A stretch of 64,000 nt of DNA from an uncultured bacterium (GTDB lineage Bacteria; Patescibacteriota; Patescibacteriia; CAIQCM01). Positions 1 through 64,000 of the stretch are shown here, piece by piece (position 1 is the stretch's first letter; the number at the start of each line of letters is the position of its first letter). The notes beneath the pieces were generated by a model. The model did not search any database. It was given only the letters and a program-made list of their open reading frames with translations, and was not told the origin of the DNA. The stretch is from the NCBI GenBank assembly GCA_963708045.1, contig OY970181.1, positions 707,740 through 771,739 of the forward strand. Direction: 5' to 3'. Both the position numbers and the translations under genes were made by a program.

Positions 1-713
1 TTGGTTTTTCTGGTGGTCATAATCGGCTCTTTGGGGTGGTTGACGCGCCGTATGTGTTTTGTGTTAATCAAGACGTTGTCTTGGACAATGATTATCTAAA
101 AGAAATTATTAAAACGTTTGATGCCGATAAACGTCTTGCCGCCGCCTCGGGCGTCTTGCGCCACGACGACGGAAAAATTGATACGGCCGGTCTTGCCAAA
201 AATTGGTACGAAAAGATTTTTGACATAACTAAAGAACCGTCAATCCCAATCACGCGCGTTTTTGGTGTGTCTGGCGCTCTGCCGGTTTATCGCCGAGCGG
301 CGGTTCTTGAGGTTTCGCCGGATGGTAAATTATTTGATGAAAGTTTTTTTTCTTACAAAGAAGATGTGGATTTGGCGTGGCGGCTAAATATTTTTAACTG
401 GCACGCTTGCGTCGTTTCTGGGGCGAGAGCAATTCACGAACGGGGTTTTGGTTCTGATAAAAAATGGGACGCGGCGCGGTTTGTCCGGCAAAAACTATCT
501 TCACGAAACCATCTTTTAACTTTGGTTAAAGACCTATCACCTCGCGAATTTTGGTTGCTCCCAGTGATCGTGTTTTATGAACTCGGGAAAACCGTATATT
601 TGGCGATTTTTGTGCCCAATGCCCTTGGTTTTATTCTGGAATTTTTTAAGATATTGCCTAACGCGCTTAAAGCCCGTAAAGTGATCTGGTCGCGGCTTCG
701 CGCCGCTCGTTGA
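1..713 (+). CDS. Glycosyltransferase family 2 (5'-truncated at window edge)
   Basis: Reading frame is open from nt 3 with no upstream stop; GT2-like C-terminal region (YKEDVDLAWR acidic motif typical of GT2 catalytic base region). Listed ORF starts at GTG 36 but gene likely continues upstream of the window. Confidence 0.6.
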   Translation, partial: GFSGGHNRLFGVVDAPYVFCVNQDVVLDNDYLKEIIKTFDADKRLAAASGVLRHDDGKIDTAGLAKNWYEKIFDITKEPSIPITRVFGVSGALPVYRRAAVLEVSPDGKLFDESFFSYKEDVDLAWRLNIFNWHACVVSGARAIHERGFGSDKKWDAARFVRQKLSSRNHLLTLVKDLSPREFWLLPVIVFYELGKTVYLAIFVPNALGFILEFFKILPNALKARKVIWSRLRAAR

Positions 714-1525
714 TTATGAATGATATTGCGGTAATCACCGTTAATTACAAGATGAAGGATTCCATTAAGCAGGCGCTCGCCACGCTTTTTTCGGATATAA
801 AAGAATCGTCGCTTAAGATTATTCCCGTTGTCGTTGATAATCATTCAGGCGACGGCGTTGGAAAAATGCTGGCGGCAGAATTTCCGCAAACGCTTTTTTT
901 GCAAAACGGAAAAAATCTCGGTTTTGGCGCGGCGAACAATAACGCCATTAAGGCGGTTCGCGCCAAGTATTATCTTTTTTTAAATCCTGACACAAGATTT
1001 GTTGAACCGGAAACCGTCGCGCGTTTGCATAATTTTATGGAAGAAAATCCAGCGGTCGGAATGTGTGCGCCGCGCTTGGTAAATTCTGACGGCACGCTTG
1101 GTCATTCTTGTTACCGATTTCCAACCGTAATGACGCCGTTTTATCGGCGCACGGCGCTTGGCCAGTTGCAATCTAAAGCAAGGCAGGTTGATAAATTTTT
1201 AATGAACGACTGGGAACACAACAGGCGACGAATGGTTGACTGGGTTATTGGTTCGGCAATGATGGTTCGCGCCGAAGCGGTGGAAAAAGTCGGGAGTTGG
1301 GATGAACGTTTTTTTATGTATTTTGAAGACACCGACTGGTGTCGGCGTTTTTGGCTTAATCATCTTCCGGTCTATTATCTTCCTGATATCAGTCTTTTCC
1401 ACGAACATCGCCGTTCGTCGGCCGAGCTTTCGGTGTGGCGCGGATTTTTTGTAAATAAAACCACCCGTTACCATATTGCAAGCTGGCTTCGTTATCTGCT
1501 TAAATATAGATTTAGCAAGTTCTAA
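710..1525 (+). CDS. Glycosyltransferase family 2
   Basis: DxD-type motif region (VVDNHSGDG..., YLFLNPDTRF), FMYFEDTDWCRR motif typical of GT2 (rhamnosyl/GalNAc transferase-like); 4-nt overlap with upstream GT2 suggests operon. Confidence 0.75.
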   Translation: MIMNDIAVITVNYKMKDSIKQALATLFSDIKESSLKIIPVVVDNHSGDGVGKMLAAEFPQTLFLQNGKNLGFGAANNNAIKAVRAKYYLFLNPDTRFVEPETVARLHNFMEENPAVGMCAPRLVNSDGTLGHSCYRFPTVMTPFYRRTALGQLQSKARQVDKFLMNDWEHNRRRMVDWVIGSAMMVRAEAVEKVGSWDERFFMYFEDTDWCRRFWLNHLPVYYLPDISLFHEHRRSSAELSVWRGFFVNKTTRYHIASWLRYLLKYRFSKF

Positions 1526-1528
1526 CGA

Positions 1529-1606
1529 ATGTACCACTTCACATGAACCATGTACCACGCACCATCCATTAACGAGTGGTTCATGGTTAATGGTACATGG
1601 TTAATG
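1529..1606. repeat. Intergenic heptamer-unit inverted repeat, family 1 (GTACCAT/ATGGTAC units)
   Basis: gtaccacttcacatgaaccatgtaccacgcaccat ... ggttcatggttaatggtacatggttaatg; left and right arms are reverse complements; 7-nt periodicity. Confidence 0.8.
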
Positions 1607-1620
1607 ATTCATAATTATAT

Positions 1621-2715
1621 ATGAAGAAATTCGCCGTCATCACCGCTCTCTATTATGAGGACAAATTTTTGCCCGCGTATTTTGACGCCTTAAAAAAAGT
1701 TAATTATCCGGCGAATGATTGGATGATAATTGTCGTTGATAATCGCAGTTCGGAAATAACGAAAAAGTGGGTGGACGAAAATGTTTTGCCGTGCGTCGGT
1801 AAAACGCTTCCCGAGTTTCATTTTTTGGAAACGGAACAGAATCTAGGTTTTGCTGGCGGCAATAATCTTTGTACACGCCTGGCAATGGAAAAGGGGTGCG
1901 AGGCGGTTTATTTGTTAAACGAAGACGCATGGCCGGATGCTGATTTTCTAAAACACGCGGGCGAACGGCTGGCCGACCCCTTGGTCGGCGCCGTGCAGTC
2001 GCTTATTGTTCTTGATCCGTGGGAAAGGGGAGCAAATTCTATCGGCAATGAGGTTCATTATTTAGGTTGGAGTTATTGCGGCGGCGCCGGCATGGACAGA
2101 GCGGATGCCGAAGGGCTCTTGCGCGTCAAAAAATTGACCGATCCCGAACTTAATATCCCCAGCGCCTCGGGTGCTGGCGTTGCTTTTAAAACCGAAGCTT
2201 TAAAACAAATCGGACTCTTTGACGAAAATTATCACCTTTATCATGAAGACGTGGATCTTTCCTGTCGCGCCCGGCTTGCCGGATGGAAAATCGTCATTGC
2301 GCCAGAGTCGGTCGTTTATCATACTTACGATTTTGCGCGGAGCACGGAAAAAATTTATTTGATGGAACGGAATCGTTTTCGTTTTATGTTGGAACACTAT
2401 AAAATTCCAACGTTGGTTATTATTTTTCCGGCATTTTTTGTCGCCGAACTTGGTCTCCTTGTTTTGGGCGTTAAAAATAAAACCTTTCGTCGTCGCCTCG
2501 CCGCGTACGGATACATTTTAAATCCAAAAAATTGGCGATCCATAGGAGAAAAAAGAAAACAAGTTCAGACGCTTCGCAAGATTTCCGATCGCGAATACTT
2601 AAAATTTGCGACGGGCGTTGTGCTTAGCGAATACGCGCCTGGATTTTTTGTTCGCGCTGGGAACGTTTGCTTTAGCGCCTATTGGTGGCTGATTAAGAAA
2701 ATAATTACCTGGTAG
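1621..2715 (+). CDS. Glycosyltransferase family 2
   Basis: VVDNRSSE (DxD region), YHEDVDLSCRARLAGWKI motif; C-terminal TM segment. Confidence 0.75.
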   Translation: MKKFAVITALYYEDKFLPAYFDALKKVNYPANDWMIIVVDNRSSEITKKWVDENVLPCVGKTLPEFHFLETEQNLGFAGGNNLCTRLAMEKGCEAVYLLNEDAWPDADFLKHAGERLADPLVGAVQSLIVLDPWERGANSIGNEVHYLGWSYCGGAGMDRADAEGLLRVKKLTDPELNIPSASGAGVAFKTEALKQIGLFDENYHLYHEDVDLSCRARLAGWKIVIAPESVVYHTYDFARSTEKIYLMERNRFRFMLEHYKIPTLVIIFPAFFVAELGLLVLGVKNKTFRRRLAAYGYILNPKNWRSIGEKRKQVQTLRKISDREYLKFATGVVLSEYAPGFFVRAGNVCFSAYWWLIKKIITW

Positions 2716-2718
2716 CCT

Positions 2719-3710
2719 ATGCATTTGCTCGTGACCGGCGGCGCCGGATTTATTGGTTCAAATTTTACGCGCGAATGGCTTAAAAATCATCCTGCGGATC
2801 ATCTTACTGTTCTTGACGCGCTCACTTATGCCGGCAATAAAAAATATTTGCGCGGCGTTGACTATTCGCGTTTGTCTTTTATTCGCGGCAACATAACGAA
2901 TCCCGCGGCCGTGGCTTTTGCGATGAAAGAAGCTGATGCAGTCGTTCATTTTGCCGCCGAATCGCACGTTGACCGTTCTATTGTCGACCCGGCCGCCTTT
3001 TAAAAACCAACGTTTTTGGCACGCACGTTCTTTTGGAAGAAGCGCGCCGCCGCGAAGGACAGATTGTCCGTTTTCACCACGTTTCCACGGACGAAGTTTT
3101 TGGCGCTTTGGAAATTACCGAAGCGCGGCGATTTCACGAACTAACGCCTTATGCGCCAGGTAGTCCTTATGCCGCTTCCAAAGCCGCTTCCGACCACCTC
3201 TGTCGCGCCTACTTTAACACCTACGGCGTTCCCGTGACGATTACGCACTCGTCAAACAATTACGGACCATATCAACACCCAGAAAAACTTATTCCCACGA
3301 TAATTATGTCAGCGATGGACAACCGCTCGGTTCCCGTTTACGGCGACGGTCTCTATGTTCGCGATTGGATCCATGTGATTGACCACTGTCGGGCAATAGA
3401 AGCGGTAATGATGAATGGAAAAGTCGGCGAATCTTATTGCGTTGGCGGGCGAACCGAAAAGCCGAATATAGAAATTGTCCGGACGATTTTGGAAATTTTG
3501 AACCGTCCGCATTCGCTTATCTCGTATACTAAAGATCGCCCTGGCCACGATCGGCGTTATGCCCTTGATCCAACCAAACTGGAGCGCGAACTTGGCTGGC
3601 GGCCGCGCTGGTCGTTTGTGGATGGGCTAAGAGAAACGATTAATTGGTATAAATTTAACCGCAGCCTTTGGAGCGCAATGCCGGAGGAAATAAAATCTGA
3701 CATAAAATGA
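2719..3710 (+). pseudogene. rfbB: dTDP-glucose 4,6-dehydratase (rfbB) interrupted by a -1 nt frameshift near nt 3000 (or sequencing error)
   Basis: ORF 2719-3003 encodes N-terminus (MHLLVTGGAGFIGSNF...ESHVDRSIVDPAAF*). The next frame continues KTNVFGTHVLLEEARR...YAASKAASDHL...(YxxxK catalytic motif) to 3710. Junction gccttttaaaaaccaacg lacks one nucleotide relative to expected ...AAF-I-K-TN.... Confidence 0.7.
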
Positions 3711-5284
3711 AAATATTAATTTTTGGAAAAGGCTTTATTGGAACGCGTTTGGCCGCCTCATGGCCAGACGCGGTTTTGAGTGCGGCGCGAATTGACGATC
3801 CTGTCGCCGTCGCCCAAGCGTTTGAAGAGCATCGTCCTGATGCGGTCGTTAATGCTGCCGGAAAAACTGGCCGGCCAAATGTTGATTGGTGTGAAACGCA
3901 TAAAGCCGAGACGGTCAAAGCAAATATTTCTGGTCCGATTATTCTTGCCGAAGCGTGCGTTAAATTTGGCGCGTATTTATTGCATTTGGGTTCGGGTTGT
4001 ATTTTTTACGGACCAGCGCACGATCCGTTGGGCTGGCGCGAAAACGATTTTGCCAACCCTGTGGCTTTTTACTCGCGAACAAAATACGCTGCCGATCTGG
4101 CGCTGCAGGCACTGCCAAACGTTGGTATTGTCCGACTTAGAATGCCGATTGATCACGTTCCCGGGGAACGAAATTTAATAACCAAACTGGCTGGCTATAA
4201 GCAGGTGATTGATGTCGCAAATAGCGTCACGGTTATTGACGATCTTGTCCAAGTTTGTCGCGGCTTAATTGAAAAGCGGGGCGAGGGAATTTTTCACGCG
4301 ACCAACCCTGGCACAATGAAACATCGCGAACTAATGGAACTGTATCGCACCTATGTTGATCCTAATTATGATTGCGAATGGATTAATGAAAGTGATTTGG
4401 AATCGCGCGGCTTGGTTGTGGCCAAGCGTTCTAACTGCCTTTTGCAAACAAAACGATTAAACGAGCTTGGTATAACGATGCGGCCGATTGCTGAAGCGCT
4501 AAAAGAGACGATGATTAAATATGCCGAAAATAAAAGATTATCCGCACCGACGGCTCCGCACCCAACACCGTTAAAAAAAATAAAAGGCGTGATTTGCGCC
4601 GGCGGGCTGGGAACGCGTTTGGCGCCGCTTACGAATATCACCAATAAACACTTGTTACCGATTTACAACAAGCCAATGGTGCTTTATCCGCTCCAAACGC
4701 TCGTTCGCGCCGGTGTTAATGAAATCATGATTGTTACAGGGCCGGAGTTTGCGCATCAATTTGTAAAATTGCTTGGTTCGGGCGCGGCTTACGGCGTAAA
4801 TATTACTTATCGCATTCAAGACAATCCTGGTGGGATTGCCGACGCACTTTATATGGCGCGGGATTTTGTCGGCAATGATAATTGCGCCGTTGTCTTGGGT
4901 GATAATATTTTTGACGAGGATTTTTCTCCTGCCTTTTGTTCGTTTAATTCCGGCGCCACGGTGTTTTATAAAGAAACCGAAAACGCGCGTGCGTATGGCG
5001 TTTTGGAAATAGACGCGCTTGGCAAAGTTTTGTCTATTGAAGAAAAACCCAGCGCGCCAAAGTCAAAACTGGCTCAAGTTGGTCTGTATCTTTTTGATCA
5101 TCGCGTTTTTGACGTGATTCACAATATTCATCCGTCTGCTCGGGGCGAGTTGGAAATTACCGATGTTACCGACGCCTATCGTCATAATGATGAACTTGTC
5201 GCGCGCCAAGTTAGCGGATCGTGGTGGGACGCGGGAACGTTTGAGGGAATGGCCGCGGCGAGCGATTATTTTTCTAAAAAATAA
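3707..5284 (+). CDS. Bifunctional fusion: dTDP-4-dehydrorhamnose reductase (RmlD-like, N-term ~290 aa) + glucose-1-phosphate thymidylyltransferase (RmlA-like, C-term)
   Basis: N-term MKILIFGKGFIGTRL...RPDAVVNAAG...YSRTKYAADL (RmlD-like Rossmann). C-term from ~aa 290: KGVICAGGLGTRLAPLTNITNKHLLPIYNKPMVLYPL (classic RmlA GGxGTRLxPLT / KxLLP / KPM motifs). Single uninterrupted ORF. Confidence 0.75.
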   Translation: MKILIFGKGFIGTRLAASWPDAVLSAARIDDPVAVAQAFEEHRPDAVVNAAGKTGRPNVDWCETHKAETVKANISGPIILAEACVKFGAYLLHLGSGCIFYGPAHDPLGWRENDFANPVAFYSRTKYAADLALQALPNVGIVRLRMPIDHVPGERNLITKLAGYKQVIDVANSVTVIDDLVQVCRGLIEKRGEGIFHATNPGTMKHRELMELYRTYVDPNYDCEWINESDLESRGLVVAKRSNCLLQTKRLNELGITMRPIAEALKETMIKYAENKRLSAPTAPHPTPLKKIKGVICAGGLGTRLAPLTNITNKHLLPIYNKPMVLYPLQTLVRAGVNEIMIVTGPEFAHQFVKLLGSGAAYGVNITYRIQDNPGGIADALYMARDFVGNDNCAVVLGDNIFDEDFSPAFCSFNSGATVFYKETENARAYGVLEIDALGKVLSIEEKPSAPKSKLAQVGLYLFDHRVFDVIHNIHPSARGELEITDVTDAYRHNDELVARQVSGSWWDAGTFEGMAAASDYFSKK

Positions 5285-5287
5285 TTT

Positions 5288-6166
5288 ATGCCGACGGGAA
5301 ACATTAAACACATTGGTTTTATAATGGACGGCAATCGTCGCTGGGCTAAGGGTAATGGTTTGCCGACTTTTGAAGGGCATCGGGTCGGTAATGATTTGGT
5401 TAAAAAAGTCGGGCCTTGGTGTTTGGCTCGCGGGATAAAGTATATTACTTTTTACGCTTTTTCAATTGAAAATTGGAAGCGCACCAAAGACGAAGTTGGA
5501 TATTTAATGGAGCTTTTGATGTCCGACATTACCAAAGAGTTGGATTATTTAACCAAGGACAATATAAGATTAAAAATAATCGGCCGGCGCGCCGACCTTT
5601 CTCCAAAACTGCAAAACGCGATTGCCGAAGCTGAAGAAAAAACCAAAAATTATTCCGCTGGCGTTATACAGCTCGCTGTTTCTTATGGCGGACGCGATGA
5701 GATTGTCCGTGCAGCCGTCAAGGCGGCTCTGGCTCAGGAAATTACCGAAGAGGGAATCGTAAAAAATTTAGACACCGCCGGAATCCCTGACCCTGATCTT
5801 ATTATTCGCACGTCGGGGGAGCAGCGCCTTTCTGGTTTTCTCACTTGGCAGTCAATTTACAGTGAACTTTTATTTTTAAATAAACATTGGCCAGATTTTT
5901 CCGAAGCCGATCTTGATGCGGCGATTGCTTGGTATTCTGAGAGAGATCGAAAGATACGGAAAATAGAAAACGGGGCACGGCGCTGTTGCGTCGTGCCCCG
6001 ATTGGTCGGCTGTGTCTACTTGGTTTTGGTGCCTAGAGCGGTGTGCGCAGTGGTGCCGTTTAAAGCGACTGACATTTGTATCATCGCTCTCTCTTTCATC
6101 ATAAACGGCCACCACCATCGCTTGCTCAACCGGTCAAGAAGTCCTTGGAAGTTCTTCCTGATCTGA
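5288..6166 (+). CDS. uppS: Undecaprenyl-diphosphate synthase (UppS); native C-terminus probably near nt ~5965, ORF reads through ~65 extra codons into foreign high-GC DNA
   Basis: DGNRRWA signature, RLSGFLTWQS...SELLF..WPDF; after ...AWYSERDRKIRK the reading frame continues across a 12-bp-stem hairpin (5973-6001) with no stop until 6166, overlapping a convergent ORF. Confidence 0.8.
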   Translation: MPTGNIKHIGFIMDGNRRWAKGNGLPTFEGHRVGNDLVKKVGPWCLARGIKYITFYAFSIENWKRTKDEVGYLMELLMSDITKELDYLTKDNIRLKIIGRRADLSPKLQNAIAEAEEKTKNYSAGVIQLAVSYGGRDEIVRAAVKAALAQEITEEGIVKNLDTAGIPDPDLIIRTSGEQRLSGFLTWQSIYSELLFLNKHWPDFSEADLDAAIAWYSERDRKIRKIENGARRCCVVPRLVGCVYLVLVPRAVCAVVPFKATDICIIALSFIINGHHHRLLNRSRSPWKFFLI

Positions 6167-6594
6167 CCTAGCTCTGTTTCAAGTTCAGCGCGCGACCTGC
6201 CGCTTTGAGATCCTTCGTAACTTTCGGTCGGGCGTATGGCGCCGGTGCGGATCTTATGCAAGAGTTCTCTCGCATCGCTAACCGTTTTTGCCACGATTTC
6301 GAGTCTATAAGAACTGTTGGAGCCGTCGTCGAAATCGAGCACCCCTTTCGCCGATCGCAGAGCGTAAGTTCCAGTTTCTCGCTCAACTCCAGGGGGCGTT
6401 GTAAAGATTGCGTGAACGGATACCTTATCAATGGCGCTGGTAACCCGTGGGTCAGTCCACGGATCAAGTTCGCTCTCACTATCAACCATGGTGTACCAAC
6501 GCCTGTCGGTGTCGGTTTTGATGTTGAGCCCTGGAATTCCATCGGCGGGTAGTTGTGTTCGGTCAATGTACGCGCGAATGCTTTGGATACTCAT
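6016..6594 (-). CDS. Hypothetical protein (192 aa), in a short region that looks higher in GC by eye
   Basis: Good SD (AGGAGAGAAACATG on minus strand at 6589-6606); non-repetitive globular-looking sequence; no recognisable family. C-terminal ~50 codons overlap uppS read-through. Confidence 0.5.
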   Translation of the reverse strand: MSIQSIRAYIDRTQLPADGIPGLNIKTDTDRRWYTMVDSESELDPWTDPRVTSAIDKVSVHAIFTTPPGVERETGTYALRSAKGVLDFDDGSNSSYRLEIVAKTVSDARELLHKIRTGAIRPTESYEGSQSGRSRAELETELGQIRKNFQGLLDRLSKRWWWPFMMKERAMIQMSVALNGTTAHTALGTKTK

Positions 6595-6773
6595 GTTTCT
6601 CTCCTTGGTTTTCGTGTCGCCTGGATTCCGTCGGGCTTACTGGACCCGTCCGTTCCGTGGGTTGACCGTGTTTGTGCACCGGATTTTTAGGCCGGATCTA
6701 AAAAATAATAGCTTAAATTGGGGTTATTGTCAAGCTCCTATGCCTCTATAGACAAATGATGTATGTTATAAAA

Positions 6774-6846
6774 GTAACAACTTTTAACTGTTAACTTTTA
6801 GGTTTTAGCAAGCCACTAACAGTTAAAAGTTAATAGTTAACAGTTG
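6774..6846. repeat. Intergenic heptamer-unit inverted repeat, family 4 (AACTGTT/AACTTTT ... AAAAGTT units)
   Basis: taacaacttttaactgttaacttttagg...ctaacagttaaaagttaatagttaacagttg immediately upstream of rarA start. Confidence 0.8.
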
Positions 6847-6848
6847 AT

Positions 6849-8096
6849 ATGTCCGATTTATTTGACTTAAAATTAGAACAAGAACTAAAGAAGTCCGCGC
6901 CGCTTGCTGATCGGATGCGTCCTGTTTCCTTGGACGACTATGTGGGGCAAGAAAAACTCATTGGGCCGGGCGCGACTTTGCGGACGCTGATTGATCGCGA
7001 TGAGCTTCCTTCAATGATTTTTTGGGGGCCGCCGGGAACGGGGAAAACAACTTTGGCACGCATTATCGCCAAACTAACGCGTTCGCGTTTTGAACAAGTG
7101 TCGGCGGTTTCTTCGGGCATTGCCGAATTGCGCCGCGTCGCGGACGAAGCTCGGGAAAAAAGAAAACTAACCAATACACGCACGATTCTTTTTGTTGACG
7201 AAATTCATCGCTGGAACAAATCACAGCAAGACGCTTTACTTCCCAGTGTTGAAAGCGGAATTATTACGCTTATTGGCGCGACGACCGAGAATCCGTCTTT
7301 TGAAGTTAACAGCGCCTTGCTTTCGCGCTCGCGCGTTTTTGTTCTTGAAAAACTTACCGCCGAGGATATTAAAAAATTGTTGGAGCGGGCGATTAAAAGT
7401 CCGAATGGACTGGACGGAAAGGTAAAAGTTGACGATCAAGCGCTTGATTTTTTGTCATACATTGCCGATGGCGATGCGCGCGTGGCTTTAAATTCTTTGG
7501 AAATTGCTGCTAAGGCTTTAAAAATTTCTAAGCGTCAAGTTTTAAAAGTAGAAGCGGTTAAATATGCGCTTGCCAAAACTCATTTGCGTTACGACAAAAC
7601 CGGCGAAGAGCACTACAACATTATTTCCGCCTTGCATAAATCAATGCGCGGCTCGGACGCTGACGCCGCTCTTTATTGGCTTGGGCGAATGCTTGAGGCG
7701 GGGGAAGATCCGCTTTATGTGGCGCGGCGTTTGGTTCGTTTTGCTTCGGAAGACGTTGGTCTTGCTGATCCGCAAGCGCTCGTTCTTGCTATGAGCGCGT
7801 ATAATGCCGCGCACGCCATTGGGATGCCCGAGTGTAATGTAATTTTGGCCGAAGCCGCCGCCTATCTGGCGACCGCGCCAAAATCAAACAAATTGTATGT
7901 CGCTTACGAAGCAGTGCAAAAAGACATTAGCGAACTTCCAAACGAGCCCGTGCCGCTCCATTTGCGCAACGCGCCGACCAAATTAATGAAAGAATTGGAC
8001 TATGGTAAGGATTACAAATATAACCCCGATTTTACCGAGCCGGTTAACCAAGATTATCTGCCGGAAAAGTTAAAAGGCAGAAAATATCTAAAATAA
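6849..8096 (+). CDS. rarA: Replication-associated recombination protein A (RarA/MgsA AAA+ ATPase)
   Basis: RMRPVSLDDYVGQE, Walker A GPPGTGKTTLA, Walker B ILFVDEIHRWNKSQQDALLP, C-terminal MgsA helical lid motifs. Confidence 0.9.
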   Translation: MSDLFDLKLEQELKKSAPLADRMRPVSLDDYVGQEKLIGPGATLRTLIDRDELPSMIFWGPPGTGKTTLARIIAKLTRSRFEQVSAVSSGIAELRRVADEAREKRKLTNTRTILFVDEIHRWNKSQQDALLPSVESGIITLIGATTENPSFEVNSALLSRSRVFVLEKLTAEDIKKLLERAIKSPNGLDGKVKVDDQALDFLSYIADGDARVALNSLEIAAKALKISKRQVLKVEAVKYALAKTHLRYDKTGEEHYNIISALHKSMRGSDADAALYWLGRMLEAGEDPLYVARRLVRFASEDVGLADPQALVLAMSAYNAAHAIGMPECNVILAEAAAYLATAPKSNKLYVAYEAVQKDISELPNEPVPLHLRNAPTKLMKELDYGKDYKYNPDFTEPVNQDYLPEKLKGRKYLK

Positions 8097-8168
8097 TTCT
8101 TGACTTTCTGTTTTTGGCTTTTAAGTGATAAAATGGTGGAGAAGCTAGGTTAATTAGCTACAAAGCCA

Positions 8169-9305
8169 ATGACAATGGTGCGAAGAAATTACATTTGGAT
8201 TATTTTGAGCGGAATAACGCTAATCTCCGTAATAATTCTTGCCGAACTTATCGCGACGATTATTTATTTGCGCTCGCCGGAACGGGTGGTCGCGGTTGCG
8301 TTTCAAAAACTTATTGATACGAAAAGTTATAGTTTTAGCGTTAACGCCGACGAGGCAAAGGGTGGTCTTGTGGCCAGTTTAAGCGGGGACATTGATCAAA
8401 AATCGCCAACGCGGCCAGTAGCATCGGCTGATTTTTCATTTATTATGGATGGCCGTTATTCATTAAAAGGAAAAATCGCCGCTGCGGACGGAAAAGCTTT
8501 TGTGCAATTTGAAAATACCGGTGGTCTGCCAGTCGGTTTGGCGAGCGCTTTGGGAAAAGCTTGGACGGGTGTGGACGTTAGCTCGCTTATTTTTCTGGCC
8601 GAAGAAAACGCTTTGTCGTTTTCGTCACGTCTTAACGACGCCGATATTAATGTTATTCTCGCGGCGCTAAAGAAAAATATTCCTTTCCGTGTCGCGGGCA
8701 AAGAGAATGACGAAATGCTTGGCAATGTTTACGTTGTCAGATACCCGATTGCTTTTGACAAAATTTCGGCGGTTAATTTTATTAATGATCTGCATATTTT
8801 GTTTGAAGGTCAAAAAATTTCCGAAGATAAATATCGAGCGATTATTAAGGCGATTTCGTCAACGCCGGTTTTTGTGGGCGATGTATGGATTGCTAAAAAC
8901 GATAGCACAATTAGGGCGATGCATTTTTTAATACCAGTTGCCGCGGGCGGATATCTTAATTTGACCTTGTCTTTTTCTGATCTTAATAAAAAAGTCTCGG
9001 CATCTCGGCCAGAAAAATTCTTGCCCCTACCAGAAATTTTAAAGGAAATTTTTGCGCCGACTTTAAATTCCGGTTCAGTCGCTGACTTATCTAATTCTCC
9101 CTTTGCCTCAATTTTTAAACCGTTAATAAATATTCCGACGGTTCCTTTGGAAAATAATACCGAGTCTAGCTTAAATTATTCCGTTCAAAAAGGAGGCGGG
9201 GGACTGATGGATGCAATTCTGCGGTTTATCTATGGCTCAAACCCGTTTTCGGGGAAAGGTGATAGCAAAGTATTAAACGATGTCTTTAATGTTAACGCCA
9301 AATAA
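8169..9305 (+). CDS. Hypothetical membrane-anchored/exported protein
   Basis: N-terminal TM helix (IWIILSGITLISVIILAELIATIIYL); no recognisable domain. Confidence 0.5.
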   Translation: MTMVRRNYIWIILSGITLISVIILAELIATIIYLRSPERVVAVAFQKLIDTKSYSFSVNADEAKGGLVASLSGDIDQKSPTRPVASADFSFIMDGRYSLKGKIAAADGKAFVQFENTGGLPVGLASALGKAWTGVDVSSLIFLAEENALSFSSRLNDADINVILAALKKNIPFRVAGKENDEMLGNVYVVRYPIAFDKISAVNFINDLHILFEGQKISEDKYRAIIKAISSTPVFVGDVWIAKNDSTIRAMHFLIPVAAGGYLNLTLSFSDLNKKVSASRPEKFLPLPEILKEIFAPTLNSGSVADLSNSPFASIFKPLINIPTVPLENNTESSLNYSVQKGGGGLMDAILRFIYGSNPFSGKGDSKVLNDVFNVNAK

Positions 9306-11113
9306 TGATTAAGAATTTTTCACGAAAAAAAAATTCTTTAGGCACGGTCGTTCGCGACCGTATTTTGGCTGGTCTCGCGGTTTTTATCGGGTTAGTTTGT
9401 CTCGTCCGCCTTTTTCAACTACAAGTTTTGGATGCTTCGTTTTATAAAGCTTTGGCCAGCGGCCAGCGCAATGTTTTTTCAAAATTAATCCCCGAACGCG
9501 GCGACATTTTGGTGCGCGATGCTGGTGGAAAAGAATATGCCGTCGCCGCCAATCGCGATATGTGGATGGTCTATGCTGATAATCGCAAAATAACCGACCC
9601 AGCCGCAACGGCCAAGGCGCTCGCGCCACTCCTTGTCGCGCCGGTTTTGGAAAAAGATAAAACACCAGAAGTAATTGTTGAAGAAAAAAAAGCAGCGCTG
9701 GCTACAAAAGAAGAAGAATTAAAAAAACGCTTGTCCGTTTCAACTAATGCGTATAATCCCTTGGCGCACGAATTGGATGACGTCGCTTGTACTGCTATTA
9801 AGTCGCTCGGTATCGCGGGAATTGAATTTACGCCGGAAAAAATTCGTTATTATCCCGATCAAAAATTTGGCGGCCAAGTGCTTGGTTTTTTTGGTTATGA
9901 AGGAAATGAAAAAGTCGGACGTTATGGGATAGAGGGCTATTGGGAAAAAGAGCTGGCTGGTACGCAAGGATTTTTAAAAAGCGAAAGCGATCCGCATGGC
10001 CGGACGATTACCGTTGCCAATACTTCTTTTCGCGAAAAGCAGGACGGCGCTGACCTTGTCCTCACGATTAATCGGACGCTTCAAGACGCTAGTTGTGGCT
10101 GGCTTGATGATTGGGTGAAACAACATGGCGCGAGCTCGGGTTCGCTCGTGATGCTGGATCCAAAAACCGGCGCGATAATGGCGATGTGTGGCTCGCCAAA
10201 TTTTGATCCAAATAATTATGAAAAAGTCGGGTCATCCGGCGATTACAACAATGCCGCCATTTGGAACGCTTATGAACCCGGATCGGTAATGAAAGCCATA
10301 ACCATGTCGGCGGCGCTGGATCAGGGCAAAGTAACCCCGACTACGACCTATACTGATTTTGGCGAACTTACGATTAACGGAAAGGTAATTAAAAATTCCG
10401 AACCAAATCCCTTTGGTGTTCAAACGATGATTCAGGTTTTGGATAATTCGCTCAACACTGGCGCGATTTTTGCGATGCGCCAAATTGGCGGCACGATGTT
10501 AAAAAATTATTTGTTCGCTTTTGGTTTTGGAAAAAAATTAGGCATAGAAACCGATACCGAATCGCCAGGAAATTTAGCCAGCCTTGACCAGAATCGTGAA
10601 ATTTTTGCCGCAACAGCCTCGTTTGGACAGGGGATTACGACCACTGTTCTTCAACTGGCTTCGGCTTACGGAGTAATGGCTAATGGTGGAAAGTTGATGA
10701 AGCCATATGTTGTTGATGAAGTTCGCAATTACGACGGGAAAATTGTAAAAACCGCGCCAAAATTAATTGGGCAAGCGATTTCCGAACACGCCGCCAATTT
10801 GATTACCGGTATGCTTGTTTCGGTGGTAAAAAATGGTCACGGCAAGCGTGCCGGCGTTCCTGGGTATCTTGTTGCTGGAAAAACCGGCACAGCGCAAATT
10901 CCGCGTATGGATGGCCTTGGTTATGAAGATAAGGATACAATCGGAACGTTTGCCGGCTATGCCCCAGTTTCCGACCCAAAATTTGTTTTGGTGGTGCGCG
11001 TTGACAGGCCGCAAGATGTTCAGTTTGCTGAAAGCTCGGCCGCGCCGCTTTTTGGCAAGATTGCCGCTTATACCTTGCAATACTTAGGCATTCCACCGGA
11101 TGATGTTAAGTGA
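9305..11113 (+). CDS. Penicillin-binding protein (FtsI/PBP2-type transpeptidase)
   Basis: N-terminal TM anchor, dimerisation domain, SxxK (GSVMK), SxN (LNTG) and KTGTA motifs. Confidence 0.85.
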   Translation: MIKNFSRKKNSLGTVVRDRILAGLAVFIGLVCLVRLFQLQVLDASFYKALASGQRNVFSKLIPERGDILVRDAGGKEYAVAANRDMWMVYADNRKITDPAATAKALAPLLVAPVLEKDKTPEVIVEEKKAALATKEEELKKRLSVSTNAYNPLAHELDDVACTAIKSLGIAGIEFTPEKIRYYPDQKFGGQVLGFFGYEGNEKVGRYGIEGYWEKELAGTQGFLKSESDPHGRTITVANTSFREKQDGADLVLTINRTLQDASCGWLDDWVKQHGASSGSLVMLDPKTGAIMAMCGSPNFDPNNYEKVGSSGDYNNAAIWNAYEPGSVMKAITMSAALDQGKVTPTTTYTDFGELTINGKVIKNSEPNPFGVQTMIQVLDNSLNTGAIFAMRQIGGTMLKNYLFAFGFGKKLGIETDTESPGNLASLDQNREIFAATASFGQGITTTVLQLASAYGVMANGGKLMKPYVVDEVRNYDGKIVKTAPKLIGQAISEHAANLITGMLVSVVKNGHGKRAGVPGYLVAGKTGTAQIPRMDGLGYEDKDTIGTFAGYAPVSDPKFVLVVRVDRPQDVQFAESSAAPLFGKIAAYTLQYLGIPPDDVK

Positions 11114-11200
11114 GGTGTTAGGTTTTAGGTATCAGGTGTTAGGTTTTAACATACGACCTTTGACCTGTAACCTTGAACCTTGCACCTTGAACCTAATAAC
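11114..11200. repeat. Intergenic heptamer-unit inverted repeat, family 3 (AGGTGTT/AGGTTTT ... AACCTTG units)
   Basis: aggtgttaggttttaggtatcaggtgttaggtttta...acctttgacctgtaaccttgaaccttgcaccttgaacctaa. Confidence 0.8.
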
Positions 11201-11203
11201 AAT

Positions 11204-12493
11204 ATGAAAAACCTTATTGAAAAAATATTGTCCGCGCTTGCAAGCGCGATCATAAAAAAGTATAAGCCGATGGTGGTCGCGGTTACTGGTTCGGCTGGTA
11301 AGACCTCGGCCAGAGAAGCGATTTACGCGGCGGTAAATACCGAGTTTGACGCGCGCGCTTCGCTAAAAAATTATAATAACGACCTTGGCTTGCCGCTTTC
11401 AATCATCAACGCTAAGTCGGTCGGAAAAAATATTTTTAGCTGGCTTAAAATTATTGCACGCGGCGTTTCGTTTATTGTTTTTTTGCGGCGTTTTCCCGGC
11501 GTTTTAATTTTAGAAATGGCGGCTGATCATCCGGGCGACCTCGCACGGCTCGTAAAAATTGCACCGCCGAATGTTTCCGTTATTACCTCAGTCGGTTCGG
11601 CGCATATGGAATTTTTCGGTTCCGAAAGCGCGATTGCCGAAGAAAAAGCAACCCTTGTTCATGCGCTGACCGTTGATGGCGTTGCTGTTTTGAATGCTGA
11701 CGATTCGCGGGTTAATGGTATGCGCTCGACTTGCAAAGGAAAAATTATAACTTTTGGAATAGACAATGTTGCCGACGTTCGTGCGACAAAAATTGAATAT
11801 CTTCGCGACACGCAATCGCTTGCGGTAACCGGACTTTGTGTTGAAGCCGCAATTAAAAATCAAAAAGTAAATTTTATTCTTCATGGTGCGATCGGAAAAA
11901 ATCATGTCTTGGCCGCGCTGGCTGGTTTGGCCGCTGCTTATGCGTTAAAAATAAAACCAGAAACCGCCGCGCTAAATTTGGAAAAAATAAAACTCGCCCC
12001 TGGTCGGTCGCATTTAATTCCGGGCATAAAAGAAACAATGATTATTGACGACTCATACAACGCTTCGCCGGCAACGGTTTTAAGTGCCTTAGTGGCGTTA
12101 AAAGATTATCCGGTCGTCGGAAACGGCCGACGCATTGCGCTTATCGGCGATATGCTTGAGCTTGGTGGCTATACCGAAACCGCGCATAAAAATGTTGGCG
12201 AAACGGCGGCAAGACTTGGTATTGATTTTTTGTACGGTGTTGGCGAACGAATGCACGACGCTTGCACCGCGGCGCGCGCCGCGGGAATGGGGGAGGAACA
12301 AATTATTCATATGGAAAATGCCGGCTCGGCCGCGCGCTTTCTTCAGGAACGTTTGCATCCAAACGACGTGATTTTAATTAAGGGCTCGCAAGGAATGCGC
12401 ACTGAACGCGCCGTCCGCGAACTAATGCTTGAACCGGAAAAAGCCGAAGAACTTCTTTGTCGGCAGGGGAAGGAGTGGGTGGATGGCACGTAG
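11204..12493 (+). CDS. murF: UDP-N-acetylmuramoyl-tripeptide--D-alanyl-D-alanine ligase (MurF)
   Basis: VVAVTGSAGKTS P-loop, Mur ligase middle/C-terminal motifs (DDSYNASP). Start moved to ATG 11204; upstream TTG lies inside the repeat. Confidence 0.85.
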   Translation: MKNLIEKILSALASAIIKKYKPMVVAVTGSAGKTSAREAIYAAVNTEFDARASLKNYNNDLGLPLSIINAKSVGKNIFSWLKIIARGVSFIVFLRRFPGVLILEMAADHPGDLARLVKIAPPNVSVITSVGSAHMEFFGSESAIAEEKATLVHALTVDGVAVLNADDSRVNGMRSTCKGKIITFGIDNVADVRATKIEYLRDTQSLAVTGLCVEAAIKNQKVNFILHGAIGKNHVLAALAGLAAAYALKIKPETAALNLEKIKLAPGRSHLIPGIKETMIIDDSYNASPATVLSALVALKDYPVVGNGRRIALIGDMLELGGYTETAHKNVGETAARLGIDFLYGVGERMHDACTAARAAGMGEEQIIHMENAGSAARFLQERLHPNDVILIKGSQGMRTERAVRELMLEPEKAEELLCRQGKEWVDGT

Positions 12494-12576
12494 CACGTGG
12501 CATGTGGCATGTGGCATGTGGCGTGTGGCACGTAGCACGTAGCGCGTGGCTTGTAGTACGTGATACGTAGTAGGTG
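12491..12576. repeat. Tandem heptamer array, family 2 (GCACGTG/GCATGTG/GCACGTA, ~11 units), overlapping murF stop
   Basis: tagcacgtggcatgtggcatgtggcgtgtggcacgtagcacgtagcgcgtggcttgtagtacgtgatacgtagtaggtgg; 7-nt periodicity; second copy at 19046-19092. Confidence 0.8.
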
Positions 12577-12604
12577 GTTACTGTGGAATTAATGAAAAAA
12601 TCTT

Positions 12605-12646
12605 TCGCATCACATTAAATCGCGATCGCGATTTAATGTGATGCGA
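12605..12646. repeat. 42-bp perfect palindrome centred on CGATCG
   Basis: tcgcatcacattaaatcgcgatcgcgatttaatgtgatgcga (perfect inverted symmetry). Confidence 0.85.
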
Positions 12647-12663
12647 GTAAATATTTGAATAAA

Positions 12664-12691
12664 CGAAAACCCTTGAGACACTCAAGGGTTT
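12664..12691. terminator. Bidirectional intrinsic terminator hairpin
   Basis: aaaacccttgagacactcaagggtttt: 10-bp GC-containing stem flanked by A-run and T-run. Confidence 0.6.
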
Positions 12692-12718
12692 TGCGGTTAA
12701 GAGGAAGTGACGGTTTGT

Positions 12719-13315
12719 TTATTTGTCCGGTAGAACGCCGGGGTGGGTGAAGCTGAAAAAGGCTTGGCCTGTTCTTTGGCTTATTTCCCCCCTGAGCGGT
12801 CCGACCGATATGCCGGGATAGACCGTGAAAATCTCCAGACTCCAACCACCCCCAATGCGCATGAAGTCGCAGGAAAAAGTCACGGCATAGGTGAGCATTG
12901 CTAAGTGATGCGTGCCTTGTTTGACCCTAAGCCCAGTACAGCTTCTGTTAAGGCCAAAGGGTTCAAGATCGTCAACTTCAAAGAGCGTGAGCGGCGCGGT
13001 TGAGGACCAGCCAACCTGACGAGAGTGGGTGACGGAAAAATACCTTTGCCGTTCACGGGAGCCGATGATGGCGTTGGTGATACTCGGCAATTCAGCGCAA
13101 AATCGCTGAACGAAATCTCCGTCGGCAAAAACTTCGTTAAAGTTGCGCCAAAGCAAGAAGTTGCCGGCAAGCGGTTCGCCACCTGGTCGGAAACAGGTGT
13201 TTCTAAGGCAAAGCTCAACAGTATCTCGACAGTAGACGGTTGTGTCGGCAAACCCAGGAATACGAAGGAACCGTGAGAACGCTACGTGTGATGGCATCGT
13301 GTGAATCCTTTGCAC
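12719..13315 (-). CDS. Hypothetical protein (198 aa)
   Basis: Long ORF in GC-richer DNA, divergent from 13541 gene; no recognisable domain. Confidence 0.45.
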   Translation of the reverse strand: MQRIHTMPSHVAFSRFLRIPGFADTTVYCRDTVELCLRNTCFRPGGEPLAGNFLLWRNFNEVFADGDFVQRFCAELPSITNAIIGSRERQRYFSVTHSRQVGWSSTAPLTLFEVDDLEPFGLNRSCTGLRVKQGTHHLAMLTYAVTFSCDFMRIGGGWSLEIFTVYPGISVGPLRGEISQRTGQAFFSFTHPGVLPDK

Positions 13316-13381
13316 GTTGTTACTGCCCCATTGTTAACTGTGGTAGCGGGCATCCGAAGATGATATTCTAACTCGCTGTTT

Positions 13382-13424
13382 TCGTCAAGGATCATTGACG
13401 AAACAGATAAAATATGATATAAAC
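13382..13424 (+). promoter_or_regulatory. Sigma70-like promoter (TTGACG-17-TATAAA) with near-palindromic operator tcgtcaaggatcattgacga overlapping -35
   Basis: tcgtcaaggatcattgacgaaacagataaaatatgatataaa; same operator recurs at 14819-14837. Confidence 0.55.
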
Positions 13425-13540
13425 TAACGTTGTTCTTTGACTGAAATTACGATCAGAATCAGGAATCTTTAGCTGAATTTTCGGCCGATGGTTCTTGATT
13501 CTGATTCATACCAAACCACAAAAATTGGACAGGAGCCGCT

Positions 13541-13915
13541 ATGATCAATGCATTCTTTTCACTCACGTCGCTTGTTGGTGGTATCAGTTCTGGGCGGTTT
13601 AGCCAGAATGATCTAGACACTGGTTTTTTCTGCCTTCTTCGGGAACGGCGGTTCGTGATGGATCAACCCGGGGAACTTCCTGGGACGGCTGAGGATTATC
13701 AACAAGTTGTTCGTGCGATTCAACAAGCTGAGAGTGATGGTCGTGCTCTTTGGTTTGATGGAATCCCAACCTACGGTCCGCTCTATGATTTTCTTCAGAA
13801 AAACGGTTTCCTTGAACTTGTTCAGGCAATCGGACGTAGGAGAGAAGATCGCTTGGTGTGTAGTGTCGTTCAAAAAGCGGCAATGAGTTTCAAAATCACG
13901 TTTATCTATTTTTGA
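13541..13915 (+). CDS. Hypothetical protein (124 aa)
   Basis: ORF following promoter/operator, 5'UTR contains inverted repeat atcagaatcaggaatc...gttcttgattctgat. Confidence 0.45.
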   Translation: MINAFFSLTSLVGGISSGRFSQNDLDTGFFCLLRERRFVMDQPGELPGTAEDYQQVVRAIQQAESDGRALWFDGIPTYGPLYDFLQKNGFLELVQAIGRRREDRLVCSVVQKAAMSFKITFIYF

Positions 13916-13927
13916 GTCGCGATTTCT

Positions 13928-13978
13928 TCACCCACCACAAAAGCATTCACTGCTTCCGTGGTGGGTGTTTTTGTTTTT
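13928..13978 (+). terminator. Intrinsic terminator (island terminator family)
   Basis: cacccaccacaaaagcattcactgcttccgtggtgggtgtttttgtttttt: 10-bp stem + T-run. Confidence 0.7.
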
Positions 13979-14020
13979 TAATTCTTCCAACTTTTTCCGA
14001 TCGGAAAAAGTTGGAAGAAT
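13979..14020. repeat. 42-bp perfect palindrome centred on CGATCG (copy 1 of 2 near-identical)
   Basis: aattcttccaactttttccgatcggaaaaagttggaagaatt; near-identical copy at 15581-15622. Confidence 0.85.
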
Positions 14021-14140
14021 TTAAAAATAGAAAGTCAAAGGAATTAAGTCTAATTCTTGACATAACCTCTCTGAAGTATCGGCAGGGAAATACGTGGTTC
14101 TTTGAGTTTAGAATGTGGGAAGTGATATAATAACGTCGTT

Positions 14141-14656
14141 ATGACGAAGTGTTGTTTTCGCACACAAACACCAAACCGTGCGGCGTTCACACTGGTTGAA
14201 CTTTTGGTTGTGATTGCGATTATTGGCTTGCTTTCAACAATCGCGGTGGTGGCTTTGGGTTCGGTGAGAAGGCAGGCGCGAAACACCAAACGGATTGCCG
14301 ATGTTAAACAGCTTGTAACAGCTTTTAGTTTGGGACTTGATGCCAATGGCACCTATCCGTCGTCTGGTGGCGATGTTTACGCCTGTATTGCTTCAACTTG
14401 TACCGCCAGTTGGAGTGGCTTTGCCCCCAACGAGATAGTTAACACCTTTTTTCAAACGTATATGGCAACCAAGCCAACAGACCCCAATGACAATAATTCT
14501 CGTTTGCAAGGCGGATATCTTTATAACGGACAAGACCCCTCCCTTGGAGGTGTTCCTGGAATAAATTACCTCCTTGAGCCGCCAGCCACTTGCGGAGTTG
14601 GGCAACTCATCGGAACGAACGCAAACTACGTTTGGTGTGGCGTTAAGCTTGAGTAA
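14141..14656 (+). CDS. Type IV pilin-like protein (class III signal peptide)
   Basis: N-terminal prepilin motif RAAFTLVELLVVIAIIGLLSTIAVVAL (conserved with the other pilins in this window); C-terminal Cys pairs. Confidence 0.7.
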   Translation: MTKCCFRTQTPNRAAFTLVELLVVIAIIGLLSTIAVVALGSVRRQARNTKRIADVKQLVTAFSLGLDANGTYPSSGGDVYACIASTCTASWSGFAPNEIVNTFFQTYMATKPTDPNDNNSRLQGGYLYNGQDPSLGGVPGINYLLEPPATCGVGQLIGTNANYVWCGVKLE

Positions 14657-14712
14657 GTGTTATTGGCACTCGTTGTAAACTTTTAGCTCAATACTCCACG
14701 CTAATGGATAAC

Positions 14713-14862
14713 TTTATAAATAGGGTCAGGTCTGATTTTAAATGTAAAAAAATTTTAGATTGAATGTTGGGGTTTTGGTTGACACATTAGGTGGCGCAGT
14801 GGGTATAGAACGCGGGGTTCGTCAAGGATCATTGACAAAGTGTTAAAAAACCGTATACTTTT
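14713..14862 (+). promoter_or_regulatory. Conserved ~100-nt upstream module (copy A) + operator cgtcaaggatcattgaca overlapping TTGACA-16-TATACT promoter
   Basis: tttataaatagggtcagg...ttaggtggcgcagtgggtatagaacgcggggttcgtcaaggatcattgacaaagtgttaaaaaaccgtatact. Confidence 0.55.
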
Positions 14863-14900
14863 TTTGACTGAAGAAACTCGGAAACAAAAGGGGGAAAAGG

Positions 14901-15455
14901 ATGAAAAATTTGATGTTCGTTTTGGTTGCGCTCTTTGCAATAAACTGCAGTTCGTCGGATGGTGGCAAAACGTCTTCGCCTGCGGGTGTGAACGCACCCG
15001 CTCTAATTTGCGGAAGCGATGTCTCTTGCGGAGGTGATCTTTCTGGGGAATGGCTCGTCACGGAAACGTGCATGAGCAAAGAATTTCGGGATAATTTTGA
15101 CAAACTTTCAAAGGGGAATTCTTACCAATCATGCGTTTCGTCGGCGGAAATGAAACTACTCTCGCCTGGTGTTGTGGTGACATTTCCGAATGGGAATTGG
15201 TTCACCAATGATAGTATCAAAATCGTTCTTGAGTATTCAATGTCAGAGGCTTGCCTGCAAAAGTACGGTAAGAATTGTGCTGTGATGGGAACAAATTTGG
15301 ACTGTTCGCTCACCAACAACGATCTCTGTACGTGTGCTACGATTCCAGAGGGAACGGAAGAACAGGAATCAATGCACAACTACTGCGTTCAGGGCGACAC
15401 GCTCGTATTTTCCACCGGCGTTGGCGTGGCTTTTTTTCTTACGCGGATGAAATAA
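14901..15455 (+). CDS. Cysteine-rich putative lipoprotein (184 aa)
   Basis: Strong RBS aaagggggaaaaggATG; signal peptide with lipobox-like LFAINC; ~12 Cys. Confidence 0.6.
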   Translation: MKNLMFVLVALFAINCSSSDGGKTSSPAGVNAPALICGSDVSCGGDLSGEWLVTETCMSKEFRDNFDKLSKGNSYQSCVSSAEMKLLSPGVVVTFPNGNWFTNDSIKIVLEYSMSEACLQKYGKNCAVMGTNLDCSLTNNDLCTCATIPEGTEEQESMHNYCVQGDTLVFSTGVGVAFFLTRMK

Positions 15456-15495
15456 AAGACAATACCAAACAGCGTAGGGTGCGACTTAATCTCAC

Positions 15496-15546
15496 ACCCG
15501 CGACAAAAGCACCTACTGCTTCTTTCGCGGGTGTTTTTGTTTTTGA
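15496..15546 (+). terminator. Intrinsic terminator (island terminator family)
   Basis: cacccgcgacaaaagcacctactgcttctttcgcgggtgtttttgtttttg. Confidence 0.7.
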
Positions 15547-15580
15547 ATTTTTTTGTATGTGATTATATTTTTATTTTTTA

Positions 15581-15622
15581 AATTCTTCCGACTTTTTCCG
15601 ATCGGAAAAAGTCGGAAGAATT
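15581..15622. repeat. 42-bp perfect palindrome centred on CGATCG (copy 2)
   Basis: aattcttccgactttttccgatcggaaaaagtcggaagaatt. Confidence 0.85.
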
Positions 15623-15637
15623 ATAATAGATGGAAAA

Positions 15638-15770
15638 TTTATAAAATATGGACAAGCTATATTTATGATAAAAATACCGAGATTGAATCTTGGGATTTTT
15701 AAGTGGCGCAATGAATATAGAACGCGGGGACTAAGTATCTTGACAAAATGGCCAAAATATAGTAAGAGTT
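15638..15770 (+). promoter_or_regulatory. Conserved upstream module (copy B) with promoter-like hexamers
   Basis: tttataaaatatggacaagctatatttatgataaaaataccgagattgaatcttgggatttttaagtggcgcaatgaatatagaacgcgggg...cttgacaaaatggccaaaatatagt. Confidence 0.5.
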
Positions 15771-15820
15771 CAGTAGCTGCTTAAAAAAGCAGCTCCTCTC
15801 AACATAGGAAGGAGCTCGGA

Positions 15821-16627
15821 ATGCAGACACAACACGATCAGACCAGGAGCGCTATTCCCTCCATTGCCACTAAATCTGTGGCATCCGCGAGATATGGTAT
15901 AGACAACCCGCCGCTATCTGAAGAATCGGCTGCCACGCGAATAGAGACTCTGGTTGGCGAAATTCAGGTCGTTGAAACAGACTTGGAGATGAGCAACCCC
16001 GAGACATATGCAGGTTTGGGAACCTATGCCGAGTGGCGCAAACGCGCGGTTAGTGCGCTCGGACACATAAAGAAGGAACTCAAGTTCCTGCGTCGATGGG
16101 TTGATCAACAACGTGTGGCGAAAAAAGCGGCCAAGCGCCAGGTCGCCGACGAGTCCGCCATCCGTAATTACGAAGGACTCGGCATTATCGCTCGCGGGAT
16201 CAAGGCTCGAGCAATCGAGTTGGCGGTGAAAATTGGTGGGGCGTATGAGGTGCGCTATAGAGAGTCCGTCTCGCCCCCTGATTTGCTAACAGCGATTGCA
16301 AGACGCACCGAGCTCGTCGCAATCAAGGAAAGTTTGGGGGATGCTTTTCAGGAAATAACGGCTGCGTGGACCAGTCATCCGTTGCGTCGTGAAGAGATGG
16401 GTGTTGCCAAGGCACCGCTCAATAAAATCCTCAAATGCGTTGAAAGGGAACTTGGTGTGATAAAGGTGTACATCGCTCAGAGTACACCTCGACAACCCAC
16501 TCCAGTTGCTGGATGGAAGACTATCTGCATTGGTTTTTTCGAGAGGATGCTCGAAAACGGCGCTGATTTAACTCAGGAAGAAGTGGCAGTATTGGTTTGG
16601 TTAAAAGCCACCAAGATGCCTGCCTAG
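15821..16627 (+). CDS. Hypothetical protein (268 aa)
   Basis: RBS aggaaggagctcggaATG; hairpin agctgcttaaaaaagcagct in 5'UTR; no recognisable domain. Confidence 0.5.
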   Translation: MQTQHDQTRSAIPSIATKSVASARYGIDNPPLSEESAATRIETLVGEIQVVETDLEMSNPETYAGLGTYAEWRKRAVSALGHIKKELKFLRRWVDQQRVAKKAAKRQVADESAIRNYEGLGIIARGIKARAIELAVKIGGAYEVRYRESVSPPDLLTAIARRTELVAIKESLGDAFQEITAAWTSHPLRREEMGVAKAPLNKILKCVERELGVIKVYIAQSTPRQPTPVAGWKTICIGFFERMLENGADLTQEEVAVLVWLKATKMPA

Positions 16628-16641
16628 ACGTCCACAACCCG

Positions 16642-16687
16642 CACCCGCGACAGAAGTATTCGTTACTTCTCTCGCGGGTGTTTTTTA
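16642..16687 (+). terminator. Intrinsic terminator (island terminator family)
   Basis: cacccgcgacagaagtattcgttacttctctcgcgggtgttttttaag: ~17-bp stem, one mismatch. Confidence 0.75.
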
Positions 16688-16761
16688 AGTTTTTTTTAAG
16701 GATTGACAGATGCTTTAAACTGGGTTGATATAGAAGAGCCATTTATGGGCGAGGAGGGAAA

Positions 16762-17532
16762 ATGAATCCTTATATAGGCATAACCGATTTCACCGAATCG
16801 AATCAAGTTCGTCGCATACTCGAAGTATTTCATACTGTTTTTCCTGATGGTACGAATTGGCGTCTGCATGTCGGCGTGATGATGAGTTACAAAACACTCA
16901 GAGGGTTGCCGACAAAGTGGCAAGCATCTTTTCCGGCCAAGGAAAAAATCGCCAGCATTTTCTTTTCTCATGAGGCCTATAACTGTCTGCACTACGCCGA
17001 CTACGACGCCAATCATGAACTGTCAAAAATCTTGAGTGAGGCGATTTGTTGGTGCGGGCGCGGATTAAACGCTGTTCAGCTTGATATGATCTGGCCTAAC
17101 CCCGGGGAAGTCGCAGAAGCAATTCATCGTTCACGCATAAACATTGAGGTCATTCTACAGCTTGGCGCAAACGCTCTGGCGGAAACAGGTGGTGATCCAG
17201 CTGTCACTGTGAACCGTCTTCGCGATTACGAAGGAGTAATCCACCGTGTGCTCATTGACAAGAGCATGGGTCGCGGGCTCGTCATGGACGCCAACGTGCT
17301 TCTTCCTTTCGTTTCCGCCATCCGACAACATTTCCCGACATTGGGCATAGGCGTGGCTGGTGGTCTGGGGCCAGGCACGGTCGAGGCGGCACAACCACTC
17401 CTTAGAGCTTTTCCTGATCTAAGTATTGACGCCCAAGGACGACTTCGTCCAAGTGGAAACGCTCTGGATCCAATTGATTGGGATATAGCCTCGGAATACC
17501 TAGTTCAAGCCGCCTCAATCATTAGAGAATAG
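16762..17532 (+). CDS. TIM-barrel protein resembling phosphoribosylanthranilate isomerase (TrpF-like)
   Basis: YIGITDF (cf. KICGIT), GLNAVQLDM (cf. LNAVQLHG), VLIDKSMGRGLVMD, IGVAGGLGPGTV (cf. LSGGLNPENV) pattern match recalled TrpF motifs; not verified by search. Confidence 0.4.
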   Translation: MNPYIGITDFTESNQVRRILEVFHTVFPDGTNWRLHVGVMMSYKTLRGLPTKWQASFPAKEKIASIFFSHEAYNCLHYADYDANHELSKILSEAICWCGRGLNAVQLDMIWPNPGEVAEAIHRSRINIEVILQLGANALAETGGDPAVTVNRLRDYEGVIHRVLIDKSMGRGLVMDANVLLPFVSAIRQHFPTLGIGVAGGLGPGTVEAAQPLLRAFPDLSIDAQGRLRPSGNALDPIDWDIASEYLVQAASIIRE

Positions 17533-17567
17533 ACTCTCAAACGAAGGAAATACGACCCTCGTTTCAC

Positions 17568-17607
17568 ACCCGCGACAGAAGTATTCGTTACTTCTCTCGC
17601 GGGTGTT
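17568..17607 (+). terminator. Intrinsic terminator (near-identical to 16642-16687)
   Basis: cacccgcgacagaagtattcgttacttctctcgcgggtgtttttgtttttt. Confidence 0.75.
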
Positions 17608-17652
17608 TTTGTTTTTTAATTTTTGTATATTGTAATTTAAATAGACGAAAAA

Positions 17653-17785
17653 TTTATAAATAGGATCAAGCTATGCTTCTGATAAAAAATACTGAGATTA
17701 AATCCTGAAATTTTTAAGTGGTGCGTTGGATATGGAAGGGGGGATTAAAGTCGGCTATTGACTTTTTGATGACTGCGAACTATTC
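17653..17785 (+). promoter_or_regulatory. Conserved upstream module (copy C) followed by TTGACT-17-TATTCT promoter
   Basis: tttataaataggatcaagctatgcttctgataaaaaatactgagattaaatcctgaaatttttaagtggtgcgttggatatggaagggggg...ttgactttttgatgactgcgaactattct. Confidence 0.5.
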
Positions 17786-17847
17786 TTTTGAATCCTTTTG
17801 GCAAGGCCGAAGGTAAAGTTCTGTAAACAAAAACAACGGGGGTTGTC

Positions 17848-18768
17848 ATGGGCTATTACGAAGAACGAAGACTCGAGCTTGCGCAAGAATTAGGTGAACA
17901 GGTAGCTTTAGTTGTCAAGATTGGAGATAGGCTGGTTCATGGGCGAGCTGTTCTTGGTGAGTTGGAACAAAAACACGCTCGGGTATCATGGTTTCCAGTT
18001 GCTGGTAATGTTGACGCGGCTGGATTGCGACTTACGGAGGCAAGGGAAAGGCTAGTCAAAGCGGTCGGGTATTTAGGGAATTGTGATCGTCAGGCGATTA
18101 ACCAAATGGACGTCTTGATTGACACGGCACGCCAGCGTTTGCTCCAGGCGAGCAACTGCATAGAATCGCTTACGGTTTGTCGCGATACACTTGCAGAACT
18201 AGAAAAAGGCTCGAGGCTTAACGTTCCAAGATTGTCTGAATTGTTAGTTGTGGCAAGTCGCTGTTCTCAAGATAGCGATATGACGGAGGTTAACAATTTA
18301 ATGCGTCAAACTAGTGACGAAGATGGCAAACAACACCCCGACCTTCTACTGATCGCTGATTTGCACGGTCGCGCTGAAGTGGCTCTAAATAGTATTTTGG
18401 CGAAGCGTGGAGATTCGCGAATGGTTGAATGGGAAACAAGGCGTCTTGGGAACGTTCAGTTTGTTGCGAGAATAATTATCAAACTCTTGGAGCAGTACGT
18501 GCTTGACCACTATGAGGCTTTTGTTCCTCAGCCGCCGGATCTCTCCGCCCTCCGAACGCTTCTCAGTTTGTCTGAGTTCGGGCCGCCACGACAAAATCTC
18601 AAAGTGCAGATGCAATATGCTGAGAGGGCATTGCGCGATGCTCGTGATAATCTCGTCAAGGCGGAAGCGGTGGGTGGTTGCTATGTCGGTGTGAAAGGGC
18701 GAACAAAAATGCAATATAACTTGGCCAGTTTGCACGGCGGCGATAATGCCGCACCAGATCCGCATTAA
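17848..18768 (+). CDS. Hypothetical protein (306 aa), predominantly alpha-helical-looking
   Basis: RBS acgggggttgtcATG; no recognisable domain; followed by hairpin cacccc/agggtg + T-run (18842-18872). Confidence 0.5.
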   Translation: MGYYEERRLELAQELGEQVALVVKIGDRLVHGRAVLGELEQKHARVSWFPVAGNVDAAGLRLTEARERLVKAVGYLGNCDRQAINQMDVLIDTARQRLLQASNCIESLTVCRDTLAELEKGSRLNVPRLSELLVVASRCSQDSDMTEVNNLMRQTSDEDGKQHPDLLLIADLHGRAEVALNSILAKRGDSRMVEWETRRLGNVQFVARIIIKLLEQYVLDHYEAFVPQPPDLSALRTLLSLSEFGPPRQNLKVQMQYAERALRDARDNLVKAEAVGGCYVGVKGRTKMQYNLASLHGGDNAAPDPH

Positions 18769-18964
18769 CCGAATGACTTAAGACAAACGACCTCGCCTGG
18801 TACGCCGGGCGGGGTTTTTCTTTATTTATAAAATACAAAAGACCACCCCGATTAAAGGGTGATCTTTTTTGCTGAGCCGACCTCGGTCCAAGTAGGCAAG
18901 CTAAGCTTGTCTTGTGGTAGCGAAGCTGAGCTTCGCCGTCATTCTTGAAACCGAGCTCTGCTCG

Positions 18965-19041
18965 GGTAGCCCCAACCGGATTTGAACCGGTGTATCCACG
19001 TTGAGAACGTGGCGTCCTAGGCCAGACTAGACGATGAGGCC
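18965..19041 (-). tRNA. tRNA-Glu (anticodon CUC)
   Basis: Reverse complement GGCCTCATCGTCTAGTCTGGCCTAGGACGCCACGTTCTCAACGTGGATACACCGGTTCAAATCCGGTTGGGGCTACC folds as cloverleaf: 7-bp acceptor with G1-U72 and U5-G68 wobbles, anticodon stem CCACG/CGTGG with loop TTCTCAA, T-arm ACCGG-TTCAAAT-CCGGT; strongly resembles bacterial tRNA-Glu D-arm (TCGTCTAG...AGGAC). Confidence 0.65.
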
Positions 19042-19045
19042 GTAT

Positions 19046-19092
19046 TGGCACGTGGCACGTAGCACGTGGCACGTAGTTTGTAGTCTGTGTTG
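19046..19092. repeat. Tandem heptamer array, family 2 (second copy)
   Basis: gcacgtggcacgtagcacgtggcacgtagtttgtagtctgtg directly abutting tRNA-Glu 5' end. Confidence 0.8.
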
Positions 19093-19186
19093 TTAAACAG
19101 AAAATATTATCACAATTTTAGAATAAAAAATCAATAGTCCCGTCGGCGTCGGCGGGACTATGTTGAGCGGGGAAGGGTGCGGCTAG

Positions 19187-19498
19187 TTAGTCGCCCAGTC
19201 CCTGTACTCGTGGCGGGTCGTTTGTGAGATGTGCTGTTCTGGGTACGCCGCTTCGCACTCTGACGCCTGATCTGATTCTCGGTCTTTTGCGGACAAGTTC
19301 TGTTGGCTCTGGTTCTTTCCATGTTTTTAAAATCAACAGAATGGCGAACAGTATTGAAACTAGGGGTAAACCGATTAGAGGCGCTAAGTCACCATATTGA
19401 ATGTTTTCCCAGACGATGCTTTTGGGTGTGTTTTGTTCAAGGTATAGCGTCGCGGTAAACGGTACGACTACTCCGATGATTAAAAGAACGTTTTTCAT
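19187..19498 (-). CDS. Small hypothetical membrane protein (~104 aa, 2 TM)
   Basis: Start chosen at ATG with SD GGGAGGAATCAAGATG; longer listed ORF N-terminus is unlikely. Confidence 0.5.
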   Translation of the reverse strand: MKNVLLIIGVVVPFTATLYLEQNTPKSIVWENIQYGDLAPLIGLPLVSILFAILLILKTWKEPEPTELVRKRPRIRSGVRVRSGVPRTAHLTNDPPRVQGLGD

Positions 19499-19579
19499 CT
19501 TGATTCCTCCCAATGTTTTCCGACAAATAAATTTATCACGCCGCGTTTTAGGCGTCAATGTTGACCGCAAAGCGCCGGC

Positions 19580-20296
19580 GTGGGAATATTTGAGCGTATG
19601 TTAAATGCTTTAAGCTGGTTCTGGGATAAATTTTTGTACGCGCCGCTATTTAATGCGTTAATTTGGCTTTATAACGGACCGGCCGACCAAAATTTGGGCG
19701 CGGCGGTTATTTTGCTAACCATCGGCATTCGCCTTCTAATTTTGCCGGTTTCAATTTTAGCGGAACGCAGTAAGCATATTTACGTTACGGTTGAAGAAGA
19801 AATTTTGGAAATTGAAAAACAGCATAAAAACGATCCGGAAATTCAAAAAGAACGGATTCGCGAACTTTTGCGCAAACGTCACGTGTCGCCGTGGTCGCGG
19901 GTGGCCTCACTTGGGCTCCAGCTTTTAGTGCTCATCATTTTGTACCAGGTATTTATGGATGGTATTAAAATGAGTAACTTTAAAGCGCTCTATCCGTCCG
20001 TTATCCACCCTGACATTGTCTTTACTTATTTTTGGGGAATTAATTTGGGCGCGCGCGATTGGATCGGCGCGGCGGTCATCGCCCTTTGGTTATATTTTGA
20101 AATTAGTCACGATCAAAAAAAACACGGCGAAAGCGTAACTAAGGCTGATATTTTTTATCGCGTGGCGTTTCCGATTTTTTCCTTTGTCGCGCTTTATTGG
20201 TTGCCGTCGGTTAAGTCCCTCTTTATCTTGACCTCTATGATCTTTTCCGTTATAATCAGCTCATTCAGAAAGATATTTTTCGGGCACAAAGAATAA
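19580..20296 (+). CDS. yidC: Membrane protein insertase YidC/Oxa1 family (short form)
   Basis: LTIGIRLLILPVSI conserved YidC TM2 motif, multi-TM; start could be 19595. Confidence 0.75.
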   Translation: MGIFERMLNALSWFWDKFLYAPLFNALIWLYNGPADQNLGAAVILLTIGIRLLILPVSILAERSKHIYVTVEEEILEIEKQHKNDPEIQKERIRELLRKRHVSPWSRVASLGLQLLVLIILYQVFMDGIKMSNFKALYPSVIHPDIVFTYFWGINLGARDWIGAAVIALWLYFEISHDQKKHGESVTKADIFYRVAFPIFSFVALYWLPSVKSLFILTSMIFSVIISSFRKIFFGHKE

Positions 20297-20303
20297 GTAA
20301 AAT

Positions 20304-20870
20304 ATGGCAGAATCATTAGATAAAATAATGTATTCGTTCGTGGTTGAAGACGTCATTAAAGGACTCTTCATTCACGTGCCGCCGGGCTACGTTGCCTGCG
20401 TTTATGATATGGGCAGGGGAGTCTTGCGCAAGGTTTTAACCCCCGGCCTTCACCTTAAAATTCCTTTTTGGCAAAAAGCCAAACTATTTAATATTCAAAC
20501 GCTGGAGTATTCTATTAGTCGCGATTTTAATTTAGATGATTTGAAAACGCTGGGCGACGTGCCGATTCCGGTTGTGACCGCCGATGGCAAACGCGTTAGC
20601 ATTGAAGGAACAATTTTGCTTCGTTTGGATATTGAACACATCCCCGCGATTTGGCAGTGGGTTGGCGAGGACTTTGTCGCTAAAATCGTGCGGCCGACCG
20701 TGCGCTCGCGTCTCAGAATGATCGCGGCCAAGTATGCGCATCAGGATATGTTGTCGCAGTCGCGGGTTGCTGTTGAAGCTGATACCAAGTCAGAATTAGA
20801 AGGAATTTTTCATCCGCGCGGAATCCGCGTAGAAAACGTTTTGCTTTCCGAGATTGCTTCGCAGAAGTGA
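20304..20870 (+). CDS. SPFH/band-7 domain protein (prohibitin/HflC-like)
   Basis: HLKIPFWQKA, VPIPVVTADG, ILLRLD, VRPTVRSRLRMIAAKY, ENVLLSEI matches SPFH domain pattern. Confidence 0.6.
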   Translation: MAESLDKIMYSFVVEDVIKGLFIHVPPGYVACVYDMGRGVLRKVLTPGLHLKIPFWQKAKLFNIQTLEYSISRDFNLDDLKTLGDVPIPVVTADGKRVSIEGTILLRLDIEHIPAIWQWVGEDFVAKIVRPTVRSRLRMIAAKYAHQDMLSQSRVAVEADTKSELEGIFHPRGIRVENVLLSEIASQK

Positions 20871-20884
20871 CGATAAACAGGGTC

Positions 20885-20923
20885 TTGACGAACTAATTAG
20901 CACTCTATACAATAGAGTGCTAA
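20885..20923 (+). promoter_or_regulatory. hrcA promoter (TTGACG-17-TACAAT) with perfect CIRCE operator TTAGCACTC-N9-GAGTGCTAA
   Basis: ttgacgaactaaTTAGCACTCtatacaataGAGTGCTAAaat; CIRCE consensus 20897-20923. Confidence 0.9.
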
Positions 20924-20932
20924 AATGTTTTT

Positions 20933-21592
20933 ATGAAGAAACTAGAGGTCAGAAAGGAAACAATTCTGGATTCTTTGGTTAGAGAATACGTAAAAACCGC
21001 CGAGCCGGTAAGTTCGCTGTACCTTTCGGAAAAAGCCGAGTTGGCGGTTTCTTCGGCAACGGTTAGAAATGAATTGGCCGATTTGGAAAACGAGGGGTTT
21101 CTTGTTCAGCCGCATACGTCCGCCGGCCGTATTCCAACCGAAAATGCTTACCGGTATTTTGTTGAATATTTGTCGCGGCCGCAAAAAAACGACAGCGTTT
21201 TTGTTGCTCGGCTGCAATCGTTTTTTAAAGAACGCGACGACGCCAAAGCCGCGGCCAAGATGCTGGCGGCCGAAACTAAGGAATGCGTTTTTGTTCTGTT
21301 TGAACCGAATGATACCTATTATACCGGACTGACTAATCTTTTTTCGCAGCCGGAATTTGGCGAGCGCGAGATTGCCTTAAATATTTCCGGCGCCCTTGAT
21401 CAGTTGGACGAAGCTGTGTCCAAATTAAAACACGAAGGCGGCGTTAAAACGCTTATTGGTCGCGAGTGTCCGCTTGATCGGCGCTCTTCAATTGTTTATG
21501 TGGGCGCTGGAAAGCGGATCGTCGGTGTTGTTGGGTTGGTGCGAATGGATTACGAAAAAATTATTGGGCTCTTAAATTCACTCAATAAATAA
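20933..21592 (+). CDS. hrcA: Heat-inducible transcription repressor HrcA (short form)
   Basis: AEPVSSLYLSEK...VSSATVRNELADLENEGFLVQPHTSAGRIPTENAYRYFV matches HrcA N-terminal wHTH; preceded by CIRCE. Confidence 0.85.
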   Translation: MKKLEVRKETILDSLVREYVKTAEPVSSLYLSEKAELAVSSATVRNELADLENEGFLVQPHTSAGRIPTENAYRYFVEYLSRPQKNDSVFVARLQSFFKERDDAKAAAKMLAAETKECVFVLFEPNDTYYTGLTNLFSQPEFGEREIALNISGALDQLDEAVSKLKHEGGVKTLIGRECPLDRRSSIVYVGAGKRIVGVVGLVRMDYEKIIGLLNSLNK

Positions 21593-21657
21593 CTGTTAAC
21601 TGTTAACTTTTAACTATTAGGTTGCTAAAAGTTAAAAGCTAAAAGTTAAAAGTTAAT
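21591..21657. repeat. Intergenic heptamer-unit inverted repeat, family 4
   Basis: aactgttaactgttaacttttaactattaggttgctaaaagttaaaagctaaaagttaaaagttaat. Confidence 0.8.
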
Positions 21658-22101
21658 ATGGAAGAAATAAATAATAATCAACAAGAACCAATAATTGAAG
21701 AATTAAAAAAGCAGGCCGAAGAAAATTTAAACGGTTGGAAACGATGCAAAGCTGATCTGATAAATTTGCAGAACGATACTGCGCGCGAACGCATTGAATG
21801 GGCAAAATTTGCCGCCGCCGGTTCGCTCCAAAGACTGCTCCCGGCCATTGACACGCTTGCCGCCGCCGCCGCGCATCTTCCTGAATTAAATGACACCGTT
21901 CGCAAGTTTGAAGAGTATTTAAAAGGTGAAGGTATTACGGAAGTTGAAGCGGTTGGTATATACAATCCTTCGCTACACGAGGTAATCAGCAAAGAAAAAA
22001 AAGAAGGCGCCGAAGCGGACGTGATCACGACGGTTGTTCAAAAGGGGTACCGGCTACACGACAAATTACTCCGCCCAGCCAAAGTGATTATTGCGGAATG
22101 A
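21658..22101 (+). CDS. grpE: Nucleotide exchange factor GrpE
   Basis: GrpE coiled-coil + C-terminal beta domain pattern (RERIEWAKFAAAG..., GYRLHDKLLRPAKV). Confidence 0.8.
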   Translation: MEEINNNQQEPIIEELKKQAEENLNGWKRCKADLINLQNDTARERIEWAKFAAAGSLQRLLPAIDTLAAAAAHLPELNDTVRKFEEYLKGEGITEVEAVGIYNPSLHEVISKEKKEGAEADVITTVVQKGYRLHDKLLRPAKVIIAE

Positions 22102-22133
22102 AATAAAAAAATTTGATAAACTGTTGATTAGGT

Positions 22134-22238
22134 GGCGTCATTCCGAGCCTGTCTGGTCGCTCTGTCCAAGGCGAGGAATCACGAAGCTTGCTAGAGACTT
22201 TGAGTTCCCTCATCGCTTCGGCTCTTCGGGATGACGCC
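22134..22238 (+). repeat. 105-nt structured repeat element (copy 1) with ~14-bp terminal inverted repeats
   Basis: ggcgtcattccgagcctgtctggtcgctctgtccaaggcgaggaatcacgaagcttgctagagactttgagttccctcatcgcttcggctcttcgggatgacgcc; ~88% identical by eye to the reverse complement of 35827-35931. Confidence 0.8.
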
Positions 22239-22290
22239 AAAAACGGATTAGGTATTAGATATTAGAAATTAGATATTAATAATAAAATAT

Positions 22291-22707
22291 ATGTCCTTAA
22301 CTCCTTGGCACGACCCGTTTGAAGAAGTTGAACAAATGATGAAAGATTTTCGTCCGTCAATTTCGGGCGGCAATTTCTCATTTGCTCCCTCCGTTAACGT
22401 TTACGAAACCGAAAAAGCGGTTGTGGTTGAGTCGGCGATCCCTGGCGTTGATCCGAGTGACGTTGAAATTTTTATTGAAAACGATGTTTTGACGATAAAA
22501 GGCCAGACAAAAAAATCTTCGGAGCTTGATGAAAAAGATTTTTATCGCAAAGAAATACGTGAAGGTGGTTTCTTACGCCGCGTCGCCTTGCCGGTTGGGG
22601 TTTTGGGCGAACAAACAGAAGCAGAATTTAAAGACGGTTTATTAAAAATAACAGCACCTAAGGCAGAATCGCCAAAGGCAAAAACGATCAAAATTAACAT
22701 CAAATAA
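22291..22707 (+). CDS. Small heat shock protein (Hsp20/alpha-crystallin family)
   Basis: Alpha-crystallin domain pattern (FRRVALPVGV...DGLLKITAPK). Confidence 0.85.
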   Translation: MSLTPWHDPFEEVEQMMKDFRPSISGGNFSFAPSVNVYETEKAVVVESAIPGVDPSDVEIFIENDVLTIKGQTKKSSELDEKDFYRKEIREGGFLRRVALPVGVLGEQTEAEFKDGLLKITAPKAESPKAKTIKINIK

Positions 22708-22721
22708 AATAATATTTACTT

Positions 22722-24551
22722 ATGCCAAAAATAATTGGAATTGATTTAGGAACGTCAAACAGCGCCGCTTCGGTTATGCAAGGCGACGCACCGATAATGA
22801 TTCCCGCGGCTGAAGGCGCGTCTATCGGCGGCAAGGCGTTTCCGTCGTATGTCGCAATGACCAAAGACGGACAGTTGCTCGTCGGCGAACCAGCACGTCG
22901 CCAGGCGGTCGCTAACCCCGAAGGAACGGTTTACGCGGCCAAGCGCAAGATGGGAACGAGCGAAAAAATAACCATGGCCGGTAAGGAATATACTCCTCAG
23001 CAAATTTCCGCGTTTATTCTTCAAAAAATAAAGCGTGACGCAGAGGCATATTTGGGTGAACCGGTTTCAAAAGCGGTTATTACCGTGCCAGCGTATTTTA
23101 ACGATGCCCAACGCCAAGCAACTAAGGATGCTGGCGCGATTGCTGGGCTGGAAGTTGTTCGCATTGTAAACGAACCAACAGCGGCGGCTTTGGCCTATGG
23201 TTTAGACAAAGGTCATAAGGATCAAACGATTTTAGTTTTTGATCTTGGGGGTGGAACCCTGGACGTTACAGTAATGAAATTCGGTGGCGGCGTTTTTGAA
23301 GTTATTTCAACTTCTGGCGACACGCATTTGGGCGGGACGGATATGGATAATGCAATCACAAGCTTTGTCGTTTCCGAATTTAAACGCGAAAGCGGCATTG
23401 ATATTTCCGTCAACAAAATGGCGACGATTCGTCTTAAAGAAGGTGTGGAAAAAGCTAAGATAGAACTTTCCACGGTTTTGGAAACGGAAATTAATTTGCC
23501 GTTTATTACCGCTGACGCAACGGGACCAAAACATTTGGTAATGAAATTAACGCGCGCCAAACTAGAAGAATTAGTCGGGCCAACGATTGATCGTTGTCGT
23601 CATCCGTTAGAGCAGGCGCTTACCGATGCCAAACTTACGCCAACCGAAGTTGGCGCGGTAATTATGGTCGGTGGTCCAACGCGAATGCCGATCGTCTCCG
23701 GTTTTGTGGAAAAATATTTAAACAAAAAAGTTGAACGCGGCGTTGACCCAATGGAATGTGTTGCCAAGGGCGCGGCGGTTCAAGCGGCAATTCTTTCGGG
23801 CGACGTTAAGGATGTATTGCTTTTGGACGTTACGCCGCTTACCCTTGGTATTGAAACAATGGGCGGTGTTTCCACGCCGCTTATCACGAGAAATACAACT
23901 GTCCCAACTTCAAAGAGCCAGGTCTTTTCCACGGCCGCGGACAACCAGCCGTCGGTTGAAATCCACGTCCTTCAAGGCGAACGTCCGATGGCTTCCGACA
24001 ATCGCACGCTTGGACGCTTTATGCTAGACGGAATTCCGCCGTCGCCGCGCGGCTTGCCGCAAATTGAAGTAATTTTTGACATTGACGCAAACGGCATTCT
24101 TACGGTTACGGCCAAAGACAAAGCGACAAACAAAATGCAAAATATCGTCATTCGCGATACCTCGGCGCTTTCTAAGGAAGAAATTGAACGGATGCAAAAA
24201 GAAGCGCAGGCGCACGCCGAAGAAGATCGCAAAAAGAAAGAAATTATTGAATTGCGCAATCAAGCCGACGCCACTATTTACCAAACGGAAAAAACAATTA
24301 AAGAAGTTGGTGAAAAAGTTCCGGCTGATATTAAAAAAGCGATTGACGAAAAAATCGCGGCGGTTAAGGCGGCCAAAGACGGCACCGACGCGGCCACGCT
24401 TAAAAAAGCGCTGGACGAACTTTCCGAAACAATCCAAAAGATCGGCGCCGAACTCTACAAAAATCAAACCCCGCCCGCGGGCAACCCGACGACTGAACCG
24501 AAAAAAGATGATAATGTTGTTGAAGGCGAAGTCGTTGATGACAAGAAATAG
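22722..24551 (+). CDS. dnaK: Chaperone DnaK (Hsp70)
   Basis: [19 protein letters not shown], full-length Hsp70 with acidic/Lys-rich C-terminus. Confidence 0.95.
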
Positions 24552-24562
24552 ATTAAAACCTG

Positions 24563-25621
24563 ATGAAAGATTATTACAAATCTCTCGGTATAGATAAAAA
24601 CGCCACGACGGAAGACATTAAAAACGCCTTCCGTCGTTTGGCGATGGAACATCATCCGGACAAGGGCGGTGAAGCGGAAAAGTTTAAAGAAATCAACGAG
24701 GCGTATCAGGTGCTTTCCGACGAAAAAAAGCGCGGCCAGTATGATCGCTATGGCACGGTTAATGATAATCCTTTCCAAGGCGGGGGCGCGCAAGGGTTTG
24801 GTGGACAAGGTTTTAATGTTAATTTTGAAGACCTCGGCGATATTTTTGGCGGCTTTGGCGATATTTTTGGAATGGGTGGGCGAGGCGAACGCGCTAATCG
24901 CGCCGGCGCCGACATTCACGCCGACATCACGCTTGATTTTAACGAAGCGGTTTTTGGCACGGAAAAAAATGTTGATTTGTATAAACAAGTCGTTTGCCAT
25001 AACTGTACCGGCACGGGTGGTGAACCGGGTTCCAAAGAAAAGAAATGCAACGAGTGTCATGGTAGTGGTCAGGTAACACGGACACAGCGCACAGTTTTTG
25101 GCCAGTTTAATACGGCGGCAACTTGCACGACCTGCGGCGGACGCGGCAAGACTTATGAAAGCAAATGTTCTCATTGTTCCGGACGGGGGATTGTCAAAGA
25201 AACAAAAAATCTCAAAATTAAAATTCCAGCGGGAATTGACAACGGTTCAACACTTCGGGTAAGGGGCGAGGGCGAAGCGATGGCGAGCGCCGCGGCTGGG
25301 GACTTGTATATCACGATGCGCGTTAAGCCAAGTCCTGACTTTGTCCGCGACGAATATAATATTTTAAGTGATTTGGTTTTGTCGTACCCAGCGGCCGCGC
25401 TTGGTACGGTTAAGCCGGTGAAAACGGTTGATGGCGAGGTTGAACTTAAAATCCCCGCAGGCACGCAAAGCGGAAGTGTGATAAAATTAAAAAACAGGGG
25501 AGTGCCAAGGTTAAACGCTGACGTTCGCGGCGATCATCTAGTACGAGTAATTGTTGAAGTGCCGCGCAAGCTTTCTAAGAAGCAGAAACAGCTCTTGGAG
25601 CAGTTACGAGATAATGAATAA
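24563..25621 (+). CDS. dnaJ: Chaperone DnaJ
   Basis: J-domain with HPD ([10 protein letters not shown]), G/F-rich region, four CxxCxGxG zinc-finger repeats. Confidence 0.95.
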
Positions 25622-25712
25622 TTAAGAGGTTTCAGGTTCAAGGTTCAAGGTTTTAGGTGATTAACGTTACGACGTGCTACCTAACACCTAACACCTAAAA
25701 CCTTGAACCTAA
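25622..25712. repeat. Intergenic heptamer-unit inverted repeat, family 3 (second copy)
   Basis: ggtttcaggttcaaggttcaaggttttaggtg...cacctaacacctaacacctaaaaccttgaacctaaac. Confidence 0.8.
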
Positions 25713-25715
25713 ACA

Positions 25716-26234
25716 ATGAGAGATTTCTTTTCCAACTTCAACCCCGCCAACCCGACCTGGGACTTATTCCTGATCCTGTTTTTTGTCATTGCCACTTTTC
25801 TTTACGGCCTCACGCTTGGCCGCGCTAAAGTGGTTGTGCAGATTGTTTCGTCGTATATGACGGTGGCGATTCTTGCCTCGGCGCCTTTTCTTGGCAGGTT
25901 TGAAGCGCAGACGCCGCTTAATCACACGCTTTTTTATTTAGCCGCCTTTTTTGCCGTTTTTACTTTGCTTTGCGTGATGCTTTCAAAAAGCGCTTTTCAT
26001 CTGCACCTTGCCGAAGGCAAGGGTGGCTGGTTGGATGTGCTGATTCTTTCAATCGTTCAAATCGGCTTTTTGTCGTCAATTGTTTTGTCTTCAATGTCGG
26101 GTTTTATTTTAAGCCACCTGTCGCCGATAACCAGGAAATTATTTGCCGAAGAACCGGCGCAGTTTATCTGGACGATTTTGCCAATCATGGCGCTCATAAT
26201 TATCCGCGGCCGACCAAAGAAGTTGGTTAAATAA
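25716..26234 (+). CDS. Hypothetical polytopic membrane protein
   Basis: 4-5 hydrophobic helices; no clear family. Confidence 0.45.
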   Translation: MRDFFSNFNPANPTWDLFLILFFVIATFLYGLTLGRAKVVVQIVSSYMTVAILASAPFLGRFEAQTPLNHTLFYLAAFFAVFTLLCVMLSKSAFHLHLAEGKGGWLDVLILSIVQIGFLSSIVLSSMSGFILSHLSPITRKLFAEEPAQFIWTILPIMALIIIRGRPKKLVK

Positions 26235-26244
26235 ATTTGTCTGT

Positions 26245-26775
26245 TTAAAACGTTTGAAAAGAAATTTTTGTCGCGTCAAAAGAATCTGATTGGGAGATGT
26301 CGTTGTCCGCAAAAGCGGTTACGACCATTGTCAGTTTGATGTCTGTTGGATCAATATTTATTTCGCGCATCGGTGAAGGCGGGGCGACGATTATTCCTTT
26401 TTTAAAATCAGCTTGAAATTTTTTTAGATCAGCTTTTATTTCGGCGGCCGATTTGCTCACCATAGCGACAAATTTAGTGTTAGGAGTAAAGTGGGCAATT
26501 TTTGTTTCGGTTTTTGGGTCAGCGCCGGAACCGTTAGTTGGGGTAAAGGCAATAATTAGATCGTTTTTGTCAACGCTTTTAACAGTGCCGGTGATATTAG
26601 TAATCGGCGAGCCTTTGACTTTGGTGGTATTTTTGGTTCCTATCTCATTGATTCGGCTGCCTTCGGTCAAGTCTTTGATAAGCGTGGTATTGGAGACGAT
26701 ATTTACGATGGACAAAGATAGACCGGTTAAAATGACGAAAACCAAAATGAGCCAATATATTCGCGTTAATTTCAT
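26245..26775 (-). CDS. Hypothetical membrane-anchored exported protein
   Basis: N-terminal TM anchor (IYWLILVFVILTGLSLSIV); Thr/Asn-rich. Confidence 0.45.
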   Translation of the reverse strand: MKLTRIYWLILVFVILTGLSLSIVNIVSNTTLIKDLTEGSRINEIGTKNTTKVKGSPITNITGTVKSVDKNDLIIAFTPTNGSGADPKTETKIAHFTPNTKFVAMVSKSAAEIKADLKKFQADFKKGIIVAPPSPMREINIDPTDIKLTMVVTAFADNDISQSDSFDATKISFQTF

Positions 26776-26873
26776 AGGTTTTGATTTATTTACGAAATCA
26801 GTTTTTCACCGATATTAATTCATTATATATCTATGGACGAGAAAATGAAATAAAGCTATTCTGTAGTCATAAT

Positions 26874-28295
26874 ATGCTGCAAATCTATAATACTCTTACG
26901 AGAGAAATTGAAGAATTTAAAACCTTAAATGGCAAGCGGGTATCAATGTATAATTGTGGTCCAACGGTTTATAGTTATCCGCACATTGGTAATCTCCGCG
27001 CTTGTCTTTTTGCCGATACCCTGCGGCGGTATCTGGAATTTTCGGGTTTCAAAGTTAGGCAAGTAATGAATATAACGGATGTTGGGCATATGCAAGGCGA
27101 TGCCGATACCGGAACGGACAAAATGGAAGCGGCCGCCGCTAAGGAAAAAATTGATCCGCTGGCTGTCGCGCGCAAATACGAAAAAATATTTTTTGAATAC
27201 ATAAATTTGCTTAATTGCGAGCCAGCTTATAAATATCCTCGCGCTTCGGAACATGTGAAGGAAATGATTAAAATCATCGCGTCTTTGCTTAAAAATGGCT
27301 ATGCGTATCTTTCGGAAAATGATGTTTATTTTGACGTTACAAAATTCTCCGCCTATGGCAATCTTTCTGGAAACACCATTGCCGCTTTGGAAGCCGGGCA
27401 TCGTGTGGAAATAAATTCTAAAAAACGTAATCCGGCTGATTTTGCGCTGTGGATTCATAATCCTAACCACCTGCTACAGTGGGACGCGCCGTGGAGCCGC
27501 GGCTACCCAGGTTGGCATATTGAATGCTCGGCAATGTCAATGAAATATTTAGGCGAAACGATTGATCTTCACACCGGCGCCGAAGACAACAAGTTTCCCC
27601 GTCATGAGTGCGAAATTGCGCAGTCAGAAGGCGCGACTGGAAAAAAGTTTGTCCGTTATTGGTTGCACTTGTCGTTTCTTTTAGTTGACGGAAAAAAGAT
27701 GGCCAAATCGGATAATAATTTTTATACTTTGGACGATCTTACAAAGAAGGGCTATGAGCCGCGCGCGGTGCGTTTTGCGCTTATCTCGGCTCATTACCGC
27801 GAACAGCAGAATTTTACGTTTGCCGCGCTTGATGCGGCAAAAAGCGCTGTTTCCAAATTGGACGCGGTTTGGTCGCGCCTTTCGGAGAAAAAAGTTTTGT
27901 CTAAAAATACTGAGCCAACGGATTTAATATTATTGTCGGATAAAGCTAGAGAAGGTTTTATTGCGGCAATGGATGACGACCTTGGTATGCCAAAGGCACT
28001 TGGTATCTTGTTTGAATTTATTCGCGATACCAACGCGGCTTTGGATAAAGGTGCGACTGGTCAAGCGGCAGCTAAAAAACTCATCAAAGACGTGGTTTTT
28101 GGTGTTCTTGGGCTTGAATTAAAAAATATTGCCGCCGAAATTGTTCCGGCGGCGGTGGCTGAGCTGCTTAAAGAACGGATCGCCGCGCGAATAGCAAAAG
28201 ATTATAAAAAAGCCGACGAACTTCGCGGCCAAATAAACTCATTGGGTTTTGAAATAGAAGACGGAAGCGCTGGCGCGCGCGTTAAGAAAATTTAG
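26874..28295 (+). CDS. cysS: Cysteine--tRNA ligase
   Basis: CGPTVYSYPHIGN (HIGH motif), KMAKS (KMSKS), class I aaRS architecture; start moved to ATG 26874. Confidence 0.9.
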   Translation: MLQIYNTLTREIEEFKTLNGKRVSMYNCGPTVYSYPHIGNLRACLFADTLRRYLEFSGFKVRQVMNITDVGHMQGDADTGTDKMEAAAAKEKIDPLAVARKYEKIFFEYINLLNCEPAYKYPRASEHVKEMIKIIASLLKNGYAYLSENDVYFDVTKFSAYGNLSGNTIAALEAGHRVEINSKKRNPADFALWIHNPNHLLQWDAPWSRGYPGWHIECSAMSMKYLGETIDLHTGAEDNKFPRHECEIAQSEGATGKKFVRYWLHLSFLLVDGKKMAKSDNNFYTLDDLTKKGYEPRAVRFALISAHYREQQNFTFAALDAAKSAVSKLDAVWSRLSEKKVLSKNTEPTDLILLSDKAREGFIAAMDDDLGMPKALGILFEFIRDTNAALDKGATGQAAAKKLIKDVVFGVLGLELKNIAAEIVPAAVAELLKERIAARIAKDYKKADELRGQINSLGFEIEDGSAGARVKKI

Positions 28296-28298
28296 ATT

Positions 28299-29234
28299 CT
28301 AGATCCATTTTTTCTTTTTTAGATACAAGAAAGTCGTAATGCCGATTAAAAGCATTAAGCCGTTGGTAATGAAAAAACCGTAAGGCGGGCCAAAGGGCGA
28401 ACCGTCCGCGGTATTTATTCCAATAATCGTCGCGAAAAGTTCCATGGTAAAAATAACCGTTGTAACACTGGTTAAAATTTTCATTATTCGGTTGATATGG
28501 TTTGAGACGAGGGTGTTCATTGTGTCGTGAAGCGTATCAATTGTTTCACGGTCAGCTTCTAACGAATTCCAAATATCCACCGTTTGGTTGATTACCTGGT
28601 TAAAGTTGACGATATTAACCGGTGAAAGCTGGGAAACGGCGTCTTTTAATTGAATAAGAGTATAGCGGTGGGTTTTGAGAGCTTTTCTAACGCGAGTATT
28701 GTTGTTTTTAAGGATTAGCGACTCGCGAATGATTTTATCGTTGTCGTAGTTCGTAAACATTCTTTCTTCAACATCGCGAATGTCGCGTGACAATTCCAAA
28801 AGAAGCGGGAACATTGAGCGATATATCTTTTCTAAGATAAAAAGCAAAACGTTTGATGGCGATTCGGAAAGAAAGTGTTCACGACTGGTGGCGTTTCCCA
28901 TTTCGTCCAAAATAGAGACCATTTCCACGAGTCGGTTGGCGTGATTTACAGTGATGAGTGTATTTTCATTTAAAATGATGTCCAATTCAACCTCGTGGAT
29001 ATCTCTGGTTTTTTCGTCGCGAACTGGCAAGATTAAAACCAAAAAGACATAATCTTTACGGATGATGCATTTGGTATTTTGGAGGGGCGGCAAAAGTTCG
29101 CGCAAGTCGTGCTCGTGAAGCGGAAAACGTGCGTTTAGCTCGCGAAGTGTATGCAAATTAGCCTCGGAAACATTAAGCCAAGTCGTGCGGCGGCCGGTAA
29201 ATTCTTGAATTTTTGTGGAAACTTTCTTTGCCAT
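28299..29234 (-). CDS. CorA-family divalent cation transporter (GIN variant of GMN motif)
   Basis: CorA-like cytoplasmic domain then two C-terminal TM helices; ATIIGINTADG where canonical CorA has YGMNF; terminal KKKKWI. Confidence 0.6.
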   Translation of the reverse strand: MAKKVSTKIQEFTGRRTTWLNVSEANLHTLRELNARFPLHEHDLRELLPPLQNTKCIIRKDYVFLVLILPVRDEKTRDIHEVELDIILNENTLITVNHANRLVEMVSILDEMGNATSREHFLSESPSNVLLFILEKIYRSMFPLLLELSRDIRDVEERMFTNYDNDKIIRESLILKNNNTRVRKALKTHRYTLIQLKDAVSQLSPVNIVNFNQVINQTVDIWNSLEADRETIDTLHDTMNTLVSNHINRIMKILTSVTTVIFTMELFATIIGINTADGSPFGPPYGFFITNGLMLLIGITTFLYLKKKKWI

Positions 29235-29294
29235 AAAAATATTATACCACAGAGTGGGAATGCAGGCTTTTGATTTTTTTGTTATACTATAACA

Positions 29295-29768
29295 ATGCCT
29301 GAAGATATAGAAAAAAATCTATCGTCAGCCGAGACGCCAAAGTTGGAATCCGAACCAGTTTTGGAAAAAGAAAAAGTTTCCTCTGCCGAAACAGCGCCAA
29401 CCAAAGAAGCTCTGCCTGAGCCGGTTTTGGCGACGCCGATTTCAATGAGTGCGCCCATAAGTGCGCCGCCCGCTCGCGTTGATCCAATTACCGAATCAGT
29501 GGAAAAAATTCTGTCCGAGGACTTGGCCGATTTTTATCGGGCAATGCCGCCGGCTGATCGGGAAAAGTTTAAAATCAAGGGCGAAGAAACCGTTTCCAAA
29601 ATTCGCAAGATTATGGACGGCACGACAATTAAAGTAAAAGAAGTGCTTAAGCTTATCGTCATTTGGATTAAACTAATCCCGGGAATAAATAAATTTTTTC
29701 TTGAACAAGAATCAAAAATAAAAACCGATAAGATCATTGAACTTCATAGCCGGATGCATGGTAAGTAA
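29295..29768 (+). CDS. Hypothetical protein (157 aa), acidic/Pro-rich N-terminus
   Basis: ORF directly upstream (21-nt gap) of VirD4-like ATPase; possibly co-transcribed. Confidence 0.4.
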   Translation: MPEDIEKNLSSAETPKLESEPVLEKEKVSSAETAPTKEALPEPVLATPISMSAPISAPPARVDPITESVEKILSEDLADFYRAMPPADREKFKIKGEETVSKIRKIMDGTTIKVKEVLKLIVIWIKLIPGINKFFLEQESKIKTDKIIELHSRMHGK

Positions 29769-29788
29769 TTTGGTCTAGGAGGATAATT

Positions 29789-32326
29789 ATGCTGCAACTT
29801 GTTGGCACCATTCAACCTGAAATATTAGAAACCACAACCCAAGGGACTGTGCCGCTTGTTGCTTATGTTTTATTGGTCTTGCTTGGCGTTTATGCGGTCG
29901 TTTTTTTGTCTCTTTTGTGCGTCCGAAAATATTTTCGCAAAAAACATCGTGAAACGCGCGGTTTTAAAAACGAAGTTTTGCAGATTACCGTTCCTAAAGA
30001 GGCGTCCGAAAAAAATTCGGTAAAAGACGGCGAAAAATCAATGAGCGAGATTCAGGAAAAGATTGGCGCCGCGGAATCGCTTTTTGCCGCCCTTGGCGGG
30101 ATGAAGCCGGAGAAGGGTATAAAAAAGTGGTTATTTGGTCGTGAAGATGAAATTTCTTTTGAAGTTATCGCTCACGACGGGCTGGTTAAATTTTATGTTG
30201 CCGTGCCGCCCGCGCTCCGAAATTTTTTAGAAGAACAGATCCACGCCAACTATCCGCACGCCGAAATTGAAGATATAGAAGATTATAATATTTTTACGCC
30301 CAAAGGGGCGATTGTCGGCGCTTATTTAACTTTAAAAAAGAAGAATTATTTTACTTTAAAAACTTACCGTAAACTTGAAATAGACCCGATGTCCAATATT
30401 ACGAGTTCGCTCGCGACGGTGAATATTCCCGATGGTGCGGCGATTCAGATAATTGTTCGTCCGGCCAAGAGCGAATGGCGCAAGGTTGGCGTAAAAATTG
30501 CGTCGTATATGCACCAGGGAATGTCACTTGGAAAAGCTCAAGACAAGGCAAGGGGTGGAGTCTTTGAGATAATCCGTCAGTTGCAAACCAAGAAAAAAGG
30601 CGAGCCGGAAAAAGAACACCACCTTTCTTCGCTTGAGGAAGAAATGGCCAAGGGGATTGAAGAAAAGGTTTCTAAAGCCGGACTCCAGGCGGTGATTCGT
30701 GTGGTTGCGAGCGCCGAAACCGAACTGACCGCCAGTCGCCACCTTAATGATATTATAAACGCGATGAGCCAGTTTAATATTTACGAGTATGGCAACGCTT
30801 TTCAAAAAATAGAACCGCGCGGTAAGACGAATTTTATCAACGGATTTATTTACCGCAGTTTTGACGAAAAGAAAAAAATAATTTTGAATGCCGAGGAAAT
30901 GGCCTCGGTTTATCATTTGCCTGGTCACTGGATTGAAACGCCGAATATTAATTGGTTGCTCGCGCGGCATGCGGCGCCGCCGATTAATATGCCGAAAGAT
31001 GGTATTTCTTTAGGATGGAATGAATTTCGCGGTATTGAAACGGTTGTTAAAATTAAACGCGGCGATCGTCGTCGCCATCTTTACACCATTGGTCGCTCTG
31101 GTACCGGAAAATCGCAATTTATGGAACAAATGGCCATTCAAGATATTCAGAATGGCGACGGTGTTTGTATTGTTGATCCGCATGGCGACTTTGTTGACCA
31201 CGTCTTGCCGCATATTCCGCCCGAACGCGCCGACGACGTGATTATTTTTGATCCCTCGGACGTCGCACGTCCGGTTGGGCTAAATATGCTTGAAGCTGGT
31301 TCAACCGACCAAAAAGATATGGCTGCCCAAGAAATGGTTTCCATATTTTACGAACTTTTTGGCGCGGAAATGATTGGCCCCATGTTTGAGCACCAGATGC
31401 GCAACGTGATGTTGACCTTAATGTCCGACGATGAAAATACTGGCACGATTGCCGAAATTCCACGGATGTTTTCGGACGCTGATTTTCAGAAAAAATGGGT
31501 GAAGAAAGTAACTGACCCCGTGATTCGCGCTTTTTGGGAAAAAGAAATGGCCAAGACTTCGGACTTTCACAAATCGGAAATGCTTGGCTATCTTGTTTCT
31601 AAAGTTGGCCGGTTTGTGGAAAACGAAATGATGCGTAACATCATCGGCCAAACGCATTCGTCGTTTAATTTCCGCGACGTGATGGACAAGAAAAAAATCC
31701 TGCTCATAAATCTTTCTAAGGGAAAAACCGGCGACGTGAACGCGCGGCTTCTTGGTCTCATTGTTGTTTCTAAGCTCACCATGGCGGCGCTTTCGCGCGC
31801 TGATACGCCCGAAGAAGATCGGCACGATTTTTATCTCTACATTGACGAGTTCCAAAATTTTATTACCGAATCCATTAGCACGATTTTGTCCGAAGCACGC
31901 AAATACAAATTAAACTTGATTATTGCCCATCAGTATATGGGACAGCTTTCGCCCAAGGGCGACACCAAAATTCGCGATGCCGTCCTTGGAAACGCGGGTA
32001 CGATTGCGACGTTCCGCATTGGCGTTGAAGACGCCGAAATTCTTGAGAAAGAATTTGCGCCGACTTTTAACGCTTTTGATCTCGTCAACGTTGAAAAATA
32101 CACGGCCTACATAAAATTGCTGATTGATAATACTGGTTCAAAACCGTTTAATATGCACACTTATCCGCCGCGCAAGGGAAATCCCGAGCTCGCGGCGGCC
32201 ATTAAACAGCTGTCGCGCCTTAAGTACGGCCGTGATCGCACCATTGTTGAGGCTGAAATATTGGAGCGCTCCCAGCTTGGCGCTTCGCTTGTCCCGCCAA
32301 ATTTTGGTCCGGAAAAGACGGCTTAA
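29789..32326 (+). CDS. Membrane-anchored VirD4/TraG-type (T4SS coupling protein-like) P-loop ATPase
   Basis: N-terminal TM (VPLVAYVLLVLLGVYAVVFLSLL), Walker A GRSGTGKS, Walker B YLYIDEFQNF; overall resembles TrwB/TraG/VirD4 DNA-transfer ATPases (family assignment from memory, not searched). Confidence 0.55.
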   Translation: MLQLVGTIQPEILETTTQGTVPLVAYVLLVLLGVYAVVFLSLLCVRKYFRKKHRETRGFKNEVLQITVPKEASEKNSVKDGEKSMSEIQEKIGAAESLFAALGGMKPEKGIKKWLFGREDEISFEVIAHDGLVKFYVAVPPALRNFLEEQIHANYPHAEIEDIEDYNIFTPKGAIVGAYLTLKKKNYFTLKTYRKLEIDPMSNITSSLATVNIPDGAAIQIIVRPAKSEWRKVGVKIASYMHQGMSLGKAQDKARGGVFEIIRQLQTKKKGEPEKEHHLSSLEEEMAKGIEEKVSKAGLQAVIRVVASAETELTASRHLNDIINAMSQFNIYEYGNAFQKIEPRGKTNFINGFIYRSFDEKKKIILNAEEMASVYHLPGHWIETPNINWLLARHAAPPINMPKDGISLGWNEFRGIETVVKIKRGDRRRHLYTIGRSGTGKSQFMEQMAIQDIQNGDGVCIVDPHGDFVDHVLPHIPPERADDVIIFDPSDVARPVGLNMLEAGSTDQKDMAAQEMVSIFYELFGAEMIGPMFEHQMRNVMLTLMSDDENTGTIAEIPRMFSDADFQKKWVKKVTDPVIRAFWEKEMAKTSDFHKSEMLGYLVSKVGRFVENEMMRNIIGQTHSSFNFRDVMDKKKILLINLSKGKTGDVNARLLGLIVVSKLTMAALSRADTPEEDRHDFYLYIDEFQNFITESISTILSEARKYKLNLIIAHQYMGQLSPKGDTKIRDAVLGNAGTIATFRIGVEDAEILEKEFAPTFNAFDLVNVEKYTAYIKLLIDNTGSKPFNMHTYPPRKGNPELAAAIKQLSRLKYGRDRTIVEAEILERSQLGASLVPPNFGPEKTA

Positions 32327-32505
32327 GTCTCAAATTAATCAGTATTTAGCCAATATCTACTTCTTGCGGTTACTCATGATTGACAAGAGTGTGGATAAAT
32401 GATAGCATTCATCTAAGGTCAAAGATCCCAAAAGCGGTGAGTAATCAATTCGTTTGCAAGGTCATGGCCACTTAAAGGTCGTTAAATCACAATCTAAACA
32501 ATACT

Positions 32506-32718
32506 ATGGCCTTCTCAAATCAAGGCGGTTTTGGTGGACAGGGCGGTTTCGCCCCTCGCCAAATGGTAGACGTTACGGCTATGAATCTGAAGTGCAGCGA
32601 ATGCGGCGCTCCGATCACCGAACTCCCATTTAGCCCGGATCCATCTCGCACTGCCACCCTGAAGTGCCGCGATTGCATGCGCAAATTTAAGCAAGCTCGC
32701 GGACCTCGCCGCTTCTAA
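32506..32718 (+). CDS. Small zinc-ribbon protein (70 aa) with Gly-rich N-terminus
   Basis: CSECG...KCRDC (CxxC-N19-CxxC); followed by strong terminator. Confidence 0.5.
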   Translation: MAFSNQGGFGGQGGFAPRQMVDVTAMNLKCSECGAPITELPFSPDPSRTATLKCRDCMRKFKQARGPRRF

Positions 32719-32737
32719 TTGAAGCAACTAAAAACAT

Positions 32738-32770
32738 CCCCGCCAATGGCGGGGATGTTTTGGTTTTAAA
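32738..32770 (+). terminator. Intrinsic terminator
   Basis: aaaacatccccgccaatggcggggatgttttggtttt: 10-bp GC stem + T-run. Confidence 0.8.
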
Positions 32771-32892
32771 ATTCTGTAGCAATTTTTTTCTTGCCTCAAA
32801 AATCAGATATGATGCCGTTTGTGAATATGTTGGCGTTGGTAATTTTTTTGGCTTAACCGTTTCGGCAAGAAAAAATTTGCAACAGAATTTTA
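32771..32892. repeat. Long-range inverted repeat (~28-bp arms, ~65-nt loop) between convergent genes
   Basis: aaaattctgtagcaatttttttcttgcc ... ggcaagaaaaaatttgcaacagaatttt. Confidence 0.6.
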
Positions 32893-32904
32893 AATAACGG
32901 TTAG

Positions 32905-33531
32905 TTAGTGGGTCTCTGGGTTTTCAAAATGGTGGCGAAGGAGGTTGTTTCTAATCGCGCGAGCGGTTAGTTGAAGTCGCCAAAGATCGTCCTGTTTTCT
33001 GAGACTGCGCAGAGTATCAATTTTTTTGACACAGTCGTCAATAAATATCTCCATTCGCCTAAGTAATTTTTCACAAACACCGTTTAAGCTACAGTCGGAA
33101 AGTTCATTATCAAATTCTTTGGAAATTTCGGCGGCGAGTTCGCGATCGCTCGTAACCGATGTTACATAATCGCGAATGTCGTGTACTTGTTGGGGTAAGA
33201 TTGGTTCTGGTACCGGCGTTTTGGTTTCATTGCGCCGCGCTTGGTTGTCAAAATAATGGATAAACGCGCGCGCGGTTTCTAAAGCGTTGGCGTCGTCTGC
33301 TTTTAGTGCGCGAACGGTTTCTTGTTCAAATAATGGTAAAATGCCGCGCTCGCGCTCGGTGCCCCATTTTTCTCTAACTTGCTCCCAACCGGGCGTGCCT
33401 TCGTGCTCGTGAATAAACGTTAATAAATCTTTTTCCGTCTTCAAACCCATCCGCTCCGAGCGGCGTTCTAAAACGGCTTTTTGATTGATAAATGATTCTC
33501 CTCGTGGCATAAAATTAGTGGTGCGTTTCAC
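32905..33531 (-). CDS. Hypothetical protein (~200 aa); start ambiguous (GTG 33531 or ATG 33510)
   Basis: ORF immediately downstream of era on the minus strand; no recognisable family. Confidence 0.45.
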   Translation of the reverse strand: MKRTTNFMPRGESFINQKAVLERRSERMGLKTEKDLLTFIHEHEGTPGWEQVREKWGTERERGILPLFEQETVRALKADDANALETARAFIHYFDNQARRNETKTPVPEPILPQQVHDIRDYVTSVTSDRELAAEISKEFDNELSDCSLNGVCEKLLRRMEIFIDDCVKKIDTLRSLRKQDDLWRLQLTARAIRNNLLRHHFENPETH

Positions 33532-34375
33532 GGTCTATCCAATGTTCGTCAACTTCAACTTCTAAATCTAAAAAGATTTTTGTTTGCATTGCCGTTTCCA
33601 ACTCGTACCTTGCGGCGGAGCCAATTTCTTTAATTTTTTCGGCATTTTTTCCGATGATCATTTTTTTGTAGCGCTTGTCGGTTGTTAAAATGTCAGCGCG
33701 AATATATAACGTGCCGTCGGGGCGTTTTTCCATTTCTGCAACTTCCACCGTTGCCGAATATGGTATTTCTTGGTGCATTTGAATAAAAACTTTTTCACGG
33801 ATCAGTTCCTCTACCCATTTTTTCGTTTCCATGTCCGAGAATTGGAATTCGGGATAATACGGTTCGCCTTCGGGGAGGAGCTCAAAGATTTTATCTTTAA
33901 GCGCATTAAGATTGGTTTCGTTGAGGGCGGAAATTTCTATGAGCGCGTCGCATTTTTCACCAAGACGGCGGAATTCAAAAATAAACGGCTTCTTTTTGTC
34001 GGGAAGGTCGCATTTATTAATGACCATTATTTTTGGTCGCCGAGTCGCTTCAATTAAGTTCCAAATGCGATGTTCTTCCGAACCAATGGCGCGGGTCGGG
34101 TCGGCAACATAAACAATAAGCTCAGCACCGTCCAAGGCTGATCTGACTTCGCGGTTAAGCGCTTCGGTTAGTTTGTCGCGGCTTTTATCAAAAACTCCCG
34201 GCGTATCAACAAAAACCGCCTGACCGCGGGGATCATGAAGAATCCCGCGGATGTTTTGGCGGGTCGTTTGCGGCTTGGGCGTAACAATTGCGACCTTAGT
34301 GCCGACAAGCGAGTTAAGCAAAGTTGATTTGCCGACGTTTGACCGTCCGGCGAGAATAACGAAACCTGATTTCAT
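33515..34375 (-). CDS. era: GTPase Era
   Basis: GRSNVGKST (G1), DTPG (G3), NKCD (G4), C-terminal KH domain. Confidence 0.9.
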   Translation of the reverse strand: MKSGFVILAGRSNVGKSTLLNSLVGTKVAIVTPKPQTTRQNIRGILHDPRGQAVFVDTPGVFDKSRDKLTEALNREVRSALDGAELIVYVADPTRAIGSEEHRIWNLIEATRRPKIMVINKCDLPDKKKPFIFEFRRLGEKCDALIEISALNETNLNALKDKIFELLPEGEPYYPEFQFSDMETKKWVEELIREKVFIQMHQEIPYSATVEVAEMEKRPDGTLYIRADILTTDKRYKKMIIGKNAEKIKEIGSAARYELETAMQTKIFLDLEVEVDEHWIDRETHH

Positions 34376-34555
34376 AAAAATGGACGATGAACTATGAACA
34401 ATGGACGATTAATATTTGGCTCGGTTCGTCCGGGTTGTTCATTGTTTGTTGTTCGTCGTTCATCAATCCTGCGCTTAAAAGAAGAAAAAGTCAATTACGA
34501 CAGGCGCGGTAATGAAAACGAGGGCACGATGGTTAATGTGTTTTTTCATTTGAAA

Positions 34556-35128
34556 TTACTCTATAGTGATGGCGCACCAGTATTTGTTGTTTTTTGTGCA
34601 GGTTGGGGCACAAGCAAAAGCGGCGAAAGTCCCGCCCATACAAAGGTTTACATTTGTCACTTGTTCCATTCCCCAGTGCAGAGTTGGACCCACAACCAAG
34701 CCTTGTTGAGCAGTTAAGTTATACAAAAAAGCATCGCCAATCCACCCGTTATTGGTTGGATCAGGATCGTCGGGAATTTTGGCGATATACGGAGCCAAAG
34801 CATTATCCAGAGAAGTGCAACCATGAAACGGAGCTCCATACCAACACGTTCCTGCGTCTCCGTGTCCTAAACAGTACCAACCTGATGACCCAGCGGCACA
34901 GGCCGGGGATAGTGTTCCGGGGTCTGGGAAATTTCCGTTAACTTCGCGATAAAGCTGGATAGCTGTTTTTATTTGTTTGGCATCGGCAATACGTATTGCG
35001 TCGCGCGCTTTGCTTCTCGTGGAAACCAAAGACACGACCGCAATTGTGGAAAGCAGGCCAATAATTGCGATGACAACCAAGAGTTCAATAAGAGTGAAAG
35101 CGCGGCGATTGTGAAAATGTTTTCTCAT
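34556..35128 (-). CDS. Type IV pilin (paralog 1 of tandem pair)
   Basis: RRAFTLIELLVVIAIIGLLSTIAVVSL prepilin N-terminus; ARSKARDAIRIADAKQ conserved with neighbour. Confidence 0.8.
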   Translation of the reverse strand: MRKHFHNRRAFTLIELLVVIAIIGLLSTIAVVSLVSTRSKARDAIRIADAKQIKTAIQLYREVNGNFPDPGTLSPACAAGSSGWYCLGHGDAGTCWYGAPFHGCTSLDNALAPYIAKIPDDPDPTNNGWIGDAFLYNLTAQQGLVVGPTLHWGMEQVTNVNLCMGGTFAAFACAPTCTKNNKYWCAITIE

Positions 35129-35131
35129 TGT

Positions 35132-35683
35132 TTATGGTGTTAGGGTCAAGGCGCACCAGTAGCGGTTTCGTCCGGCGCTGTCACCATCCCATCTGCCGAA
35201 AGTACCTCCAAAACAATTGGTGGCGTTGGTCACTTGGTCATAGCCCCAATGAAGAGCTGGAGCTGACGATCCGCCGACCGAACCTTGATTCATATACAAA
35301 TAAGCGTCGCCGTAGGTGTTCGGGGCATGCTCCGGATCGTCGGGGATGTTTGCGATGTAAGGCACAAGAGCGTTGTTTAAAGCCGTGCACCCACGAGCGG
35401 TATTGGTATGGCAGCTGACGCCGTCGACGTGGCCAAGACAGCACATACCTAAAATGGATGTGCCACAATTGCAGCCGAGCGCGCCGCTCGCGTCGGGATA
35501 TTTGTTATTGGCATCGTAGTATAGTTGCATAGCCGTTATGAGCTGTTTGATATCGGCTTGCCGCTTGGTGTCGCGCGCCTTGCTTCTTGCAGAACTCAAA
35601 GACACGACCGCGATTGTGGAAAGCAATCCAATGATCGCGATAACGACTAATAGTTCGATAAGAGTAAAGGCGCGGCGAGACAT
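35132..35683 (-). CDS. Type IV pilin (paralog 2 of tandem pair)
   Basis: MSRRAFTLIELLVVIAIIGLLSTIAVVSLSSARSKARDTKRQADIKQ; listed N-terminal extension to 35803 rejected (runs into repeat element). Confidence 0.8.
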   Translation of the reverse strand: MSRRAFTLIELLVVIAIIGLLSTIAVVSLSSARSKARDTKRQADIKQLITAMQLYYDANNKYPDASGALGCNCGTSILGMCCLGHVDGVSCHTNTARGCTALNNALVPYIANIPDDPEHAPNTYGDAYLYMNQGSVGGSSAPALHWGYDQVTNATNCFGGTFGRWDGDSAGRNRYWCALTLTP

Positions 35684-35826
35684 AGACGAAAAATACCTAA
35701 TATCTTCCGCCCATCTCCCGCTTCGGCGGGATTGGGCGGATCCGCTCACACAAATGTGATGAGCGGAAATTTTTAATCCGGACGACCAAATTATTAACAT
35801 CAAATCTTGTCATTGCAAAACTTTCG

Positions 35827-35931
35827 CCGTCATCCCGAAGCGCCGAAGCGATGAGGGAACTCAAAGTCTCTAAACAGGCTCCGTGATTCCTCGTCCTAGG
35901 CAAAGCGACTAAACGGACTCGGAATGACGCC
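35827..35931 (-). repeat. 105-nt structured repeat element (copy 2, inverted orientation)
   Basis: Reverse complement ggcgtcattccgagtccgtttagtcgctttgcctaggacgaggaatcacggagcctgtttagagactttgagttccctcatcgcttcggcgcttcgggatgacgg aligns with copy 1. Confidence 0.8.
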
Positions 35932-35966
35932 ACTGTGACGGATGTTATTTTCGTATTATAACACAA

Positions 35967-37307
35967 TTACTTTAGTGTAAGTGCGACAACTGTTTCAATG
36001 TGTGGCGTTTGCGGGAAGAGATCAAGACAACGAGTTTGTTTAATGTCGTAGACCGCGAGTAATTGTTTAAGGTCGCGAGCTAGGGACACGGGATTACACG
36101 AAACGTAAACCAGTCGCTTGGCTTGGTAAGCCACAAGTTCGGAAAGGGCGGACGGGTGAAGTCCTGGTCTTGGCGGGTCAACAACAATTACGTCTGGCTT
36201 GTCGCGCGAAAGAACAATTGGCAAAATTGATTCGGAAGTGCCGGAAGAAAAAATTACGTTGGCGACTTTGTTTAGCATGGCGTTTTCTCGTGCCGCGGCG
36301 ACGGCGGATTCATCCAACTCCACGCCAATTGTTTCCTTGGCCGTTTTTGCGAGGGCAAGGGTAAGAAAACCCGCGCCGCAATAAAGATCAAGGCAAGTTT
36401 CGGTCTTTTTAACGTCGGCAAATTCACAAACGGTATTTTGCAGTTCAGCGGCCATTGCGCTGTTGGTTTGAAAAAACGAGGCTGGCTGAATTTTGTAAAT
36501 AAGGTCGTTAATTTTTTCTGTTAAAAATGGGTTTCCAAAGAGTGGGCGAATTGTTTTGGGAATGGAAAGATCGGTTATTTCCGGATTAATGCCGTGGATG
36601 ATTGAAGTTGCAAAAGGGGAGAGGTTGTCAATTAATTTTTTTTCCGCCGGCAAAGTTGGGGATTCGGCTGAGGTAATAATCATTACCATTCGTTCGCCAG
36701 TATTTTTTCCTTCGCGGATAACGACGTAACGCAAAAGTCCCTTGCCGCTTTTTTGATCGTATGGCGCGACTTTATTTTTTTTAACATAAGCGCGAATAAC
36801 GTCCAAAATTTTTGGGGCGACTTCCGAAAGCATCAAACAATTTGGAAGATTTAATACTTTATTCCAGTGCTCAGGTTCTTTAAGACCGATTTCGCCATTA
36901 AGGCCAATAACATAATCCATTCGGTTGCGATGATGTAACTGGCTTGTAGCACTTTGCAAATGGCTTATCGTTACGGCAAGACCCTCGGCGGCCATTGCCT
37001 TATTTACTGATTCAAGTTTAAGTTCAGACTGACGATCATACTTAATCATCTGCCATGGACAGCCGCCGCAAACACCGGCGCTTTCACAAGGTGGCGGTAT
37101 GCGATCGGATGAAGGGGAAACGATCTCAAGTATTTTAAGGCGCAGCGCGCCTTTGGTTCGCGAGGTTATTATTCCGCGAACGGTTTCGCCGGGTAGGACG
37201 AAATACGCTAAACCATCGCGTTCGTCAATTTTAAAAAGACCGCGCCCTTTTTCGTCGGTGGCATCAATTTTTACGGTAATTTCATCATTTATCTTCGGGC
37301 GTGACAT
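35967..37307 (-). CDS. rlmD: 23S rRNA (uracil-5)-methyltransferase RlmD/RumA-type (TRAM + Fe-S + SAM MTase)
   Basis: N-terminal TRAM domain, Cys cluster (CESAGVCGGCPWQ), SAM-binding DLYCGAGFLTL, catalytic VVDPPRPG. Confidence 0.85.
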   Translation of the reverse strand: MSRPKINDEITVKIDATDEKGRGLFKIDERDGLAYFVLPGETVRGIITSRTKGALRLKILEIVSPSSDRIPPPCESAGVCGGCPWQMIKYDRQSELKLESVNKAMAAEGLAVTISHLQSATSQLHHRNRMDYVIGLNGEIGLKEPEHWNKVLNLPNCLMLSEVAPKILDVIRAYVKKNKVAPYDQKSGKGLLRYVVIREGKNTGERMVMIITSAESPTLPAEKKLIDNLSPFATSIIHGINPEITDLSIPKTIRPLFGNPFLTEKINDLIYKIQPASFFQTNSAMAAELQNTVCEFADVKKTETCLDLYCGAGFLTLALAKTAKETIGVELDESAVAAARENAMLNKVANVIFSSGTSESILPIVLSRDKPDVIVVDPPRPGLHPSALSELVAYQAKRLVYVSCNPVSLARDLKQLLAVYDIKQTRCLDLFPQTPHIETVVALTLK

Positions 37308-37339
37308 AATTGGCTGTTTTTGGTAATATATTATTCAAT

Positions 37340-38095
37340 ATGGAAAAAGGAAAACCCCTTCTTTCAATCATCATACCAACCTTGGATGAAGAAACAAACC
37401 TGCCGCGGCTTCTTGAAACGATTGCTAAACAAACGTTTCGTGATTTTGAGGTGATTGTCGCAAATTCGCCAAGGTCAGTAGACAAAACAGAAGAAATCGC
37501 GCTTGCCGCCGGTTGCCGCGTAGTAGAGGGCGGGGCGGTGTCGGCCGGACGAAACAACGGCGCTGCCGCGGCTCTGGGTAGCTTTTTTTTGTTTCTTGAC
37601 GCGGACGTGGTTTTACCAAATAATTTTTTTCTTGAAGATACCGCAAACGAATTTGTTGCCCGCGATCTTGATTTGGCGACTTGTCGCATTCGGGCGCTAG
37701 AGAATGGACTTTATGACCGGATGTTTTATGGTGTTTATAATGCGTATACGGTTGTCTTGGAAAAAATTTTGCCGCACATCCCGGGTTTTTGTTTCTTTAT
37801 CAAACGCTCAGTTTATGAAGCGGTCGGCGGCTTTGACGAGGAAATTCGTTTGGCCGAAGATCATGACCTCGCGCGCCGCGGCGCGAAGATCGGAACGTTT
37901 GGTTTTTTGAATACGCAAATAATTCCGGTTTCTAGCCGGCGCTTTGATCGCGATGGTCGGTTTGCGACCGCTGTAAAATATATTCTTTGCGAATTGCATA
38001 TGTTGACGATCGGTCCGGTCAAGTCAAATATTTTTAAATACAATTGGGGGCACGGCGACCACAAGCTAGATGCGTCTGAACTGCATAAAAAATAA
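37340..38095 (+). CDS. Glycosyltransferase family 2
   Basis: LLSIIIPTLDEETNLPRLL, LFLDADVV (DxD), AEDHDLARR. Confidence 0.75.
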   Translation: MEKGKPLLSIIIPTLDEETNLPRLLETIAKQTFRDFEVIVANSPRSVDKTEEIALAAGCRVVEGGAVSAGRNNGAAAALGSFFLFLDADVVLPNNFFLEDTANEFVARDLDLATCRIRALENGLYDRMFYGVYNAYTVVLEKILPHIPGFCFFIKRSVYEAVGGFDEEIRLAEDHDLARRGAKIGTFGFLNTQIIPVSSRRFDRDGRFATAVKYILCELHMLTIGPVKSNIFKYNWGHGDHKLDASELHKK

Positions 38096-38097
38096 AC

Positions 38098-39720
38098 ATG
38101 TTAGGAAAATTTTGGAATAACGAATCAAAGACCATAACTTCTGCCGCCATTCTTTTGGGCGGCGCGTCGCTGGCTTCAAAAGCTTTGGGCGTACTTCGTG
38201 ATCGGACACTTGCTGGTGTTTTTGGCGCCGGCGATACACTTGATGCCTACTATGCGGCCTTTCGTTTGCCGGATATGATTTTTAATTTGCTTGTCGCTGG
38301 CGCTCTTTCGGCTGGCTTTATTCCCGTGATTGCGGAATATTTTTTACGCGATCGCCAAAATAAGACCGGAACAGCTTGGAAATTGACCAACGAAATGATG
38401 AGTGTTCTCGCGGTGTTACTTTTGGTTCTTTCTGGCTTGGCCGCGCTTTTGGCTCCCTACCTTATCCCAATGATCACGCCGGGATTTTCCGGTGCCAAGC
38501 TTGAACTCACGATCCATTTGTCACAGATAATGTTCGTCTCGCCAATTGTGATGGGTATTTCCGCGATTCTTGGTGGTGTCCTTCAGAGCACAAAAAGATT
38601 TTTGTTTTTCGCTGCGGCGCCACTTTTTTATAATGCCGGAATTATTTTTGGTGCGCTTGTTTTTTGCCGGTATTTTGGAACTTATGGTTTGGCAATGGGC
38701 GTTGTTTTGGGCGCTCTTCTCCATCTTATTATTCAATTAGTTCCCGTTCGCAAACTCGGTTGGCGTCCGCGTTTTTCTTTGCCAAGCGACGGGGGAGTTA
38801 AAAGAATCTTTTTGCTTTCCGCGCCGCGCGTGCTTTCGATGGCCGTTTCGCAGATTGATCTCGTCGCCGCGACAATCGTCGCTTCGCTCCTTGCGACCGG
38901 CGCTGTTTCTATCATCAATTTGGCAAGTAATTTGCAAGCGGTGCCGGTTTCGTTTATCGGCATTTCATACGCGGTCGCGGCTTTTCCCGCGCTTTCCCGC
39001 CTTGCGGCTGAAAATAACAAAAGCGAATTCATTAATAATGTGAGCCGAGTTAGTCGGCAAATTTTGTTTTTTGTTGTGCCTTTTGCTGCCTTGTTTTTAT
39101 TACTTCGTGCGCAAACCGTTCGCTTGGTTTTGGGAAGTGGCAATTTTGATTGGAACGATACAATTCGCACCGCCGACGCCTTGGCGTTTTTTTCGCTGTC
39201 CATTCCGGCACAGGCGATCGTTCCGCTGCTTGCCCGTGCCTTTTATTCTTTAAAGGATTCAACAACGCCGCTCCTTGTTGCACTCGTTGCCGTTGGTGCT
39301 GATATTATTGGTAATTTGACTTTGGGACGAATGATGGGCGTAGCTGGTTTGGCGCTCTCGTTTACAATTTCATCATATATCTACGCAATGTTGCTTTGGG
39401 TAATGTTGCGGTTAAAACTGGGGACGCTTTTAGAAAGTCAGGTTGTTAAATCGCTTGCCAAGATAACGGTTGCTGTTGCCCCGATGGCACTCGTTGTTCA
39501 ACTTGTTAAAACGGCAATTGGCGGGTTTGTTAATATGCAAACGTTTGTTGGTGTTGCGATCCAGTTTGTTATTGCCGGCGGCGCAGGGATTATTGTTTAC
39601 TGTGGCGTCGCTGCTTTGGTTAAGTCTGATGAAGCTAATTCGTTATTAATGTCGCTCCGGCGGCGGATGGGTTTTAAAGACTTGCCGCTTATGGAAGCCG
39701 ATGAAGTGGTGGAAGTATGA
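38098..39720 (+). CDS. murJ: Lipid II flippase MurJ (MviN)
   Basis: ASKALGVLRDRTLAGVFGAGDTLDAYYAAFRLPDMIFNLLVAGALSAGFIPV matches MurJ N-terminus; 14 TM. Confidence 0.85.
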   Translation: MLGKFWNNESKTITSAAILLGGASLASKALGVLRDRTLAGVFGAGDTLDAYYAAFRLPDMIFNLLVAGALSAGFIPVIAEYFLRDRQNKTGTAWKLTNEMMSVLAVLLLVLSGLAALLAPYLIPMITPGFSGAKLELTIHLSQIMFVSPIVMGISAILGGVLQSTKRFLFFAAAPLFYNAGIIFGALVFCRYFGTYGLAMGVVLGALLHLIIQLVPVRKLGWRPRFSLPSDGGVKRIFLLSAPRVLSMAVSQIDLVAATIVASLLATGAVSIINLASNLQAVPVSFIGISYAVAAFPALSRLAAENNKSEFINNVSRVSRQILFFVVPFAALFLLLRAQTVRLVLGSGNFDWNDTIRTADALAFFSLSIPAQAIVPLLARAFYSLKDSTTPLLVALVAVGADIIGNLTLGRMMGVAGLALSFTISSYIYAMLLWVMLRLKLGTLLESQVVKSLAKITVAVAPMALVVQLVKTAIGGFVNMQTFVGVAIQFVIAGGAGIIVYCGVAALVKSDEANSLLMSLRRRMGFKDLPLMEADEVVEV

Positions 39721-39789
39721 AACATGAACCATGTACCATGAACCATCCGTTTGGTACATGGTACATGGTTAATGGTTCATGTAAAAAAT
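39721..39789. repeat. Intergenic heptamer-unit inverted repeat, family 1
   Basis: aaacatgaaccatgtaccatgaaccatccgtttggtacatggtacatggttaatggttcatg. Confidence 0.8.
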
Positions 39790-41571
39790 ATGGATGAAAA
39801 AAAGATTAGAAATTTTGTTATCACTGCCCACATTGATCATGGCAAGTCCACGCTTTCCGATCGGCTTTTGGAAATAACCGGAACGGTGGCAATGCGCGAA
39901 ATGAAGGCGCAAATTTTGGATGCGATGGATTTGGAGCGCGAGCGGGGAATTACGATCAAGCTCGCGCCGGCACGAATGAATTGGAAAGGTAACGAATTGA
40001 ATTTGATTGATACGCCGGGACACGTAGATTTTACTTATGAAGTTTCGCGTTCGCTCTCGTCGGTTGAGGGCGCGGTTTTGCTCGTTGACGCGACGCAAGG
40101 CGTTCAGGCGCAAACGATCGCCAATTTGTATTTGGCACTTGAACAGAATTTAAAAATAATTCCTGTTGTCAATAAAATTGATTTGCCAGCGGCCGAGCCC
40201 GAAGAAACGCGCGACGAACTCGTAAAACTTTTGGGTTGTCTACCAGAAGAAGTTTTGTTTGTTTCGGGAAAGTCGGGCAAAGGCGTGCCTGAGCTTTTGG
40301 ATGCCCTCGTGGAGCGTCTACCAATGCCAATGGGAAATCCGGATGCGCCTCTCCGTGCGCTTATTTTTGATTCATTCTATGACGAGTATAAGGGTGTCGT
40401 TGCGTACATTCGCATTGTGGACGGTGCTCTCCAGACCAAAGATCGCGTTCGTTTTATGGCAACCGGTTTTAAGTCGGAAGCTTTGGAGGTTGGGGTAATG
40501 CAACCAAAAATGAAAGAAACTGGTCGGCTCACTGCTGGCGAGATTGGTTATATTGTTACCGGCGAAAAAGATATTTCCGGCATTCGCGTCGGCGATACGG
40601 TCACGCTTATTGACGCGCACCCCGAAGCGCTTCCAGGTTATCGCGAAGTTAGACCGATGGTTTTTGCGGGAATTTTTGCCAAAGAAGGTTCGAGCTATGA
40701 ACGCTTGCGCGAAGCGATGCTTAAATTAAAACTTTCCGATGCTTCGCTTATTTTTGAACCAGAACAATCAACGGCGCTTGGTTTTGGTTTTCGCGTTGGC
40801 TTTCTTGGTTTGTTGCATTTGGAAATTATTCAAGAACGTTTGCGGCGCGAATATGGCTTGGACTTAATCGTGACCGCGCCGTCGGTTGCGTATCGTGTGA
40901 CCAAAACCGATGGCAAAGAACTTATTGCCAAGTCGCCGCAGGATTTGCCCGATGCTACATATCTTGAAGGCGTGGCCGAGCCGTGGGTAAAACTCGCTGT
41001 CATCTGCCGCGAAACTGACATTGGCGGCGTCCTTGGCCTTGTTGCCGACAAGCGCGGAGTTTATAAAAATACCGAATATCTTGGCGAAGAACACAAGCGG
41101 GTGATTATTTCCGCCGAACTGCCACTGTCCGCGATTGTTATTGATTTTTACGACAAGCTTAAATCAGTCAGCTCGGGCTATGCGTCAATGTCGTACGAAT
41201 TTTGCGATTATCGGCCGGCAGACGTTGTCAGAATGAATATTTTGGTTGCCGAAGAACCGGTTGAAGCGTTGGCGTCGCTTGTTTACCGCAATGAAGCTCA
41301 ACGGGTTGGCCGCAAGATTGTGGAAACACTTAAAGAGTCAATTCCGCGCCAAATGTTTGAAGTGAAAATTCAGGCCGCGATTGGTGGCAAGGTTGTCGCT
41401 TCGGAGCGAATTCCCGCAATGCGCAAGGATATGCTCGCCAAAATGAGCGGGGGAGACGTAACTCGTAAAATGAAACTTTTAAAGAAACAGAAAGAAGGTA
41501 AAAAGAAAATGAAAGCCGCCGGCCACGTTGACCTCCCGCCCGAAACTTATTTGGCGGTGTTGAAGAGGTAG
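39790..41571 (+). CDS. lepA: Elongation factor 4 (LepA)
   Basis: IRNFVITAHIDHGKSTLSDRLL, DTPGHVDF, NKIDLP, LepA-specific C-terminal domain. Confidence 0.95.
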   Translation: MDEKKIRNFVITAHIDHGKSTLSDRLLEITGTVAMREMKAQILDAMDLERERGITIKLAPARMNWKGNELNLIDTPGHVDFTYEVSRSLSSVEGAVLLVDATQGVQAQTIANLYLALEQNLKIIPVVNKIDLPAAEPEETRDELVKLLGCLPEEVLFVSGKSGKGVPELLDALVERLPMPMGNPDAPLRALIFDSFYDEYKGVVAYIRIVDGALQTKDRVRFMATGFKSEALEVGVMQPKMKETGRLTAGEIGYIVTGEKDISGIRVGDTVTLIDAHPEALPGYREVRPMVFAGIFAKEGSSYERLREAMLKLKLSDASLIFEPEQSTALGFGFRVGFLGLLHLEIIQERLRREYGLDLIVTAPSVAYRVTKTDGKELIAKSPQDLPDATYLEGVAEPWVKLAVICRETDIGGVLGLVADKRGVYKNTEYLGEEHKRVIISAELPLSAIVIDFYDKLKSVSSGYASMSYEFCDYRPADVVRMNILVAEEPVEALASLVYRNEAQRVGRKIVETLKESIPRQMFEVKIQAAIGGKVVASERIPAMRKDMLAKMSGGDVTRKMKLLKKQKEGKKKMKAAGHVDLPPETYLAVLKR

Positions 41572-41718
41572 TGCCTTGTCGGGGTCGCGAGAAAGGGCTA
41601 TGATAATGCCTTATGAAATTTAAACGACGAGTTTTATTTAAAATAGTTTGGTTGGTGATTGCTTTCCTTACTATTTTATCAATGGTCGCGTTCTCAATTG
41701 GAATAGGATAATAGTAAT

Positions 41719-43440
41719 ATGACAAAGCAGTGGCTCGTCGCCGAACCTTATCCAGCTGATTTTGGGAAAAATTTTTCCCATCTTTCTCCGGTTACGCTCC
41801 AATTGCTTTGGAATCGGGGCATGCGTGAAGAGAAAGAGATTGACGAATTTTTAGTCGCCGATTATGGGCGGCATATTTACGACCCGTTTTTATTCCGCGA
41901 TATGAAGACGGCAGTCGCGCGGATTTTTTCGGCGATTGATAAAAAAGAAAATATTTGCGTTTTTGGCGATTTTGACGCCGATGGCGTGGACGCGTCAATA
42001 ATTTTATGCACGACGCTCAGACTTTATGGCGTTAATCCGCGCGTTTATATTCCGCATCGCGAAACCGAAGGCTATGGGTTAAATGCCGGAGCGGTGGAAT
42101 ATCTTGCGAAAGAGGGCGACAATTTGATTATCACTTGCGATTGCGGAATTTCTAATGCCGCTGAAATTGCGATTGCCGTGGAAAAAGGGATGGACGTGAT
42201 CGTGACCGACCATCACGCCGAGCCAAAAGTTTTGCCTGACAAAGCGATTGCCTTAATTCATCCAAAACTCGCGCACGAAAATTATCCTTGCAAAAATCTT
42301 TCCGGCGGCGCCGTTGCTTTTAAAGTGGCGCAGGCGCTGCTTCGGACGCGTTCACCGCTTACGCCGGCGCAAACAGAAAATTTCATCAAGCGCCTAACCG
42401 AACTCGCGGCGATTTCGCTTGTTGCTGACATGGTGCCCTTGCTTGGTGAAGCGCGGACAATTACCAAGTACGGACTGATTGTTTTAAACAAAACAACGCG
42501 GCTTGGATTAAAAAAATTATTTGAAGCCGCCGGTGTCGTGCCTGGGCGGATTGACTCGCGCACAATCGGTTTTCAGATCGCGCCACGGATTAATGCCGCC
42601 GGACGGATGGATCACGCTAATGCCGCCTTTGCACTCTTGGACGCGAGCGACGACGAATCAGCAGTGCGCTTCGCAATTAATTTGAACGCGGCAAACGACG
42701 AGCGGCGCAAAGCAACGGAAACGCTTGTTGCTGAAGCGCGGGAAGAAATAATTAAAACCAACCAAGAAGAAGCGCCAGTCATCATTGTTTATAATGAGCG
42801 TTGGCCAATCGGACTGCTCGGTCTTGCTGCCGGTGAAATCGTTAAGGAATATAATCGACCGGCCTTTGTTTTTTCAAAAAAAACCAACGACGAAATGGTC
42901 GGCTCGGCGCGTTCTATTCCGGCGGTAAATGTAATTTTGGCAATGCAAAAAATGCCCGACGCCTTTTTGCGTTTTGGCGGACACCCGGGCGCGGCTGGAA
43001 TGAGTATTGTCCCAAACAAGTTTGATGAATTTAAAGAACGTTTTGCGGCCATTGTAAAAACCGAACTCAATGGAAAAGATTTAACGCCGTCAATAAATAT
43101 AGATGCTGAGCTTACGATTGCCGATATAAACTGGGATATTTTTGGTGATATTGAAAGATTCGCACCTTATGGAATGGGAAACAGGAAGCCATGTTTTTTG
43201 GCTCGTAATCTAACGGTTGTTTCGGCCGAGGCGATTGGCAAAGACGGCAAGCATCTGCGACTTTTGGTTTGTGCCGCGGGCGGCGAACGACGGAAGTGTA
43301 TTGCTTTTAGTTTTGGCGACCTTTCGGCCGAATTAAAAAGTGGGGATAAAGTTGATGTCGTTTTTGAATTGGAAAATAATGAATGGAACGGTCGCAACGA
43401 ATTGCAATTGAATATAACGGATTTGACGATTGTTAAATGA
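41719..43440 (+). CDS. recJ: Single-stranded-DNA-specific exonuclease RecJ
   Basis: DHH motifs (VFGDFDADGV, ITDHH), DHHA1 domain, C-terminal OB fold. Confidence 0.9.
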   Translation: MTKQWLVAEPYPADFGKNFSHLSPVTLQLLWNRGMREEKEIDEFLVADYGRHIYDPFLFRDMKTAVARIFSAIDKKENICVFGDFDADGVDASIILCTTLRLYGVNPRVYIPHRETEGYGLNAGAVEYLAKEGDNLIITCDCGISNAAEIAIAVEKGMDVIVTDHHAEPKVLPDKAIALIHPKLAHENYPCKNLSGGAVAFKVAQALLRTRSPLTPAQTENFIKRLTELAAISLVADMVPLLGEARTITKYGLIVLNKTTRLGLKKLFEAAGVVPGRIDSRTIGFQIAPRINAAGRMDHANAAFALLDASDDESAVRFAINLNAANDERRKATETLVAEAREEIIKTNQEEAPVIIVYNERWPIGLLGLAAGEIVKEYNRPAFVFSKKTNDEMVGSARSIPAVNVILAMQKMPDAFLRFGGHPGAAGMSIVPNKFDEFKERFAAIVKTELNGKDLTPSINIDAELTIADINWDIFGDIERFAPYGMGNRKPCFLARNLTVVSAEAIGKDGKHLRLLVCAAGGERRKCIAFSFGDLSAELKSGDKVDVVFELENNEWNGRNELQLNITDLTIVK

Positions 43441-43520
43441 AACATGGAATCATGTACCACACACCATGAACCATGTACCATACGCAAAATGGTTTATGGT
43501 GCGTGGTATATGGTCCATTT
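43441..43520. repeat. Intergenic heptamer-unit inverted repeat, family 1
   Basis: aaacatggaatcatgtaccacacaccatgaaccatgtaccatacgcaaaatggtttatggtgcgtggtatatggtccat. Confidence 0.8.
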
Positions 43521-43528
43521 AATAAAAT

Positions 43529-43942
43529 ATGCCTAAAATCCTAACAATTTTTACAGACGGTGGCGCGCGCGGTAACCCTGGACCGGCTGGAATTGGCGTG
43601 GTTATAAAAAATGATTATGAAGTTGTTGAATCTTTTGGCCACTATATTGGCGAAACTACAAATAATCAGGCGGAATACAAAGCGCTGATTGCTGCGCTAG
43701 AACGCGCTTCCGCTCTTCGCGCCGAAGAGGTACAATGTAAGCTAGATTCCGAATTGGTTGTAAAACAAATGCGCCGCGAATATAAAGTGCGCGAACCTGG
43801 GCTCCAAAAGTTATTTCTTGAAGCTTGGAATCTGTCGCTCGCCTTCAAAAAAATTACTTTTTCCCATATTCCTCGCGAACAAAATAGCGAAGCTGACGCC
43901 GAAGTCAATAAGGCGATAGATGAACACGTGGGAAAAGCTTAA
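43529..43942 (+). CDS. rnhA: Ribonuclease HI
   Basis: TDGGARGNPGPAGIGVV, NNQAEYKALIAALE, C-terminal D residue pattern. Confidence 0.85.
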   Translation: MPKILTIFTDGGARGNPGPAGIGVVIKNDYEVVESFGHYIGETTNNQAEYKALIAALERASALRAEEVQCKLDSELVVKQMRREYKVREPGLQKLFLEAWNLSLAFKKITFSHIPREQNSEADAEVNKAIDEHVGKA

Positions 43943-43993
43943 TCTATTTTGTGTATCGCTAGACTTGGTTTTGGACAAACGTTTAGATATTTT

Positions 43994-45490
43994 ATGAAGT
44001 CATTTTTTTATAAATTAGCAGGTATTACAACGATTGTTGCTTTTTTATTGCAACCGTTTGTAACCAAGGCGAGTTCTACGGACTGGTTTAAGGGCTGGGT
44101 TTGGTCGCCGAATATTGGTTGGGTTTCGTTAAACGCGATCAATACCGCGGCGGGGACTGATTTTGGCCTAACCATTAATCCGTCTAGCGGATACAGTCTA
44201 ACGGGCTGGGCATGGTCGGAAAATGTTGGCTGGATTTGTTTTGGAAGCACTTGTGTTAATGCGTCAAATAGTGCGCTTTGTCCGGCAAGTTGGTTGTCAT
44301 TTCTAGGTACGGCGACACCAAACGCGGCAATGAACCGGGCAGTTACTCCCTACGAGCTCACTGGTTGGGCGCGACTGTCGTCGCAAGATTTTTCAACAAA
44401 TTCGTCGCTCACAACCGCCGAACGGTGTAATCAGGGGTGGATATCGTTAAATTGTTCAAATAAAGCGAGTTGTGGGTCGCATGGCTATAACGTCAATGTA
44501 TATTCCTCAAACGGTTATTCGCTAAATGGTTATGCTTGGAGTTCAACAACTCCCGCTAACTACGGTGGGCTTGGTTGGATCAGGTTTGATCCAAATTACA
44601 GCGTTGACGAATATCAAAACCCTGAAACATATCAAGGAACAAAAGCCGGCGTGCCGTGGTTGCAGGTTGTTTACGGGAGCTTATATTCAAAGGGCGACGT
44701 AAAAACTTTTACGCCTTTTGCACAAACGTTTGGCGGAGCAAACGTGGCTTATTGTATTGATACCGGTGTTGGCGCGACGGTTTCTAATACTAACAATGGT
44801 GTTTGTACCGCTGCTGCTGGAACGGGGAACATTAACGCCGAACAAACGGTAAACGTAAATATTCCAACCGCGGCAACGCACTACTCTAATCTTTTTGGCA
44901 GAATTGATTTTGCTGGCATTCATGCCGGAACTTATGGAACGGTAAATAATTTAACGTCGGCGGCAAATATTACCAATCAACTAACGTCGGTTCTTGGTGG
45001 AAATATTTACGAAACACCAAATGGAACAACAACCTACACAATGTCGGCGAAAACCTTTAATAATGCTAGTGCTGGGCAAAATGGTTCCGGTCTTATAATT
45101 GTTCATGGGAATCTTAATATTACTGGGGATATCTCCTATCAGCTTGGTACGATTACCAAACTTTCTCAATTGGCTAGTTTGGGAATTGTTGTTCTTGATG
45201 ATGGGTCGGGTAATTATGGAAACGTGACGATTAGCCCGTCGGTTAAAACGGTCTCGGCAAATATTTTTGCGGAAGGTAAAATTTCAACCGGCACAACTGG
45301 AGTTGCTAAAAACGACGTCGCGCTAACGATTAACGGCGTCACTGTTGCTAAACAATATAATTTACAGCGGCTTTATGCCGGTTCGCCGTCGCAAGGATCG
45401 GAAAAAATTGTCTACGATGGACGGGTTATTGCCAACACGCCGCCGGGAATGAGCGACATTATTAAATCACTTCCCGTTATCAGCAATTAA
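43994..45490 (+). CDS. Secreted repeat-containing protein (GW-x-WS-x-N-x-GW motif repeats; Ser/Thr/Asn/Gly-rich), adjacent to pilus locus
   Basis: Signal peptide MKSFFYKLAGITTIVAFLLQPFVTKA; repeats FKGWVWSPNIGWVSL / LTGWAWSENVGWICF / NQGWISLNC / LGWIRFDP. Confidence 0.55.
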   Translation: MKSFFYKLAGITTIVAFLLQPFVTKASSTDWFKGWVWSPNIGWVSLNAINTAAGTDFGLTINPSSGYSLTGWAWSENVGWICFGSTCVNASNSALCPASWLSFLGTATPNAAMNRAVTPYELTGWARLSSQDFSTNSSLTTAERCNQGWISLNCSNKASCGSHGYNVNVYSSNGYSLNGYAWSSTTPANYGGLGWIRFDPNYSVDEYQNPETYQGTKAGVPWLQVVYGSLYSKGDVKTFTPFAQTFGGANVAYCIDTGVGATVSNTNNGVCTAAAGTGNINAEQTVNVNIPTAATHYSNLFGRIDFAGIHAGTYGTVNNLTSAANITNQLTSVLGGNIYETPNGTTTYTMSAKTFNNASAGQNGSGLIIVHGNLNITGDISYQLGTITKLSQLASLGIVVLDDGSGNYGNVTISPSVKTVSANIFAEGKISTGTTGVAKNDVALTINGVTVAKQYNLQRLYAGSPSQGSEKIVYDGRVIANTPPGMSDIIKSLPVISN

Positions 45491-45513
45491 TTGTGCTATA
45501 ATAAAAGTATTGT

Positions 45514-46590
45514 ATGGGACTTTTTGGAATCGGGAAAATAAAAACCTTTCTTGGAGTGGATATCGGTACGGCTGGCGCGAAGATTATTCAACTTAAGGAA
45601 GAAAACGGTAGGTGCAAACTTCATACCTACGCTTTTTTTGATCGCCCGCTTAAAGATACCGCCCAAAGCCTTGTGGAAGCGCCTGATTATACGATTGCAA
45701 GCTTAAAGGAAATGATCAAACGGGCAAAATGCACGGCGGCAAAAGCGGTCGTTAGTTTGCCGATTTCTTCGGTTTTTATGTCGGTTTTAAGCATTCCGCG
45801 TCTTAATGAAAAAGAACAGCGCGGCGCGATTGAAGTTCAGGCGAGAAAAATTATCCCCATCCCGCTTGAAGAAATGATTTTGGACATTAAAAATATCGTA
45901 AATCCGGAAGATGAAAAAAAGCCAAAATCAGAACTTTCTAAAAATACCAAAATTCTCCTTACCGCGGCGCCAAAAAAACTTGTCGCTAAGTATATGGCCA
46001 TACTTAAGGGTGCAGGTTTGGAAATTGGGTCAATAGAACCCGAAGCCTTTTCTTTAATTAGATCGCTTGTTGGCAAAGATCGTTCCACCTCAATGATTAT
46101 TGACATTGGCGCGTTGCGCACATCGGTAATGGTTGTTGCTGAGGGGATTCCATATCTTACGCGTTCAATTGACGCTGGTGGAAATCGGTTTACAAAAGCG
46201 GCCGCTGTTTCGCTTAATGTTTCCGAAGAAGAAGCTGACTTAATGAAAGCGGATTTGCGGCCAGACCCAACGCTCCCACCGGGGAGCGTGGCTAAAGTGT
46301 TTGAAACGCCAGCAATGCAAATTGTTAACGAAATCGCTTTCTCATTAAAACTTTTTTCCGGATTAGCGGAAGCTCAAGGGAAAACGATTGATAAGATTAT
46401 TCTTACCGGCGGTGGTTCGCTTTTGCCGAATCTTGACGCTTTTATATCGGCAAAAGTAAATTTACGCGTTTTTCGCGGTGATCCTTGGGCACGAATTTTG
46501 TATCCCGACGCGGCACGCTCGGCGCTTGATGATATCGGTCCTCGTTTTTCCGTCGCCGTTGGTTTGGCGATGCGTGAATTTGATCAATAA
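45514..46590 (+). CDS. pilM: Type IV pilus assembly protein PilM
   Basis: Actin-like ATPase fold motifs (LGVDIGTAGAKIIQL, ILTGGGSLLPNL). Confidence 0.85.
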   Translation: MGLFGIGKIKTFLGVDIGTAGAKIIQLKEENGRCKLHTYAFFDRPLKDTAQSLVEAPDYTIASLKEMIKRAKCTAAKAVVSLPISSVFMSVLSIPRLNEKEQRGAIEVQARKIIPIPLEEMILDIKNIVNPEDEKKPKSELSKNTKILLTAAPKKLVAKYMAILKGAGLEIGSIEPEAFSLIRSLVGKDRSTSMIIDIGALRTSVMVVAEGIPYLTRSIDAGGNRFTKAAAVSLNVSEEEADLMKADLRPDPTLPPGSVAKVFETPAMQIVNEIAFSLKLFSGLAEAQGKTIDKIILTGGGSLLPNLDAFISAKVNLRVFRGDPWARILYPDAARSALDDIGPRFSVAVGLAMREFDQ

Positions 46591-46592
46591 AA

Positions 46593-47198
46593 ATGGCAAA
46601 TGAAAAAGAAAATTTGATCGGCAATGCGATGGATAAGGTTGGTTTTAAGGTTTCGCTGATGCCAAAAGAAACGAAAGCGCCGAGTCCAAAAGCGCGCCTT
46701 CGTTTGTTCTATATAATTTTCTTTGCTGGTCTTGCGCTTGTGGTGGTTGTCTCGGCAATTTTGTGGGCGATAGTTTTTTTACGGCAGTCAAAAATTACCG
46801 CGGCGAATAATAATCTCGCGGCGATCAATCAAAAAATCTCCGATCTTAACTCATCTTTTGAAACCGCAAAAAAAGAACAAGCAACGCTAACGACGCTCGC
46901 GGGAATTATAGAAAATCATATCTACTCCTCAAATATTTTTGATTGGCTTCAAACTGATACTTTGCCGCAGGTTTCTTGGGGGAATTTAAATTTTACTTCT
47001 GGTGGCAGTTTTTCTCTTACGGGTACGGCATCTACTTATGAAATGTTTGTCGCGCAAGTTGAAACAATAAAAAACGACCCGCTCGTAACCGCAGTGTCGT
47101 TTTCTGGTGTTAATGGAGATTTTGACGAAAATAAGGTTATGAAGGGTGTTAATTTTAATTTAAGCGTTAGCTTAAAACCGGATTATCTAAAAAAATAG
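46593..47198 (+). CDS. pilN: Type IV pilus assembly protein PilN-like
   Basis: Single TM + coiled coil, position after pilM. Confidence 0.7.
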   Translation: MANEKENLIGNAMDKVGFKVSLMPKETKAPSPKARLRLFYIIFFAGLALVVVVSAILWAIVFLRQSKITAANNNLAAINQKISDLNSSFETAKKEQATLTTLAGIIENHIYSSNIFDWLQTDTLPQVSWGNLNFTSGGSFSLTGTASTYEMFVAQVETIKNDPLVTAVSFSGVNGDFDENKVMKGVNFNLSVSLKPDYLKK

Positions 47199-47206
47199 TT
47201 CTACAA

Positions 47207-47803
47207 ATGGCTACTGACACTACTCCAATAAATAAAAAAACCGAGCTTTCTTCAATCGGCAAAACGCTCGCACAACACCCCGCGCTTTACGCATTTTTTT
47301 TGGTATTTATTATTGCCGCTGGTGCATTTTTTGTCCTGATCGTGCCAGCCGTTCGGTCGCTTCAAAGCGGCGGTTCCTCGTCCTTAAGCGATCTAAATAT
47401 TAAAATTACTGATGCCCAAGCACGGTTTGATTACGAAAATAAAATTGTTACAGCAATAACTTCTCTTTCCGACGCTGATCGTGCAAGAATAAAATACGCC
47501 CTACCTTCTGAACCGGACACGCTTGGTCTGCTTTTGCAAATTGCGGCAATTGTGAAATCGGCTGGGAGTATGGTTCCGAGTATTGATTTTAGTTTGGCGA
47601 GCGATACGGCGGTTGAAGAACTTGGCGGTAACGTTGGGGCGGTAGAAACATCAATAAACGTGAGTGGAATGGACTACGAAAAATTTAAAATTCTACTTAA
47701 TGCTATTCAGAACAACTTGCGCATTATTGATATTAAAAATTTTGTTTTTTCGGCAACGGGTGATTCGGTTTCACTAAATTTGCGGACATACTACCAGAAA
47801 TAA
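47207..47803 (+). CDS. pilO: Type IV pilus assembly protein PilO-like
   Basis: Single TM, synteny pilM-pilN-pilO. Confidence 0.65.
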   Translation: MATDTTPINKKTELSSIGKTLAQHPALYAFFLVFIIAAGAFFVLIVPAVRSLQSGGSSSLSDLNIKITDAQARFDYENKIVTAITSLSDADRARIKYALPSEPDTLGLLLQIAAIVKSAGSMVPSIDFSLASDTAVEELGGNVGAVETSINVSGMDYEKFKILLNAIQNNLRIIDIKNFVFSATGDSVSLNLRTYYQK

Positions 47804-47806
47804 AAC

Positions 47807-48136
47807 TTGTTTATGAATCGTACCCAAATACTATACGGAATCTTGTCACTAATAGCCGTTGTTGCGATCGGCTACTTTGCGTTTAGTTATCTTGCACCGC
47901 AAGGCGCTTCAATTCCTGGGATGATGGAAATCAAACCAGCGGATATTAGTTTTGTAAAAAGTGATAAATTTTCTTCGTTAAAAAGTTATGTTGATTTACC
48001 GATTAAAGCAACTGAAGTTGGTTGGCCGCTACCATTTCAATCAATTTACGATCGTGGTTTGCCTGGAATCTACGTAATGCCTAAAGAAACGACCGATAAC
48101 GAGTCTGCGAACAATGCTAATACTCCGAAACCGTAA
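47807..48136 (+). CDS. Small membrane-anchored hypothetical protein in pilus operon (PilP-position)
   Basis: TM helix ILYGILSLIAVVAIGYFAF; between pilO and pilB. Confidence 0.45.
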   Translation: MFMNRTQILYGILSLIAVVAIGYFAFSYLAPQGASIPGMMEIKPADISFVKSDKFSSLKSYVDLPIKATEVGWPLPFQSIYDRGLPGIYVMPKETTDNESANNANTPKP

Positions 48137-48145
48137 TGAACGTCA

Positions 48146-49906
48146 ATGCCGACAACAACCCCAACAACAACCCTAACTCCGGACGAACAGCTCTTGGAAA
48201 CGCTTCGTGCCGATGGAATTCTTACGGCCGATATCGTTGCCCGCGTTATTGACGAATCCAAAAAAAGCGATATTGATGCCGAGGAAATAATTCGTCGTGA
48301 TCGGCTCGCTAACGAAGAGGACGTCGCCAAGGCTAAGGGAAAAATTTTAAACATTGAATTTTTTGATCTAACAGGGAAAGTTATTCCTGTTAACGCTCTT
48401 TCAATTATTCCCGAACAAACGGCTGAAAGTTTTAGCGTTATCCCGATCGCTGTTGATGGGAATGTTCTGGAAGTTGGAATGGTGAACCCGTCGGACTATC
48501 GGGCGATTGAATCGGTAGAATTTTGCGCTCGCGGCAATGGCCTGGGTGTCATCTATAAGATTATTTCGCCTCGCGCTTGGCGCACGGCAATGCGCGCTTA
48601 TGAACTTGCAGGAAAAGAGGTTGCTCACGCCGTTGCCGTTGCTACGGAAAAATTTAAACCGACGGAAACGGAAAAACCAGCCGAGTCAAACAACCTTGAC
48701 CAAGTTGTTAAAGGGGCACCGGTTTCTAGAATCGTTTCGGTTATTTTAAAATCGGCCGTTGACCAAAATGCGTCCGATATTCATATAGAACCGTTTGGTA
48801 ATATTACGCGCGTTCGTTTTCGCGTTGACGGTATGCTTAAAGCGGCTTTAACGTTACCCCTCTTTCTTCATCCGGCGATTGTGTCACGCATTAAAGTTCT
48901 TTCAGGACTAAAATTAGACGAAACGCGCATTCCGCAGGACGGTCGTATTAGACAAATTGTTTCCGGACGCACGCTTGACTTTCGCGTTTCCACAATGCCG
49001 GTTGTTGATTATGAAAAAGTCGTGATGCGAATTCTCTCGGCCGGCGACGAAAATACGCCGACGCTTGAGGCACTTGGCTTTAGAAAAGAATCTATTGACG
49101 TTTGGAAAGAGCAAATCAAGCATCCACACGGACTTTTTCTTGTGACTGGTCCGACTGGTTGTGGTAAATCAACCACGCTCTACACGGTTCTTTCAATGCG
49201 CAACGAAGAAGGTGTTAATATCGTGACCTTGGAAGATCCAATTGAATACTACATTAAAGGCGCAAACCAATCGCAAATCCGTCCGGAAATTAATTATAGT
49301 TTTGCAACCGGTCTTCGGGCGATTTTGCGTCAAGATCCGAACATTATTATGGTCGGTGAAATTCGTGACCGGGAAACGGCCGAACTCGCCGTCCATGCCG
49401 CCTTAACCGGTCACTTGATTTTTTCAACCTTGCACACCAACGACGCTTTTGGTGTCATTCCCCGTCTGATTGATATCGGTGTTGAGCCGTTTTTGCTCGC
49501 CGCGACTTTGAATGTTACGATTGCTCAGCGTTTGGCACGAAGAATCTGCGAACATTGTCGCGTTCCGTTTGAACTATCAACCGAGGCACGCGAGTACTTG
49601 TTAACAGAGCTCAACCGTATTCCGAAAAAATATCTCGTTGGCCGCGATCTTGACAATATGGTTGTTTATCATGGGCCGGGCTGTCAGCGCTGTAATGGCA
49701 CCGGTTATATTGGTCGCGTCGCCGTTTCCGAATATCTGCTCGTTAACGACCGGATGCGTAAAATTATTGAAGACGGTTTTCCAATTGATGAAGCGCGCAA
49801 CGAGGCGATTGCTCAGGAAATGTTGAACCTAAAACAGGATGGCGTTTTAAAAATTCTTGACGGCCAGACGACGCTTGAAGAAGTGATGAGAATCACCAAA
49901 GAATAA
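48146..49906 (+). CDS. pilB: Type IV pilus assembly ATPase PilB (GspE family)
   Basis: N-terminal T2SSE_N domain, Walker A GPTGCGKSTTLY, Asp box, His box, tetracysteine CEHC...CQRC. Confidence 0.9.
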   Translation: MPTTTPTTTLTPDEQLLETLRADGILTADIVARVIDESKKSDIDAEEIIRRDRLANEEDVAKAKGKILNIEFFDLTGKVIPVNALSIIPEQTAESFSVIPIAVDGNVLEVGMVNPSDYRAIESVEFCARGNGLGVIYKIISPRAWRTAMRAYELAGKEVAHAVAVATEKFKPTETEKPAESNNLDQVVKGAPVSRIVSVILKSAVDQNASDIHIEPFGNITRVRFRVDGMLKAALTLPLFLHPAIVSRIKVLSGLKLDETRIPQDGRIRQIVSGRTLDFRVSTMPVVDYEKVVMRILSAGDENTPTLEALGFRKESIDVWKEQIKHPHGLFLVTGPTGCGKSTTLYTVLSMRNEEGVNIVTLEDPIEYYIKGANQSQIRPEINYSFATGLRAILRQDPNIIMVGEIRDRETAELAVHAALTGHLIFSTLHTNDAFGVIPRLIDIGVEPFLLAATLNVTIAQRLARRICEHCRVPFELSTEAREYLLTELNRIPKKYLVGRDLDNMVVYHGPGCQRCNGTGYIGRVAVSEYLLVNDRMRKIIEDGFPIDEARNEAIAQEMLNLKQDGVLKILDGQTTLEEVMRITKE

Positions 49907-49910
49907 ATTT

Positions 49911-51122
49911 ATGCCAGAATTTGTATACAAAGCGCAAGAAAGCGGCGGCGAAATCGCTGAGGGTATTGTTGAGGCCGAAAACGCCAACGAAGCAACAAAC
50001 ATTCTTTCGGATAAAGGATTGAACGTTATTTCGTTAATCGCGCGCGAAACAAAAACAACCATTGACCAACCGCTTCAACTTTTTGTCCGCGTCAAATTGC
50101 GCGATATTGTTATTTTTTCACGACAATTTGCCGTCCTTGTTGCGGCTAACGTGGCGGTTGTTGAATCGCTTCGGATTGTTGCTCGTCAGACGACCAACAG
50201 CAAACTGAGAATGGTTTTGGGCGAAGTCGCCGACGAAGTTGAATCGGGAACAAAACTTTCGGCGGCTTTTGGCAAGCGCGACAAAATTTTCTCGCTGTTT
50301 TACGTTAATATGATTCGTTCGGGTGAGACGTCGGGAAGATTAGATGAAGTTTTGTCGTATCTTGCCGACCAAATGGAAAAAGATTTTGATCTCACTTCTC
50401 GGGTTAAAGGATCAATGTATTATCCGGCCTTTATCATTGCCGGTATGTTTATCGCCGGTTTTGTAATGATGTCGTTTGTGATTCCAAAACTAACTGAAAT
50501 TTTTACCGAAACTGGCGGACAATTGCCTTTTTCAACACGCGCGCTGATCGCTGTTTCTGGATTTTTTAGTACTTTTTGGTGGGCGATGGCCATTGTTTTT
50601 ATCGGTGGGGCGGCTTGGGTTGGTTGGTGGTTTCGTACGGAGCGGGGGAGTCGCGTTTGGGGTTATATTTCTATTAGAATGCCGATTTTTGGACAGATTT
50701 TTCAAAAGCTTGCTGTTGTTAGAGTACTTCGCAGTATGAAAACCTTGCTTGAAGGTGGTGTGGACACAGTCACGGCGCTAGAAATTTCCGCCGATGTTTC
50801 GGGTAATGCACTGCTTAAGGATATTTTGCTAAAAGCTTCAAGGGATGTTCGTGATGGCCAGCCTTTTTCCGTCGCGCTTGCCAAAGAAACAAAAGTCGTC
50901 CCGATTATGGTTTCGCAAATGATTGCGGTCGGCGAAGACACAGGAAAACTGACGGAAATTATTGAACGATTGGCTTTATTTTATTCGCGCGAAATTGATA
51001 ACTTAATCGGCGGCCTCGTGACGCTGATTGAGCCGGTAATTATTGTCATCATCGGAATCGTTGTCGGTATATTGGTTTCGGCGATTATGCTTCCGCTCTA
51101 TAATATGTCGCAACAATTCTGA
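49911..51122 (+). CDS. pilC: Type IV pilus platform protein PilC (GspF family)
   Basis: Two GspF repeats, 3 TM segments. Confidence 0.9.
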   Translation: MPEFVYKAQESGGEIAEGIVEAENANEATNILSDKGLNVISLIARETKTTIDQPLQLFVRVKLRDIVIFSRQFAVLVAANVAVVESLRIVARQTTNSKLRMVLGEVADEVESGTKLSAAFGKRDKIFSLFYVNMIRSGETSGRLDEVLSYLADQMEKDFDLTSRVKGSMYYPAFIIAGMFIAGFVMMSFVIPKLTEIFTETGGQLPFSTRALIAVSGFFSTFWWAMAIVFIGGAAWVGWWFRTERGSRVWGYISIRMPIFGQIFQKLAVVRVLRSMKTLLEGGVDTVTALEISADVSGNALLKDILLKASRDVRDGQPFSVALAKETKVVPIMVSQMIAVGEDTGKLTEIIERLALFYSREIDNLIGGLVTLIEPVIIVIIGIVVGILVSAIMLPLYNMSQQF

Positions 51123-51250
51123 CGTATGTACCATGAACCACACACCATGAACCATATGTAATTTGGTATGCGGTACATGTTTCATGTTTTATGGTACATG
51201 GTACATGGTGCGTGGTACATGGGATATGGTGTGTGGTATAATGTGTGTAC
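51123..51250. repeat. Intergenic heptamer-unit inverted repeat, family 1 (largest copy, ~128 nt)
   Basis: gtaccatgaaccacacaccatgaaccat ... atggtacatggtacatggtgcgtggtacatgggatatggtgtgtggtat; right arm ~7 tandem (A/G)TGGT(A/G)C units. Confidence 0.85.
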
Positions 51251-51344
51251 AAATCAAAGAGCTTGCTGTTTTTTCTTCGTGTTGATCCAGCTGGAAACAC
51301 GATTTAAAGAATCCAAGCGAAGATTTTTGAAGGGAGGTATATGC

Positions 51345-51833
51345 ATGATTAAAACTAAAAAAGGCTTTACCCTCGTAGAACTCTTGGTCGTTATCGCGAT
51401 CATCGGTATGCTTTCAACGATCGCTGTTGTTTCGCTCGGTGGCGCGCGCGCCAAAGCTCGTGACGCTAAGCGTATTGCTGATATGCGGCAAGTCGGTGCG
51501 GCGCTTGAACTTTATTACTCCGATCAGAGCGCTTACCCTGTTTACAGCACCGGTAACGGTGCGACGCTAAACGCAATGTGTATTAGCTCAACAAACGGCG
51601 TCGCGGCAACTTGTGCCGGTACGTCATATATGACCACCGTTCCAACTTATCCTGGTGGAACAATTGACGCCTGTGCGGCAACCGCAGTAAGAAATTATTG
51701 TATGGTTAGCACGGCTTCGGCTTATACGATTAAGTATTTGCTTGAATCTGGTACCTCATATCCTGGTGGCGCTGCGGCTTCAACCCATTGTGTTATGACC
51801 GCCGGCGGAACGACTTGCGATTCTTCTAGCTAA
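51345..51833 (+). CDS. Type IV pilin (probable major pilin)
   Basis: GGGAGG RBS 7 nt upstream; MIKTKKG|FTLVELLVVIAIIGMLSTIAVVSLGGARAKARDAKRIADMRQ; located directly after pilC and before pilD. Confidence 0.8.
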   Translation: MIKTKKGFTLVELLVVIAIIGMLSTIAVVSLGGARAKARDAKRIADMRQVGAALELYYSDQSAYPVYSTGNGATLNAMCISSTNGVAATCAGTSYMTTVPTYPGGTIDACAATAVRNYCMVSTASAYTIKYLLESGTSYPGGAAASTHCVMTAGGTTCDSSS

Positions 51834-51880
51834 TCTCTCAAACTCTGTAAAAACAAAGAACGTCGTGGTATAATTAATTT

Positions 51881-52654
51881 ATGATCACGGCGTTTTTTGT
51901 TTTTATTTTAGGCGCTTGCACGGGAAGTTTTCTCTCGGTGATTTTGTATCGGACAAGAACAAACGAGTCTTTTTGCGTTGGTCGTTCAAAATGCCCCAAG
52001 TGTTCGCACGTTCTTGGTGTTTTTGATTTAATTCCGCTTTTAAGCTGGCTTATTTCCGGCGGCAAATGTCGTTATTGTAAAAAATCAGTCAGTTGGCAAT
52101 ACCCAGCTATAGAATTCGCAATGGGGCTTTGTTTTGCGTTAGTGTTGTATTTTCAGCGTCCGGATTTTTTTATTTTCAATCTTAATGAATGGATTGGTTT
52201 TATTGCCGCACTAGTTTTGGTTTCGGTTTTTGCGCTCATCTTTGTTTATGACGCGCGCTGGGGCGAAGTGCCAGATATATTTTCGCTTGTGGCGATTGCC
52301 GTTGGGCTTGCGGCGAATATTTTTATTGACCCGCATAATTTTTGGAAGTATCTTTTGGCGGTTCTTATTGGTGCTGGTTTTTTTGCCCTTCAATATTTTG
52401 TGAGCAAAGGAATGTGGATTGGTTCTGGTGATATTTTAATCGGCGCGGCAATCGGCGCGGCAACTGGGCTTTGGGGTTTGGCAATTGCTCTTTTTATCGC
52501 TTATAACACTGGGCTTGTCGCAACGATTATTCTTTTGCTGACAAAAAAGAAAACCCTTAAGTCAACGATCCCGCTTGGACCGTTTTTGGCATTTGGCGCG
52601 GCGGTGGTTATTATTATGAAATTAAGCGGTAGACTATTAGGATTTTATGGTTAG
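51881..52654 (+). CDS. pilD: Prepilin peptidase PilD (A24 family)
   Basis: N-terminal CPKC...CRYC zinc site, polytopic membrane domain with conserved Asp region. Confidence 0.85.
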   Translation: MITAFFVFILGACTGSFLSVILYRTRTNESFCVGRSKCPKCSHVLGVFDLIPLLSWLISGGKCRYCKKSVSWQYPAIEFAMGLCFALVLYFQRPDFFIFNLNEWIGFIAALVLVSVFALIFVYDARWGEVPDIFSLVAIAVGLAANIFIDPHNFWKYLLAVLIGAGFFALQYFVSKGMWIGSGDILIGAAIGAATGLWGLAIALFIAYNTGLVATIILLLTKKKTLKSTIPLGPFLAFGAAVVIIMKLSGRLLGFYG

Positions 52655-53249
52655 AAAGGCTTTCACAGTTGTTGAAGTGTTGGTTATGACGACGGTTTTT
52701 GTGGTGATCGCCGCAACGGCGCTTGCTAATTTTACGTTTACGGGTGGGGGAGCGCGATTACGCAACGCGGCCAATGAATTAGCAGCTAATATTAAAAGGG
52801 CGCAAACTTTGGCGTATGTAAATTTAAGTTTGCCGATTTGTTCGGATTTTAAGGTTTGCGGTTCGGGTTCATCTTGCGACGCTGGAATGCCGACGGGTTG
52901 CACGGATACGCCAATTCTAAGCTACGGCGTTGCCCTAAACGTCGGGAGTGATTCCAAAACCTATGTTATTTTTGCCGACGCAAATTATAACGGTGTTTAT
53001 GATGCTGGCGAAGCTATTTCTGGTGGGACAAAAAAGCTTCCATCGGGCGTAACGTTTACATCAATCACGCCTCCGGCCAATAACCCGCTCATTTTTTCCT
53101 ATAATGCCGGTAATACCGCGCCCTTTGTTTATTGCTCGCCGGCGCCAAATTGCACAACTGTGATAACGCTTCGCGCCGACAATGTAACGGTCGTGCGGAA
53201 AATTGAAGTATCGGTTCAGACGGGAAAAATAAATTCTTACGAAGAATAG
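52647..53249 (+). CDS. Minor pilin/pseudopilin
   Basis: MVRKAFTVVEVLVMTTVFVVIAATALA prepilin-like N-terminus. Confidence 0.65.
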   Translation: MVRKAFTVVEVLVMTTVFVVIAATALANFTFTGGGARLRNAANELAANIKRAQTLAYVNLSLPICSDFKVCGSGSSCDAGMPTGCTDTPILSYGVALNVGSDSKTYVIFADANYNGVYDAGEAISGGTKKLPSGVTFTSITPPANNPLIFSYNAGNTAPFVYCSPAPNCTTVITLRADNVTVVRKIEVSVQTGKINSYEE

Positions 53250-53250
53250 T

Positions 53251-53859
53251 ATGTTGTCTACCAAAAGAAAAGGACAAAGTTTGCTTGAGACAATTATTGC
53301 AATGTCAATTCTTATCGTTGGCGTTGTTTCTATGATTTCTATGGTTAGCGCAATGCTTATTGCGCGGACGGCGGCGGAGTATGAAACTGTTGCCACCAAC
53401 CTGGCGCGCGAGGGGATAGAGGTTGCTCGTAATGCTCGTGACAGTAATTGGATGAAAAATGTTCCTTTTGATCAGGGAATTTTTAATTCAAAAATTAGTT
53501 GTCTTTCTTTTGAACCAACCAATACCGACGGTAATCATCCAAACGGCTGGCGTTTGACCGTAGATGATTTGGCCTATAGTCATAAGGCGATTTATAGGTA
53601 TACAACTGGTCCTTATGCGGGTTTTTATACCCAAATTTGTACTGGTGAAACTGCAAAATGGGCGACTGCGTCAACGCTTTTTAATAGGCAACTATTGCTT
53701 CAGGATATTTGTTTAAACGGCGATATTAGGCCTGGTGACGACCCTTGTCCTGCTGGTACCTCTGTGGGAATTCAAGTACTCAGTCAGGTTGGCTGGACAG
53801 AGCGTGGTCGCTTAAACCACAAGGTATGGTTATATGAAAATATTTATGATTGGCGGTAA
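53251..53859 (+). CDS. Minor pilin/pseudopilin (PilV-like)
   Basis: KGQSLLETIIAMSILIVGVVSMISMV prepilin-like N-terminus. Confidence 0.65.
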   Translation: MLSTKRKGQSLLETIIAMSILIVGVVSMISMVSAMLIARTAAEYETVATNLAREGIEVARNARDSNWMKNVPFDQGIFNSKISCLSFEPTNTDGNHPNGWRLTVDDLAYSHKAIYRYTTGPYAGFYTQICTGETAKWATASTLFNRQLLLQDICLNGDIRPGDDPCPAGTSVGIQVLSQVGWTERGRLNHKVWLYENIYDWR

Positions 53860-54478
53860 TAATCGGCGCACCACAAAAAAAAGAAAAGCCTTTACCGTAA
53901 TAGAAGCGGTAGTGGTGCTTGCGATTTTTTCAATTCTCGTTGTTTCGTTTTCCGAAATTTACATACGGACGTCACAAAGCGCCTTACAAACAGCTAATCG
54001 CGCTCGTGTGCAGGCCGATGCGCGAACAATGCTTGAGTCTGTTGTCCGTGCTGCCCGCGTTTCTAATATTGACTACGCGACTTACGCCGCGAATGGTGTT
54101 GCAATTGCCAATATGCAGCCAGTTAGCGAGCTTAATCTGGTAAACCCCGACGCCAATACTGCTTATCAAATAAAACTATTTTCAACCGACGTCTTTTGTG
54201 GCAACGCCAACAGTAATCCTTGCCTTGCGGTTTCAACCGATGGTGGTGTTTCTTGGTCAAAACTTTCTCCACTTAACGCTAAAATTATAAAGTTCACGGT
54301 TGTTTTATCACCAGCAACGGATCCTTTTGTGCTTGATCCGTCTACTGGTACCTATGCGAATGATGTGGCGCCGTTAATCACGGTTAATTTGGGATTACAG
54401 GGTTACGCCCTAAGAGATATTGATAAATGGACTTATTCGGTGCAAACAACAATAACACCGCGTTATTATAAACGTTAA
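53834..54478 (+). CDS. Minor pilin/pseudopilin (PilW-like)
   Basis: KAFTVIEAVVVLAIFSILVVSF prepilin-like N-terminus; 26-nt overlap with upstream gene. Confidence 0.6.
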   Translation: MKIFMIGGNNRRTTKKRKAFTVIEAVVVLAIFSILVVSFSEIYIRTSQSALQTANRARVQADARTMLESVVRAARVSNIDYATYAANGVAIANMQPVSELNLVNPDANTAYQIKLFSTDVFCGNANSNPCLAVSTDGGVSWSKLSPLNAKIIKFTVVLSPATDPFVLDPSTGTYANDVAPLITVNLGLQGYALRDIDKWTYSVQTTITPRYYKR

Positions 54479-54479
54479 T

Positions 54480-55355
54480 ATGAAACGCCGATCAAGCACT
54501 GTCCTCCTTGCTATCCTCACCCTTTCCACACTCGTTGTTGCGGCGGTTTCGGTTTCGGAAATTGTCCGCACCGAACTTTTGATTTCACGGAGTATTGATT
54601 ACGTAACCGTCGCAACTTATGCTGCCGAGTCGGGTCTTGAATATAATGCTTGGAAACTTCGCAAAGATCCAACAACAACCATCGCTAGTATTAATAATAC
54701 CGTCTCTCCTATTTTAAACGGTACGTCTTGGTCGCTTAAGGCGAGTGGGGCGAGCCCTGGGCTTTTTGTGGCAACGTTAAATCCGAACGAACTTGTTTCG
54801 TTTAGCGCCTATGACCCGGATAATCCGACCTTGGGTGGCGGCAAACAATCAATAAAAATCTTGCGCGACAATACCAAGACAGTCGCAAATTATACTTATT
54901 TTACTTCACAAATATTGGATCTTGCCTTTACTTATTTTGTGCCTGGCTCGGGGACGATCGCGCCGCCGACGAACAATAATGTTACTTCGTCAAAATATGG
55001 CTGGTATGCAACTGGCGGTGGCGGCGCAACCGATCAGACAATTGTTAACAATAGTATTAACTCTGGACAAATTTTTAATTTCACCTTAAAAAATTATTGC
55101 ACCACCTCATCTTGTGGTGTTTATCCGCCGTTTACCGTTCAGCTTTGTTCTTTGCCCAATGGCGGCGGGGTTTGTGATATACCCGGCCGCGCCTACCTAA
55201 CCTCCACGGGCGTTTACAAGGGGATTCGTCGTGTTTTAATTATGGATATGCCGCGTATTTCCGGACCGTCCGGTCTTTGGTCGCACTCGTTATTTTCTGA
55301 GTGTCAGCTTATTAAAGATCCAAATCAGCCATCGCCACCGTGTACAGGTTCGTAA
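54480..55355 (+). CDS. Pilus-associated protein (PilX-like N-terminal TM)
   Basis: SSTVLLAILTLSTLVVAAVSVSEIVRTELLISRS N-terminus; last gene of pilus block. Confidence 0.5.
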   Translation: MKRRSSTVLLAILTLSTLVVAAVSVSEIVRTELLISRSIDYVTVATYAAESGLEYNAWKLRKDPTTTIASINNTVSPILNGTSWSLKASGASPGLFVATLNPNELVSFSAYDPDNPTLGGGKQSIKILRDNTKTVANYTYFTSQILDLAFTYFVPGSGTIAPPTNNNVTSSKYGWYATGGGGATDQTIVNNSINSGQIFNFTLKNYCTTSSCGVYPPFTVQLCSLPNGGGVCDIPGRAYLTSTGVYKGIRRVLIMDMPRISGPSGLWSHSLFSECQLIKDPNQPSPPCTGS

Positions 55356-55361
55356 AATGTT

Positions 55362-57428
55362 ATGACAAAAACGGAAGCCAAAGAACGAATAGAAAAATTA
55401 AAGCGCGAAGTGGAGCGTCACCGATATCTTTATCACGTGCTTGATCGCGTGGAAATTTCCGACGCCGCGCTGGATTCGCTTAAACACGAATTATACCGGT
55501 TGGAACAGTCGCATCCTGAGTTTATAACGAGCGACTCGCCAACGCAGCGCGTGGGCGGGGAGCCACTTCCTGAGTTTAAAAAAGTCCGCCATCTTGAAGC
55601 AATGCTTTCAATGGAGGATGTTTTTAGTTTTGACGAGTTTACCGATTGGCATAAGCGAAATAAAAAAATTATTTCGGCTCTTCCTGATGATTTTTATGGG
55701 GAAATAAAAATGGATGGCTTGGCGGTTTCACTCGTTTACGAGAATGGTGTTTTTGTAAACGGTTCTACGCGCGGCGACGGTATGATTGGTGAAGATGTGA
55801 CAAAAAATTTAAAAACAATTGAATCAATCCCGCTAACATTACGCGTTCCTCCAGAAAAAGAAATTGCCGATTTTTTAAAAAATTATCCGGGAACCGATCA
55901 GAAAAAATTTCGTGAACTCGTTACGGCGCACCACGGGCGGATTGAGATTCGTGGCGAGGCGTATATGCGGAAAAAGGTTTTTGAAAAACTTAACGCCGCG
56001 GCAAAAAAAAATAACGAACCGCCTTTTGCGAACCCGCGGAACGCTGCCGCTGGCGCGATTCGCCAGCTTGACTCAAAAATAACTGCGTCGCGGCATTTGT
56101 CGTTTTTTGGCTATGCCCTTGCTACGGATTTTGGCGAAACAACGCACGAAGCGACGCACCAGATTATTCAAATGCTTGGCGCGCCGGTTAACCCGCTTGT
56201 CGCTCGTTGCCAATCGCTTACCGACGTCCAAAATTTTTACGACAAGGTAAAAAAAGAACGCGAGCGGTTGGACTATTGGTTAGATGGGGTTGTTGTGGTT
56301 ATAAATAGCAATAAAAATTTTCAGCGTTTGGGAGTTGTCGGAAAAACGCCGCGCGGACACATTGCTTATAAATTTCCCGCCGAACAAGTTACTACCGTGG
56401 TTCAAGAAGTTGTTTGGGGTGTCGGACGGATGGGGACGGTAACGCCGGTCGCGCATGTTCGTCCAGTGTTTGTCGGTGGAACAACGGTAACAAACGCGAC
56501 TTTACATAATCTTGATGAGGTCGGAAGACTGGGTGTTAAAATTGGCGACACAGTAATTTTGGAAAAAGCCGGCGACGTAATTCCTAAAATCGTGCGCGTG
56601 CTTCCTAATTTGCGAACGGGAAAAGAAAAAACGATTCATCCGCCAAAACATTGTCCAATTTGCGGAACGGAACTTGTTCGTCGTGAAAATGAAGTCGCAA
56701 TTGTTTGCCCAAATAAAAATTGTTTTGCCCGAAATTCCGCCGGCATAAAACATTTTGTCGCGCGTAAGGCGATGAACATAGAAGGCTTGGGCGAAAAAAC
56801 AATTGAACAGTTTTTAAACGAGGGACTGATTCGCGACCCGTCCGACCTTTATGATCTTAAGGTTGGCGATGTTTTGCCGCTTGAGCGCTTTGCTGAAACC
56901 TCGGCCGACAATATTGTTTCTGCGATTAGCGCGGCGCGTGAGGCAACGCTTGCTCGTTTTCTTTTCGCTTTGGGAATAGAACATTTGGGCGAGGAAACCG
57001 CCCGTCTTCTCGCAGAACATTTTGGAACCATAGAACGTTTGCGTCATGCAACTCAGATAGAGCTTGCCGAAGTCGCTGGCGTGGGCGAGATAGTAGCGGC
57101 AAGCGTCCAAAGCTGGTTTGCCGATCGTTTGCACGCCGCGTATCTTGATCGTTTGCTTAAAAAAATTAAAGTCACAAACGCGACGCCAAAAATTGCAGGC
57201 CCGCTTTCGGGCAAGACCTTTGTTTTTACTGGCGAACTTGAAAATATGTCGCGCGACGAAGCAAAAGAAAAGGTTCGCGAAAAAGGCGGCAAGGCTTCGG
57301 AAAGCGTTTCTAAAAAAACCGATTACGTTGTCGCGGGACCGGGTGCTGGCGACAAGCTTGAGAAGGCGCGCAAACTAAACGTTGGGGTCTTGAACGAAAA
57401 AGAGTTTCTCGCTATGATCCATAAGTAA
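55362..57428 (+). CDS. ligA: NAD-dependent DNA ligase LigA
   Basis: KMDGLAV (KxDG adenylation motif), Zn finger CPICGTEL...CPNKNC, HhH and C-terminal BRCT domains. Confidence 0.95.
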   Translation: MTKTEAKERIEKLKREVERHRYLYHVLDRVEISDAALDSLKHELYRLEQSHPEFITSDSPTQRVGGEPLPEFKKVRHLEAMLSMEDVFSFDEFTDWHKRNKKIISALPDDFYGEIKMDGLAVSLVYENGVFVNGSTRGDGMIGEDVTKNLKTIESIPLTLRVPPEKEIADFLKNYPGTDQKKFRELVTAHHGRIEIRGEAYMRKKVFEKLNAAAKKNNEPPFANPRNAAAGAIRQLDSKITASRHLSFFGYALATDFGETTHEATHQIIQMLGAPVNPLVARCQSLTDVQNFYDKVKKERERLDYWLDGVVVVINSNKNFQRLGVVGKTPRGHIAYKFPAEQVTTVVQEVVWGVGRMGTVTPVAHVRPVFVGGTTVTNATLHNLDEVGRLGVKIGDTVILEKAGDVIPKIVRVLPNLRTGKEKTIHPPKHCPICGTELVRRENEVAIVCPNKNCFARNSAGIKHFVARKAMNIEGLGEKTIEQFLNEGLIRDPSDLYDLKVGDVLPLERFAETSADNIVSAISAAREATLARFLFALGIEHLGEETARLLAEHFGTIERLRHATQIELAEVAGVGEIVAASVQSWFADRLHAAYLDRLLKKIKVTNATPKIAGPLSGKTFVFTGELENMSRDEAKEKVREKGGKASESVSKKTDYVVAGPGAGDKLEKARKLNVGVLNEKEFLAMIHK

Positions 57429-57429
57429 T

Positions 57430-57729
57430 ATGTCAAAGATTTCACAAGAAGAAATAATCAAATTAATCGGCTTGGCTAAATTGCCCTTGGACACTACGGC
57501 TCTAAAGAGCCGTGAAAACGATATGGAGGAAATTTTGGGTTATGTCGCCAAGTTGTCCGAAGTAGACCTTAGGGATGTTGTTCCTGTTCCTGGAGGAACG
57601 GATTTGGTTAATCAGTTACGTTCAGACGAGCTTGACCCTTCGGCTGAGGCGTTAAAAGCCGCCCTACGTGATTCATTTGCGACCCAAGAAGCACAAATGG
57701 CCAAGGTACCGCCGGTTTTAAGCAAATAG
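57430..57729 (+). CDS. gatC: Asp/Glu-tRNA amidotransferase subunit C
   Basis: Size, position before gatA, GatC-like pattern. Confidence 0.8.
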   Translation: MSKISQEEIIKLIGLAKLPLDTTALKSRENDMEEILGYVAKLSEVDLRDVVPVPGGTDLVNQLRSDELDPSAEALKAALRDSFATQEAQMAKVPPVLSK

Positions 57730-57730
57730 T

Positions 57731-59155
57731 ATGACGGAATTTTCTAAGAAAAACATTAACGAAACGCTGGCCGCTTATCGTGATAAAACTTTAAAACCAT
57801 CCGCCGTTGCCGCGGAAATTTTTAAGATCATTAAAACAAAGGATGGCGAAGTTGGTGCGTATTTGCGCACTTACGAAGACGAGGCAATGCTCGCGGCCAA
57901 GGCGGCTGATAAGGCATACGAAAACGGTACCGCGCGTCCGCTTGAAGGAATTTTTGTCGCGATTAAGGATAATATGCTCGTCGCGGGCACGATTACGACT
58001 TCGGCTTCGGCTATCCTTTCAAAATATCGCGCGCCATATACCGGAACGGCGGTGCAAAAACTTTTAGACGCTGGCGCAATTATGGTTGGAAAAACGAATA
58101 TGGACGAGTTTGCGATGGGTTCGTCAACCGAATCGTCGGCTTTTCAGCAAACACGCAATCCACGCGACCTTTCGTGTGTTCCTGGTGGTTCGTCGGGTGG
58201 TTCGGCCGCCGCCGTGGCCGCGGAAATGTGCCACGTCGCCCTTGGCTCAGACACTGGCGGTTCTATTCGTCAACCGGCGTCGTTTTGTGGCGTCACTGGT
58301 TTTAAACCGTCATACGGTTCGGTTTCGCGCTATGGTCTGATGGCAATGGCATCAAGCTTAGACGTCATTGGTCCGATTGGTCGCAATGTTTCCGATTGTC
58401 GCGTTATCTACGAAACAATTTGCGGCGCGGACGGACGCGACGGCACGAGCTGGAATCTTGCTTCAAAAAAAACACTTGTGAACGGATCGCTTCAAGGCGT
58501 TAAGGTTGGCGTACCGGCCGAATATTTTTTGCCAGGCTTGGATCCTGAAGTGGAAAGCTGTATTCAAAAAGGCTTGAAAAAAATGAAAGATGCCGGCGCC
58601 GAGCTTGTTAATATTTCCCTTCCTAATACGGAATACGGCCTTGCCACATACTACGTGATTATGCCAGCCGAAGCCTCCACTAATCTTTCGCGTTATGATG
58701 GCGTTCGCTATCAAACCTCGGAAATGCCGACGGCTTCGTCGCTTGAAGATGGCTATATAAAAACCCGCGCCCATTTTGGCACCGAAGTCCAACGTCGTAT
58801 TCTTATTGGAACTTATGTTCTTTCGGCTGGCTATTACGATGCTTATTATCGCCAAGCGCAAAAAATGCGCGGGATGTTGATTAAAGATTTTAATGACGCC
58901 TGGCAAAAAGTTGATTGTATTGTCAGCCCAACATCGCCGTCGGTCGCTTGGAAGATTGGGGAAAAAATTAGTGATCCGCTTGCAATGTATCTTTCTGATG
59001 TTTTCACTGTTACCGCTAATTTGGCGCGAATTCCGGGCATTGCCGTTCCTTGCGGCGAAGCCTCGGGCATGCCTGTTGGCATGCAAATTTTTGCGCCGGT
59101 AGGTGAGGATCGCTATTTGCTTGACATTGCCGCCGCGTTTGAAAAACTTAAATAA
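57731..59155 (+). CDS. gatA: Glu-tRNA(Gln) amidotransferase subunit A
   Basis: Amidase signature GGSSGGSAAAVA, KDN motifs. Confidence 0.9.
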   Translation: MTEFSKKNINETLAAYRDKTLKPSAVAAEIFKIIKTKDGEVGAYLRTYEDEAMLAAKAADKAYENGTARPLEGIFVAIKDNMLVAGTITTSASAILSKYRAPYTGTAVQKLLDAGAIMVGKTNMDEFAMGSSTESSAFQQTRNPRDLSCVPGGSSGGSAAAVAAEMCHVALGSDTGGSIRQPASFCGVTGFKPSYGSVSRYGLMAMASSLDVIGPIGRNVSDCRVIYETICGADGRDGTSWNLASKKTLVNGSLQGVKVGVPAEYFLPGLDPEVESCIQKGLKKMKDAGAELVNISLPNTEYGLATYYVIMPAEASTNLSRYDGVRYQTSEMPTASSLEDGYIKTRAHFGTEVQRRILIGTYVLSAGYYDAYYRQAQKMRGMLIKDFNDAWQKVDCIVSPTSPSVAWKIGEKISDPLAMYLSDVFTVTANLARIPGIAVPCGEASGMPVGMQIFAPVGEDRYLLDIAAAFEKLK

Positions 59156-59173
59156 TTTTTAATAAATAAAAAA

Positions 59174-59746
59174 ATGCTCATTAGACCTTTGGGACAAAAA
59201 AAGAATGGTGGTTTTATTTCAGGAAAGTCTAAGCCGGCGTCGTCGCAGTCTTATACGCCTCGGGTTCCGCATTGGTGGAAAAAAGAAAATACTGGGCTTA
59301 AAAGCGTCGCGATTTGTCCGCGCTGTCAGGCAATTTATTACGACAAACATTGGCATTCGTGGCAAAAACCAAGCCGCCATCTTCCTAAAGATTTGCGCGC
59401 TAGCGAAACTTATTGTCTGGCTTGTGCCGCGATCATTTCGGGAAATGATAATTCAGGACGTGGTTTTGCTGGCGAGGTGGTTTTCTCTGGGCTTGATCGT
59501 TTGGCTGAACGGTTGGAAGTTGTTAATTTGATTAAAAATATCGGTAAGCGAGCGCTTAAGCGCAATCCTGAAGACCAGATTGTAAAAATTGAAGACAAAA
59601 ATAACGCGCTCAGAGTGACGACGGTTAAAAACCAACTTGCGGTTTCGCTTGGTAAACAGGTAGACGCGGCGCTAAAAGGGGGAAAGCTAACAATTTCGTG
59701 GTCGCGCGAAGACGAACCGGCGCGCGTTCGTTGGGTTGCACCGTAA
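59174..59746 (+). CDS. Hypothetical protein with zinc-ribbon (CPRC...CLAC)
   Basis: CxxC-N32-CxxC; basic N-terminus; no confident family. Confidence 0.45.
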   Translation: MLIRPLGQKKNGGFISGKSKPASSQSYTPRVPHWWKKENTGLKSVAICPRCQAIYYDKHWHSWQKPSRHLPKDLRASETYCLACAAIISGNDNSGRGFAGEVVFSGLDRLAERLEVVNLIKNIGKRALKRNPEDQIVKIEDKNNALRVTTVKNQLAVSLGKQVDAALKGGKLTISWSREDEPARVRWVAP

Positions 59747-59761
59747 TTAAATTTTAACTAT

Positions 59762-60013
59762 ATGTATCCAAAAGCAAATATTGTCGCGATTGGAATTGCC
59801 GTTGGCACGAGCGCAGCAATTGCGGTAATCATTTATACCATTTTCGCGTATTTTTTCGGTTACGGCATAGAAGCGGAGATTGTTTTGGATGGATTTTTTC
59901 CAGGCTATGCGCTTTCTATGGCCGGCGCCGTTATTGGCGCTGTTTGGGCATTTTCTTTGGGATATTTATTCTCAGCGCTCATTGCTTGGTTTTATAACAA
60001 GTTAAACAAGTAG
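59762..60013 (+). CDS. Small hypothetical membrane protein (2 TM)
   Basis: Hydrophobic 83-aa ORF. Confidence 0.4.
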   Translation: MYPKANIVAIGIAVGTSAAIAVIIYTIFAYFFGYGIEAEIVLDGFFPGYALSMAGAVIGAVWAFSLGYLFSALIAWFYNKLNK

Positions 60014-60087
60014 CGTTCTTGACACAAACCTTGTTCTTGTCTTGGTTCGTACTATATAATAGATAATCTTAATAATAATTTTAATAT

Positions 60088-60909
60088 TTGTTTATGAGTG
60101 AAAATTCCTCGTCAGAATCAGCAAAGAAGAAAAGCGTGTTTGATGCCTTTACCTCCAAAACTACTTTTTGGTCGGGTTTTGTTATTGGGATAATGGCTTT
60201 TTGCACGATTGTTTTTATTTTAATGGTCGGTACGAAAACCGATTGGAAGTCTTTTGGTTTTAGTAATTTGCAAAATGGTTGGAAAACAAATCCGCCAGTT
60301 GCGGCAAACGGCAATGACAATGCCAACACGAATGCGCCGGCGAAGGCTGCCGATAAACTCCCTGCGATTACGGGCGCCGACCATGTTCGCGGCGATCTTA
60401 ATAAAGCTAAAGTCGTGATGGTTGAATATTCTGATTTTGAATGCCCATACTGCAAGCGTTTTGATACAACCATTCAGCAGGTCTATAAGGATTACGGGGC
60501 AGACATTGCCTGGGTTTATCGTCATTTCCCACTCACAAGCATTCACGCTAATGCGACTAAAGAAGCCGAAGCGACCGAATGCGCGGCCGAGCTTGGTGGC
60601 AATGATGCCTTTTGGAAATATGCCGACGCGCTTTATGCGCGGACAGCTTCCGGTGGCACGGGTTTTGCACTTACCAAACTTGGACCGCTTGCAAAAGAAC
60701 TTGGTCTTGACCAGAAGAAGTTTCAATCTTGCCTAGATTCCGGCAAATATACCGCTAAGGTTCAAGCCGATGAACAAGGTGGAGAAACGGCTGGCGTAAC
60801 CGGCACTCCGGCGACCTTTGTCATAAATCGCAATGGCGACTCTGAATTGATTGTTGGCGCCGAATCGGTTGCCAACGTAAAGAAAGTAATTGACGCGCTT
60901 ATTAAATAG
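60088..60909 (+). CDS. DsbA-family thiol:disulfide oxidoreductase (membrane-anchored)
   Basis: N-terminal TM, thioredoxin-fold CPYC active site (EYSDFECPYCKRF). Confidence 0.8.
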   Translation: MFMSENSSSESAKKKSVFDAFTSKTTFWSGFVIGIMAFCTIVFILMVGTKTDWKSFGFSNLQNGWKTNPPVAANGNDNANTNAPAKAADKLPAITGADHVRGDLNKAKVVMVEYSDFECPYCKRFDTTIQQVYKDYGADIAWVYRHFPLTSIHANATKEAEATECAAELGGNDAFWKYADALYARTASGGTGFALTKLGPLAKELGLDQKKFQSCLDSGKYTAKVQADEQGGETAGVTGTPATFVINRNGDSELIVGAESVANVKKVIDALIK

Positions 60910-60978
60910 GGTTTAGGGTATAGCGTGTAGCGTTTAGTATTTAGAGGGGCGATCCGGTTTATCGGATCGCCCTTTCTG
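60910..60978. repeat. Tandem heptamer array, family 5 (GGGTTTA/GGGTATA/GCGTGTA...) followed by terminator hairpin
   Basis: gggtttagggtatagcgtgtagcgtttagtatttag then gggcgatccggtttatcggatcgccc + T-rich. Confidence 0.7.
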
Positions 60979-61067
60979 GACTAAAAGTTAAAAATAAGGT
61001 AAAAATAGTTAATCCCGTAAGGGGGTAGTTTTTTAAAAATTAATAGAAGATAGCTTAGTTTTCAAAG

Positions 61068-61300
61068 CGGAAGCGTGGCCGATCGAGCAAAGCGAGATCC
61101 CGCCGAAGGCGATGGGTGGCCGATGTGTGTAAAACGGAAGCGTGGCCGAGTGGCCGATGGCGCACGCTTGGAAAGCGTGTAAACCGCAAGGTTTCAGAGG
61201 TTCAAATCCTCTCGCTTCCGTTTTGTACATATGGCGCCCCGATGGACATCGGGGTAAACCGCAAGGTTTCAGAGGTTCAAATCCTCTCGCTTCCGCTTTG
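61068..61300 (+). repeat. tRNA-Ser-derived partial duplications flanking the intact tRNA (5' fragment 61068-61130 with internal insertion; exact 42-nt 3'-half copy 61259-61300)
   Basis: 3' duplicate gtaaaccgcaaggtttcagaggttcaaatcctctcgcttccg is identical to 61179-61220; upstream fragment ggaagcgtggccga...ggccgatg matches tRNA 5' end. Confidence 0.75.
61136..61220 (+). tRNA. tRNA-Ser (anticodon GGA)
   Basis: GGAAGCGTGGCCGAGTGGCCGATGGCGCACGCTTGGAAAGCGTGTAAACCGCAAGGTTTCAGAGGTTCAAATCCTCTCGCTTCCG: 7-bp acceptor, long variable arm, anticodon loop CTTGGAAAG. Confidence 0.8.
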
Positions 61301-61320
61301 AAAATTATCAACCACCATTT

Positions 61321-62265
61321 ATGGAACTTATCCGCGACTTTAAGAAGATAAATAAAAACGATGCGCCGCTTGCGGGCGGCAAGGGTGCGTCGCTTGGGGA
61401 AATGACCGGCGCTGGAATTCCGGTTCCGCCTGGATACGTTATTTTATCTGCTTCTTTTGAAAAATTTTTAGAAGCGACTGATTTGAATGTAGAAATTGAT
61501 GCGATCCTTCACACGGTTCACCACGAAGAAATGCATACCGTGGAAAACGCTTCGGAAAAAATTCAAGGGCTTATTTTAAATGCTGATTTTCCAAAAGACA
61601 TTTCCGACGAGGTGCAAAAGTATTTTAAAAAGTTGGATGCTAAATTTGTTGCTGTCCGTTCCAGCGCCACGGCCGAGGATGGCGCGGAAAACGCTTGGGC
61701 TGGCCAACTGGATAGTTTTTTAAATACGACCGAAGAGACATTGCTTCAAAACGTTAAACGTTGTTGGTCGTCGCTTTTTACGCCGCGCGCGATTTTTTAT
61801 CGTTTTGAAAAACAATTGCACAAGCAAAAAATCTCCGTCGCGGTTGTCGTGCAAAAAATGGTCGCGTCCGACGTTTCGGGAATCGCTTTTTCGGTGCATC
61901 CCGTAACGCAAGACAGAAACCAGCTGATTATTGAAGCAGGTTTCGGGCTTGGCGAAGCGATCGTCTCGGGACAGATTACGCCCGACAGCTATGTCGTAGA
62001 AAAAAGCGAAATGGCGATTTTGGACGCGAACATCGCGGAGCAAGAAAGAATGATTGTTAAAAAAGCTGGCGGCGGAAATGAGTGGGTGGAAGTCGCGCCC
62101 GAAAAACGAAATGAACAAAAACTTTCCGGCAAGCAAGTAATGGAGCTTTCTAAAATCGTCATTGGCATTGAAAAGCATTACGGTTTTCCTTGCGACATAG
62201 AATGGGCAATGGAAAAATCAGTTTTTTACATCACCCAATCGCGTCCCATTACGACTTTGGGATAA
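61321..62265 (+). CDS. PEP-utilising enzyme N-terminal (PPDK_N / ATP-grasp nucleotide-binding) domain protein
   Basis: LAGGKGASLGEM...GIPVPPGYVI, AVRSSATAEDGAENAWAGQ typical of pyruvate-phosphate dikinase/PEP synthase N-domain; stand-alone 314 aa. Confidence 0.65.
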   Translation: MELIRDFKKINKNDAPLAGGKGASLGEMTGAGIPVPPGYVILSASFEKFLEATDLNVEIDAILHTVHHEEMHTVENASEKIQGLILNADFPKDISDEVQKYFKKLDAKFVAVRSSATAEDGAENAWAGQLDSFLNTTEETLLQNVKRCWSSLFTPRAIFYRFEKQLHKQKISVAVVVQKMVASDVSGIAFSVHPVTQDRNQLIIEAGFGLGEAIVSGQITPDSYVVEKSEMAILDANIAEQERMIVKKAGGGNEWVEVAPEKRNEQKLSGKQVMELSKIVIGIEKHYGFPCDIEWAMEKSVFYITQSRPITTLG

Positions 62266-62268
62266 ATT

Positions 62269-62856
62269 ATGTCGCGCCTTGACGAATTAAAGAAAAAAAT
62301 TGACGAGCTTTACCTGTCCAAAAATAAAAATCGCGCGGACTGGGCGGATTGGTTGTATAAAAATCATATTTTTCTTGTTGCCGAAGAAGCGGGGCGTTTA
62401 GCTGATCGCTATGACGCGGACAAGGATTTAACGATTGCCGCGGCAATGCTTCACGATGTTGCCGATGCGGTAATGAAGCGAGAAGATACTGGTCACGAAG
62501 AAATGAGCGCCAAAATTGCTATAGAATATTTGTCGGCTTCTGGGTTTTCCCCAGCTGAAATTGGCATTATTGTAAATGACGCGATGAAATTGCATGGTTG
62601 CGCTGGCGGGGAGTTTCCACTTTCTTTTGAAGGGAAAATAATGGCGACCGCCGACGCTGTCGTGCACCTCACTACCAATTTTTACGAACACTGTATTGAA
62701 GTTTTAAAAAATGAAGAGCCGGTGCCAGAAATTAGGAAATGGGCGCTAAAAAAATTAGAACGCGATTTTTACAACAAGATCCAGCTTGAAGCGATTCGGG
62801 AAGAAGTAAAAAATGATTATGAAAAATTAAAAGAATTTTTATCGGGTGAATTTTAA
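62269..62856 (+). CDS. HD-domain phosphohydrolase
   Basis: AAMLHDVAD (HD motif), helical; 4 nt after upstream gene. Confidence 0.6.
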   Translation: MSRLDELKKKIDELYLSKNKNRADWADWLYKNHIFLVAEEAGRLADRYDADKDLTIAAAMLHDVADAVMKREDTGHEEMSAKIAIEYLSASGFSPAEIGIIVNDAMKLHGCAGGEFPLSFEGKIMATADAVVHLTTNFYEHCIEVLKNEEPVPEIRKWALKKLERDFYNKIQLEAIREEVKNDYEKLKEFLSGEF

Positions 62857-62858
62857 AT

Positions 62859-63218
62859 ATGAAAATTATTATTCAAAATCTTAAAGACAATTCGCGCACG
62901 CTGATCCGCCACGCGGGCTATGGCGAGCATTATGATAACCGAACTCGGGAAGTAAGTTATCATCGCCGACTTGGGCAAACTGTTTTTCCCAATTTCCACG
63001 TTTACCTAAAAGATATGGCGAATGGCGTTGAAGTGTCTTTGCATTTGGACCAAAAACAGCCAAGCTATGGCGCAGGCCATATGCACTCAGGCGATTATGA
63101 CGGACCGCTTATAGAACGCGAGCTTGAACGTATTAAAACGTCATTTGAAAACGCCGCGGCGCCGGAAGTTGACGAACCTGAGGAAAAGAAAGGATTTTTT
63201 TCAAAATTGTTTGGATAA
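62859..63218 (+). CDS. Hypothetical protein (119 aa)
   Basis: ORF in operon-like arrangement with two upstream genes. Confidence 0.4.
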   Translation: MKIIIQNLKDNSRTLIRHAGYGEHYDNRTREVSYHRRLGQTVFPNFHVYLKDMANGVEVSLHLDQKQPSYGAGHMHSGDYDGPLIERELERIKTSFENAAAPEVDEPEEKKGFFSKLFG

Positions 63219-63305
63219 TTATATGTCGGAATTTGACGCTTTCAACAAAAGCCAGCAAGATAAGGCATGATATGATTGCGTCACAAAGTCGCTAAAGCAT
63301 CACCT

Positions 63306-63341
63306 GTCTAAAAGTTAATAGTTAACAGTTAAAAGTTAAAC
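63306..63341. repeat. Intergenic heptamer-unit repeat, family 4 (third copy)
   Basis: ctaaaagttaatagttaacagttaaaagttaaacg just upstream of dnaG. Confidence 0.75.
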
Positions 63342-63343
63342 GC

Positions 63344-64000
63344 ATGCACGATCCGGTTATAGACGAGATAAAACAGCGGGTAAATATTGTTGAGGTTGTT
63401 CAGGAGTATTTGCCGCTAAAGAAAGCAGGGACAAACTGGAAAGGGTTGTGTCCGTTCCACGGCGAAAAGTCGCCGTCGTTTATGGTCTCCGAAGACAGAA
63501 TGATTTTTCATTGTTTTGGCTGTGGCGAGGGTGGTGATGTTTTTGCTTTTCTTATGAAAATGGAGGGGTACGAATTCCCCGAGGTTTTAAAACTGCTCGC
63601 CGATCGCGCTGGCGTTAAATTGGAACGCCACGACCCACGAATTCAACATGAACGAAATTTACTGACCGAAATTACTGACCTTGCCTCGCGATTTTACGCC
63701 AAAGTTTTGGAAGAGTCGCCGCAGGCCGAAACCGCTCGGGAGTATTTAAAAAATCGCTCATTGAAACCGGAAACGATTAAAAATTTTGGCATTGGCTTTG
63801 CGCCCGAAGGTTGGGAAACGTTATGTAATTTTTTGGCTAAGCGCGGTTACAAAGACGAAGACATTATTAATTCGGGAATGGCCTTGCGCTCGGTAAATCG
63901 CCGCGGCATTTATGATCGTTTTAGAAAACGGGTAATGTTTACGATTAGAAATACGCACGGCCAAGTCGTTGGTTTTACCGGACGCCTACTTCCTGAAGAC
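63344..64000 (+). CDS. dnaG: DNA primase DnaG (3'-truncated at window edge)
   Basis: Zinc-binding CPFHGEKSPSFMV...FHCFGCGEGGDVF, then TOPRIM-leading region; ORF continues to window end. Confidence 0.9.
   Translation, partial: MHDPVIDEIKQRVNIVEVVQEYLPLKKAGTNWKGLCPFHGEKSPSFMVSEDRMIFHCFGCGEGGDVFAFLMKMEGYEFPEVLKLLADRAGVKLERHDPRIQHERNLLTEITDLASRFYAKVLEESPQAETAREYLKNRSLKPETIKNFGIGFAPEGWETLCNFLAKRGYKDEDIINSGMALRSVNRRGIYDRFRKRVMFTIRNTHGQVVGFTGRLLPED

Follow-up and report, generated by a model that had tools for sequence, protein, structure and literature searches.

Heptamer arrays in the intergenic spacers

The window analyzed here is a stretch of 64,000 nucleotides on a 1.19-Mb contig of a Patescibacteria (CPR) bacterium, and its spacers hold arrays of degenerate 7-nt units. 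A first-pass annotation, made from the letters alone, had named several of the flanking genes, and the names hrcA, grpE, RecJ, RNase H, T2SSF, pilin, MurJ, DnaJ, and Era were checked. It had also claimed a 7-nt periodicity and proposed that this be checked formally. An autocorrelation scan of the window (at least 16 matches in 21 positions) returned 17 segments at lag 7, covering 773 nt, as well as 12 at lag 14, a harmonic, and 0–2 at each of the other lags from 3 to 13 and at lag 15. When 23 matches in 28 positions were demanded, eight segments were retained at lag 7, one at lag 14, and none at any other lag. Period 7 is the sole enriched short period in the window, its lag-14 harmonic aside, and Tandem Repeats Finder agreed, with period-7 arrays at all the loci that had been listed. 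These loci were all real, but two more had been missed (22242–22283 and 34379–34464).

In total, the window contains 14 arrays, nine with inverted arms that form hairpins (starting at 1529, 6774, 11109, 21590, 25623, 34379, 39714, 43441, and 51123) and five in tandem only. At least six unit families coexist, mostly inverted. Counted on our own ORF map, the arrays occupy 14 of the 31 spacers of at least 40 nt and 1,000 of 4,847 intergenic bases (21%), that is, about one fifth of the spacer DNA measured in the window of a genome with 92% coding sequence. An arm is made of 7-nt units in a short tandem row (69–91% matches), and its partner arm carries the reverse complement. As previously claimed, the arrays occupy the spacer from stop codon to start codon: an element typically extends from the upstream stop codon, often within its first unit, to 2–15 nt short of the next start codon.

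Family 1 hairpins were found between two glycosyltransferase genes (1529–1606; ATGNACC x5 and GGTNCAT x4, fold of -29.1 kcal/mol, z -3.64, z being taken throughout against dinucleotide shuffles), between murJ and lepA (39714–39783; z -6.62), and between recJ and rnhA (43441–43523; z -7.64), where the array stops 6 nt short of the rnhA start codon. The stop codons of murJ (TGA, 39718–39720) and recJ (TGA, 43438–43440) are both contained in ATGAAAC units, the first of the array in the case of murJ. One of the two overlooked arrays is a family 1 variant (34379–34464; ATGRACN x4 and NGTYCAT x4, z -3.67 on the sense strand) located between a minus-strand pilin-like gene and minus-strand era, 4 nt upstream of the era start codon. 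The fifth family 1 element lies upstream of the pilin gene (51123–51250) and is unbalanced, with about four units in the left arm and about 11 in the right (z -1.64).

Family 3 hairpins lie between a PBP gene and murF (11109–11198; AGGTNTT x5 and AACCTNN x6, z -4.98), where the PBP stop codon (TGA, 11111–11113) adjoins the first unit, and after dnaJ, 3 nt before the next start codon (25623–25713; AGGTTNA x5 and ACCTNAN x5, z -5.87). A family 4 hairpin fills the spacer between hrcA and grpE (21590–21656; TAACTNT x4 and TAAAAGY x4, z -4.85), its first unit supplying the hrcA stop codon TAA and the grpE ATG following 2 nt past its last unit. The other family 4 hairpin ends 2 nt before a rarA-like start codon (6774–6847; AACTNTT and AANAGTT, z -5.80). 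Placement between same-strand neighbors, as first described, does not hold for this one, which sits in a divergent spacer beside a minus-strand promoter (6733–6705).

Among the tandem-only arrays, two belong to family 2. The first (12482–12576; about 12 GCACGTR/GCATGTG units, z -0.68) lies in a convergent spacer and has the murF stop codon (TAG, 12491–12493) within a unit, and the second (19043–19092; z -0.59) starts 2 nt from the 5' end of a minus-strand tRNA-Glu. The other overlooked array, (TAGNNAT)x5 at 22242–22283, is followed after 8 nt by the hsp20 start codon (z -0.31). The families had been described as sharing one architecture, yet the family 4 array at 63307–63343 (TAAAAGT-type x5, 1 nt short of the dnaG start codon, which is at 63345; z 0.52) and the family 5 array at 60905–60945 ((TAGNNNN)x6, the first unit being the stop codon TAG of a DsbA-like gene) are single arms. 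In all, 5 of the 14 arrays are single arms unable to form a hairpin, an observation that counts against the reading favored below.

Stable hairpins at gene ends, together with several arrays at convergent gene ends (12482, 19043, and 60905), could suggest transcription terminators or insulators between neighboring genes, a role that had been proposed. A consensus scan detected canonical terminators elsewhere (18789–18816, 12605–12646, and 60946–60978) but none at the arrays, apart from a mini-stem in one loop. The stems are A+T-rich and no array combines a G+C-rich stem with a T run; the next start codon is just 2–15 nt away, one hairpin lies within the hrcA-grpE operon, and the family 5 array has a separate canonical terminator (60946–60978) directly 3' of it. 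We therefore regard a terminator or insulator role as very unlikely.

Folding and constraint on the unit

The first description was right about the arms, the grouping into families, and the long imperfect hairpins. Eight of the nine hairpins had z values of -3.6 to -7.6 against dinucleotide shuffles, and none of 200 shuffles folded equally well; the ninth, the long pilin-upstream copy, reached z -1.6. No folding excess over such shuffles was observed for the tandem-only arrays (12482, 19043, 22242, 60905, and 63307), all with z near 0. The six core positions of the heptamer were Watson-Crick paired in 88% of cases (373 of 423), whereas the seventh paired at chance (19 of 62, or 31%, versus 16.9 expected). 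Since six positions stay complementary while the seventh is fully randomized, selection or a sequence-specific process acts on the core. The two arms of one hairpin always carry a matching unit flavor, the flavors varying by locus and genome (ATGNACC, ATGAACN, CATGAAR), and even deviant units pair mutually (ACACACC with GGTGYGT at 43441 and 51123). Stem mismatches had no sense-strand bias (29 G.U versus 31 A.C), nor did G.U pairs in the minimum-free-energy folds carry a strand-specific signature (40 versus 43). This is unlike what selection on one RNA strand would predict, and a constraint at the level of DNA or motif fits at least equally well.

Conservation and turnover in relatives

The unit families recur, often in the corresponding spacers, in relatives with 62–86% RecJ identity and very different G+C content. 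Specifically, orthologous hairpins were found between murJ and lepA in three relatives (L013, L028, and L029) and between recJ and rnhA in five (L027, L013, L028, L030, and L035), and the spacer between pilC and the pilin gene of L013 also holds family 1 units. That arrays keep the same spacers over deep divergence is unlike recent mobility and counts against the IVS-like, REP/MITE-like reading favored below.

Gain and loss were observed at the spacer following rnhA, which is filled in L013 and L027, where the TAGNNAT unit of the 22242 array makes hairpins, and empty in L028. The window has at this spacer a probable one-unit remnant (43943–43993; TAATCTA ... TTTAGATA) of the ATTAGAN hairpin present in L013 and L027, for which junctions aligned and inspected by eye are weak evidence. 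Between murJ and lepA, the unit counts of L028 and L029 differ by one. Flavor and rare unit variants are shared by four family 1 loci of the window, whereas the closer relative L027 has an orthologue of different flavor, a pattern that implies exchange between loci. Among 10 haplotypes at 0.3–1.5% divergence, all from one informative population (most same-species contigs were clonal, so that the test is weak), a single unit indel was found, which suggests slow turnover as opposed to contingency-locus behavior.

Copy-number change in 7-nt steps had been proposed to tune expression or cause phase variation, especially of the pilin gene, whose upstream array is the longest and most unbalanced. 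On the one hand, relatives do differ in unit number and there is a precedent in the 7-bp repeats upstream of the hmw1/hmw2 adhesin genes of Haemophilus influenzae, a system in which RNase III takes part (PMC12721329, PMC8262952); in both cases, a heptamer array lies upstream of a surface-structure gene. On the other hand, the Haemophilus repeats are perfect, in one orientation, and variable in copy number by isolate, whereas those described here are degenerate, inverted, and stable wherever comparable. A GGGAGG Shine-Dalgarno (SD) sequence precedes the pilin ATG (51345), and the array lies upstream of the extended -10 box TGGTATAAT (51234–51242), which is its own last unit, so that it separates no promoter elements and is outside the 5' UTR. 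The length comparison spoke against a switch as well, with a spacer of 222 nt between pilC and the pilin gene in both the window and an independent Logan contig, in addition to the single indel among the haplotypes. As most arrays moreover flank housekeeping genes, phase variation is the least probable of the roles considered and seems highly improbable.

A less improbable, although still doubtful, alternative is that the arrays are mutational by-products without host function. In this view, a polymerase bias toward slippage in 7-nt units would create the arrays, intramolecular template switching (quasipalindrome correction) would generate the arms and maintain their complementarity, and the elements would survive as selfish or neutral DNA. 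According to Mrazek 2007, as cited in later papers, many bacteria have heptamers as their most over-represented long simple repeat, and slippage has been proposed as the cause (PMC4679880, PMC4692102). The lack of strand bias in G.U versus A.C mismatches, the occurrence of single-arm arrays, and the changes in unit number between relatives are all consistent with such an origin. It explains less well why six of seven positions are kept complementary while the seventh is fully randomized, why families and positions persist where RecJ identity is just 62%, and why a genome so densely coding would devote this share of its spacers to arrays.

Cassettes with a four-helix-bundle gene

Genes for a four-helix-bundle/23S-rRNA-IVS protein (PF05635) sit inside heptamer arms in CPR, cyanobacterial, and Bacteroidota DNA. 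In CPR, the PF05635 ORF was found between such arms in L002, L038, L048, L053 (twice), and L056, and plasmids of cyanobacteria and of Riemerella show this arrangement as well. Lag-7 arrays were present in 25 of 38 cassette flanks versus 4 of 38 control flanks (Fisher p = 1e-6), inverted-repeat scores of at least 12 were reached at 12 of 19 cassette loci versus 0 of 19 controls, and in predicted folds the heptamer stem closes the ORF. The two L053 cassettes, in neighboring spacers with unrelated flanks, are 100% identical over ~450 bp including the arms; judging from this identity, such cassettes have been copied between spacers.

The window itself holds no four-helix-bundle gene, and its commonest family, family 1, was never found with a cargo gene. 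AGGTTCA/GAACCTT, the unit of the hairpin at 25623, recurs without a difference in the arms that enclose the four-helix-bundle gene (fhb) of a Riemerella plasmid, and the family 5 unit type (60905) is the left-arm type of cassettes in CPR and Calothrix. By a rough count, cross-phylum unit identity amounts to three exact matches versus 0.4–0.6 expected, which is only suggestive. The same kind of hairpin around a small gene in three phyla points to a shared, undescribed repeat family and not to an on/off switch.

Alternatively, the arrays might be operator-like sites in double-stranded DNA, with one heptad per protein subunit as in the ribbon-helix-helix (RHH) omega/ParB system and possibly a four-helix-bundle protein as the binder. 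The parS/operator heptads of pSM19035 provide the precedent, being contiguous 7-bp units that are functional in direct and inverted orientation and of which at least four are needed, close to the four to five units per arm found here (PMC9499535, PMC2441792). Six fixed positions and one free one, a unit common to direct and inverted arrangements, the strand symmetry of the mismatches, which suits duplex-DNA binding, and the conservation of units in relatives, possibly across phyla, would all agree with protein binding. So would four-helix-bundle genes inside their own arrays and array ends just upstream of start codons, the expected promoter place for leaderless genes. The pSM19035 heptads, however, are of mixed orientation without a spacer, sit at promoters of a plasmid, and have a known binder, a ribbon-helix-helix protein. 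In the present arrays, the strict order of forward arm, spacer, and reverse arm, in which unit numbers match and the loop varies, suggests pairing over protein spacing, and unit flavors drift while the arms of one hairpin co-vary. Furthermore, a scan of ten small or unassigned ORFs detected no ribbon-helix-helix candidate, the window shows no enrichment of the unit words outside the arrays, and most hairpin-adjacent upstream regions have no plausible -10 box. We thus consider operator sites unlikely.

Relation to known repeats and proposed role

Heptamer sequences known as STRR (short tandemly repeated repetitive) were reportedly described in cyanobacteria by Mazel in 1990. Like these heptameric long simple sequence repeats, the arrays consist of tandem 7-nt units, are intergenic, and comprise several families per genome; they differ in their usually two inverted hairpin arms, the one fixed degenerate position, the CPR host, and units distinct from STRR1-3. 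The TAACTGA repeats of marine Beggiatoaceae, cyanobacteria, and Bacteroidetes, one base apart from the family 4 unit TAACTGT, likewise contain stop codons within heptamers, stop a few nucleotides short of start codons without ribosome-binding sites, and are present even beside essential genes and patchily across phyla, but they are nearly all direct (169 direct sets versus 1 indirect) and related heptamers are rare there (PMC4679880). The GGGAATC/GGGGAYT repeats of Xanthomonas and Nostoc are also intergenic heptamer arrays, some in inverted pairs that yield stem-loops, and the same spacers differ in length and sequence among related species; they are G-rich and quadruplex-forming, whereas the units described here are A+T-rich, with G-tracts just in part of family 5 (PMC4692102).

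Also comparable are the intervening sequences (IVS) of 23S/16S rRNA with a PF05635 (23S_rRNA_IVP) ORF, which RNase III excises by cutting their stems; rRNA insertions of CPR bacteria likewise contain PF05635 ORFs (PMC11270868). There, as in loci related to the arrays of the window, a long inverted-repeat stem encloses this ORF family, but the present elements occupy spacers of protein-coding genes instead of rRNA helices, and the copies in the window are without the ORF. Heptamer-built arms around IVS-type ORFs were not described in the literature searched. No REP-associated tyrosine transposase (RAYT) was seen with the window elements, and neither target-site duplications nor a transposase were found at the arrays. 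Correia (NEMIS) elements are cleaved by RNase III. REP/BIME/REPIN (PMC3116915) and Correia elements share with the arrays their dispersed intergenic imperfect palindromes, families common to related species, and co-transcription with flanking genes, with known effects on mRNA processing and stability, but they are built on a fixed 20–40-nt palindrome instead of variable-copy tandem heptamer arms.

We tentatively favor, as the best candidate among these readings, a family of palindromic repeats in the spacers of this Patescibacteria lineage, IVS-like and REP/MITE-like, of which the arrays would be members lacking cargo; the earlier suggestion of REP-like elements came near this reading. Arms would lengthen or shorten by 7-nt slippage, the loop absorbing any imbalance, and recombination between arrays at different spacers may spread or homogenize families. 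The CIRCE operator and promoter upstream of hrcA, which place the hairpin before grpE inside a CIRCE-controlled operon, and the lack of room for a promoter between hairpin and next ATG indicate that the hairpins are co-transcribed. We infer a function: within operon transcripts, the arrays probably act as double-stranded RNA punctuation. Transcribed elements would form A+U-rich stems of 25–35 bp with a 1x1 mismatch at each seventh position, which would most likely serve as RNase III-type processing or stability sites, like the stems of rRNA intervening sequences. Cleavage of the stem would uncouple the cistrons, and only a very short leader would remain on the downstream gene, an outcome that would suit this genome, in which most genes are without an SD motif and several promoters look leaderless.

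Heptamer arrays in the intergenic spacers

The first-pass annotation had described intergenic repeats of 7-nt units, and Tandem Repeats Finder returned a period-7 array at every repeat that it had located (tracts 69-91% matching), although two further arrays, at 22242-22283 and 34379-34464, had been overlooked. The period itself was confirmed by autocorrelation, which singled out lag 7 at both thresholds used. With at least 16 of 21 matches, lag 7 gave 17 segments (773 nt), lag 14 gave 12 as a harmonic of lag 7, and the other lags from 3 to 13 and lag 15 gave 0-2; in a stricter 23/28 scan lag 7 gave eight segments, lag 14 one and the remaining lags none. The 14 arrays account for 1,000 of the 4,847 intergenic bases of the window (21%) and are present in 14 of its 31 spacers of at least 40 nt, in a stretch that is 92.4% coding according to our own ORF map, from which the gene boundaries were taken. 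Almost all array bases (1,000 of 1,036) are intergenic, and overlap with genes is confined to stop codons.

Heptamer repeats between genes have been known since 1990 and occur in excess in many bacteria, and we know of no explanation for their origin or function. With at least three head-to-tail 7-nt copies, above chance and at intergenic sites, the window arrays have the features of LSSR or STRR-type repeats. Specifically, the pattern (TAG N4)x4 was matched four times against 0.00 expected and (TRA N4)x4 14 times against 0.19 expected. They differ from STRR proper, whose units we take to be CCCCAGT, TTGGTCA and CAACAGT in heterocystous cyanobacteria, both in their CPR host and in their units (ATGNACC, GCACGTR, AGGTNTT, AACTNTT and TAGNNNN for families 1 to 5, respectively). 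Among other heptamers, TAACTGA repeats end just before start codons that lack a Shine-Dalgarno (SD) sequence (PMC4679880) and GGGAATC repeats form inverted pairs in some cases (PMC4692102); both papers cite Mrazek 2007 for a heptamer excess in bacteria.

Nine of the loci have 4-6 units in the left arm, followed by a loop of 4-25 nt and a reverse-complement right arm. Eight of these nine hairpins folded far better than dinucleotide shuffles (z of -3.6 to -7.6, equalled by 0 of 200 shuffles), whereas the long and unbalanced copy upstream of the pilin gene reached a z of only -1.6. The single arms at 12482, 19043, 22242, 60905 and 63307 gave no fold signal. In the predicted folds the stems are made of 5-6-bp helices with a 1x1 mismatch at each seventh position.

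Placement between genes is tight on both sides. The stop codon of the upstream gene often lies within the first unit of the array, which supplies the TAA of hrcA (21590), the TGA of murJ (39718) and recJ (43438), and the TAG of murF (12491) and of a DsbA-like gene (60907); the TGA of the PBP gene (11111) adjoins it. At the other end, 11 arrays stop 1-15 nt short of a start codon or the 5' end of a tRNA. A stop codon was found in the units of all six window families. As a property of the units, a stop in all three frames is only suggestive, because 45% of random heptamers of spacer composition, read in tandem, contain a stop codon.

Pairing constraint and mismatch symmetry

Among 18 hairpins, taken from the window and close relatives, six of the heptamer phases had Watson-Crick pairs in 373 of 423 cells (88%), whereas the remaining phase was paired in 19 of 62 cells, against 16.9 +/- 3.4 on shuffling. 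The seventh position pairs at the level of chance and is therefore free, selected neither for pairing nor for mismatch, and the idea of selection on the mismatches themselves was dropped. Deviant units tend to oppose each other, as do ACACACC and GGTGYGT at 43441 and 51123. Mismatches in 24 hairpins comprised 29 sense-strand G.U, 31 A.C and 88 of transversion type, with no strand bias, and the minimum-free-energy folds of 16 hairpins held 40 G.U pairs on the sense and 43 on the antisense strand. Strand-specific RNA selection was rejected on the symmetric G.U and A.C counts; we cannot reconcile this symmetry with selection on the sense RNA alone, and it keeps explanations at the DNA level and the motif level in play.

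Among the DNA-level explanations, the arrays could be heptad operators in duplex DNA, after the omega/ParB model of pSM19035 (PMC9499535), possibly bound by the four-helix-bundle protein encoded in related loci. Sites of the omega/parS type have four or more contiguous 7-bp units, in direct or inverted orientation; here each arm has 4-6 units, and a given unit can be found in tandem only or in hairpins. None of the small ORFs scanned gave a ribbon-helix-helix protein, and most arrays lie within operons without a plausible promoter downstream. An operator role seems distinctly unlikely.

An uptake-sequence or restriction-avoidance role was also considered and dropped, since the window shows neither an excess nor a deficit of the hexamer cores beyond the arrays.

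Relatives and tempo of change

Intergenic palindromes of heptamer arrays under this 6+1 constraint occur clade-wide, are kept at orthologous spacers and change by whole units, as judged from 64 kb of this genome and a few dozen related loci. The window RecJ matched only Patescibacteria/CPR proteins in a species-level genome set (39-49% identity), and relatives in the protein database were found at 86%, 74% and 60-65% identity. The syntenic loci of relatives also carry heptamer hairpins at murJ-lepA, recJ-rnhA and pilC-pilin, of the same family as in the window, and one of these relatives has 57% G+C against 45% in the window. The units come in flavours, namely ATGNACC in the window and in locus L013 of a relative, ATGAACN in L027, L028 and L030, and CATGAAR in L035 and at murJ-lepA of L013, and both arms of any single hairpin are always of one flavour. 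The four family-1 copies of the window have one flavour and the same rare unit variants in common, while their orthologue in the closer relative L027 is of another flavour, which implies that loci of a single genome exchange sequence or reseed one another. A further family, ATTAGAN, forms a hairpin after rnhA in L013 and L027, has a probable one-unit remnant there in the window and is absent from L028; in the grpE-hsp20 spacer of the window it forms a tandem array. Heptamer hairpins are also present, with different units, in CPR genomes further away (Uhrbacteria, Magasanikbacteria and others). Heptamer-like matches within lepA of L003 are coding sequence and were set aside as false positives. 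An AGGTTTC-type array was also seen at 2343-2387 of L028 and 55-93 of L029, apparently inside an ORF called as a tRNA U5-methyltransferase.

Array length changes by slow turnover, unlike that of a contingency locus. Between L028 and L029, the arrays at recJ-rnhA are identical in surroundings of 99.97% identity, and those at murJ-lepA differ by one 7-nt unit and 1 nt in surroundings of 90% identity. Same-species contigs from different samples had identical arrays, which says little on strain polymorphism because these contigs, with 0-1 differences in 2.6 kb, are clonal, as are the groups L030-34 and L035-37. The earlier proposal that the copy upstream of the pilin gene varies promoter or UTR length in 7-nt steps found no favour in these comparisons, a weak test given the clonal contigs: the tracts are degenerate, the pilC-pilin spacer, like that of recJ-rnhA, is equal in length in an independent Logan contig, and ten haplotypes of a Magasanikbacteria locus (0.3-1.5% divergence) showed a single unit indel. 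Moreover, the final unit of the pilin array doubles as an extended -10 box (TGGTATAAT, 51234-51242), ~100 nt before the SD-equipped pilin start codon (51345), and the tract lies upstream of this box and so in neither the promoter spacer nor the UTR. We regard phase-variation switches as an extremely improbable role for the arrays.

Promoters, terminators and operon setting

A role as terminators or insulators, likewise put forward at first, fared little better and appears very unlikely. The arrays have A+T-rich stems without a T run, whereas terminators with the canonical G+C-rich stem and U tract lie at other places in the window (18789-18816, 12605-12646 and 60946-60978); the third of these comes directly after the family-5 array. 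A consensus scan found no terminator at the arrays except a mini-stem within one loop. The spacer that separates murF from the convergent gene 12719-13315 (-) contains, just downstream of its family-2 array, a 74-nt palindrome and a second G+C-rich hairpin (12589-12692), which look like bidirectional terminators.

Just upstream of hrcA, a canonical CIRCE operator (TTAGCACTC-N9-GAGTGCTAA, 20885-20923) overlaps a promoter, TTGACG-17-TACAAT, and defines the start of a heat-shock operon that includes two arrays. The hrcA-grpE hairpin lies within this operon, and at least that copy must therefore be transcribed as an intercistronic element. An SD-like motif precedes only ~10 of 65 window genes, and in several a TGnTATAAT or TATACT box ends 6-7 nt before the ATG, as at 29235-29260 (-), 29270-29294 and 51855-51880, positions that suggest a leaderless-type arrangement. 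The right arms were considered as leaderless promoters themselves and rejected, since only a few hold a plausible -10 box at the right distance; family-1 units resemble TGGTATAAT, a likeness that is not general. A link through rnc-era was discarded too, the genes upstream of era being pilin-like and not RNase III. The arrays matched no Rfam family, tRNAs alone passing the threshold, and matches below it were spurious miRNA-like matches to the hairpins.

Several other features of the window were recorded. The grpE-hsp20 spacer holds, upstream of its tandem array, a G+C-rich element of ~105 nt (22134-22240) closed by GGCGTCATTCCGAG and CTTCGGGATGACGCC, which matched nothing in Rfam and may be a structured RNA. 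An unassigned 192-aa ORF (6016-6594), which overlaps the end of the plus-strand gene 5288-6166, is preceded at 6595-6733 (-) by a near-consensus promoter (TTGACA-17-TATTAT), ~100 nt of G+C-rich leader and a strong SD. A tRNA-Ser (61135-61221) is set among partial copies of itself in the region 61060-61300, with GGAAGCGTGGCCGA at 61069 and 61136 and a 42-nt 3' segment at 61179-61221 and 61254-61296, which could be an insertion or duplication scar. A perfect 42-nt palindrome (AATTCTTCCGACTTTTTCCGA followed by TCGGAAAAAGTCGGAAGAATT, 15581-15622) and a related one of 66 nt (13968-14033) form a second, non-heptamer repeat family in the region of the pilin-like genes. Directly upstream of recJ is a small hydrophobic ORF of 33 aa (41614-41715), which is also called as a gene in L028 (9887-9988). 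Finally, ORF 2719-3003, which matches the N-terminal third alone of NAD-dependent epimerases, may form a split or frameshifted gene (2719-3710) together with the next ORF, 3033-3710.

Heptamer arms around four-helix-bundle genes

The recJ-rnhA hairpin of the related locus L002 (5596-6022) holds ~360 nt in its loop, coding for a four-helix-bundle protein (PF05635 23S_rRNA_IVP, PF22296 bAvd); within the window and the RecJ loci, this gene was found in L002 only. The PF05635 family is widespread and, to our knowledge, uncharacterised. Further CPR homologues, in L038-47, L048-51, L052-55 and L056-59, are also set between arms of heptamers or heptamer-like units. Across L002, L038, L048, L053, L056 and L060-L072, which comprise CPR, cyanobacterial and Riemerella DNA, the arrays on either side of the gene are usually inverted. 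Such genes are often found within operons, for example between cas6 and cas4 or between PrgI and TraC. A conjugation-type operon in L053 has two cassettes in adjacent spacers (1160-1610 and 2250-2700), which are 100% identical over ~450 bp including the arms while their flanks are unrelated, and therefore show recent copying between spacers. In the predicted folds of two cassettes, the heptamer stem closes the ORF. Two further observations concern these loci: L048 also has a small PDDEXK_3 (PF13366) ORF at 2290-2803 with inverted arms of ~7-nt units, TACGAAN and ATTCGTA, and at ~1413 of L041 a 50-nt G+C-rich hairpin is inserted in the spacer in one Magasanikbacteria haplotype and missing from the other nine.

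A tblastn search of 72,556 plasmids with the CPR protein matched 34 records, nearly all from Nostocales and other cyanobacteria, and also Riemerella; cyanobacteria and Bacteroidota are phyla already known for heptamer repeats. Heptamer arrays flank the plasmid genes too; examples pair (GGGAACA)n with (TGTTCCC)n in two Nostoc strains, (TAGGGTG)n with (CACCCTA)n in Calothrix, (ACAGGTG)n with (CTGTCAC)n in Anabaena 90, and (AGGTTCA)n with (GAACCTT)n in Riemerella. Over 19 loci, a lag-7 array was present in 25 of 38 flanks of the four-helix-bundle gene versus 4 of 38 control flanks (Fisher p = 1e-6), the controls being flanks of non-adjacent neighbouring genes, few and drawn from the same plasmids. 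A flanking inverted-repeat score of at least 12 was reached at 12 of these 19 loci versus 0 of 19 controls, and the maximum among 54 window genes was 10. The array architecture is thus common to the stems around PF05635 genes in three phyla. Some units appear to recur as well, that of family 3 in Riemerella, that of family 5 in L053 and Calothrix, and a minor family-4 unit in Pseudanabaena; we treat this apparent cross-phylum recurrence as a lead and not a result, since it amounts to three exact matches against 0.4-0.6 expected by a rough chance estimate. In the literature, of which our coverage was incomplete, we found nothing on CPR heptamer hairpins or on PF05635 genes framed by heptamer arrays.

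Origin and possible role

Among known element classes, REP/REPIN sequences are fixed imperfect palindromes of 20-40 nt repeated many times, often in inverted doublets, with a cognate RAYT (REP-associated tyrosine transposase, Y1 type) gene. The window arms are tandem arrays of variable length that do not align as one fixed palindrome even within a family, and no transposase was found among the ~30 of ~70 window ORFs scanned. MITEs combine terminal inverted repeats and target-site duplications with near-identical dispersed copies. Inverted arms are present here, and the cargo-bearing cassette of L053 is 100% identical at two spacers; the window copies are not near-identical, and no target-site duplication was recognisable at filled versus empty junctions. 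Intervening sequences (IVS) in which inverted repeats flank a PF05635 ORF have been described, and RNase III cuts their stems (PMC11270868). The related loci resemble them in having inverted repeats that form a long stem around a PF05635 ORF. The window copies, in contrast, have loops of 4-25 nt without an ORF and lie between protein-coding or tRNA genes, not in a 23S or 16S rRNA helix; there are no rRNA genes in the window.

We tentatively favour, at somewhat less than even confidence, the reading that the window copies are cargo-less members of the family of elements that encloses four-helix-bundle genes, persisting and spreading by slippage and by recombination between arrays. The array RNA would resemble IVS stems, and RNase III cleavage of the kind described for IVS would part the cistrons and give short leaders, in a genome that for the most part does without SD sequences. 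A wider version, in which CPR hairpins, cyanobacterial STRR-type repeats and the heptamers of Bacteroidota and Beggiatoaceae form one cross-phylum family of stem-loops, is rather doubtful. The occasional cargo of this family would be the 23S-rRNA-IVS or Avd-like four-helix-bundle protein, which may recognise or handle the heptad arms, the elements would travel between spacers and, via conjugative plasmids, between phyla, and the short hairpins would be cargo-less derivatives.

The arrays could also be a by-product of slippage and template switching without function, which is on the unlikely side. The very high density of arrays in a streamlined CPR genome, together with the clear 6+1 constraint and long retention, argues for a function or an active maintenance process. 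That heptamer arms recurrently enclose PF05635 genes, in three phyla, connects two puzzles, the repeats and PF05635 itself, and opens them to testing. If the hairpins are processing sites, they would bear on how genes internal to operons are expressed in CPR genomes that lack SD sequences and are prone to leaderless transcripts.

Follow-up and report, generated by a model that had tools for sequence, protein, structure and literature searches.

The locus described here shares features with several known systems. Phage morons are autonomous promoter-gene-terminator units in prophages, and cyanobacterial STRR sequences are intergenic heptanucleotide tandem repeats. Intergenic repeats of the heptanucleotide TAACTGA occur in Beggiatoaceae, Cyanobacteria, and Bacteroidetes (PMC4679880). 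The closest counterparts are tRNA-linked islands of the large serine recombinase (LSR) type, represented in two relatives (L008 and L010). Like these, the present locus lies against a tRNA 3' end, is strain-specific, has atypical oligonucleotide and codon usage, and carries surface and unknown-function cargo in a slot that holds recombinase elements in relatives. Unlike them, it has no recombinase, no tRNA-derived repeat at the far end, and no gene for excision or regulation (HTH); none of its cargo recurs in the sampled LSR elements, and it would at best be a decayed remnant.

The locus, 6.4 kb long (~12577 to 18964), consists of seven genes, most of them orphans, and lies in the window (the whole 64-kb stretch analyzed) of the 1.19-Mb contig into which a Patescibacteria genome was assembled. 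With moderate confidence, the segment from ~12577 to 18964 can be considered a horizontally acquired, strain-specific accessory island that fills the slot bounded by murF and by the 3' end of tRNA-Glu(CUC). As a feature type, a tRNA-linked genomic island is ordinary; the lineage is unusual. All seven ORFs lie between two heptamer arrays where a previous sequence-only reading had placed them, and the tRNA-Glu(CUC) that it reported beside the second array is present on the minus strand, separated from that array by 4 nt (Table 1). By reading of the sequence, the acceptor stem of this tRNA contains a U5-G wobble.

Table 1. Features of the island and its boundaries (positions in the window; a dot marks features given without a strand).
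Feature	Position	Strand	Description
Left TGGCACG array	12484–12576	.	found by TRF, repeat and pattern search
Palindrome, left boundary zone	12605–12646	.	perfect, 42 nt, centre CGATCG, −31.2 kcal/mol
Hairpin	12666–12692	−	A-run and T-run at flanks; terminator-like for o1, possibly for murF on plus strand
o1	12719–13315	−	198 aa; codon usage atypical (z = −2.5)
Operator-like inverted repeat	13374–13402	.	TTCGTCAA-N6-TTGACGAA; overlaps divergent −35 boxes of o1/o2
o2	13541–13915	+	124 aa
T1 terminator	13926–13975	+	two-tier stem and U-run, −24.7 kcal/mol
Palindrome copy 1	13976–14027	.	core TTCCAACTTTTTCCGATCGGAAAAAGTTGGAA
o3	14141–14656	+	type IV pilin-like; prepilin N-methylation motif
Upstream module U1 and operator repeat	14700–14840	+	before o4 promoter
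o4	14901–15455	+	184 aa; signal-peptide-like N-terminus, 11 Cys
T2 terminator	15492–15545	+	−23.4 kcal/mol
Palindrome copy 2	15575–15626	.	mirrored A-to-G / T-to-C change relative to copy 1
Upstream module U2 and o5 TTGACA box	15619–15760	+	
o5	15821–16627	+	268 aa; codon usage most atypical in island (z = −3.0)
T3 terminator	16639–16690	+	−28.7 kcal/mol
o6	16762–17532	+	256 aa; (beta/alpha)8 barrel
T4 terminator	17564–17615	+	−28.4 kcal/mol
U3 module, TTGACT promoter box, 5' UTR hairpin	17634–17847	+	
o7	17848–18768	+	306 aa; all-helical
Two terminator-like hairpins	18789–18868	.	first after o7, second on minus strand
tRNA-Glu(CUC)	18965–19041	−	3' end toward island
Right TGGCACG array	19046–19092	.	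5' side of tRNA-Glu

A comparison of the murF-tRNA-Glu-yidC neighborhood in related genomes, proposed in the sequence-only reading, covered four relatives (L008, L009, L010, and L013; MurF identity 55–81%, nearest 81%), and the slot was empty or differently filled in all four. Homology to L008 and L009 (blastn) stops at 12483, the murF end, and restarts at 18965, the tRNA 3' end. In L009 (MurF 68% identical), murF is followed by 250 bp, tRNA-Glu, two small ORFs, yidC, Band7, HrcA, and GrpE, with the island absent and a murF-to-yidC distance of only 1.2 kb. The slot in L008 (MurF 81%) contains a small ORF, a 263-aa ORF, an HTH gene, and then an LSR gene overlapping tRNA-Glu; that of L010 (MurF 55%) contains other cargo with an HTH gene and an LSR (91% identity with that of L008), and at its far boundary the tRNA 3' end recurs as an 18-nt direct repeat. 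L013 (MurF 57%) has different genes downstream of murF. The LSR reading frame terminates within the tRNA-Glu gene in both L008 and L010, and of the 25 metagenome loci with enough contig sequence, 20 have a tRNA gene on the opposite strand that adjoins or overlaps the 3' end of the LSR; this LSR family targets tRNAs. Given that the slot in relatives is empty or holds different cargo with an LSR, it is a variable integration hotspot, of which the window copy is a recombinase-less island.

The absence of an integrase, transposase, or recombinase gene from the window, reported previously, held in a tblastn search with the LSRs of the relatives and in Pfam searches of the uncertain ORFs, the other ORFs reading as housekeeping genes. 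Homologues of the island proteins were absent from the L008, L009, L010, and L013 loci, homologues of the island genes were absent from 50 LSR loci except for a generic pilin, and the island had no match to phage and plasmid DNA. No recombinase gene or fragment was found in the window, no LSR-element DNA similarity beside the tRNA-Glu, and no repeat of the tRNA 3' end at the left boundary, all of which count against delivery by an LSR element. With no recombinase, att repeat, LSR DNA, or shared genes, it is therefore only the position of the island that suggests such a delivery. In the proposed course of events, the island would have been inserted site-specifically at the 3' end of tRNA-Glu and would later have lost its recombinase module, so that it would now be an immobile remnant. 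Foreign origin without site-specific integration, either by homologous recombination, through the conserved murF and tRNA flanks, with the DNA of an island-bearing strain or through the piecemeal gain of moron-like genes, appears unlikely. The lack of an LSR remnant or att repeat and the independence of the gene units (codon z from −0.7 to −3.0) are compatible with it, as is the presence in the window of type IV pilus machinery and a TrwB/VirD4-like ATPase, systems that can serve DNA uptake, but the island ends on the right precisely at the tRNA 3' end, the site that the LSR elements of the relatives use, and the shared terminator and module families argue for one source or in-place diversification and not for independent donors.

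The GC content of the island, previously judged by eye to be raised, is barely different from its surroundings (46.5% versus 45.5% elsewhere; coding GC, 49.2% versus 45.6%, about 1.15 SD), while in tetranucleotide composition and in codon usage the island is clearly atypical. Tetranucleotide distances were 0.24 and 0.23 for the two 6-kb intervals on the island, 0.15–0.16 for intervals partly overlapping it, and 0.10–0.15 for non-overlapping intervals; codon-usage z was below −1.5 for six of the seven genes. Together with the lack of a counterpart in four relatives and the rare cargo, this composition upholds the earlier proposal of an acquired, variable island adjoining a tRNA. The counterpoints are a sample of four relatives only, with the nearest MurF at 81%, which leaves a small probability of differential loss, and the near-equal GC. 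It is quite improbable that the block is ancestral, having been lost or replaced in the sampled relatives and owing its odd composition to gene-specific constraints. Such a history would fit the lack of a mobility gene or att repeat, the resemblance of o3 to the other pilins of the window, and a GC near that of the host; against it, none of the four relatives (MurF 55–81%) has any of the island genes, with synteny conserved on the flanks, the tetranucleotide distance is ~1.5–2 times that of every non-overlapping interval, host-type heptamer arrays are absent inside the island, and mobile elements demonstrably occupy this slot in relatives.

The cargo of the island comprises a variant type IV pilin (o3), a secreted Cys-rich protein (o4), a TIM-barrel enzyme (o6), and four proteins without a family-library match (o7 among them). 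Homology searches of the seven ORFs, also proposed previously, identified the pilin, a TIM-barrel family, and one homologue of o7, and no family for o1 (no match in any library searched), o2, o4, or o5 (no family, PDB, or phage match). Matches to PHROG were absent for all island genes except the pilin. As o3 is 40–44% identical to three other pilins of the window, it probably came from a related lineage or by internal duplication. The description of o4 as a Cys-rich lipoprotein was accurate for the signal-peptide-like N-terminus and the cysteines, though the lipobox as read from the sequence, A-I-N-C, is non-canonical. Similarly, o6, described as TrpF-like, is a confident TIM barrel in the predicted structure (pLDDT 97) with similarity to PRAI/RPE at only E = 0.03–0.16. 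Its family is widespread (1592 cluster representatives; best identity, 55%) and has no Pfam match or source name, with the closest homologue (55% identity) in an unrelated context of 35% GC; o6 is predicted to be a TIM-barrel enzyme of the phosphate-binding type. Among 5.8 billion sequences, o7 has one homologue besides itself (45% identity). A surface or host-interaction role, suggested previously for the array of genes, is plausible for o3 and o4 only.

The seven genes are predicted to be laid out as separate, moron-like promoter-ORF-terminator units, in agreement with the sequence-only reading. All seven have a −35-like TTGAC box ≤130 nt upstream, and the o4 promoter reads TTGACA-16-TATACT (14832–14859). 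As in phage morons, every gene comes with a sigma-70-like −35 box of its own, and every gene except o3 with a strong intrinsic terminator. The o7 unit also occurs as a whole, from promoter and UTR to ORF and terminator, in another organism, where the 5' UTR hairpin is kept in the sole o7 homologue. Unlike morons, the units form the whole island instead of being inserted between phage genes, and no phage structural, replication, or lysis gene is nearby. The conserved terminator family reported earlier is confirmed as four homologous, diverged copies (T1–T4; predicted −23 to −29 kcal/mol), whose stems differ by compensatory changes; a U-run comes after every copy. After o7, a first hairpin (18789–18816, plus strand) is followed by a second (18868–18837, minus strand) that resembles the hairpin after tRNA-Glu in L009. 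The upstream module, claimed to be ~100 nt long and common to almost every gene, is shared by o4, o5, and o7 (80–87% identity over 31–59 nt) and weak for o3; it may represent a common regulator-binding region, a predicted site that would have spread by local duplication. The operator-like inverted repeat has a second copy upstream of o4 (14811–14839, 86% identity). A 42-nt palindrome reported as identical in two places is present twice but with a single mirrored A/T to G/C change, so that each copy is still a perfect palindrome. The left boundary of the island is uncertain, and the perfect palindrome at 12605–12646 lies within that zone, in a region that folds at z of about −10. Terminator, palindrome, and module motifs had matches only in the island in a search of the 64 kb, in which the module query was an exact 31-mer of one copy and returned that copy alone.

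Integron arrays share with the island a tandem arrangement of unrelated single genes split by a recurring structured element. They differ in that IntI and attI are lacking here, the RYYYAAC and GTTRRRY core sites are absent from the recurring element, the island cassettes have their own promoters, and the hairpin is followed by a U-run in the manner of a terminator. The shuffled cassette array envisaged in the sequence-only reading is not borne out, there being no attC-like sites, no recombinase, and no second locus with the same modules found. An integron-like exchange in which the terminator-palindrome-module junctions acted as recombination sites where a recombinase encoded elsewhere put in, took out, or reordered single-gene cassettes is scarcely credible, even though homologous junction modules of ~60–250 nt recur between unrelated single-gene units, the palindromes stay symmetric through a mirrored change, and the o7 unit has its counterpart in another organism. 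AttC-like core-site pairs numbered zero against about one expected by chance, the window has no tyrosine or serine recombinase, promoter-like boxes belong to each unit in a way unlike integron cassettes, and the hairpins with their U-runs are fully accounted for as intrinsic terminators.

The two TGGCACG arrays that flank the island and the tRNA had been taken as direct repeats of an integration event. Both are present, the left being clean over 12484–12550/62 and degenerating to ~12576 (9.6 clean units, ~13 with degenerate ones) and the right clean over 19046–19076 and degenerating to ~19092 (4 clean units and 2–3 degenerate). The first left unit overlaps the final murF codons (stop, 12491–12493). 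They are not special to this locus as a type of repeat, with heptamer arrays of other units in ~12 further intergenic regions of the window and none inside the island; by a manual count from repeat-search outputs, arrays occupy ~12 of 21 host intergenic gaps ≥40 nt and none of the 7 gaps within the island (Fisher p = 0.01). This absence and the island-only motifs constitute an intergenic style differing from that of the host. It is very improbable that the island is a mobile element for which the arrays served as att-type direct repeats, made or used during its integration, despite the two arrays having one unit and one orientation, being unique to these places in the 64 kb, and bracketing the island plus tRNA. 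Arrays of other units occur in the window with no island between them, and in L008 arrays of different units occupy the same two positions, a short one right after the murF stop and another upstream of the tRNA region, around a different insert. Further, the right array lies beyond the 5' end of the tRNA and away from the island edge, whereas homology with relatives resumes at the 3' end, which documented integrative elements at tRNA-Glu in relatives use as the crossover region.

The TGGCACG arrays look like members of a host intergenic heptamer class and not att sites, and are probably a hairpin pair split by the insertion. Both would once have formed a single hairpin pair around tRNA-Glu, with the insertion having pushed the arms 6.5 kb apart. 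The left array is able to pair with the right one, at −45.5 kcal/mol and only moderately better than shuffles (−31.3 ± 4.9, z about −2.9), a pairing that needs G-U pairs on the plus strand and is absent on the tRNA's own strand; singly, each folds no better than shuffles. Heptamer unit families other than this one are also found again at loci far apart, in every case as adjacent arms that pair. Like the TAACTGA and STRR repeats, the arrays consist of 7-nt tandem units confined to intergenic DNA, often beside start or stop codons, with several unit families per genome. Unlike those repeats, they belong to a Patescibacterium and mostly form two adjacent arms that pair into a long hairpin with periodic interruptions, and the TGGCACG unit is itself nearly palindromic. 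One unit family of the window, TAACTGT/TAACAGT, is one base from TAACTGA.

The seven ORFs (o1 to o7) between murF and yidC form a genomic island, without a recombinase, at a tRNA hotspot. The observation from which this analysis started, of seven ORFs accompanied by heptamer arrays and tRNA-Glu(CUC) and arranged as self-contained units, was largely real. The surrounding window belongs to a compact genome (~45% GC) with predominantly plus-strand genes and short intergenic gaps; within the window, Rfam matched only the two tRNAs at gathering score. The MurF protein matched itself on a 1,188,223-bp contig and its named homologues were from the Patescibacteria.

Coordinates of features in the window and, where a locus name is given, in related loci
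Feature	Position	Strand	Remarks
Split dehydratase-like gene	2719-3003; 3033-3710		94 aa and 225 aa
murF	11180-12493
Left TGGCACG array	12484 to ~12576		9.6 clean copies; begins 7 nt ahead of the murF stop codon
Perfect palindrome	12605-12646
o1	12719-13315	minus
o2	13541-13915
T1 terminator	13926		3' of o2
Palindrome	13976-14027		after T1; 42-52 nt, CGATCG-centred
o3	14141-14656
o4	14901-15455
T2 terminator	15492		3' of o4
Palindrome	15575-15626		after T2; 42-52 nt, CGATCG-centred
o5	15821-16627
T3 terminator	16639		3' of o5
o6	16762-17532
T4 terminator	17564		3' of o6
o7	17848-18768
o7 terminator	18789-18816		type different from T1-T4
tRNA-Glu(CUC)	18965-19041	minus
Right TGGCACG array	19046 to ~19092		shorter; unit and orientation as left array; 4 nt from tRNA-Glu 5' end
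o8	19187-19570	minus	small membrane ORF
yidC	19580-20296
Structured ~110-nt element, copy 1	22125-22245	plus
Structured ~110-nt element, copy 2	35820-35950	minus
TrwB/VirD4-type protein	29789-32326		845 aa
Type IV pilus gene set	~43.9-55.4 kb
tRNA-Ser(GGA)	61135-61221
tRNA-Ser 5'-end copy	61064-61082		~67 nt upstream
tRNA-Ser repeat family	61179-61230; 61254-61305		52 nt; 94% identical overall
Further heptamer arrays	1577-1606, 6779-6849, 11113-11194, 21590-21656, 22247-22278, 25634-25703, 34434-34461, 39717-39781, 43437-43481, 51126-51238, 60907-60937, 63309-63340
Paired array starts	6779/6817, 11113/11169, 21590/21626, 25634/25679, 39717/39752, 51126/51172
Large serine recombinase (LSR) and tRNA	L008 4476-6044, tRNA 6004-6081; L010 15590-17155, tRNA 17118-17195		others in L017-L060
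~100-nt tRNA 5'-half repeats	L008 6051-6281; L009 11317-11613; L010 17166-17311
Perfect palindrome	L008 6385-6420
First inverted duplication	L010 11858-12268 vs 13496-13906		411 bp; 99.5% identity
Second inverted duplication	L010 13898-14090 vs 16936-17128		193 bp; 98.4% identity

Neighbourhoods were compared across loci of MurF homologues; a MurF search of GTDB-representative genome contigs gave one irrelevant Clostridia match only. In the four related loci (L008, L009, L010 and L013, with MurF 81%, 68%, 55% and 57% identical to that of the window), murF, yidC, Band7 and HrcA were syntenic and the contents of the slot were polymorphic. The slot was empty in L009, where murF was followed by ~250 bp that contained a plus-strand tRNA-Glu(CUC) together with two incomplete 5' halves of tRNA-Glu, then by two small minus-strand ORFs, yidC, Band7, HrcA and GrpE (murF-to-yidC gap, 1.17 kb). 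In L008, murF was followed by a small ORF, a 263-aa ORF, an HTH protein and a 522-aa LSR (Resolvase, Recombinase and Zn-ribbon domains), the last codons of which are the complement of a minus-strand tRNA-Glu(CUC). L010 carried a GIY-YIG gene, other ORFs, an HTH protein and an LSR (91% identical to that of L008) overlapping the minus-strand tRNA-Glu, with 18 nt of the tRNA 3' end directly repeated 5.4 kb away and with internal inverted duplications; L013 had yet other genes downstream of murF. In blastn, L008 and L009 matched the window up to 12483 and again from 18965, exactly the 3' end of tRNA-Glu(CUC), and no homologue of an island protein occurred in any of the four loci. By this comparison with four relatives, the slot is a hypervariable integration site, and the seven genes of the window are confined to this genome. 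The proposal of an acquired, variable island at a tRNA was thereby upheld, the slot being empty or differently filled in all four relatives.

The tRNA regions of the relatives differed in further respects. Upstream of tRNA-Glu(CUC), the relatives have two extra repeats of ~100 nt, each with a tRNA 5' half; the window has the TGGCACG array in their place. The L009 tRNA block is inverted as a whole relative to the window, L008 and L010. A chimeric origin of the window tRNA-Glu (L008-type 5' acceptor strand, L009-type 3' strand) was considered and set aside, a single C-to-T change explaining it equally well. Within the L010 insert the inverted duplications are nested, and one of them is a second, inverted LSR 3' end joined to the other end of the element, an arrangement suggestive of an attP-type junction, or of an inversion or tandem insertion mediated by the LSR.

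In composition the island is foreign, though not through its GC content. The higher GC reported by eye amounted to 46.5% for island DNA compared to 45.5% elsewhere (coding GC, 49.2% compared to 45.6 +/- 3.1%), so that the claim of raised GC was not supported. Tetranucleotide distance from the window average was 0.24 and 0.23 in two 6-kb windows centred on the island, compared to 0.15-0.16 for windows partly over it and 0.10-0.15 for windows outside, and codon-usage log-likelihood z-scores for o1 to o7 were -2.5, -1.7, -1.5, -0.7, -3.0, -2.3 and -2.2. Since the island is foreign in composition and mobile elements are on record in its slot, the alternative that the block is ancestral and was lost in four relatives is unparsimonious.

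The TGGCACG arrays had been taken as the repeats flanking an integrated element, a role that the distribution of heptamer arrays did not sustain. A combination of TRF and a period-7 scan recovered ~20 array rows in ~13 intergenic regions, with none in coding DNA beyond gene-end codons, and arrays occupied ~12 of 21 host gaps compared to 0 of 7 island gaps (Fisher p = 0.01; gaps tallied by hand). The units fell into several families (ATGAACC/GGTACAT, TAACTGT/TAAAAGT, AGGTGTT/AACCTTG, ATTAGAT and others), of which ATGAACC/GGTACAT recurred at 1.5, 39.7, 43.4 and 51.1 kb. Typically, an array consisted of two adjacent arms whose pairing gives a long hairpin with periodic interruptions (z = -4.0 and -4.7). 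The TGGCACG unit occurs in its two arrays and at no other site in the 64 kb, and these are the sole same-family pair lying kilobases apart, the others being separated by 5-30 nt. The left and right arrays can pair with each other (-45.5 kcal/mol compared to -31.3 +/- 4.9 for shuffles), while each alone folds no better than shuffles. Further, both positions carry arrays in L008 too, one immediately downstream of the murF stop and one ahead of the tRNA region, with different units and around a different insert; in L009, the array upstream of mgsA has a counterpart in position. We conclude that the TGGCACG arrays are host features and not att repeats; most simply, they would be one pair of arms around tRNA-Glu that was pushed apart by the insertion.

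Arrays were far denser in the window than in the relatives (two in 15 kb of L009; none in L010 and L013) and often touch stop or start codons. The mechanically called ORF starts of LepA and a pilin run into arrays (39751-39790 and 51168-51240), giving N-termini like MVHGTWLMVH; by inspection, the true starts are probably downstream, so that arrays can inflate ORF calls. Intergenic heptamer repeats have been described in Beggiatoaceae, Cyanobacteria and Bacteroidetes (PMC4679880), and the window arrays resemble the TAACTGA repeats of that report. No report of such arrays in Patescibacteria was found in the literature searched. The arrays also resemble the cyanobacterial STRR repeats.

A scan of metagenomes with the L008 LSR returned 50 loci. 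Among the 25 with a contig extending past the LSR gene, 20 had an opposite-strand tRNA that overlapped the end of the LSR ORF by 25-37 nt or lay just beyond it, representing at least ten tRNA species (Glu-CUC, Ser-GCU, Arg-GCG, Gly-GCC, Tyr, three Leu, Ile, Thr and Pro). The LSR family targets tRNAs, and the tRNA-Glu(CUC) beside murF is one documented target. The LSRs of L008 and L010 are 91% identical, compared to only ~55% for the host MurF, which implies recent horizontal spread of the recombinase. A divergent HTH gene adjoins each LSR of the family.

The absence of a recombinase from the window was confirmed: tblastn with the LSRs of the relatives recovered only the tRNA-encoded tail, with no LSR pseudogene or fragment, and Pfam returned no recombinase from the island and uncertain ORFs. 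At the left boundary there was no copy of a tRNA-Glu 3' fragment with <=3 mismatches and no blastn-short match above chance, no LSR-element DNA adjoined the window tRNA-Glu, and the 50 LSR loci held no island gene except a generic pilin. A long tRNA repeat is absent from most other LSR loci, so its absence here is weak counter-evidence. From its position, we infer that an LSR-type element delivered the island and that the HTH-LSR module was later lost. Acquisition by recombination between homologous flanks, or by accretion gene by gene, is considered unlikely. The island shares with tRNA-linked genomic islands its position at a tRNA 3' end, presence/absence polymorphism and atypical composition, but those carry a recombinase at one end and a distal tRNA repeat and this island has neither.

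A second tRNA of the window, tRNA-Ser(GGA), has a repeat of its 3' half 32 nt after the tRNA, the first 42-43 nt of which (the tRNA part) are identical by inspection, and a copy of its 5' end upstream. The arrangement resembles the att-type scar that integration and excision would leave, here at a second tRNA of the genome.

Within the island, the self-contained character of the units held, on the evidence of their terminators, palindromes, upstream modules and promoter boxes. The homologous terminators T1-T4 each comprise a two-tier stem (predicted -23 to -29 kcal/mol) followed by U5-6 G U5-6, with sequence differences that are compensatory in both tiers; by inspection, no terminator was visible for o3. 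A T1-like terminator was found in the L008 insert, a weak lead towards a shared donor pool. The upstream U module (~100 nt) is common to o4, o5 and o7 (80-87% identity over 31-59 nt) and faint ahead of o3, and an operator-like repeat, TTCGTCAA-N6-TTGACGAA, lies at the divergent o1/o2 promoters with a second copy ahead of o4. All seven genes have a TTGAC box <=130 nt upstream (background, 0.0013 per nt), and four full promoter-like sites were called. In the 64-kb window, matches to the searched terminator, palindrome and module motifs were confined to the island. The palindromes that follow T1 and T2 had been called identical, but a single mirrored A/T to G/C change separates them and leaves each copy a perfect palindrome.

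Long perfect palindromes with a CGATCG or GCGATCGC centre are present in island DNA, native DNA and one relative (L008). The core GCGATCGC is the cyanobacterial HIP1 octamer. The miRNA-type Rfam matches on the palindromes were below threshold and reflect generic hairpins. Because a GTGGCGCAGTGGGTATAGAACGCGGGGTTCG stretch of the U module looks D-arm-like, a tRNA origin was considered; ARAGORN and Rfam called nothing and, by inspection, the module is unlike tRNA-Glu.

The unit structure had been read as a shuffled cassette array, which did not withstand comparison with integrons. An integron-like array is highly improbable: there is no IntI with attI and Pc, and the window yielded no recombinase of any type; RYYYAAC...GTTRRRY attC pairs numbered 0 in the island on either strand (shuffles, ~1); and integron cassettes are mostly promoterless, yet every island gene has a promoter-like box of its own. 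We give equally little credence to the terminator-palindrome-U module junctions as substrates of a non-integron cassette exchange in Patescibacteria, with a trans-acting recombinase, such as an LSR elsewhere in the genome, swapping single moron-like genes at the tRNA-Glu hotspot. If true, the mirrored palindrome changes would reflect a symmetric protein-binding or cruciform site.

Few of the island proteins could be assigned. o3 is a type IV pilin (PF07963, 31.7 bits, cut-off 21.2; TIGR02532, 27.3 bits, cut-off 16.3) with the prepilin N-terminal cleavage/methylation motif and hydrophobic helix, and is 40-44% identical to three other pilins of the window. o4, noted as a Cys-rich lipoprotein, has 11 Cys and a signal-peptide-like N-terminus, but its lipobox is non-canonical by inspection. 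o6 has 1592 homologous cluster representatives (best identity, 55%), belongs to no Pfam or NCBIfam family, and its relatives are called 'hypothetical protein' in public sources. Its predicted fold is a (beta/alpha)8 barrel (pLDDT 97), as had been suggested, though the TrpF likeness was not borne out: profile matches to ribulose-phosphate epimerase and PRAI were marginal (E = 0.03-0.16) and the nearest solved folds (triosephosphate isomerase, MJ1099 and OMP decarboxylase) reached a TM of ~0.6 only. The closest o6 homologue lies in an unrelated gene context in an organism of 35% GC. For o7, a single homologue besides itself was found in 5.8 billion sequences (45% identical, on a 2.2-kb contig), in which the 5' UTR hairpin is conserved; its AlphaFold model, from a two-sequence alignment, consists of helices only and is of low confidence (pLDDT 53). 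No match was found for o1, o2, o4 and o5 in Pfam, NCBIfam or PHROGs, or for o1, o5 and o7 in a PDB sequence search. A joined query of six island proteins returned no homologue, an uninformative null, as o6 alone has its 1592 representatives and single-protein queries gave self-matches.

An origin of the island as a prophage or phage-derived block of morons found no support: PHROGs gave pilin-type matches only, 50,697 phage records held no match to the island DNA or, by tblastn, to the o1 and o5 proteins, and IMG/VR held none for o6, o7 or the terminator motif. In the plasmid collections, too, neither the island DNA nor, by tblastn, o1 or o5 found a match. An anti-phage defence island was equally unsupported, with PADLOC returning only two marginal matches, both to o1 (E = 0.02-0.04), and none to o2, o4 and o5. 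The cargo, which includes a variant pilin, a secreted Cys-rich protein and an unnamed TIM-barrel family with >1500 cluster representatives, provides candidates for strain-specific surface or metabolic traits.

As tRNA islands are textbook biology, the island itself is ordinary; more unusual are the window-wide heptamer hairpins and the LSR ORFs that end inside tRNA genes. The comparison documents a hypervariable hotspot (murF / tRNA-Glu(CUC) / yidC) in a lineage of Patescibacteria with a small, tightly packed genome, where an LSR family ending inside its target tRNA may be a main route of gene gain. Further, host-type heptamer hairpin arrays are usable as an internal marker that separates native from imported DNA.

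Elsewhere in the window, a structured element of ~110 nt (closing arms GGCGTCATTCCGAG ... CGGGATGACGCC) occurs in two copies, with three base pairs kept by compensatory changes and no Rfam match. By inspection, the copies are sense-oriented upstream of a small heat-shock-like ORF (22291) and a pilin (35803), and the element may act as a cis-regulatory RNA or represent a small mobile repeat. A protein with TrwB/VirD4-type coupling-protein domains (PF10412, PF02534) is encoded among housekeeping genes and, as judged by inspection of the translations, the type IV pilus genes form a complete set; both may bear on the uptake or transfer of DNA. A dTDP-glucose 4,6-dehydratase-like gene appears by inspection to be split into two ORFs 29 nt apart; a frameshift, a sequencing error or decay to a pseudogene are possible reasons.

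Follow-up and report, generated by a model that had tools for sequence, protein, structure and literature searches.

Single palindromic operators govern divergent, back-to-back promoters in the tetO system (tetR/tetA) and in the bioO/BirA system (bioA-bioBFCD), and temperate phages carry near-identical operators, of the OL/OR type, at the two early promoters that flank their immunity region. Operators usually leave their central spacer free to vary. Here we describe a palindrome that resembles these arrangements in some respects and departs from them in others. It is present twice in a 64,000-nucleotide stretch of DNA (the window) taken from a contig of 1,188,223 bp belonging to a small-genome bacterium. 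The window contains many type IV pilins together with a pilus operon, and both copies of the palindrome lie inside a stretch of about 6.5 kb (the island) between murF and tRNA-Glu/yidC. The palindrome is a known kind of feature, and it may be a regulatory motif, for which it is at present an unproven candidate.

The 22-bp sequence TTCGTCAAGGATCATTGAC(G/A)AA is located at positions 13381–13402 (site 1) and 14818–14839 (site 2), and the copies are identical at 21 of 22 bases. The preliminary description of this DNA had reported an inverted repeat at both places; the repeat is confirmed and is 22 nt long, with one more base at its left end and one or two more at its right end. Site 1, TTCGTCAAGGATCATTGACGAA, is a palindrome in which 8-nt arms (TTCGTCAA and TTGACGAA) flank the spacer GGATCA and 10 of the 11 position pairs are symmetric. 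Site 2, TTCGTCAAGGATCATTGACAAA, has the same 6-bp spacer, is symmetric at 9 of 11 pairs, and differs by a single base, which makes its -35 hexamer the consensus TTGACA. The two copies are in direct orientation, 1,437 bp apart, with the same 8-6-8 layout and the same asymmetric spacer. Scanning the 64 kb with up to three mismatches finds the 22-mer at these two places and no third (0.00 expected from 100 shuffles). The looser pattern CGTCAA-N6-TTGACG, allowing up to two mismatches, is found 7 times in the window against 3.8 expected, which is no enrichment, and the other five occurrences are in coding sequence. The repeated palindrome at promoter -35 boxes is real and non-random. It is not a terminator, as its potential hairpins are weak (-8.7 and -4.9 kcal/mol) and a T-run is absent.

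The right arm of each copy serves as the -35 hexamer of a well-spaced sigma-70-type promoter, in agreement with the earlier proposal (TTGACG-17-TATAAA and TTGACA-16-TATACT). The promoter of ORF 13541 (13395–13423, plus strand; hereafter promoter A) has its -35 hexamer TTGACG at 13395–13400 and, after 17 nt, its -10 hexamer TATAAA at 13418–13423; the predicted transcription start at about 13429–13430 places the dyad centre at about -38. The promoter of the 14901 gene (14832–14859, plus strand; promoter B) matches the consensus at 11 of 12 positions, with TTGACA at 14832–14837, a 16-nt spacer and TATACT at 14854–14859, and its predicted start at about 14866 places the dyad centre at about -37.5. 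Site 1 also lies in the divergent region that ORF 13541 shares with a minus-strand gene, as had been recognised, and the left arm of site 1 is the -35 box of that gene, which had been missed. This divergent promoter, found in a consensus scan, occupies 13360–13388 on the minus strand (-35 TTGACG at 13388..13383, 17 nt, -10 TATCAT at 13365..13360), with a predicted start near 13353 and the dyad centred at about -38.5. The palindrome thus concerns three transcription units instead of two, and their three promoters share the position of the dyad (about -37.5 to -38.5) on only two physical sites.

Site 1 has the organisation of back-to-back divergent sigma-70 promoters, with a -35 hexamer on each strand, a -10 hexamer 17 nt from each, and genes downstream on both sides; it amounts to two extended -35 boxes (TTGACRAA on each strand) set 6 bp apart. 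Because the left arm is the divergent -35 box, much of the palindromy of site 1 is explained without any repressor. The 'AA' that follows the -35 hexamer is common among the promoters of this genome, and once it is discounted we infer that the extra symmetry comes down to the central GATC alone (2 of 3 pairs), which is not significant. Site 2 is different in having no minus-strand gene and no -10 hexamer at 16–18 nt on the minus strand, which rules out a minus-strand promoter there, yet its left arm matches site 1 at 14 of 14 bases in spite of having no promoter use. The near-consensus -35 and -10 boxes suggest that all of these promoters would be strong unless repressed.

The island is made up of monocistronic units with repeated non-coding modules: a terminator hairpin in four copies, a perfect 42-nt palindrome in two, and an upstream module of about 110 nt in three (B before 14901, C before 15821, and F before 17848). 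It adjoins tRNA-Glu and is bounded by identical TGGCACG arrays. With the exception of one pilin, its ORFs have no family match in Pfam, NCBIfam, PHROG or PADLOC. The minus-strand gene served by the left arm of site 1 (12719–13297; ATG at 13297, ribosome-binding site AAAGGA) encodes a 192-aa member of a widespread uncharacterised family, and the same gene start is called in an independent assembly. Downstream of site 1 on the plus strand, behind a hairpin-containing leader of about 110 nt, is ORF 13541 (13541–13915), which encodes a 124-aa orphan; downstream of site 2, also on the plus strand, is the 14901 gene (14901–15455), encoding an orphan of 184 aa whose signal peptide precedes a cysteine (a putative lipoprotein). 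ORF 13541 and the pilin gene 14141 both lie between the two 22-mers. Logan contigs from two other samples have the same gene order and the same intergenic lengths, 243 and 244 nt. The GC skew is uniformly positive, which rules out a dif or terminus site. As duplicated non-coding modules fill the island, shared sequence alone does not imply a regulon.

The arrangement of shared sequence at site 2 is complex. The module upstream of promoter B (14698–14817, plus strand) is common to 15623–15729 and 17636–17743, and the homology ends exactly at the left edge of site 2. At the place of the 22-mer the paralogous promoter C (15730–15745, plus strand) has a degenerate counterpart, ACTAAGTATC-TTGACA, which is shorter than the B segment and keeps the -35 hexamer with the left arm lost, and promoter F has unrelated sequence. 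When promoters A and B are anchored on the 22-mer, the identity is 12/40 in the left flank, 21/22 in the 22-mer itself, 12/13 in a second block downstream, and 8/28 in the next 28 nt; the spacer and -10 region are poorly alignable and 10 nt shorter in B, and the surroundings of the two copies are otherwise unrelated (about 30% identity). The shared block begins and ends where the palindrome does, and in B its left edge is also where the B/C/F upstream homology ends. The second block, T(C/T)TTTGACTGAA, lies 30 and 20 nt downstream of sites 1 and 2 and reads TTCTTTGACTGAA at 13433–13445 and TTTTTTGACTGAA at 14860–14872 (both plus strand). Its exact 10-mer TTTGACTGAA starts 33 nt after site 1 and 23 nt after site 2, and is thus 10 nt (one helical turn) closer at site 2; it occurs only twice in the 64 kb, each time just downstream of a 22-mer, and the probability of such sharing by chance is about 0.01 from shuffles and about 0.03 from real upstream regions. 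The block also holds TTGACTGAA, which resembles the half-site TTGACGAA and starts 42 nt (site 1) and 32 nt (site 2) after the start of the right arm, equivalent to 4 and 3 helical turns. Judged by its sequence, promoter B is a mosaic of a C/F-like upstream module, a 22-mer identical to that of A save for the one base, an unrelated core, and a 13-mer shared with A.

Comparison with relatives shows which parts of the site 1 region persist. A metagenome contig of 1.4 kb (L007/L008) encodes a homologue of the 192-aa protein with 56% identity. Its gene is likewise divergently transcribed, and the intergenic region of L007 can be aligned with that of site 1 over its entire length (z = 10.7 relative to shuffles). 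Both -35 boxes and both -10 boxes are kept, as are the 5′ leader of the 192-aa gene and, on the opposite side, the leader with its hairpin, so that each of the two divergent promoters is conserved together with its leader. What is not kept is their distance: 18 extra nucleotides separate the -35 hexamers, which are 24 nt apart rather than 6, and the 22-bp dyad is absent. Among the more distant homologues, the L009 promoter reads TTGACT-17-TATAAT without any palindrome, an everted pair (TTGACGTTTTGTCAA) is present in L010/L011, and L012 has CGTCAA-ATG-TTGACGAA, with a 3-nt spacer. In none of these orthologous or homologous promoters (L007/L008, L009, L010/L011, L012) is a dyad of the same geometry conserved. 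Inverted -35-like hexamers do recur upstream of the 192-aa family at variable spacing, which, going by these alignments, is the behaviour of divergent promoters and not of a fixed-geometry operator.

The 14901 lipoprotein and ORF 13541 are orphans in homologue searches. Promoter A (from 13395 onwards), promoter C and the two L007 promoters form a loose family, TTGACRAAA..G..AAAATAT.RTATAAA..A.CGTTG, in which promoter A and L007-P2 match at 29 of 38 positions; when each member is left out in turn, nhmmer returns the omitted one as the best non-training match in three of four cases. Promoter B falls outside this family downstream of its -35 hexamer (14–18 of 38 positions identical; nhmmer E = 43). 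Because the spacer and -10 region of B are foreign to the family of A, the match between the 22-mers is not accounted for by a simple recent duplication of promoter A.

The preliminary description had advised a pattern search for additional copies as a means of defining a regulon. Run on the window and on public collections, this search yields just the two sites in 64 kb, and a 19-mer finds 2 genome-contig, 4 metagenome-contig and 0 viral-contig matches, none in a comparable context; these have unrelated, coding-like surroundings that differ in GC content, and are therefore regarded as chance matches. The proposed regulon of two unrelated genes is consistent with the exact reuse of the 22-mer, but three units are concerned and the window has no further copy. 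The earlier remark that a repressor is not obviously encoded nearby is correct, as no recognisable regulator gene is found near the sites. No DNA-binding domain is present in the eight ORFs scanned in or beside the island, and neither a scan of these eight for recombinases or integrases nor inspection by eye of the other window proteins revealed any. HrcA alone could be recognised as a regulator in the window, and its own CIRCE element, at 20897–20923, lies on the hrcA promoter.

Several other candidates were discarded. ORF 13541 does not qualify as a helix-turn-helix repressor, having no match in Pfam, NCBIfam or the PDB, and its AlphaFold model is unusable (single-sequence model, pLDDT 39). 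An Rfam E-value scan of 12400–19700 has only the tRNA above the gathering score and nothing at either site, and a known RNA family or riboregulator is accordingly rejected. Searches of PHROGs, of PADLOC and of phage and plasmid DNA gave nothing beyond generic pilin matches, and prophage, plasmid and defence-island explanations are accordingly discarded. A Dam-related role for the GATC at the dyad centre is discarded because GATC is neither avoided nor enriched (observed/expected 1.06). The literature on a CGTCAA/TTGACG operator yielded only primer coincidences. To our knowledge neither CIRCE, Fur/Zur, the lux-box nor the Spo0A 0A-box (TGNCGAA) fits the 22-mer in both sequence and spacing, nor do the sites of TnrA/GlnR (N7, not N8) or RutR (opposite orientation of the arms), and we treat these motifs as leads only.

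We tentatively propose, at somewhat less than an even chance, that the 22-mer is a candidate operator for a putative homodimeric repressor as well as a sigma-70-type promoter core; such a repressor is the best single functional reading of the element, although unproven. With the dyad centred near -38, a dimer bound across it would lie over the -35 bases that sigma region 4 contacts, and a dimer on each 22-mer would shut off all three promoters together; TTGACTGAA in the second block could be an auxiliary half-site facing the same side of the helix. The product of ORF 13541 could be the regulator, a positional guess from its small size and its place as the first gene behind site 1, between both sites. 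An operator for a dimeric repressor was also the earlier suggestion, and its geometry stands, with the dyad at about -38 and the right arm as the -35 box, but relatives do not share the dyad. The simplest explanation for two stretches of near-identity within promoter DNA that is otherwise unrelated is one shared sequence-specific protein contact. The operator is favoured by the repetition of the whole palindrome (21/22) where none is expected by chance, by the restriction of identity to the element with its edges at those of the palindrome, by the common dyad position in all three promoters, by the left arm of site 2, which has no promoter role yet is identical, and by the 10-mer TTTGACTGAA, present twice only and always behind a 22-mer; the CIRCE element on the hrcA promoter shows further that this genome does use promoter-overlapping palindromic operators. 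The restriction to two sites in 64 kb with public matches by chance alone counts against it, as does the lack of a DNA-binding domain in the eight scanned ORFs. The relatives also weigh against an operator: with half-sites 24 nt apart in L007/L008 a fixed-geometry dimer site is not conserved, and L009 has no palindrome, L010/L011 an everted pair and L012 a 3-nt spacer. Moreover, the two copies are also identical in the central spacer, a pattern that suggests copying rather than selection. The 22-mer may instead be a bidirectional promoter core of back-to-back TTGACRAA boxes with no dedicated regulator, a reading that is quite possible though on balance doubtful. The core would have been copied to site 2 by the same recombination or duplication processes that distributed the island's terminators, palindromes and upstream modules (four hairpins, two 42-nt palindromes and three modules of about 110 nt), leaving the left arm there as a passenger. 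It accounts for the correctly spaced -10 boxes of both site 1 arms, for L007 keeping both -35/-10 pairs but not the distance between them, for the recurrence of inverted TTGACG pairs at variable spacing upstream of other 192-aa family members, for the identity of the spacer bases, and for the absence of further sites and of a regulator gene; the prevalence of 'AA' after -35 boxes and the insignificance of the leftover symmetry fit it too. It does less well with the boundaries, since a neutral copy is expected to have flanking similarity or arbitrary ends, whereas here the ends are the palindrome edges and the flanks are at chance level. The second block (12/13) requires a second independent copying or a coincidence (p of about 0.01–0.03), and the core of promoter B is otherwise unrelated to that of A.

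The shape of the element also brings to mind the core site of a tyrosine-type recombinase, in which case the 22-mers would flank an excisable cassette of 1,437 bp (ORF 13541 and pilin 14141) and the -35 overlap would be secondary. The 8-6-8 layout, the asymmetric GGATCA and the common orientation of both sites all have the form of such a core, removal of one repeat with the intervening DNA would leave the divergent promoter pair intact, and the island is cassette-like, next to a tRNA-Glu and between identical TGGCACG arrays. We nevertheless consider this quite unlikely. The eight scanned ORFs encode no recombinase or integrase and none is evident by eye in the window; the intergenic lengths are the same in the contigs from other samples; the GC skew is not that of a dif or terminus site; and both copies have well-spaced -10 boxes that a pure att site does not need. 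In addition, L007 shows that the leader on the ORF 13541 side is the ancestral neighbour of the 192-aa gene, so the segment between the 22-mers is not a simple insertion. Combining recombination with regulation, the island could be an undescribed cassette array of small-genome uncultured bacteria, with the 22-mer as both the recombination core for a recombinase encoded in trans and a portable repressible -35 box, which we judge very unlikely. Monocistronic orphans would be shuffled in such an array among shared modules (the terminator hairpin, the 42-nt palindrome and the upstream module of about 110 nt), and the 22-mer would be a portable promoter/att hybrid serving any gene that lands behind it. 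Activation in place of repression is very unlikely. A class II site of the CRP/FNR type (22 bp, 5-N6-5) overlapping the -35 box is suggested by the core GTCAA-N6-TTGAC within the 22-bp dyad, but the centre is at about -38 and not at -41.5, the near-consensus -35 hexamers (TTGACG, TTGACA) and good -10 boxes make an activator unnecessary, and no CRP/FNR-family gene is seen in the window.

As a true operator, the 22-mer would join three orphan genes in one small regulon: that of the 192-aa family member, that of the 124-aa orphan and that of the orphan that is secreted or a lipoprotein. It would then be among very few cis-regulatory handles in a bacterium that is uncultured, has a reduced genome and possesses few transcription factors, as well as a simple bait for finding its regulator. 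Should it be no more than a duplicated promoter core, it would be a neat case of promoter copying in a hypervariable island but would have no broader implications. A specialist would find neither outcome surprising.

Each of the described systems shares some features with the 22-mer. CRP/FNR class II sites are similar in size, in 5-N6-5 symmetry and in overlapping the -35 box, and differ in the half-site, in the position of the centre and in the strength of the -35 boxes here. The dif, lox and att cores likewise have short inverted arms around a 6-bp asymmetric spacer, and the two direct-repeat copies are also like theirs; unlike them, the 22-mer is not accompanied by a recombinase among the ORFs scanned or located at the terminus, has arms of only 8 nt, and carries functional-looking -35 boxes. 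The CIRCE/HrcA element in this same window is also a palindrome overlapping a sigma-70-type promoter, but CIRCE is TTAGCACTC-N9-GAGTGCTAA and is placed between the -35 and -10 boxes; the 22-mer is of different sequence and is therefore not itself a CIRCE element. As with the phage OL/OR operators, two palindromic sites, nearly identical and separated by about 1.4 kb, lie on promoters and bracket a small gene, although there is one 22-mer per promoter in place of tandem operator arrays, the PHROGs and phage/plasmid searches reveal no phage genes, and the protein encoded between the sites has no recognisable helix-turn-helix. Finally, in contrast to tetO and bioO, the 22-mer has no recognisable cognate repressor gene nearby, its arms are the -35 hexamers themselves, its dyad is reused at a third, unidirectional promoter, and its geometry is not conserved in the nearest relative. 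Nonetheless, as in tetO and bioO, the dyad of site 1 is positioned between two divergent promoters and over polymerase contacts, an arrangement in which one dimer can block transcription in both directions.

The 5′ leaders on either side of the first copy of the 22-mer, the near-palindromic candidate operator, both have counterparts in L007, a 1.4-kb metagenome contig that encodes a 56%-identical homologue of the 192-aa protein. The leader of ORF 13541, the orphan gene divergent from the 192-aa gene, forms a long hairpin at 13451-13506 (forward strand), the leader folding with −35.8 kcal/mol and a z-score of −4.3. The homologous leader in L007, at about 615-668 (reverse strand), carries a hairpin of the same shape and in the same place (−31.2 kcal/mol, z-score −4.3) with a different sequence; the structure is conserved between the two. 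The leader of the 192-aa gene (13298-13352, reverse strand) is conserved at L007 785-842, the pattern common to both being CCGCTACC..AGTTAA..AATGGG..GT.AC...GCAAAGGA, and is without a match in an Rfam scan. L012 is a more remote locus of this protein family; two paralogues lie in tandem there (1389-2638), and the sequence CGTCAA-ATG-TTGACGAA (1144-1163) is located 8 nt 5′ of the murB start codon.

Between the genes of the orphan-gene island there are recurring non-coding modules of three kinds. The first is a terminator hairpin (CACCCGCGACAGAAGTA...), present in four copies (13929-13967, 15495-15533, 16642-16680 and 17567-17605); the second is a perfect 42-nt palindrome (AATTCTTCCRACTTTTTCCGATCGGAAAAAGTYGGAAGAATT), present twice (13980-14021 and 15581-15622); and the third is a promoter-upstream module of about 110 nt, present three times (14698-14817, 15623-15729 and 17636-17743). 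Contig breaks in the short-read assemblies of other samples seem to coincide with the repeated modules. A separate 42-nt palindrome, TCGCATCACATTAAATCGCGATCGCGATTTAATGTGATGCGA, is located at 12605-12646, where it separates the terminator of the 192-aa gene from the heptamer array; it shares a GATC centre with the 42-nt island palindrome and with the 22-mer.

Both flanks of the island carry arrays of the unit TGGCACG (12484-12562 and 19046-19076), which may mark the boundary of the island or be att-like repeats. The right-hand array adjoins the 5′ end of tRNA-Glu(ctc) (18965-19041, reverse strand), the 3′ end of which is directed towards the island. No integrase was found among the eight ORFs scanned in and beside the island. 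These two belong to a set of short tandem repeats of 7-nt period, in 3.6-9.6 copies, whose other members are located at 6817-6845, 11113-11194, 21590-21656, 22247-22278, 25679-25703, 39717-39746, 51172-51238 and 63309-63340; the arrays of the set are intergenic, mostly directly 5′ of start codons, and their units vary (TAACAGT, AGGTGTT, AACCTTG, TGGCACG, TAACTGT, TAAAAGT, ATTAGAT, ACCTAAC, ATGAACC and GGTACAT). Heptamer arrays appear to be a genome-wide feature.

Across the whole window, strong avoidance is seen for the tetranucleotide TCGA, which occurs 25 times where about 253 would be expected (ratio 0.10), and this low ratio suggests pressure from a putative TCGA-specific restriction system. 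Avoidance of GGCC and CATG is mild (observed/expected 0.64 and 0.70, respectively), and that of GATC is absent (1.06).

The window also contains an internal example of a promoter-overlapping operator that is useful for comparison. A canonical CIRCE element, TTAGCACTC-N9-GAGTGCTAA (20897-20923, within the stretch 20885-20923), overlaps the hrcA promoter, TTGACG-17-TACAAT, just 5′ of hrcA (20933), which is followed by grpE, hsp20, dnaK and dnaJ.
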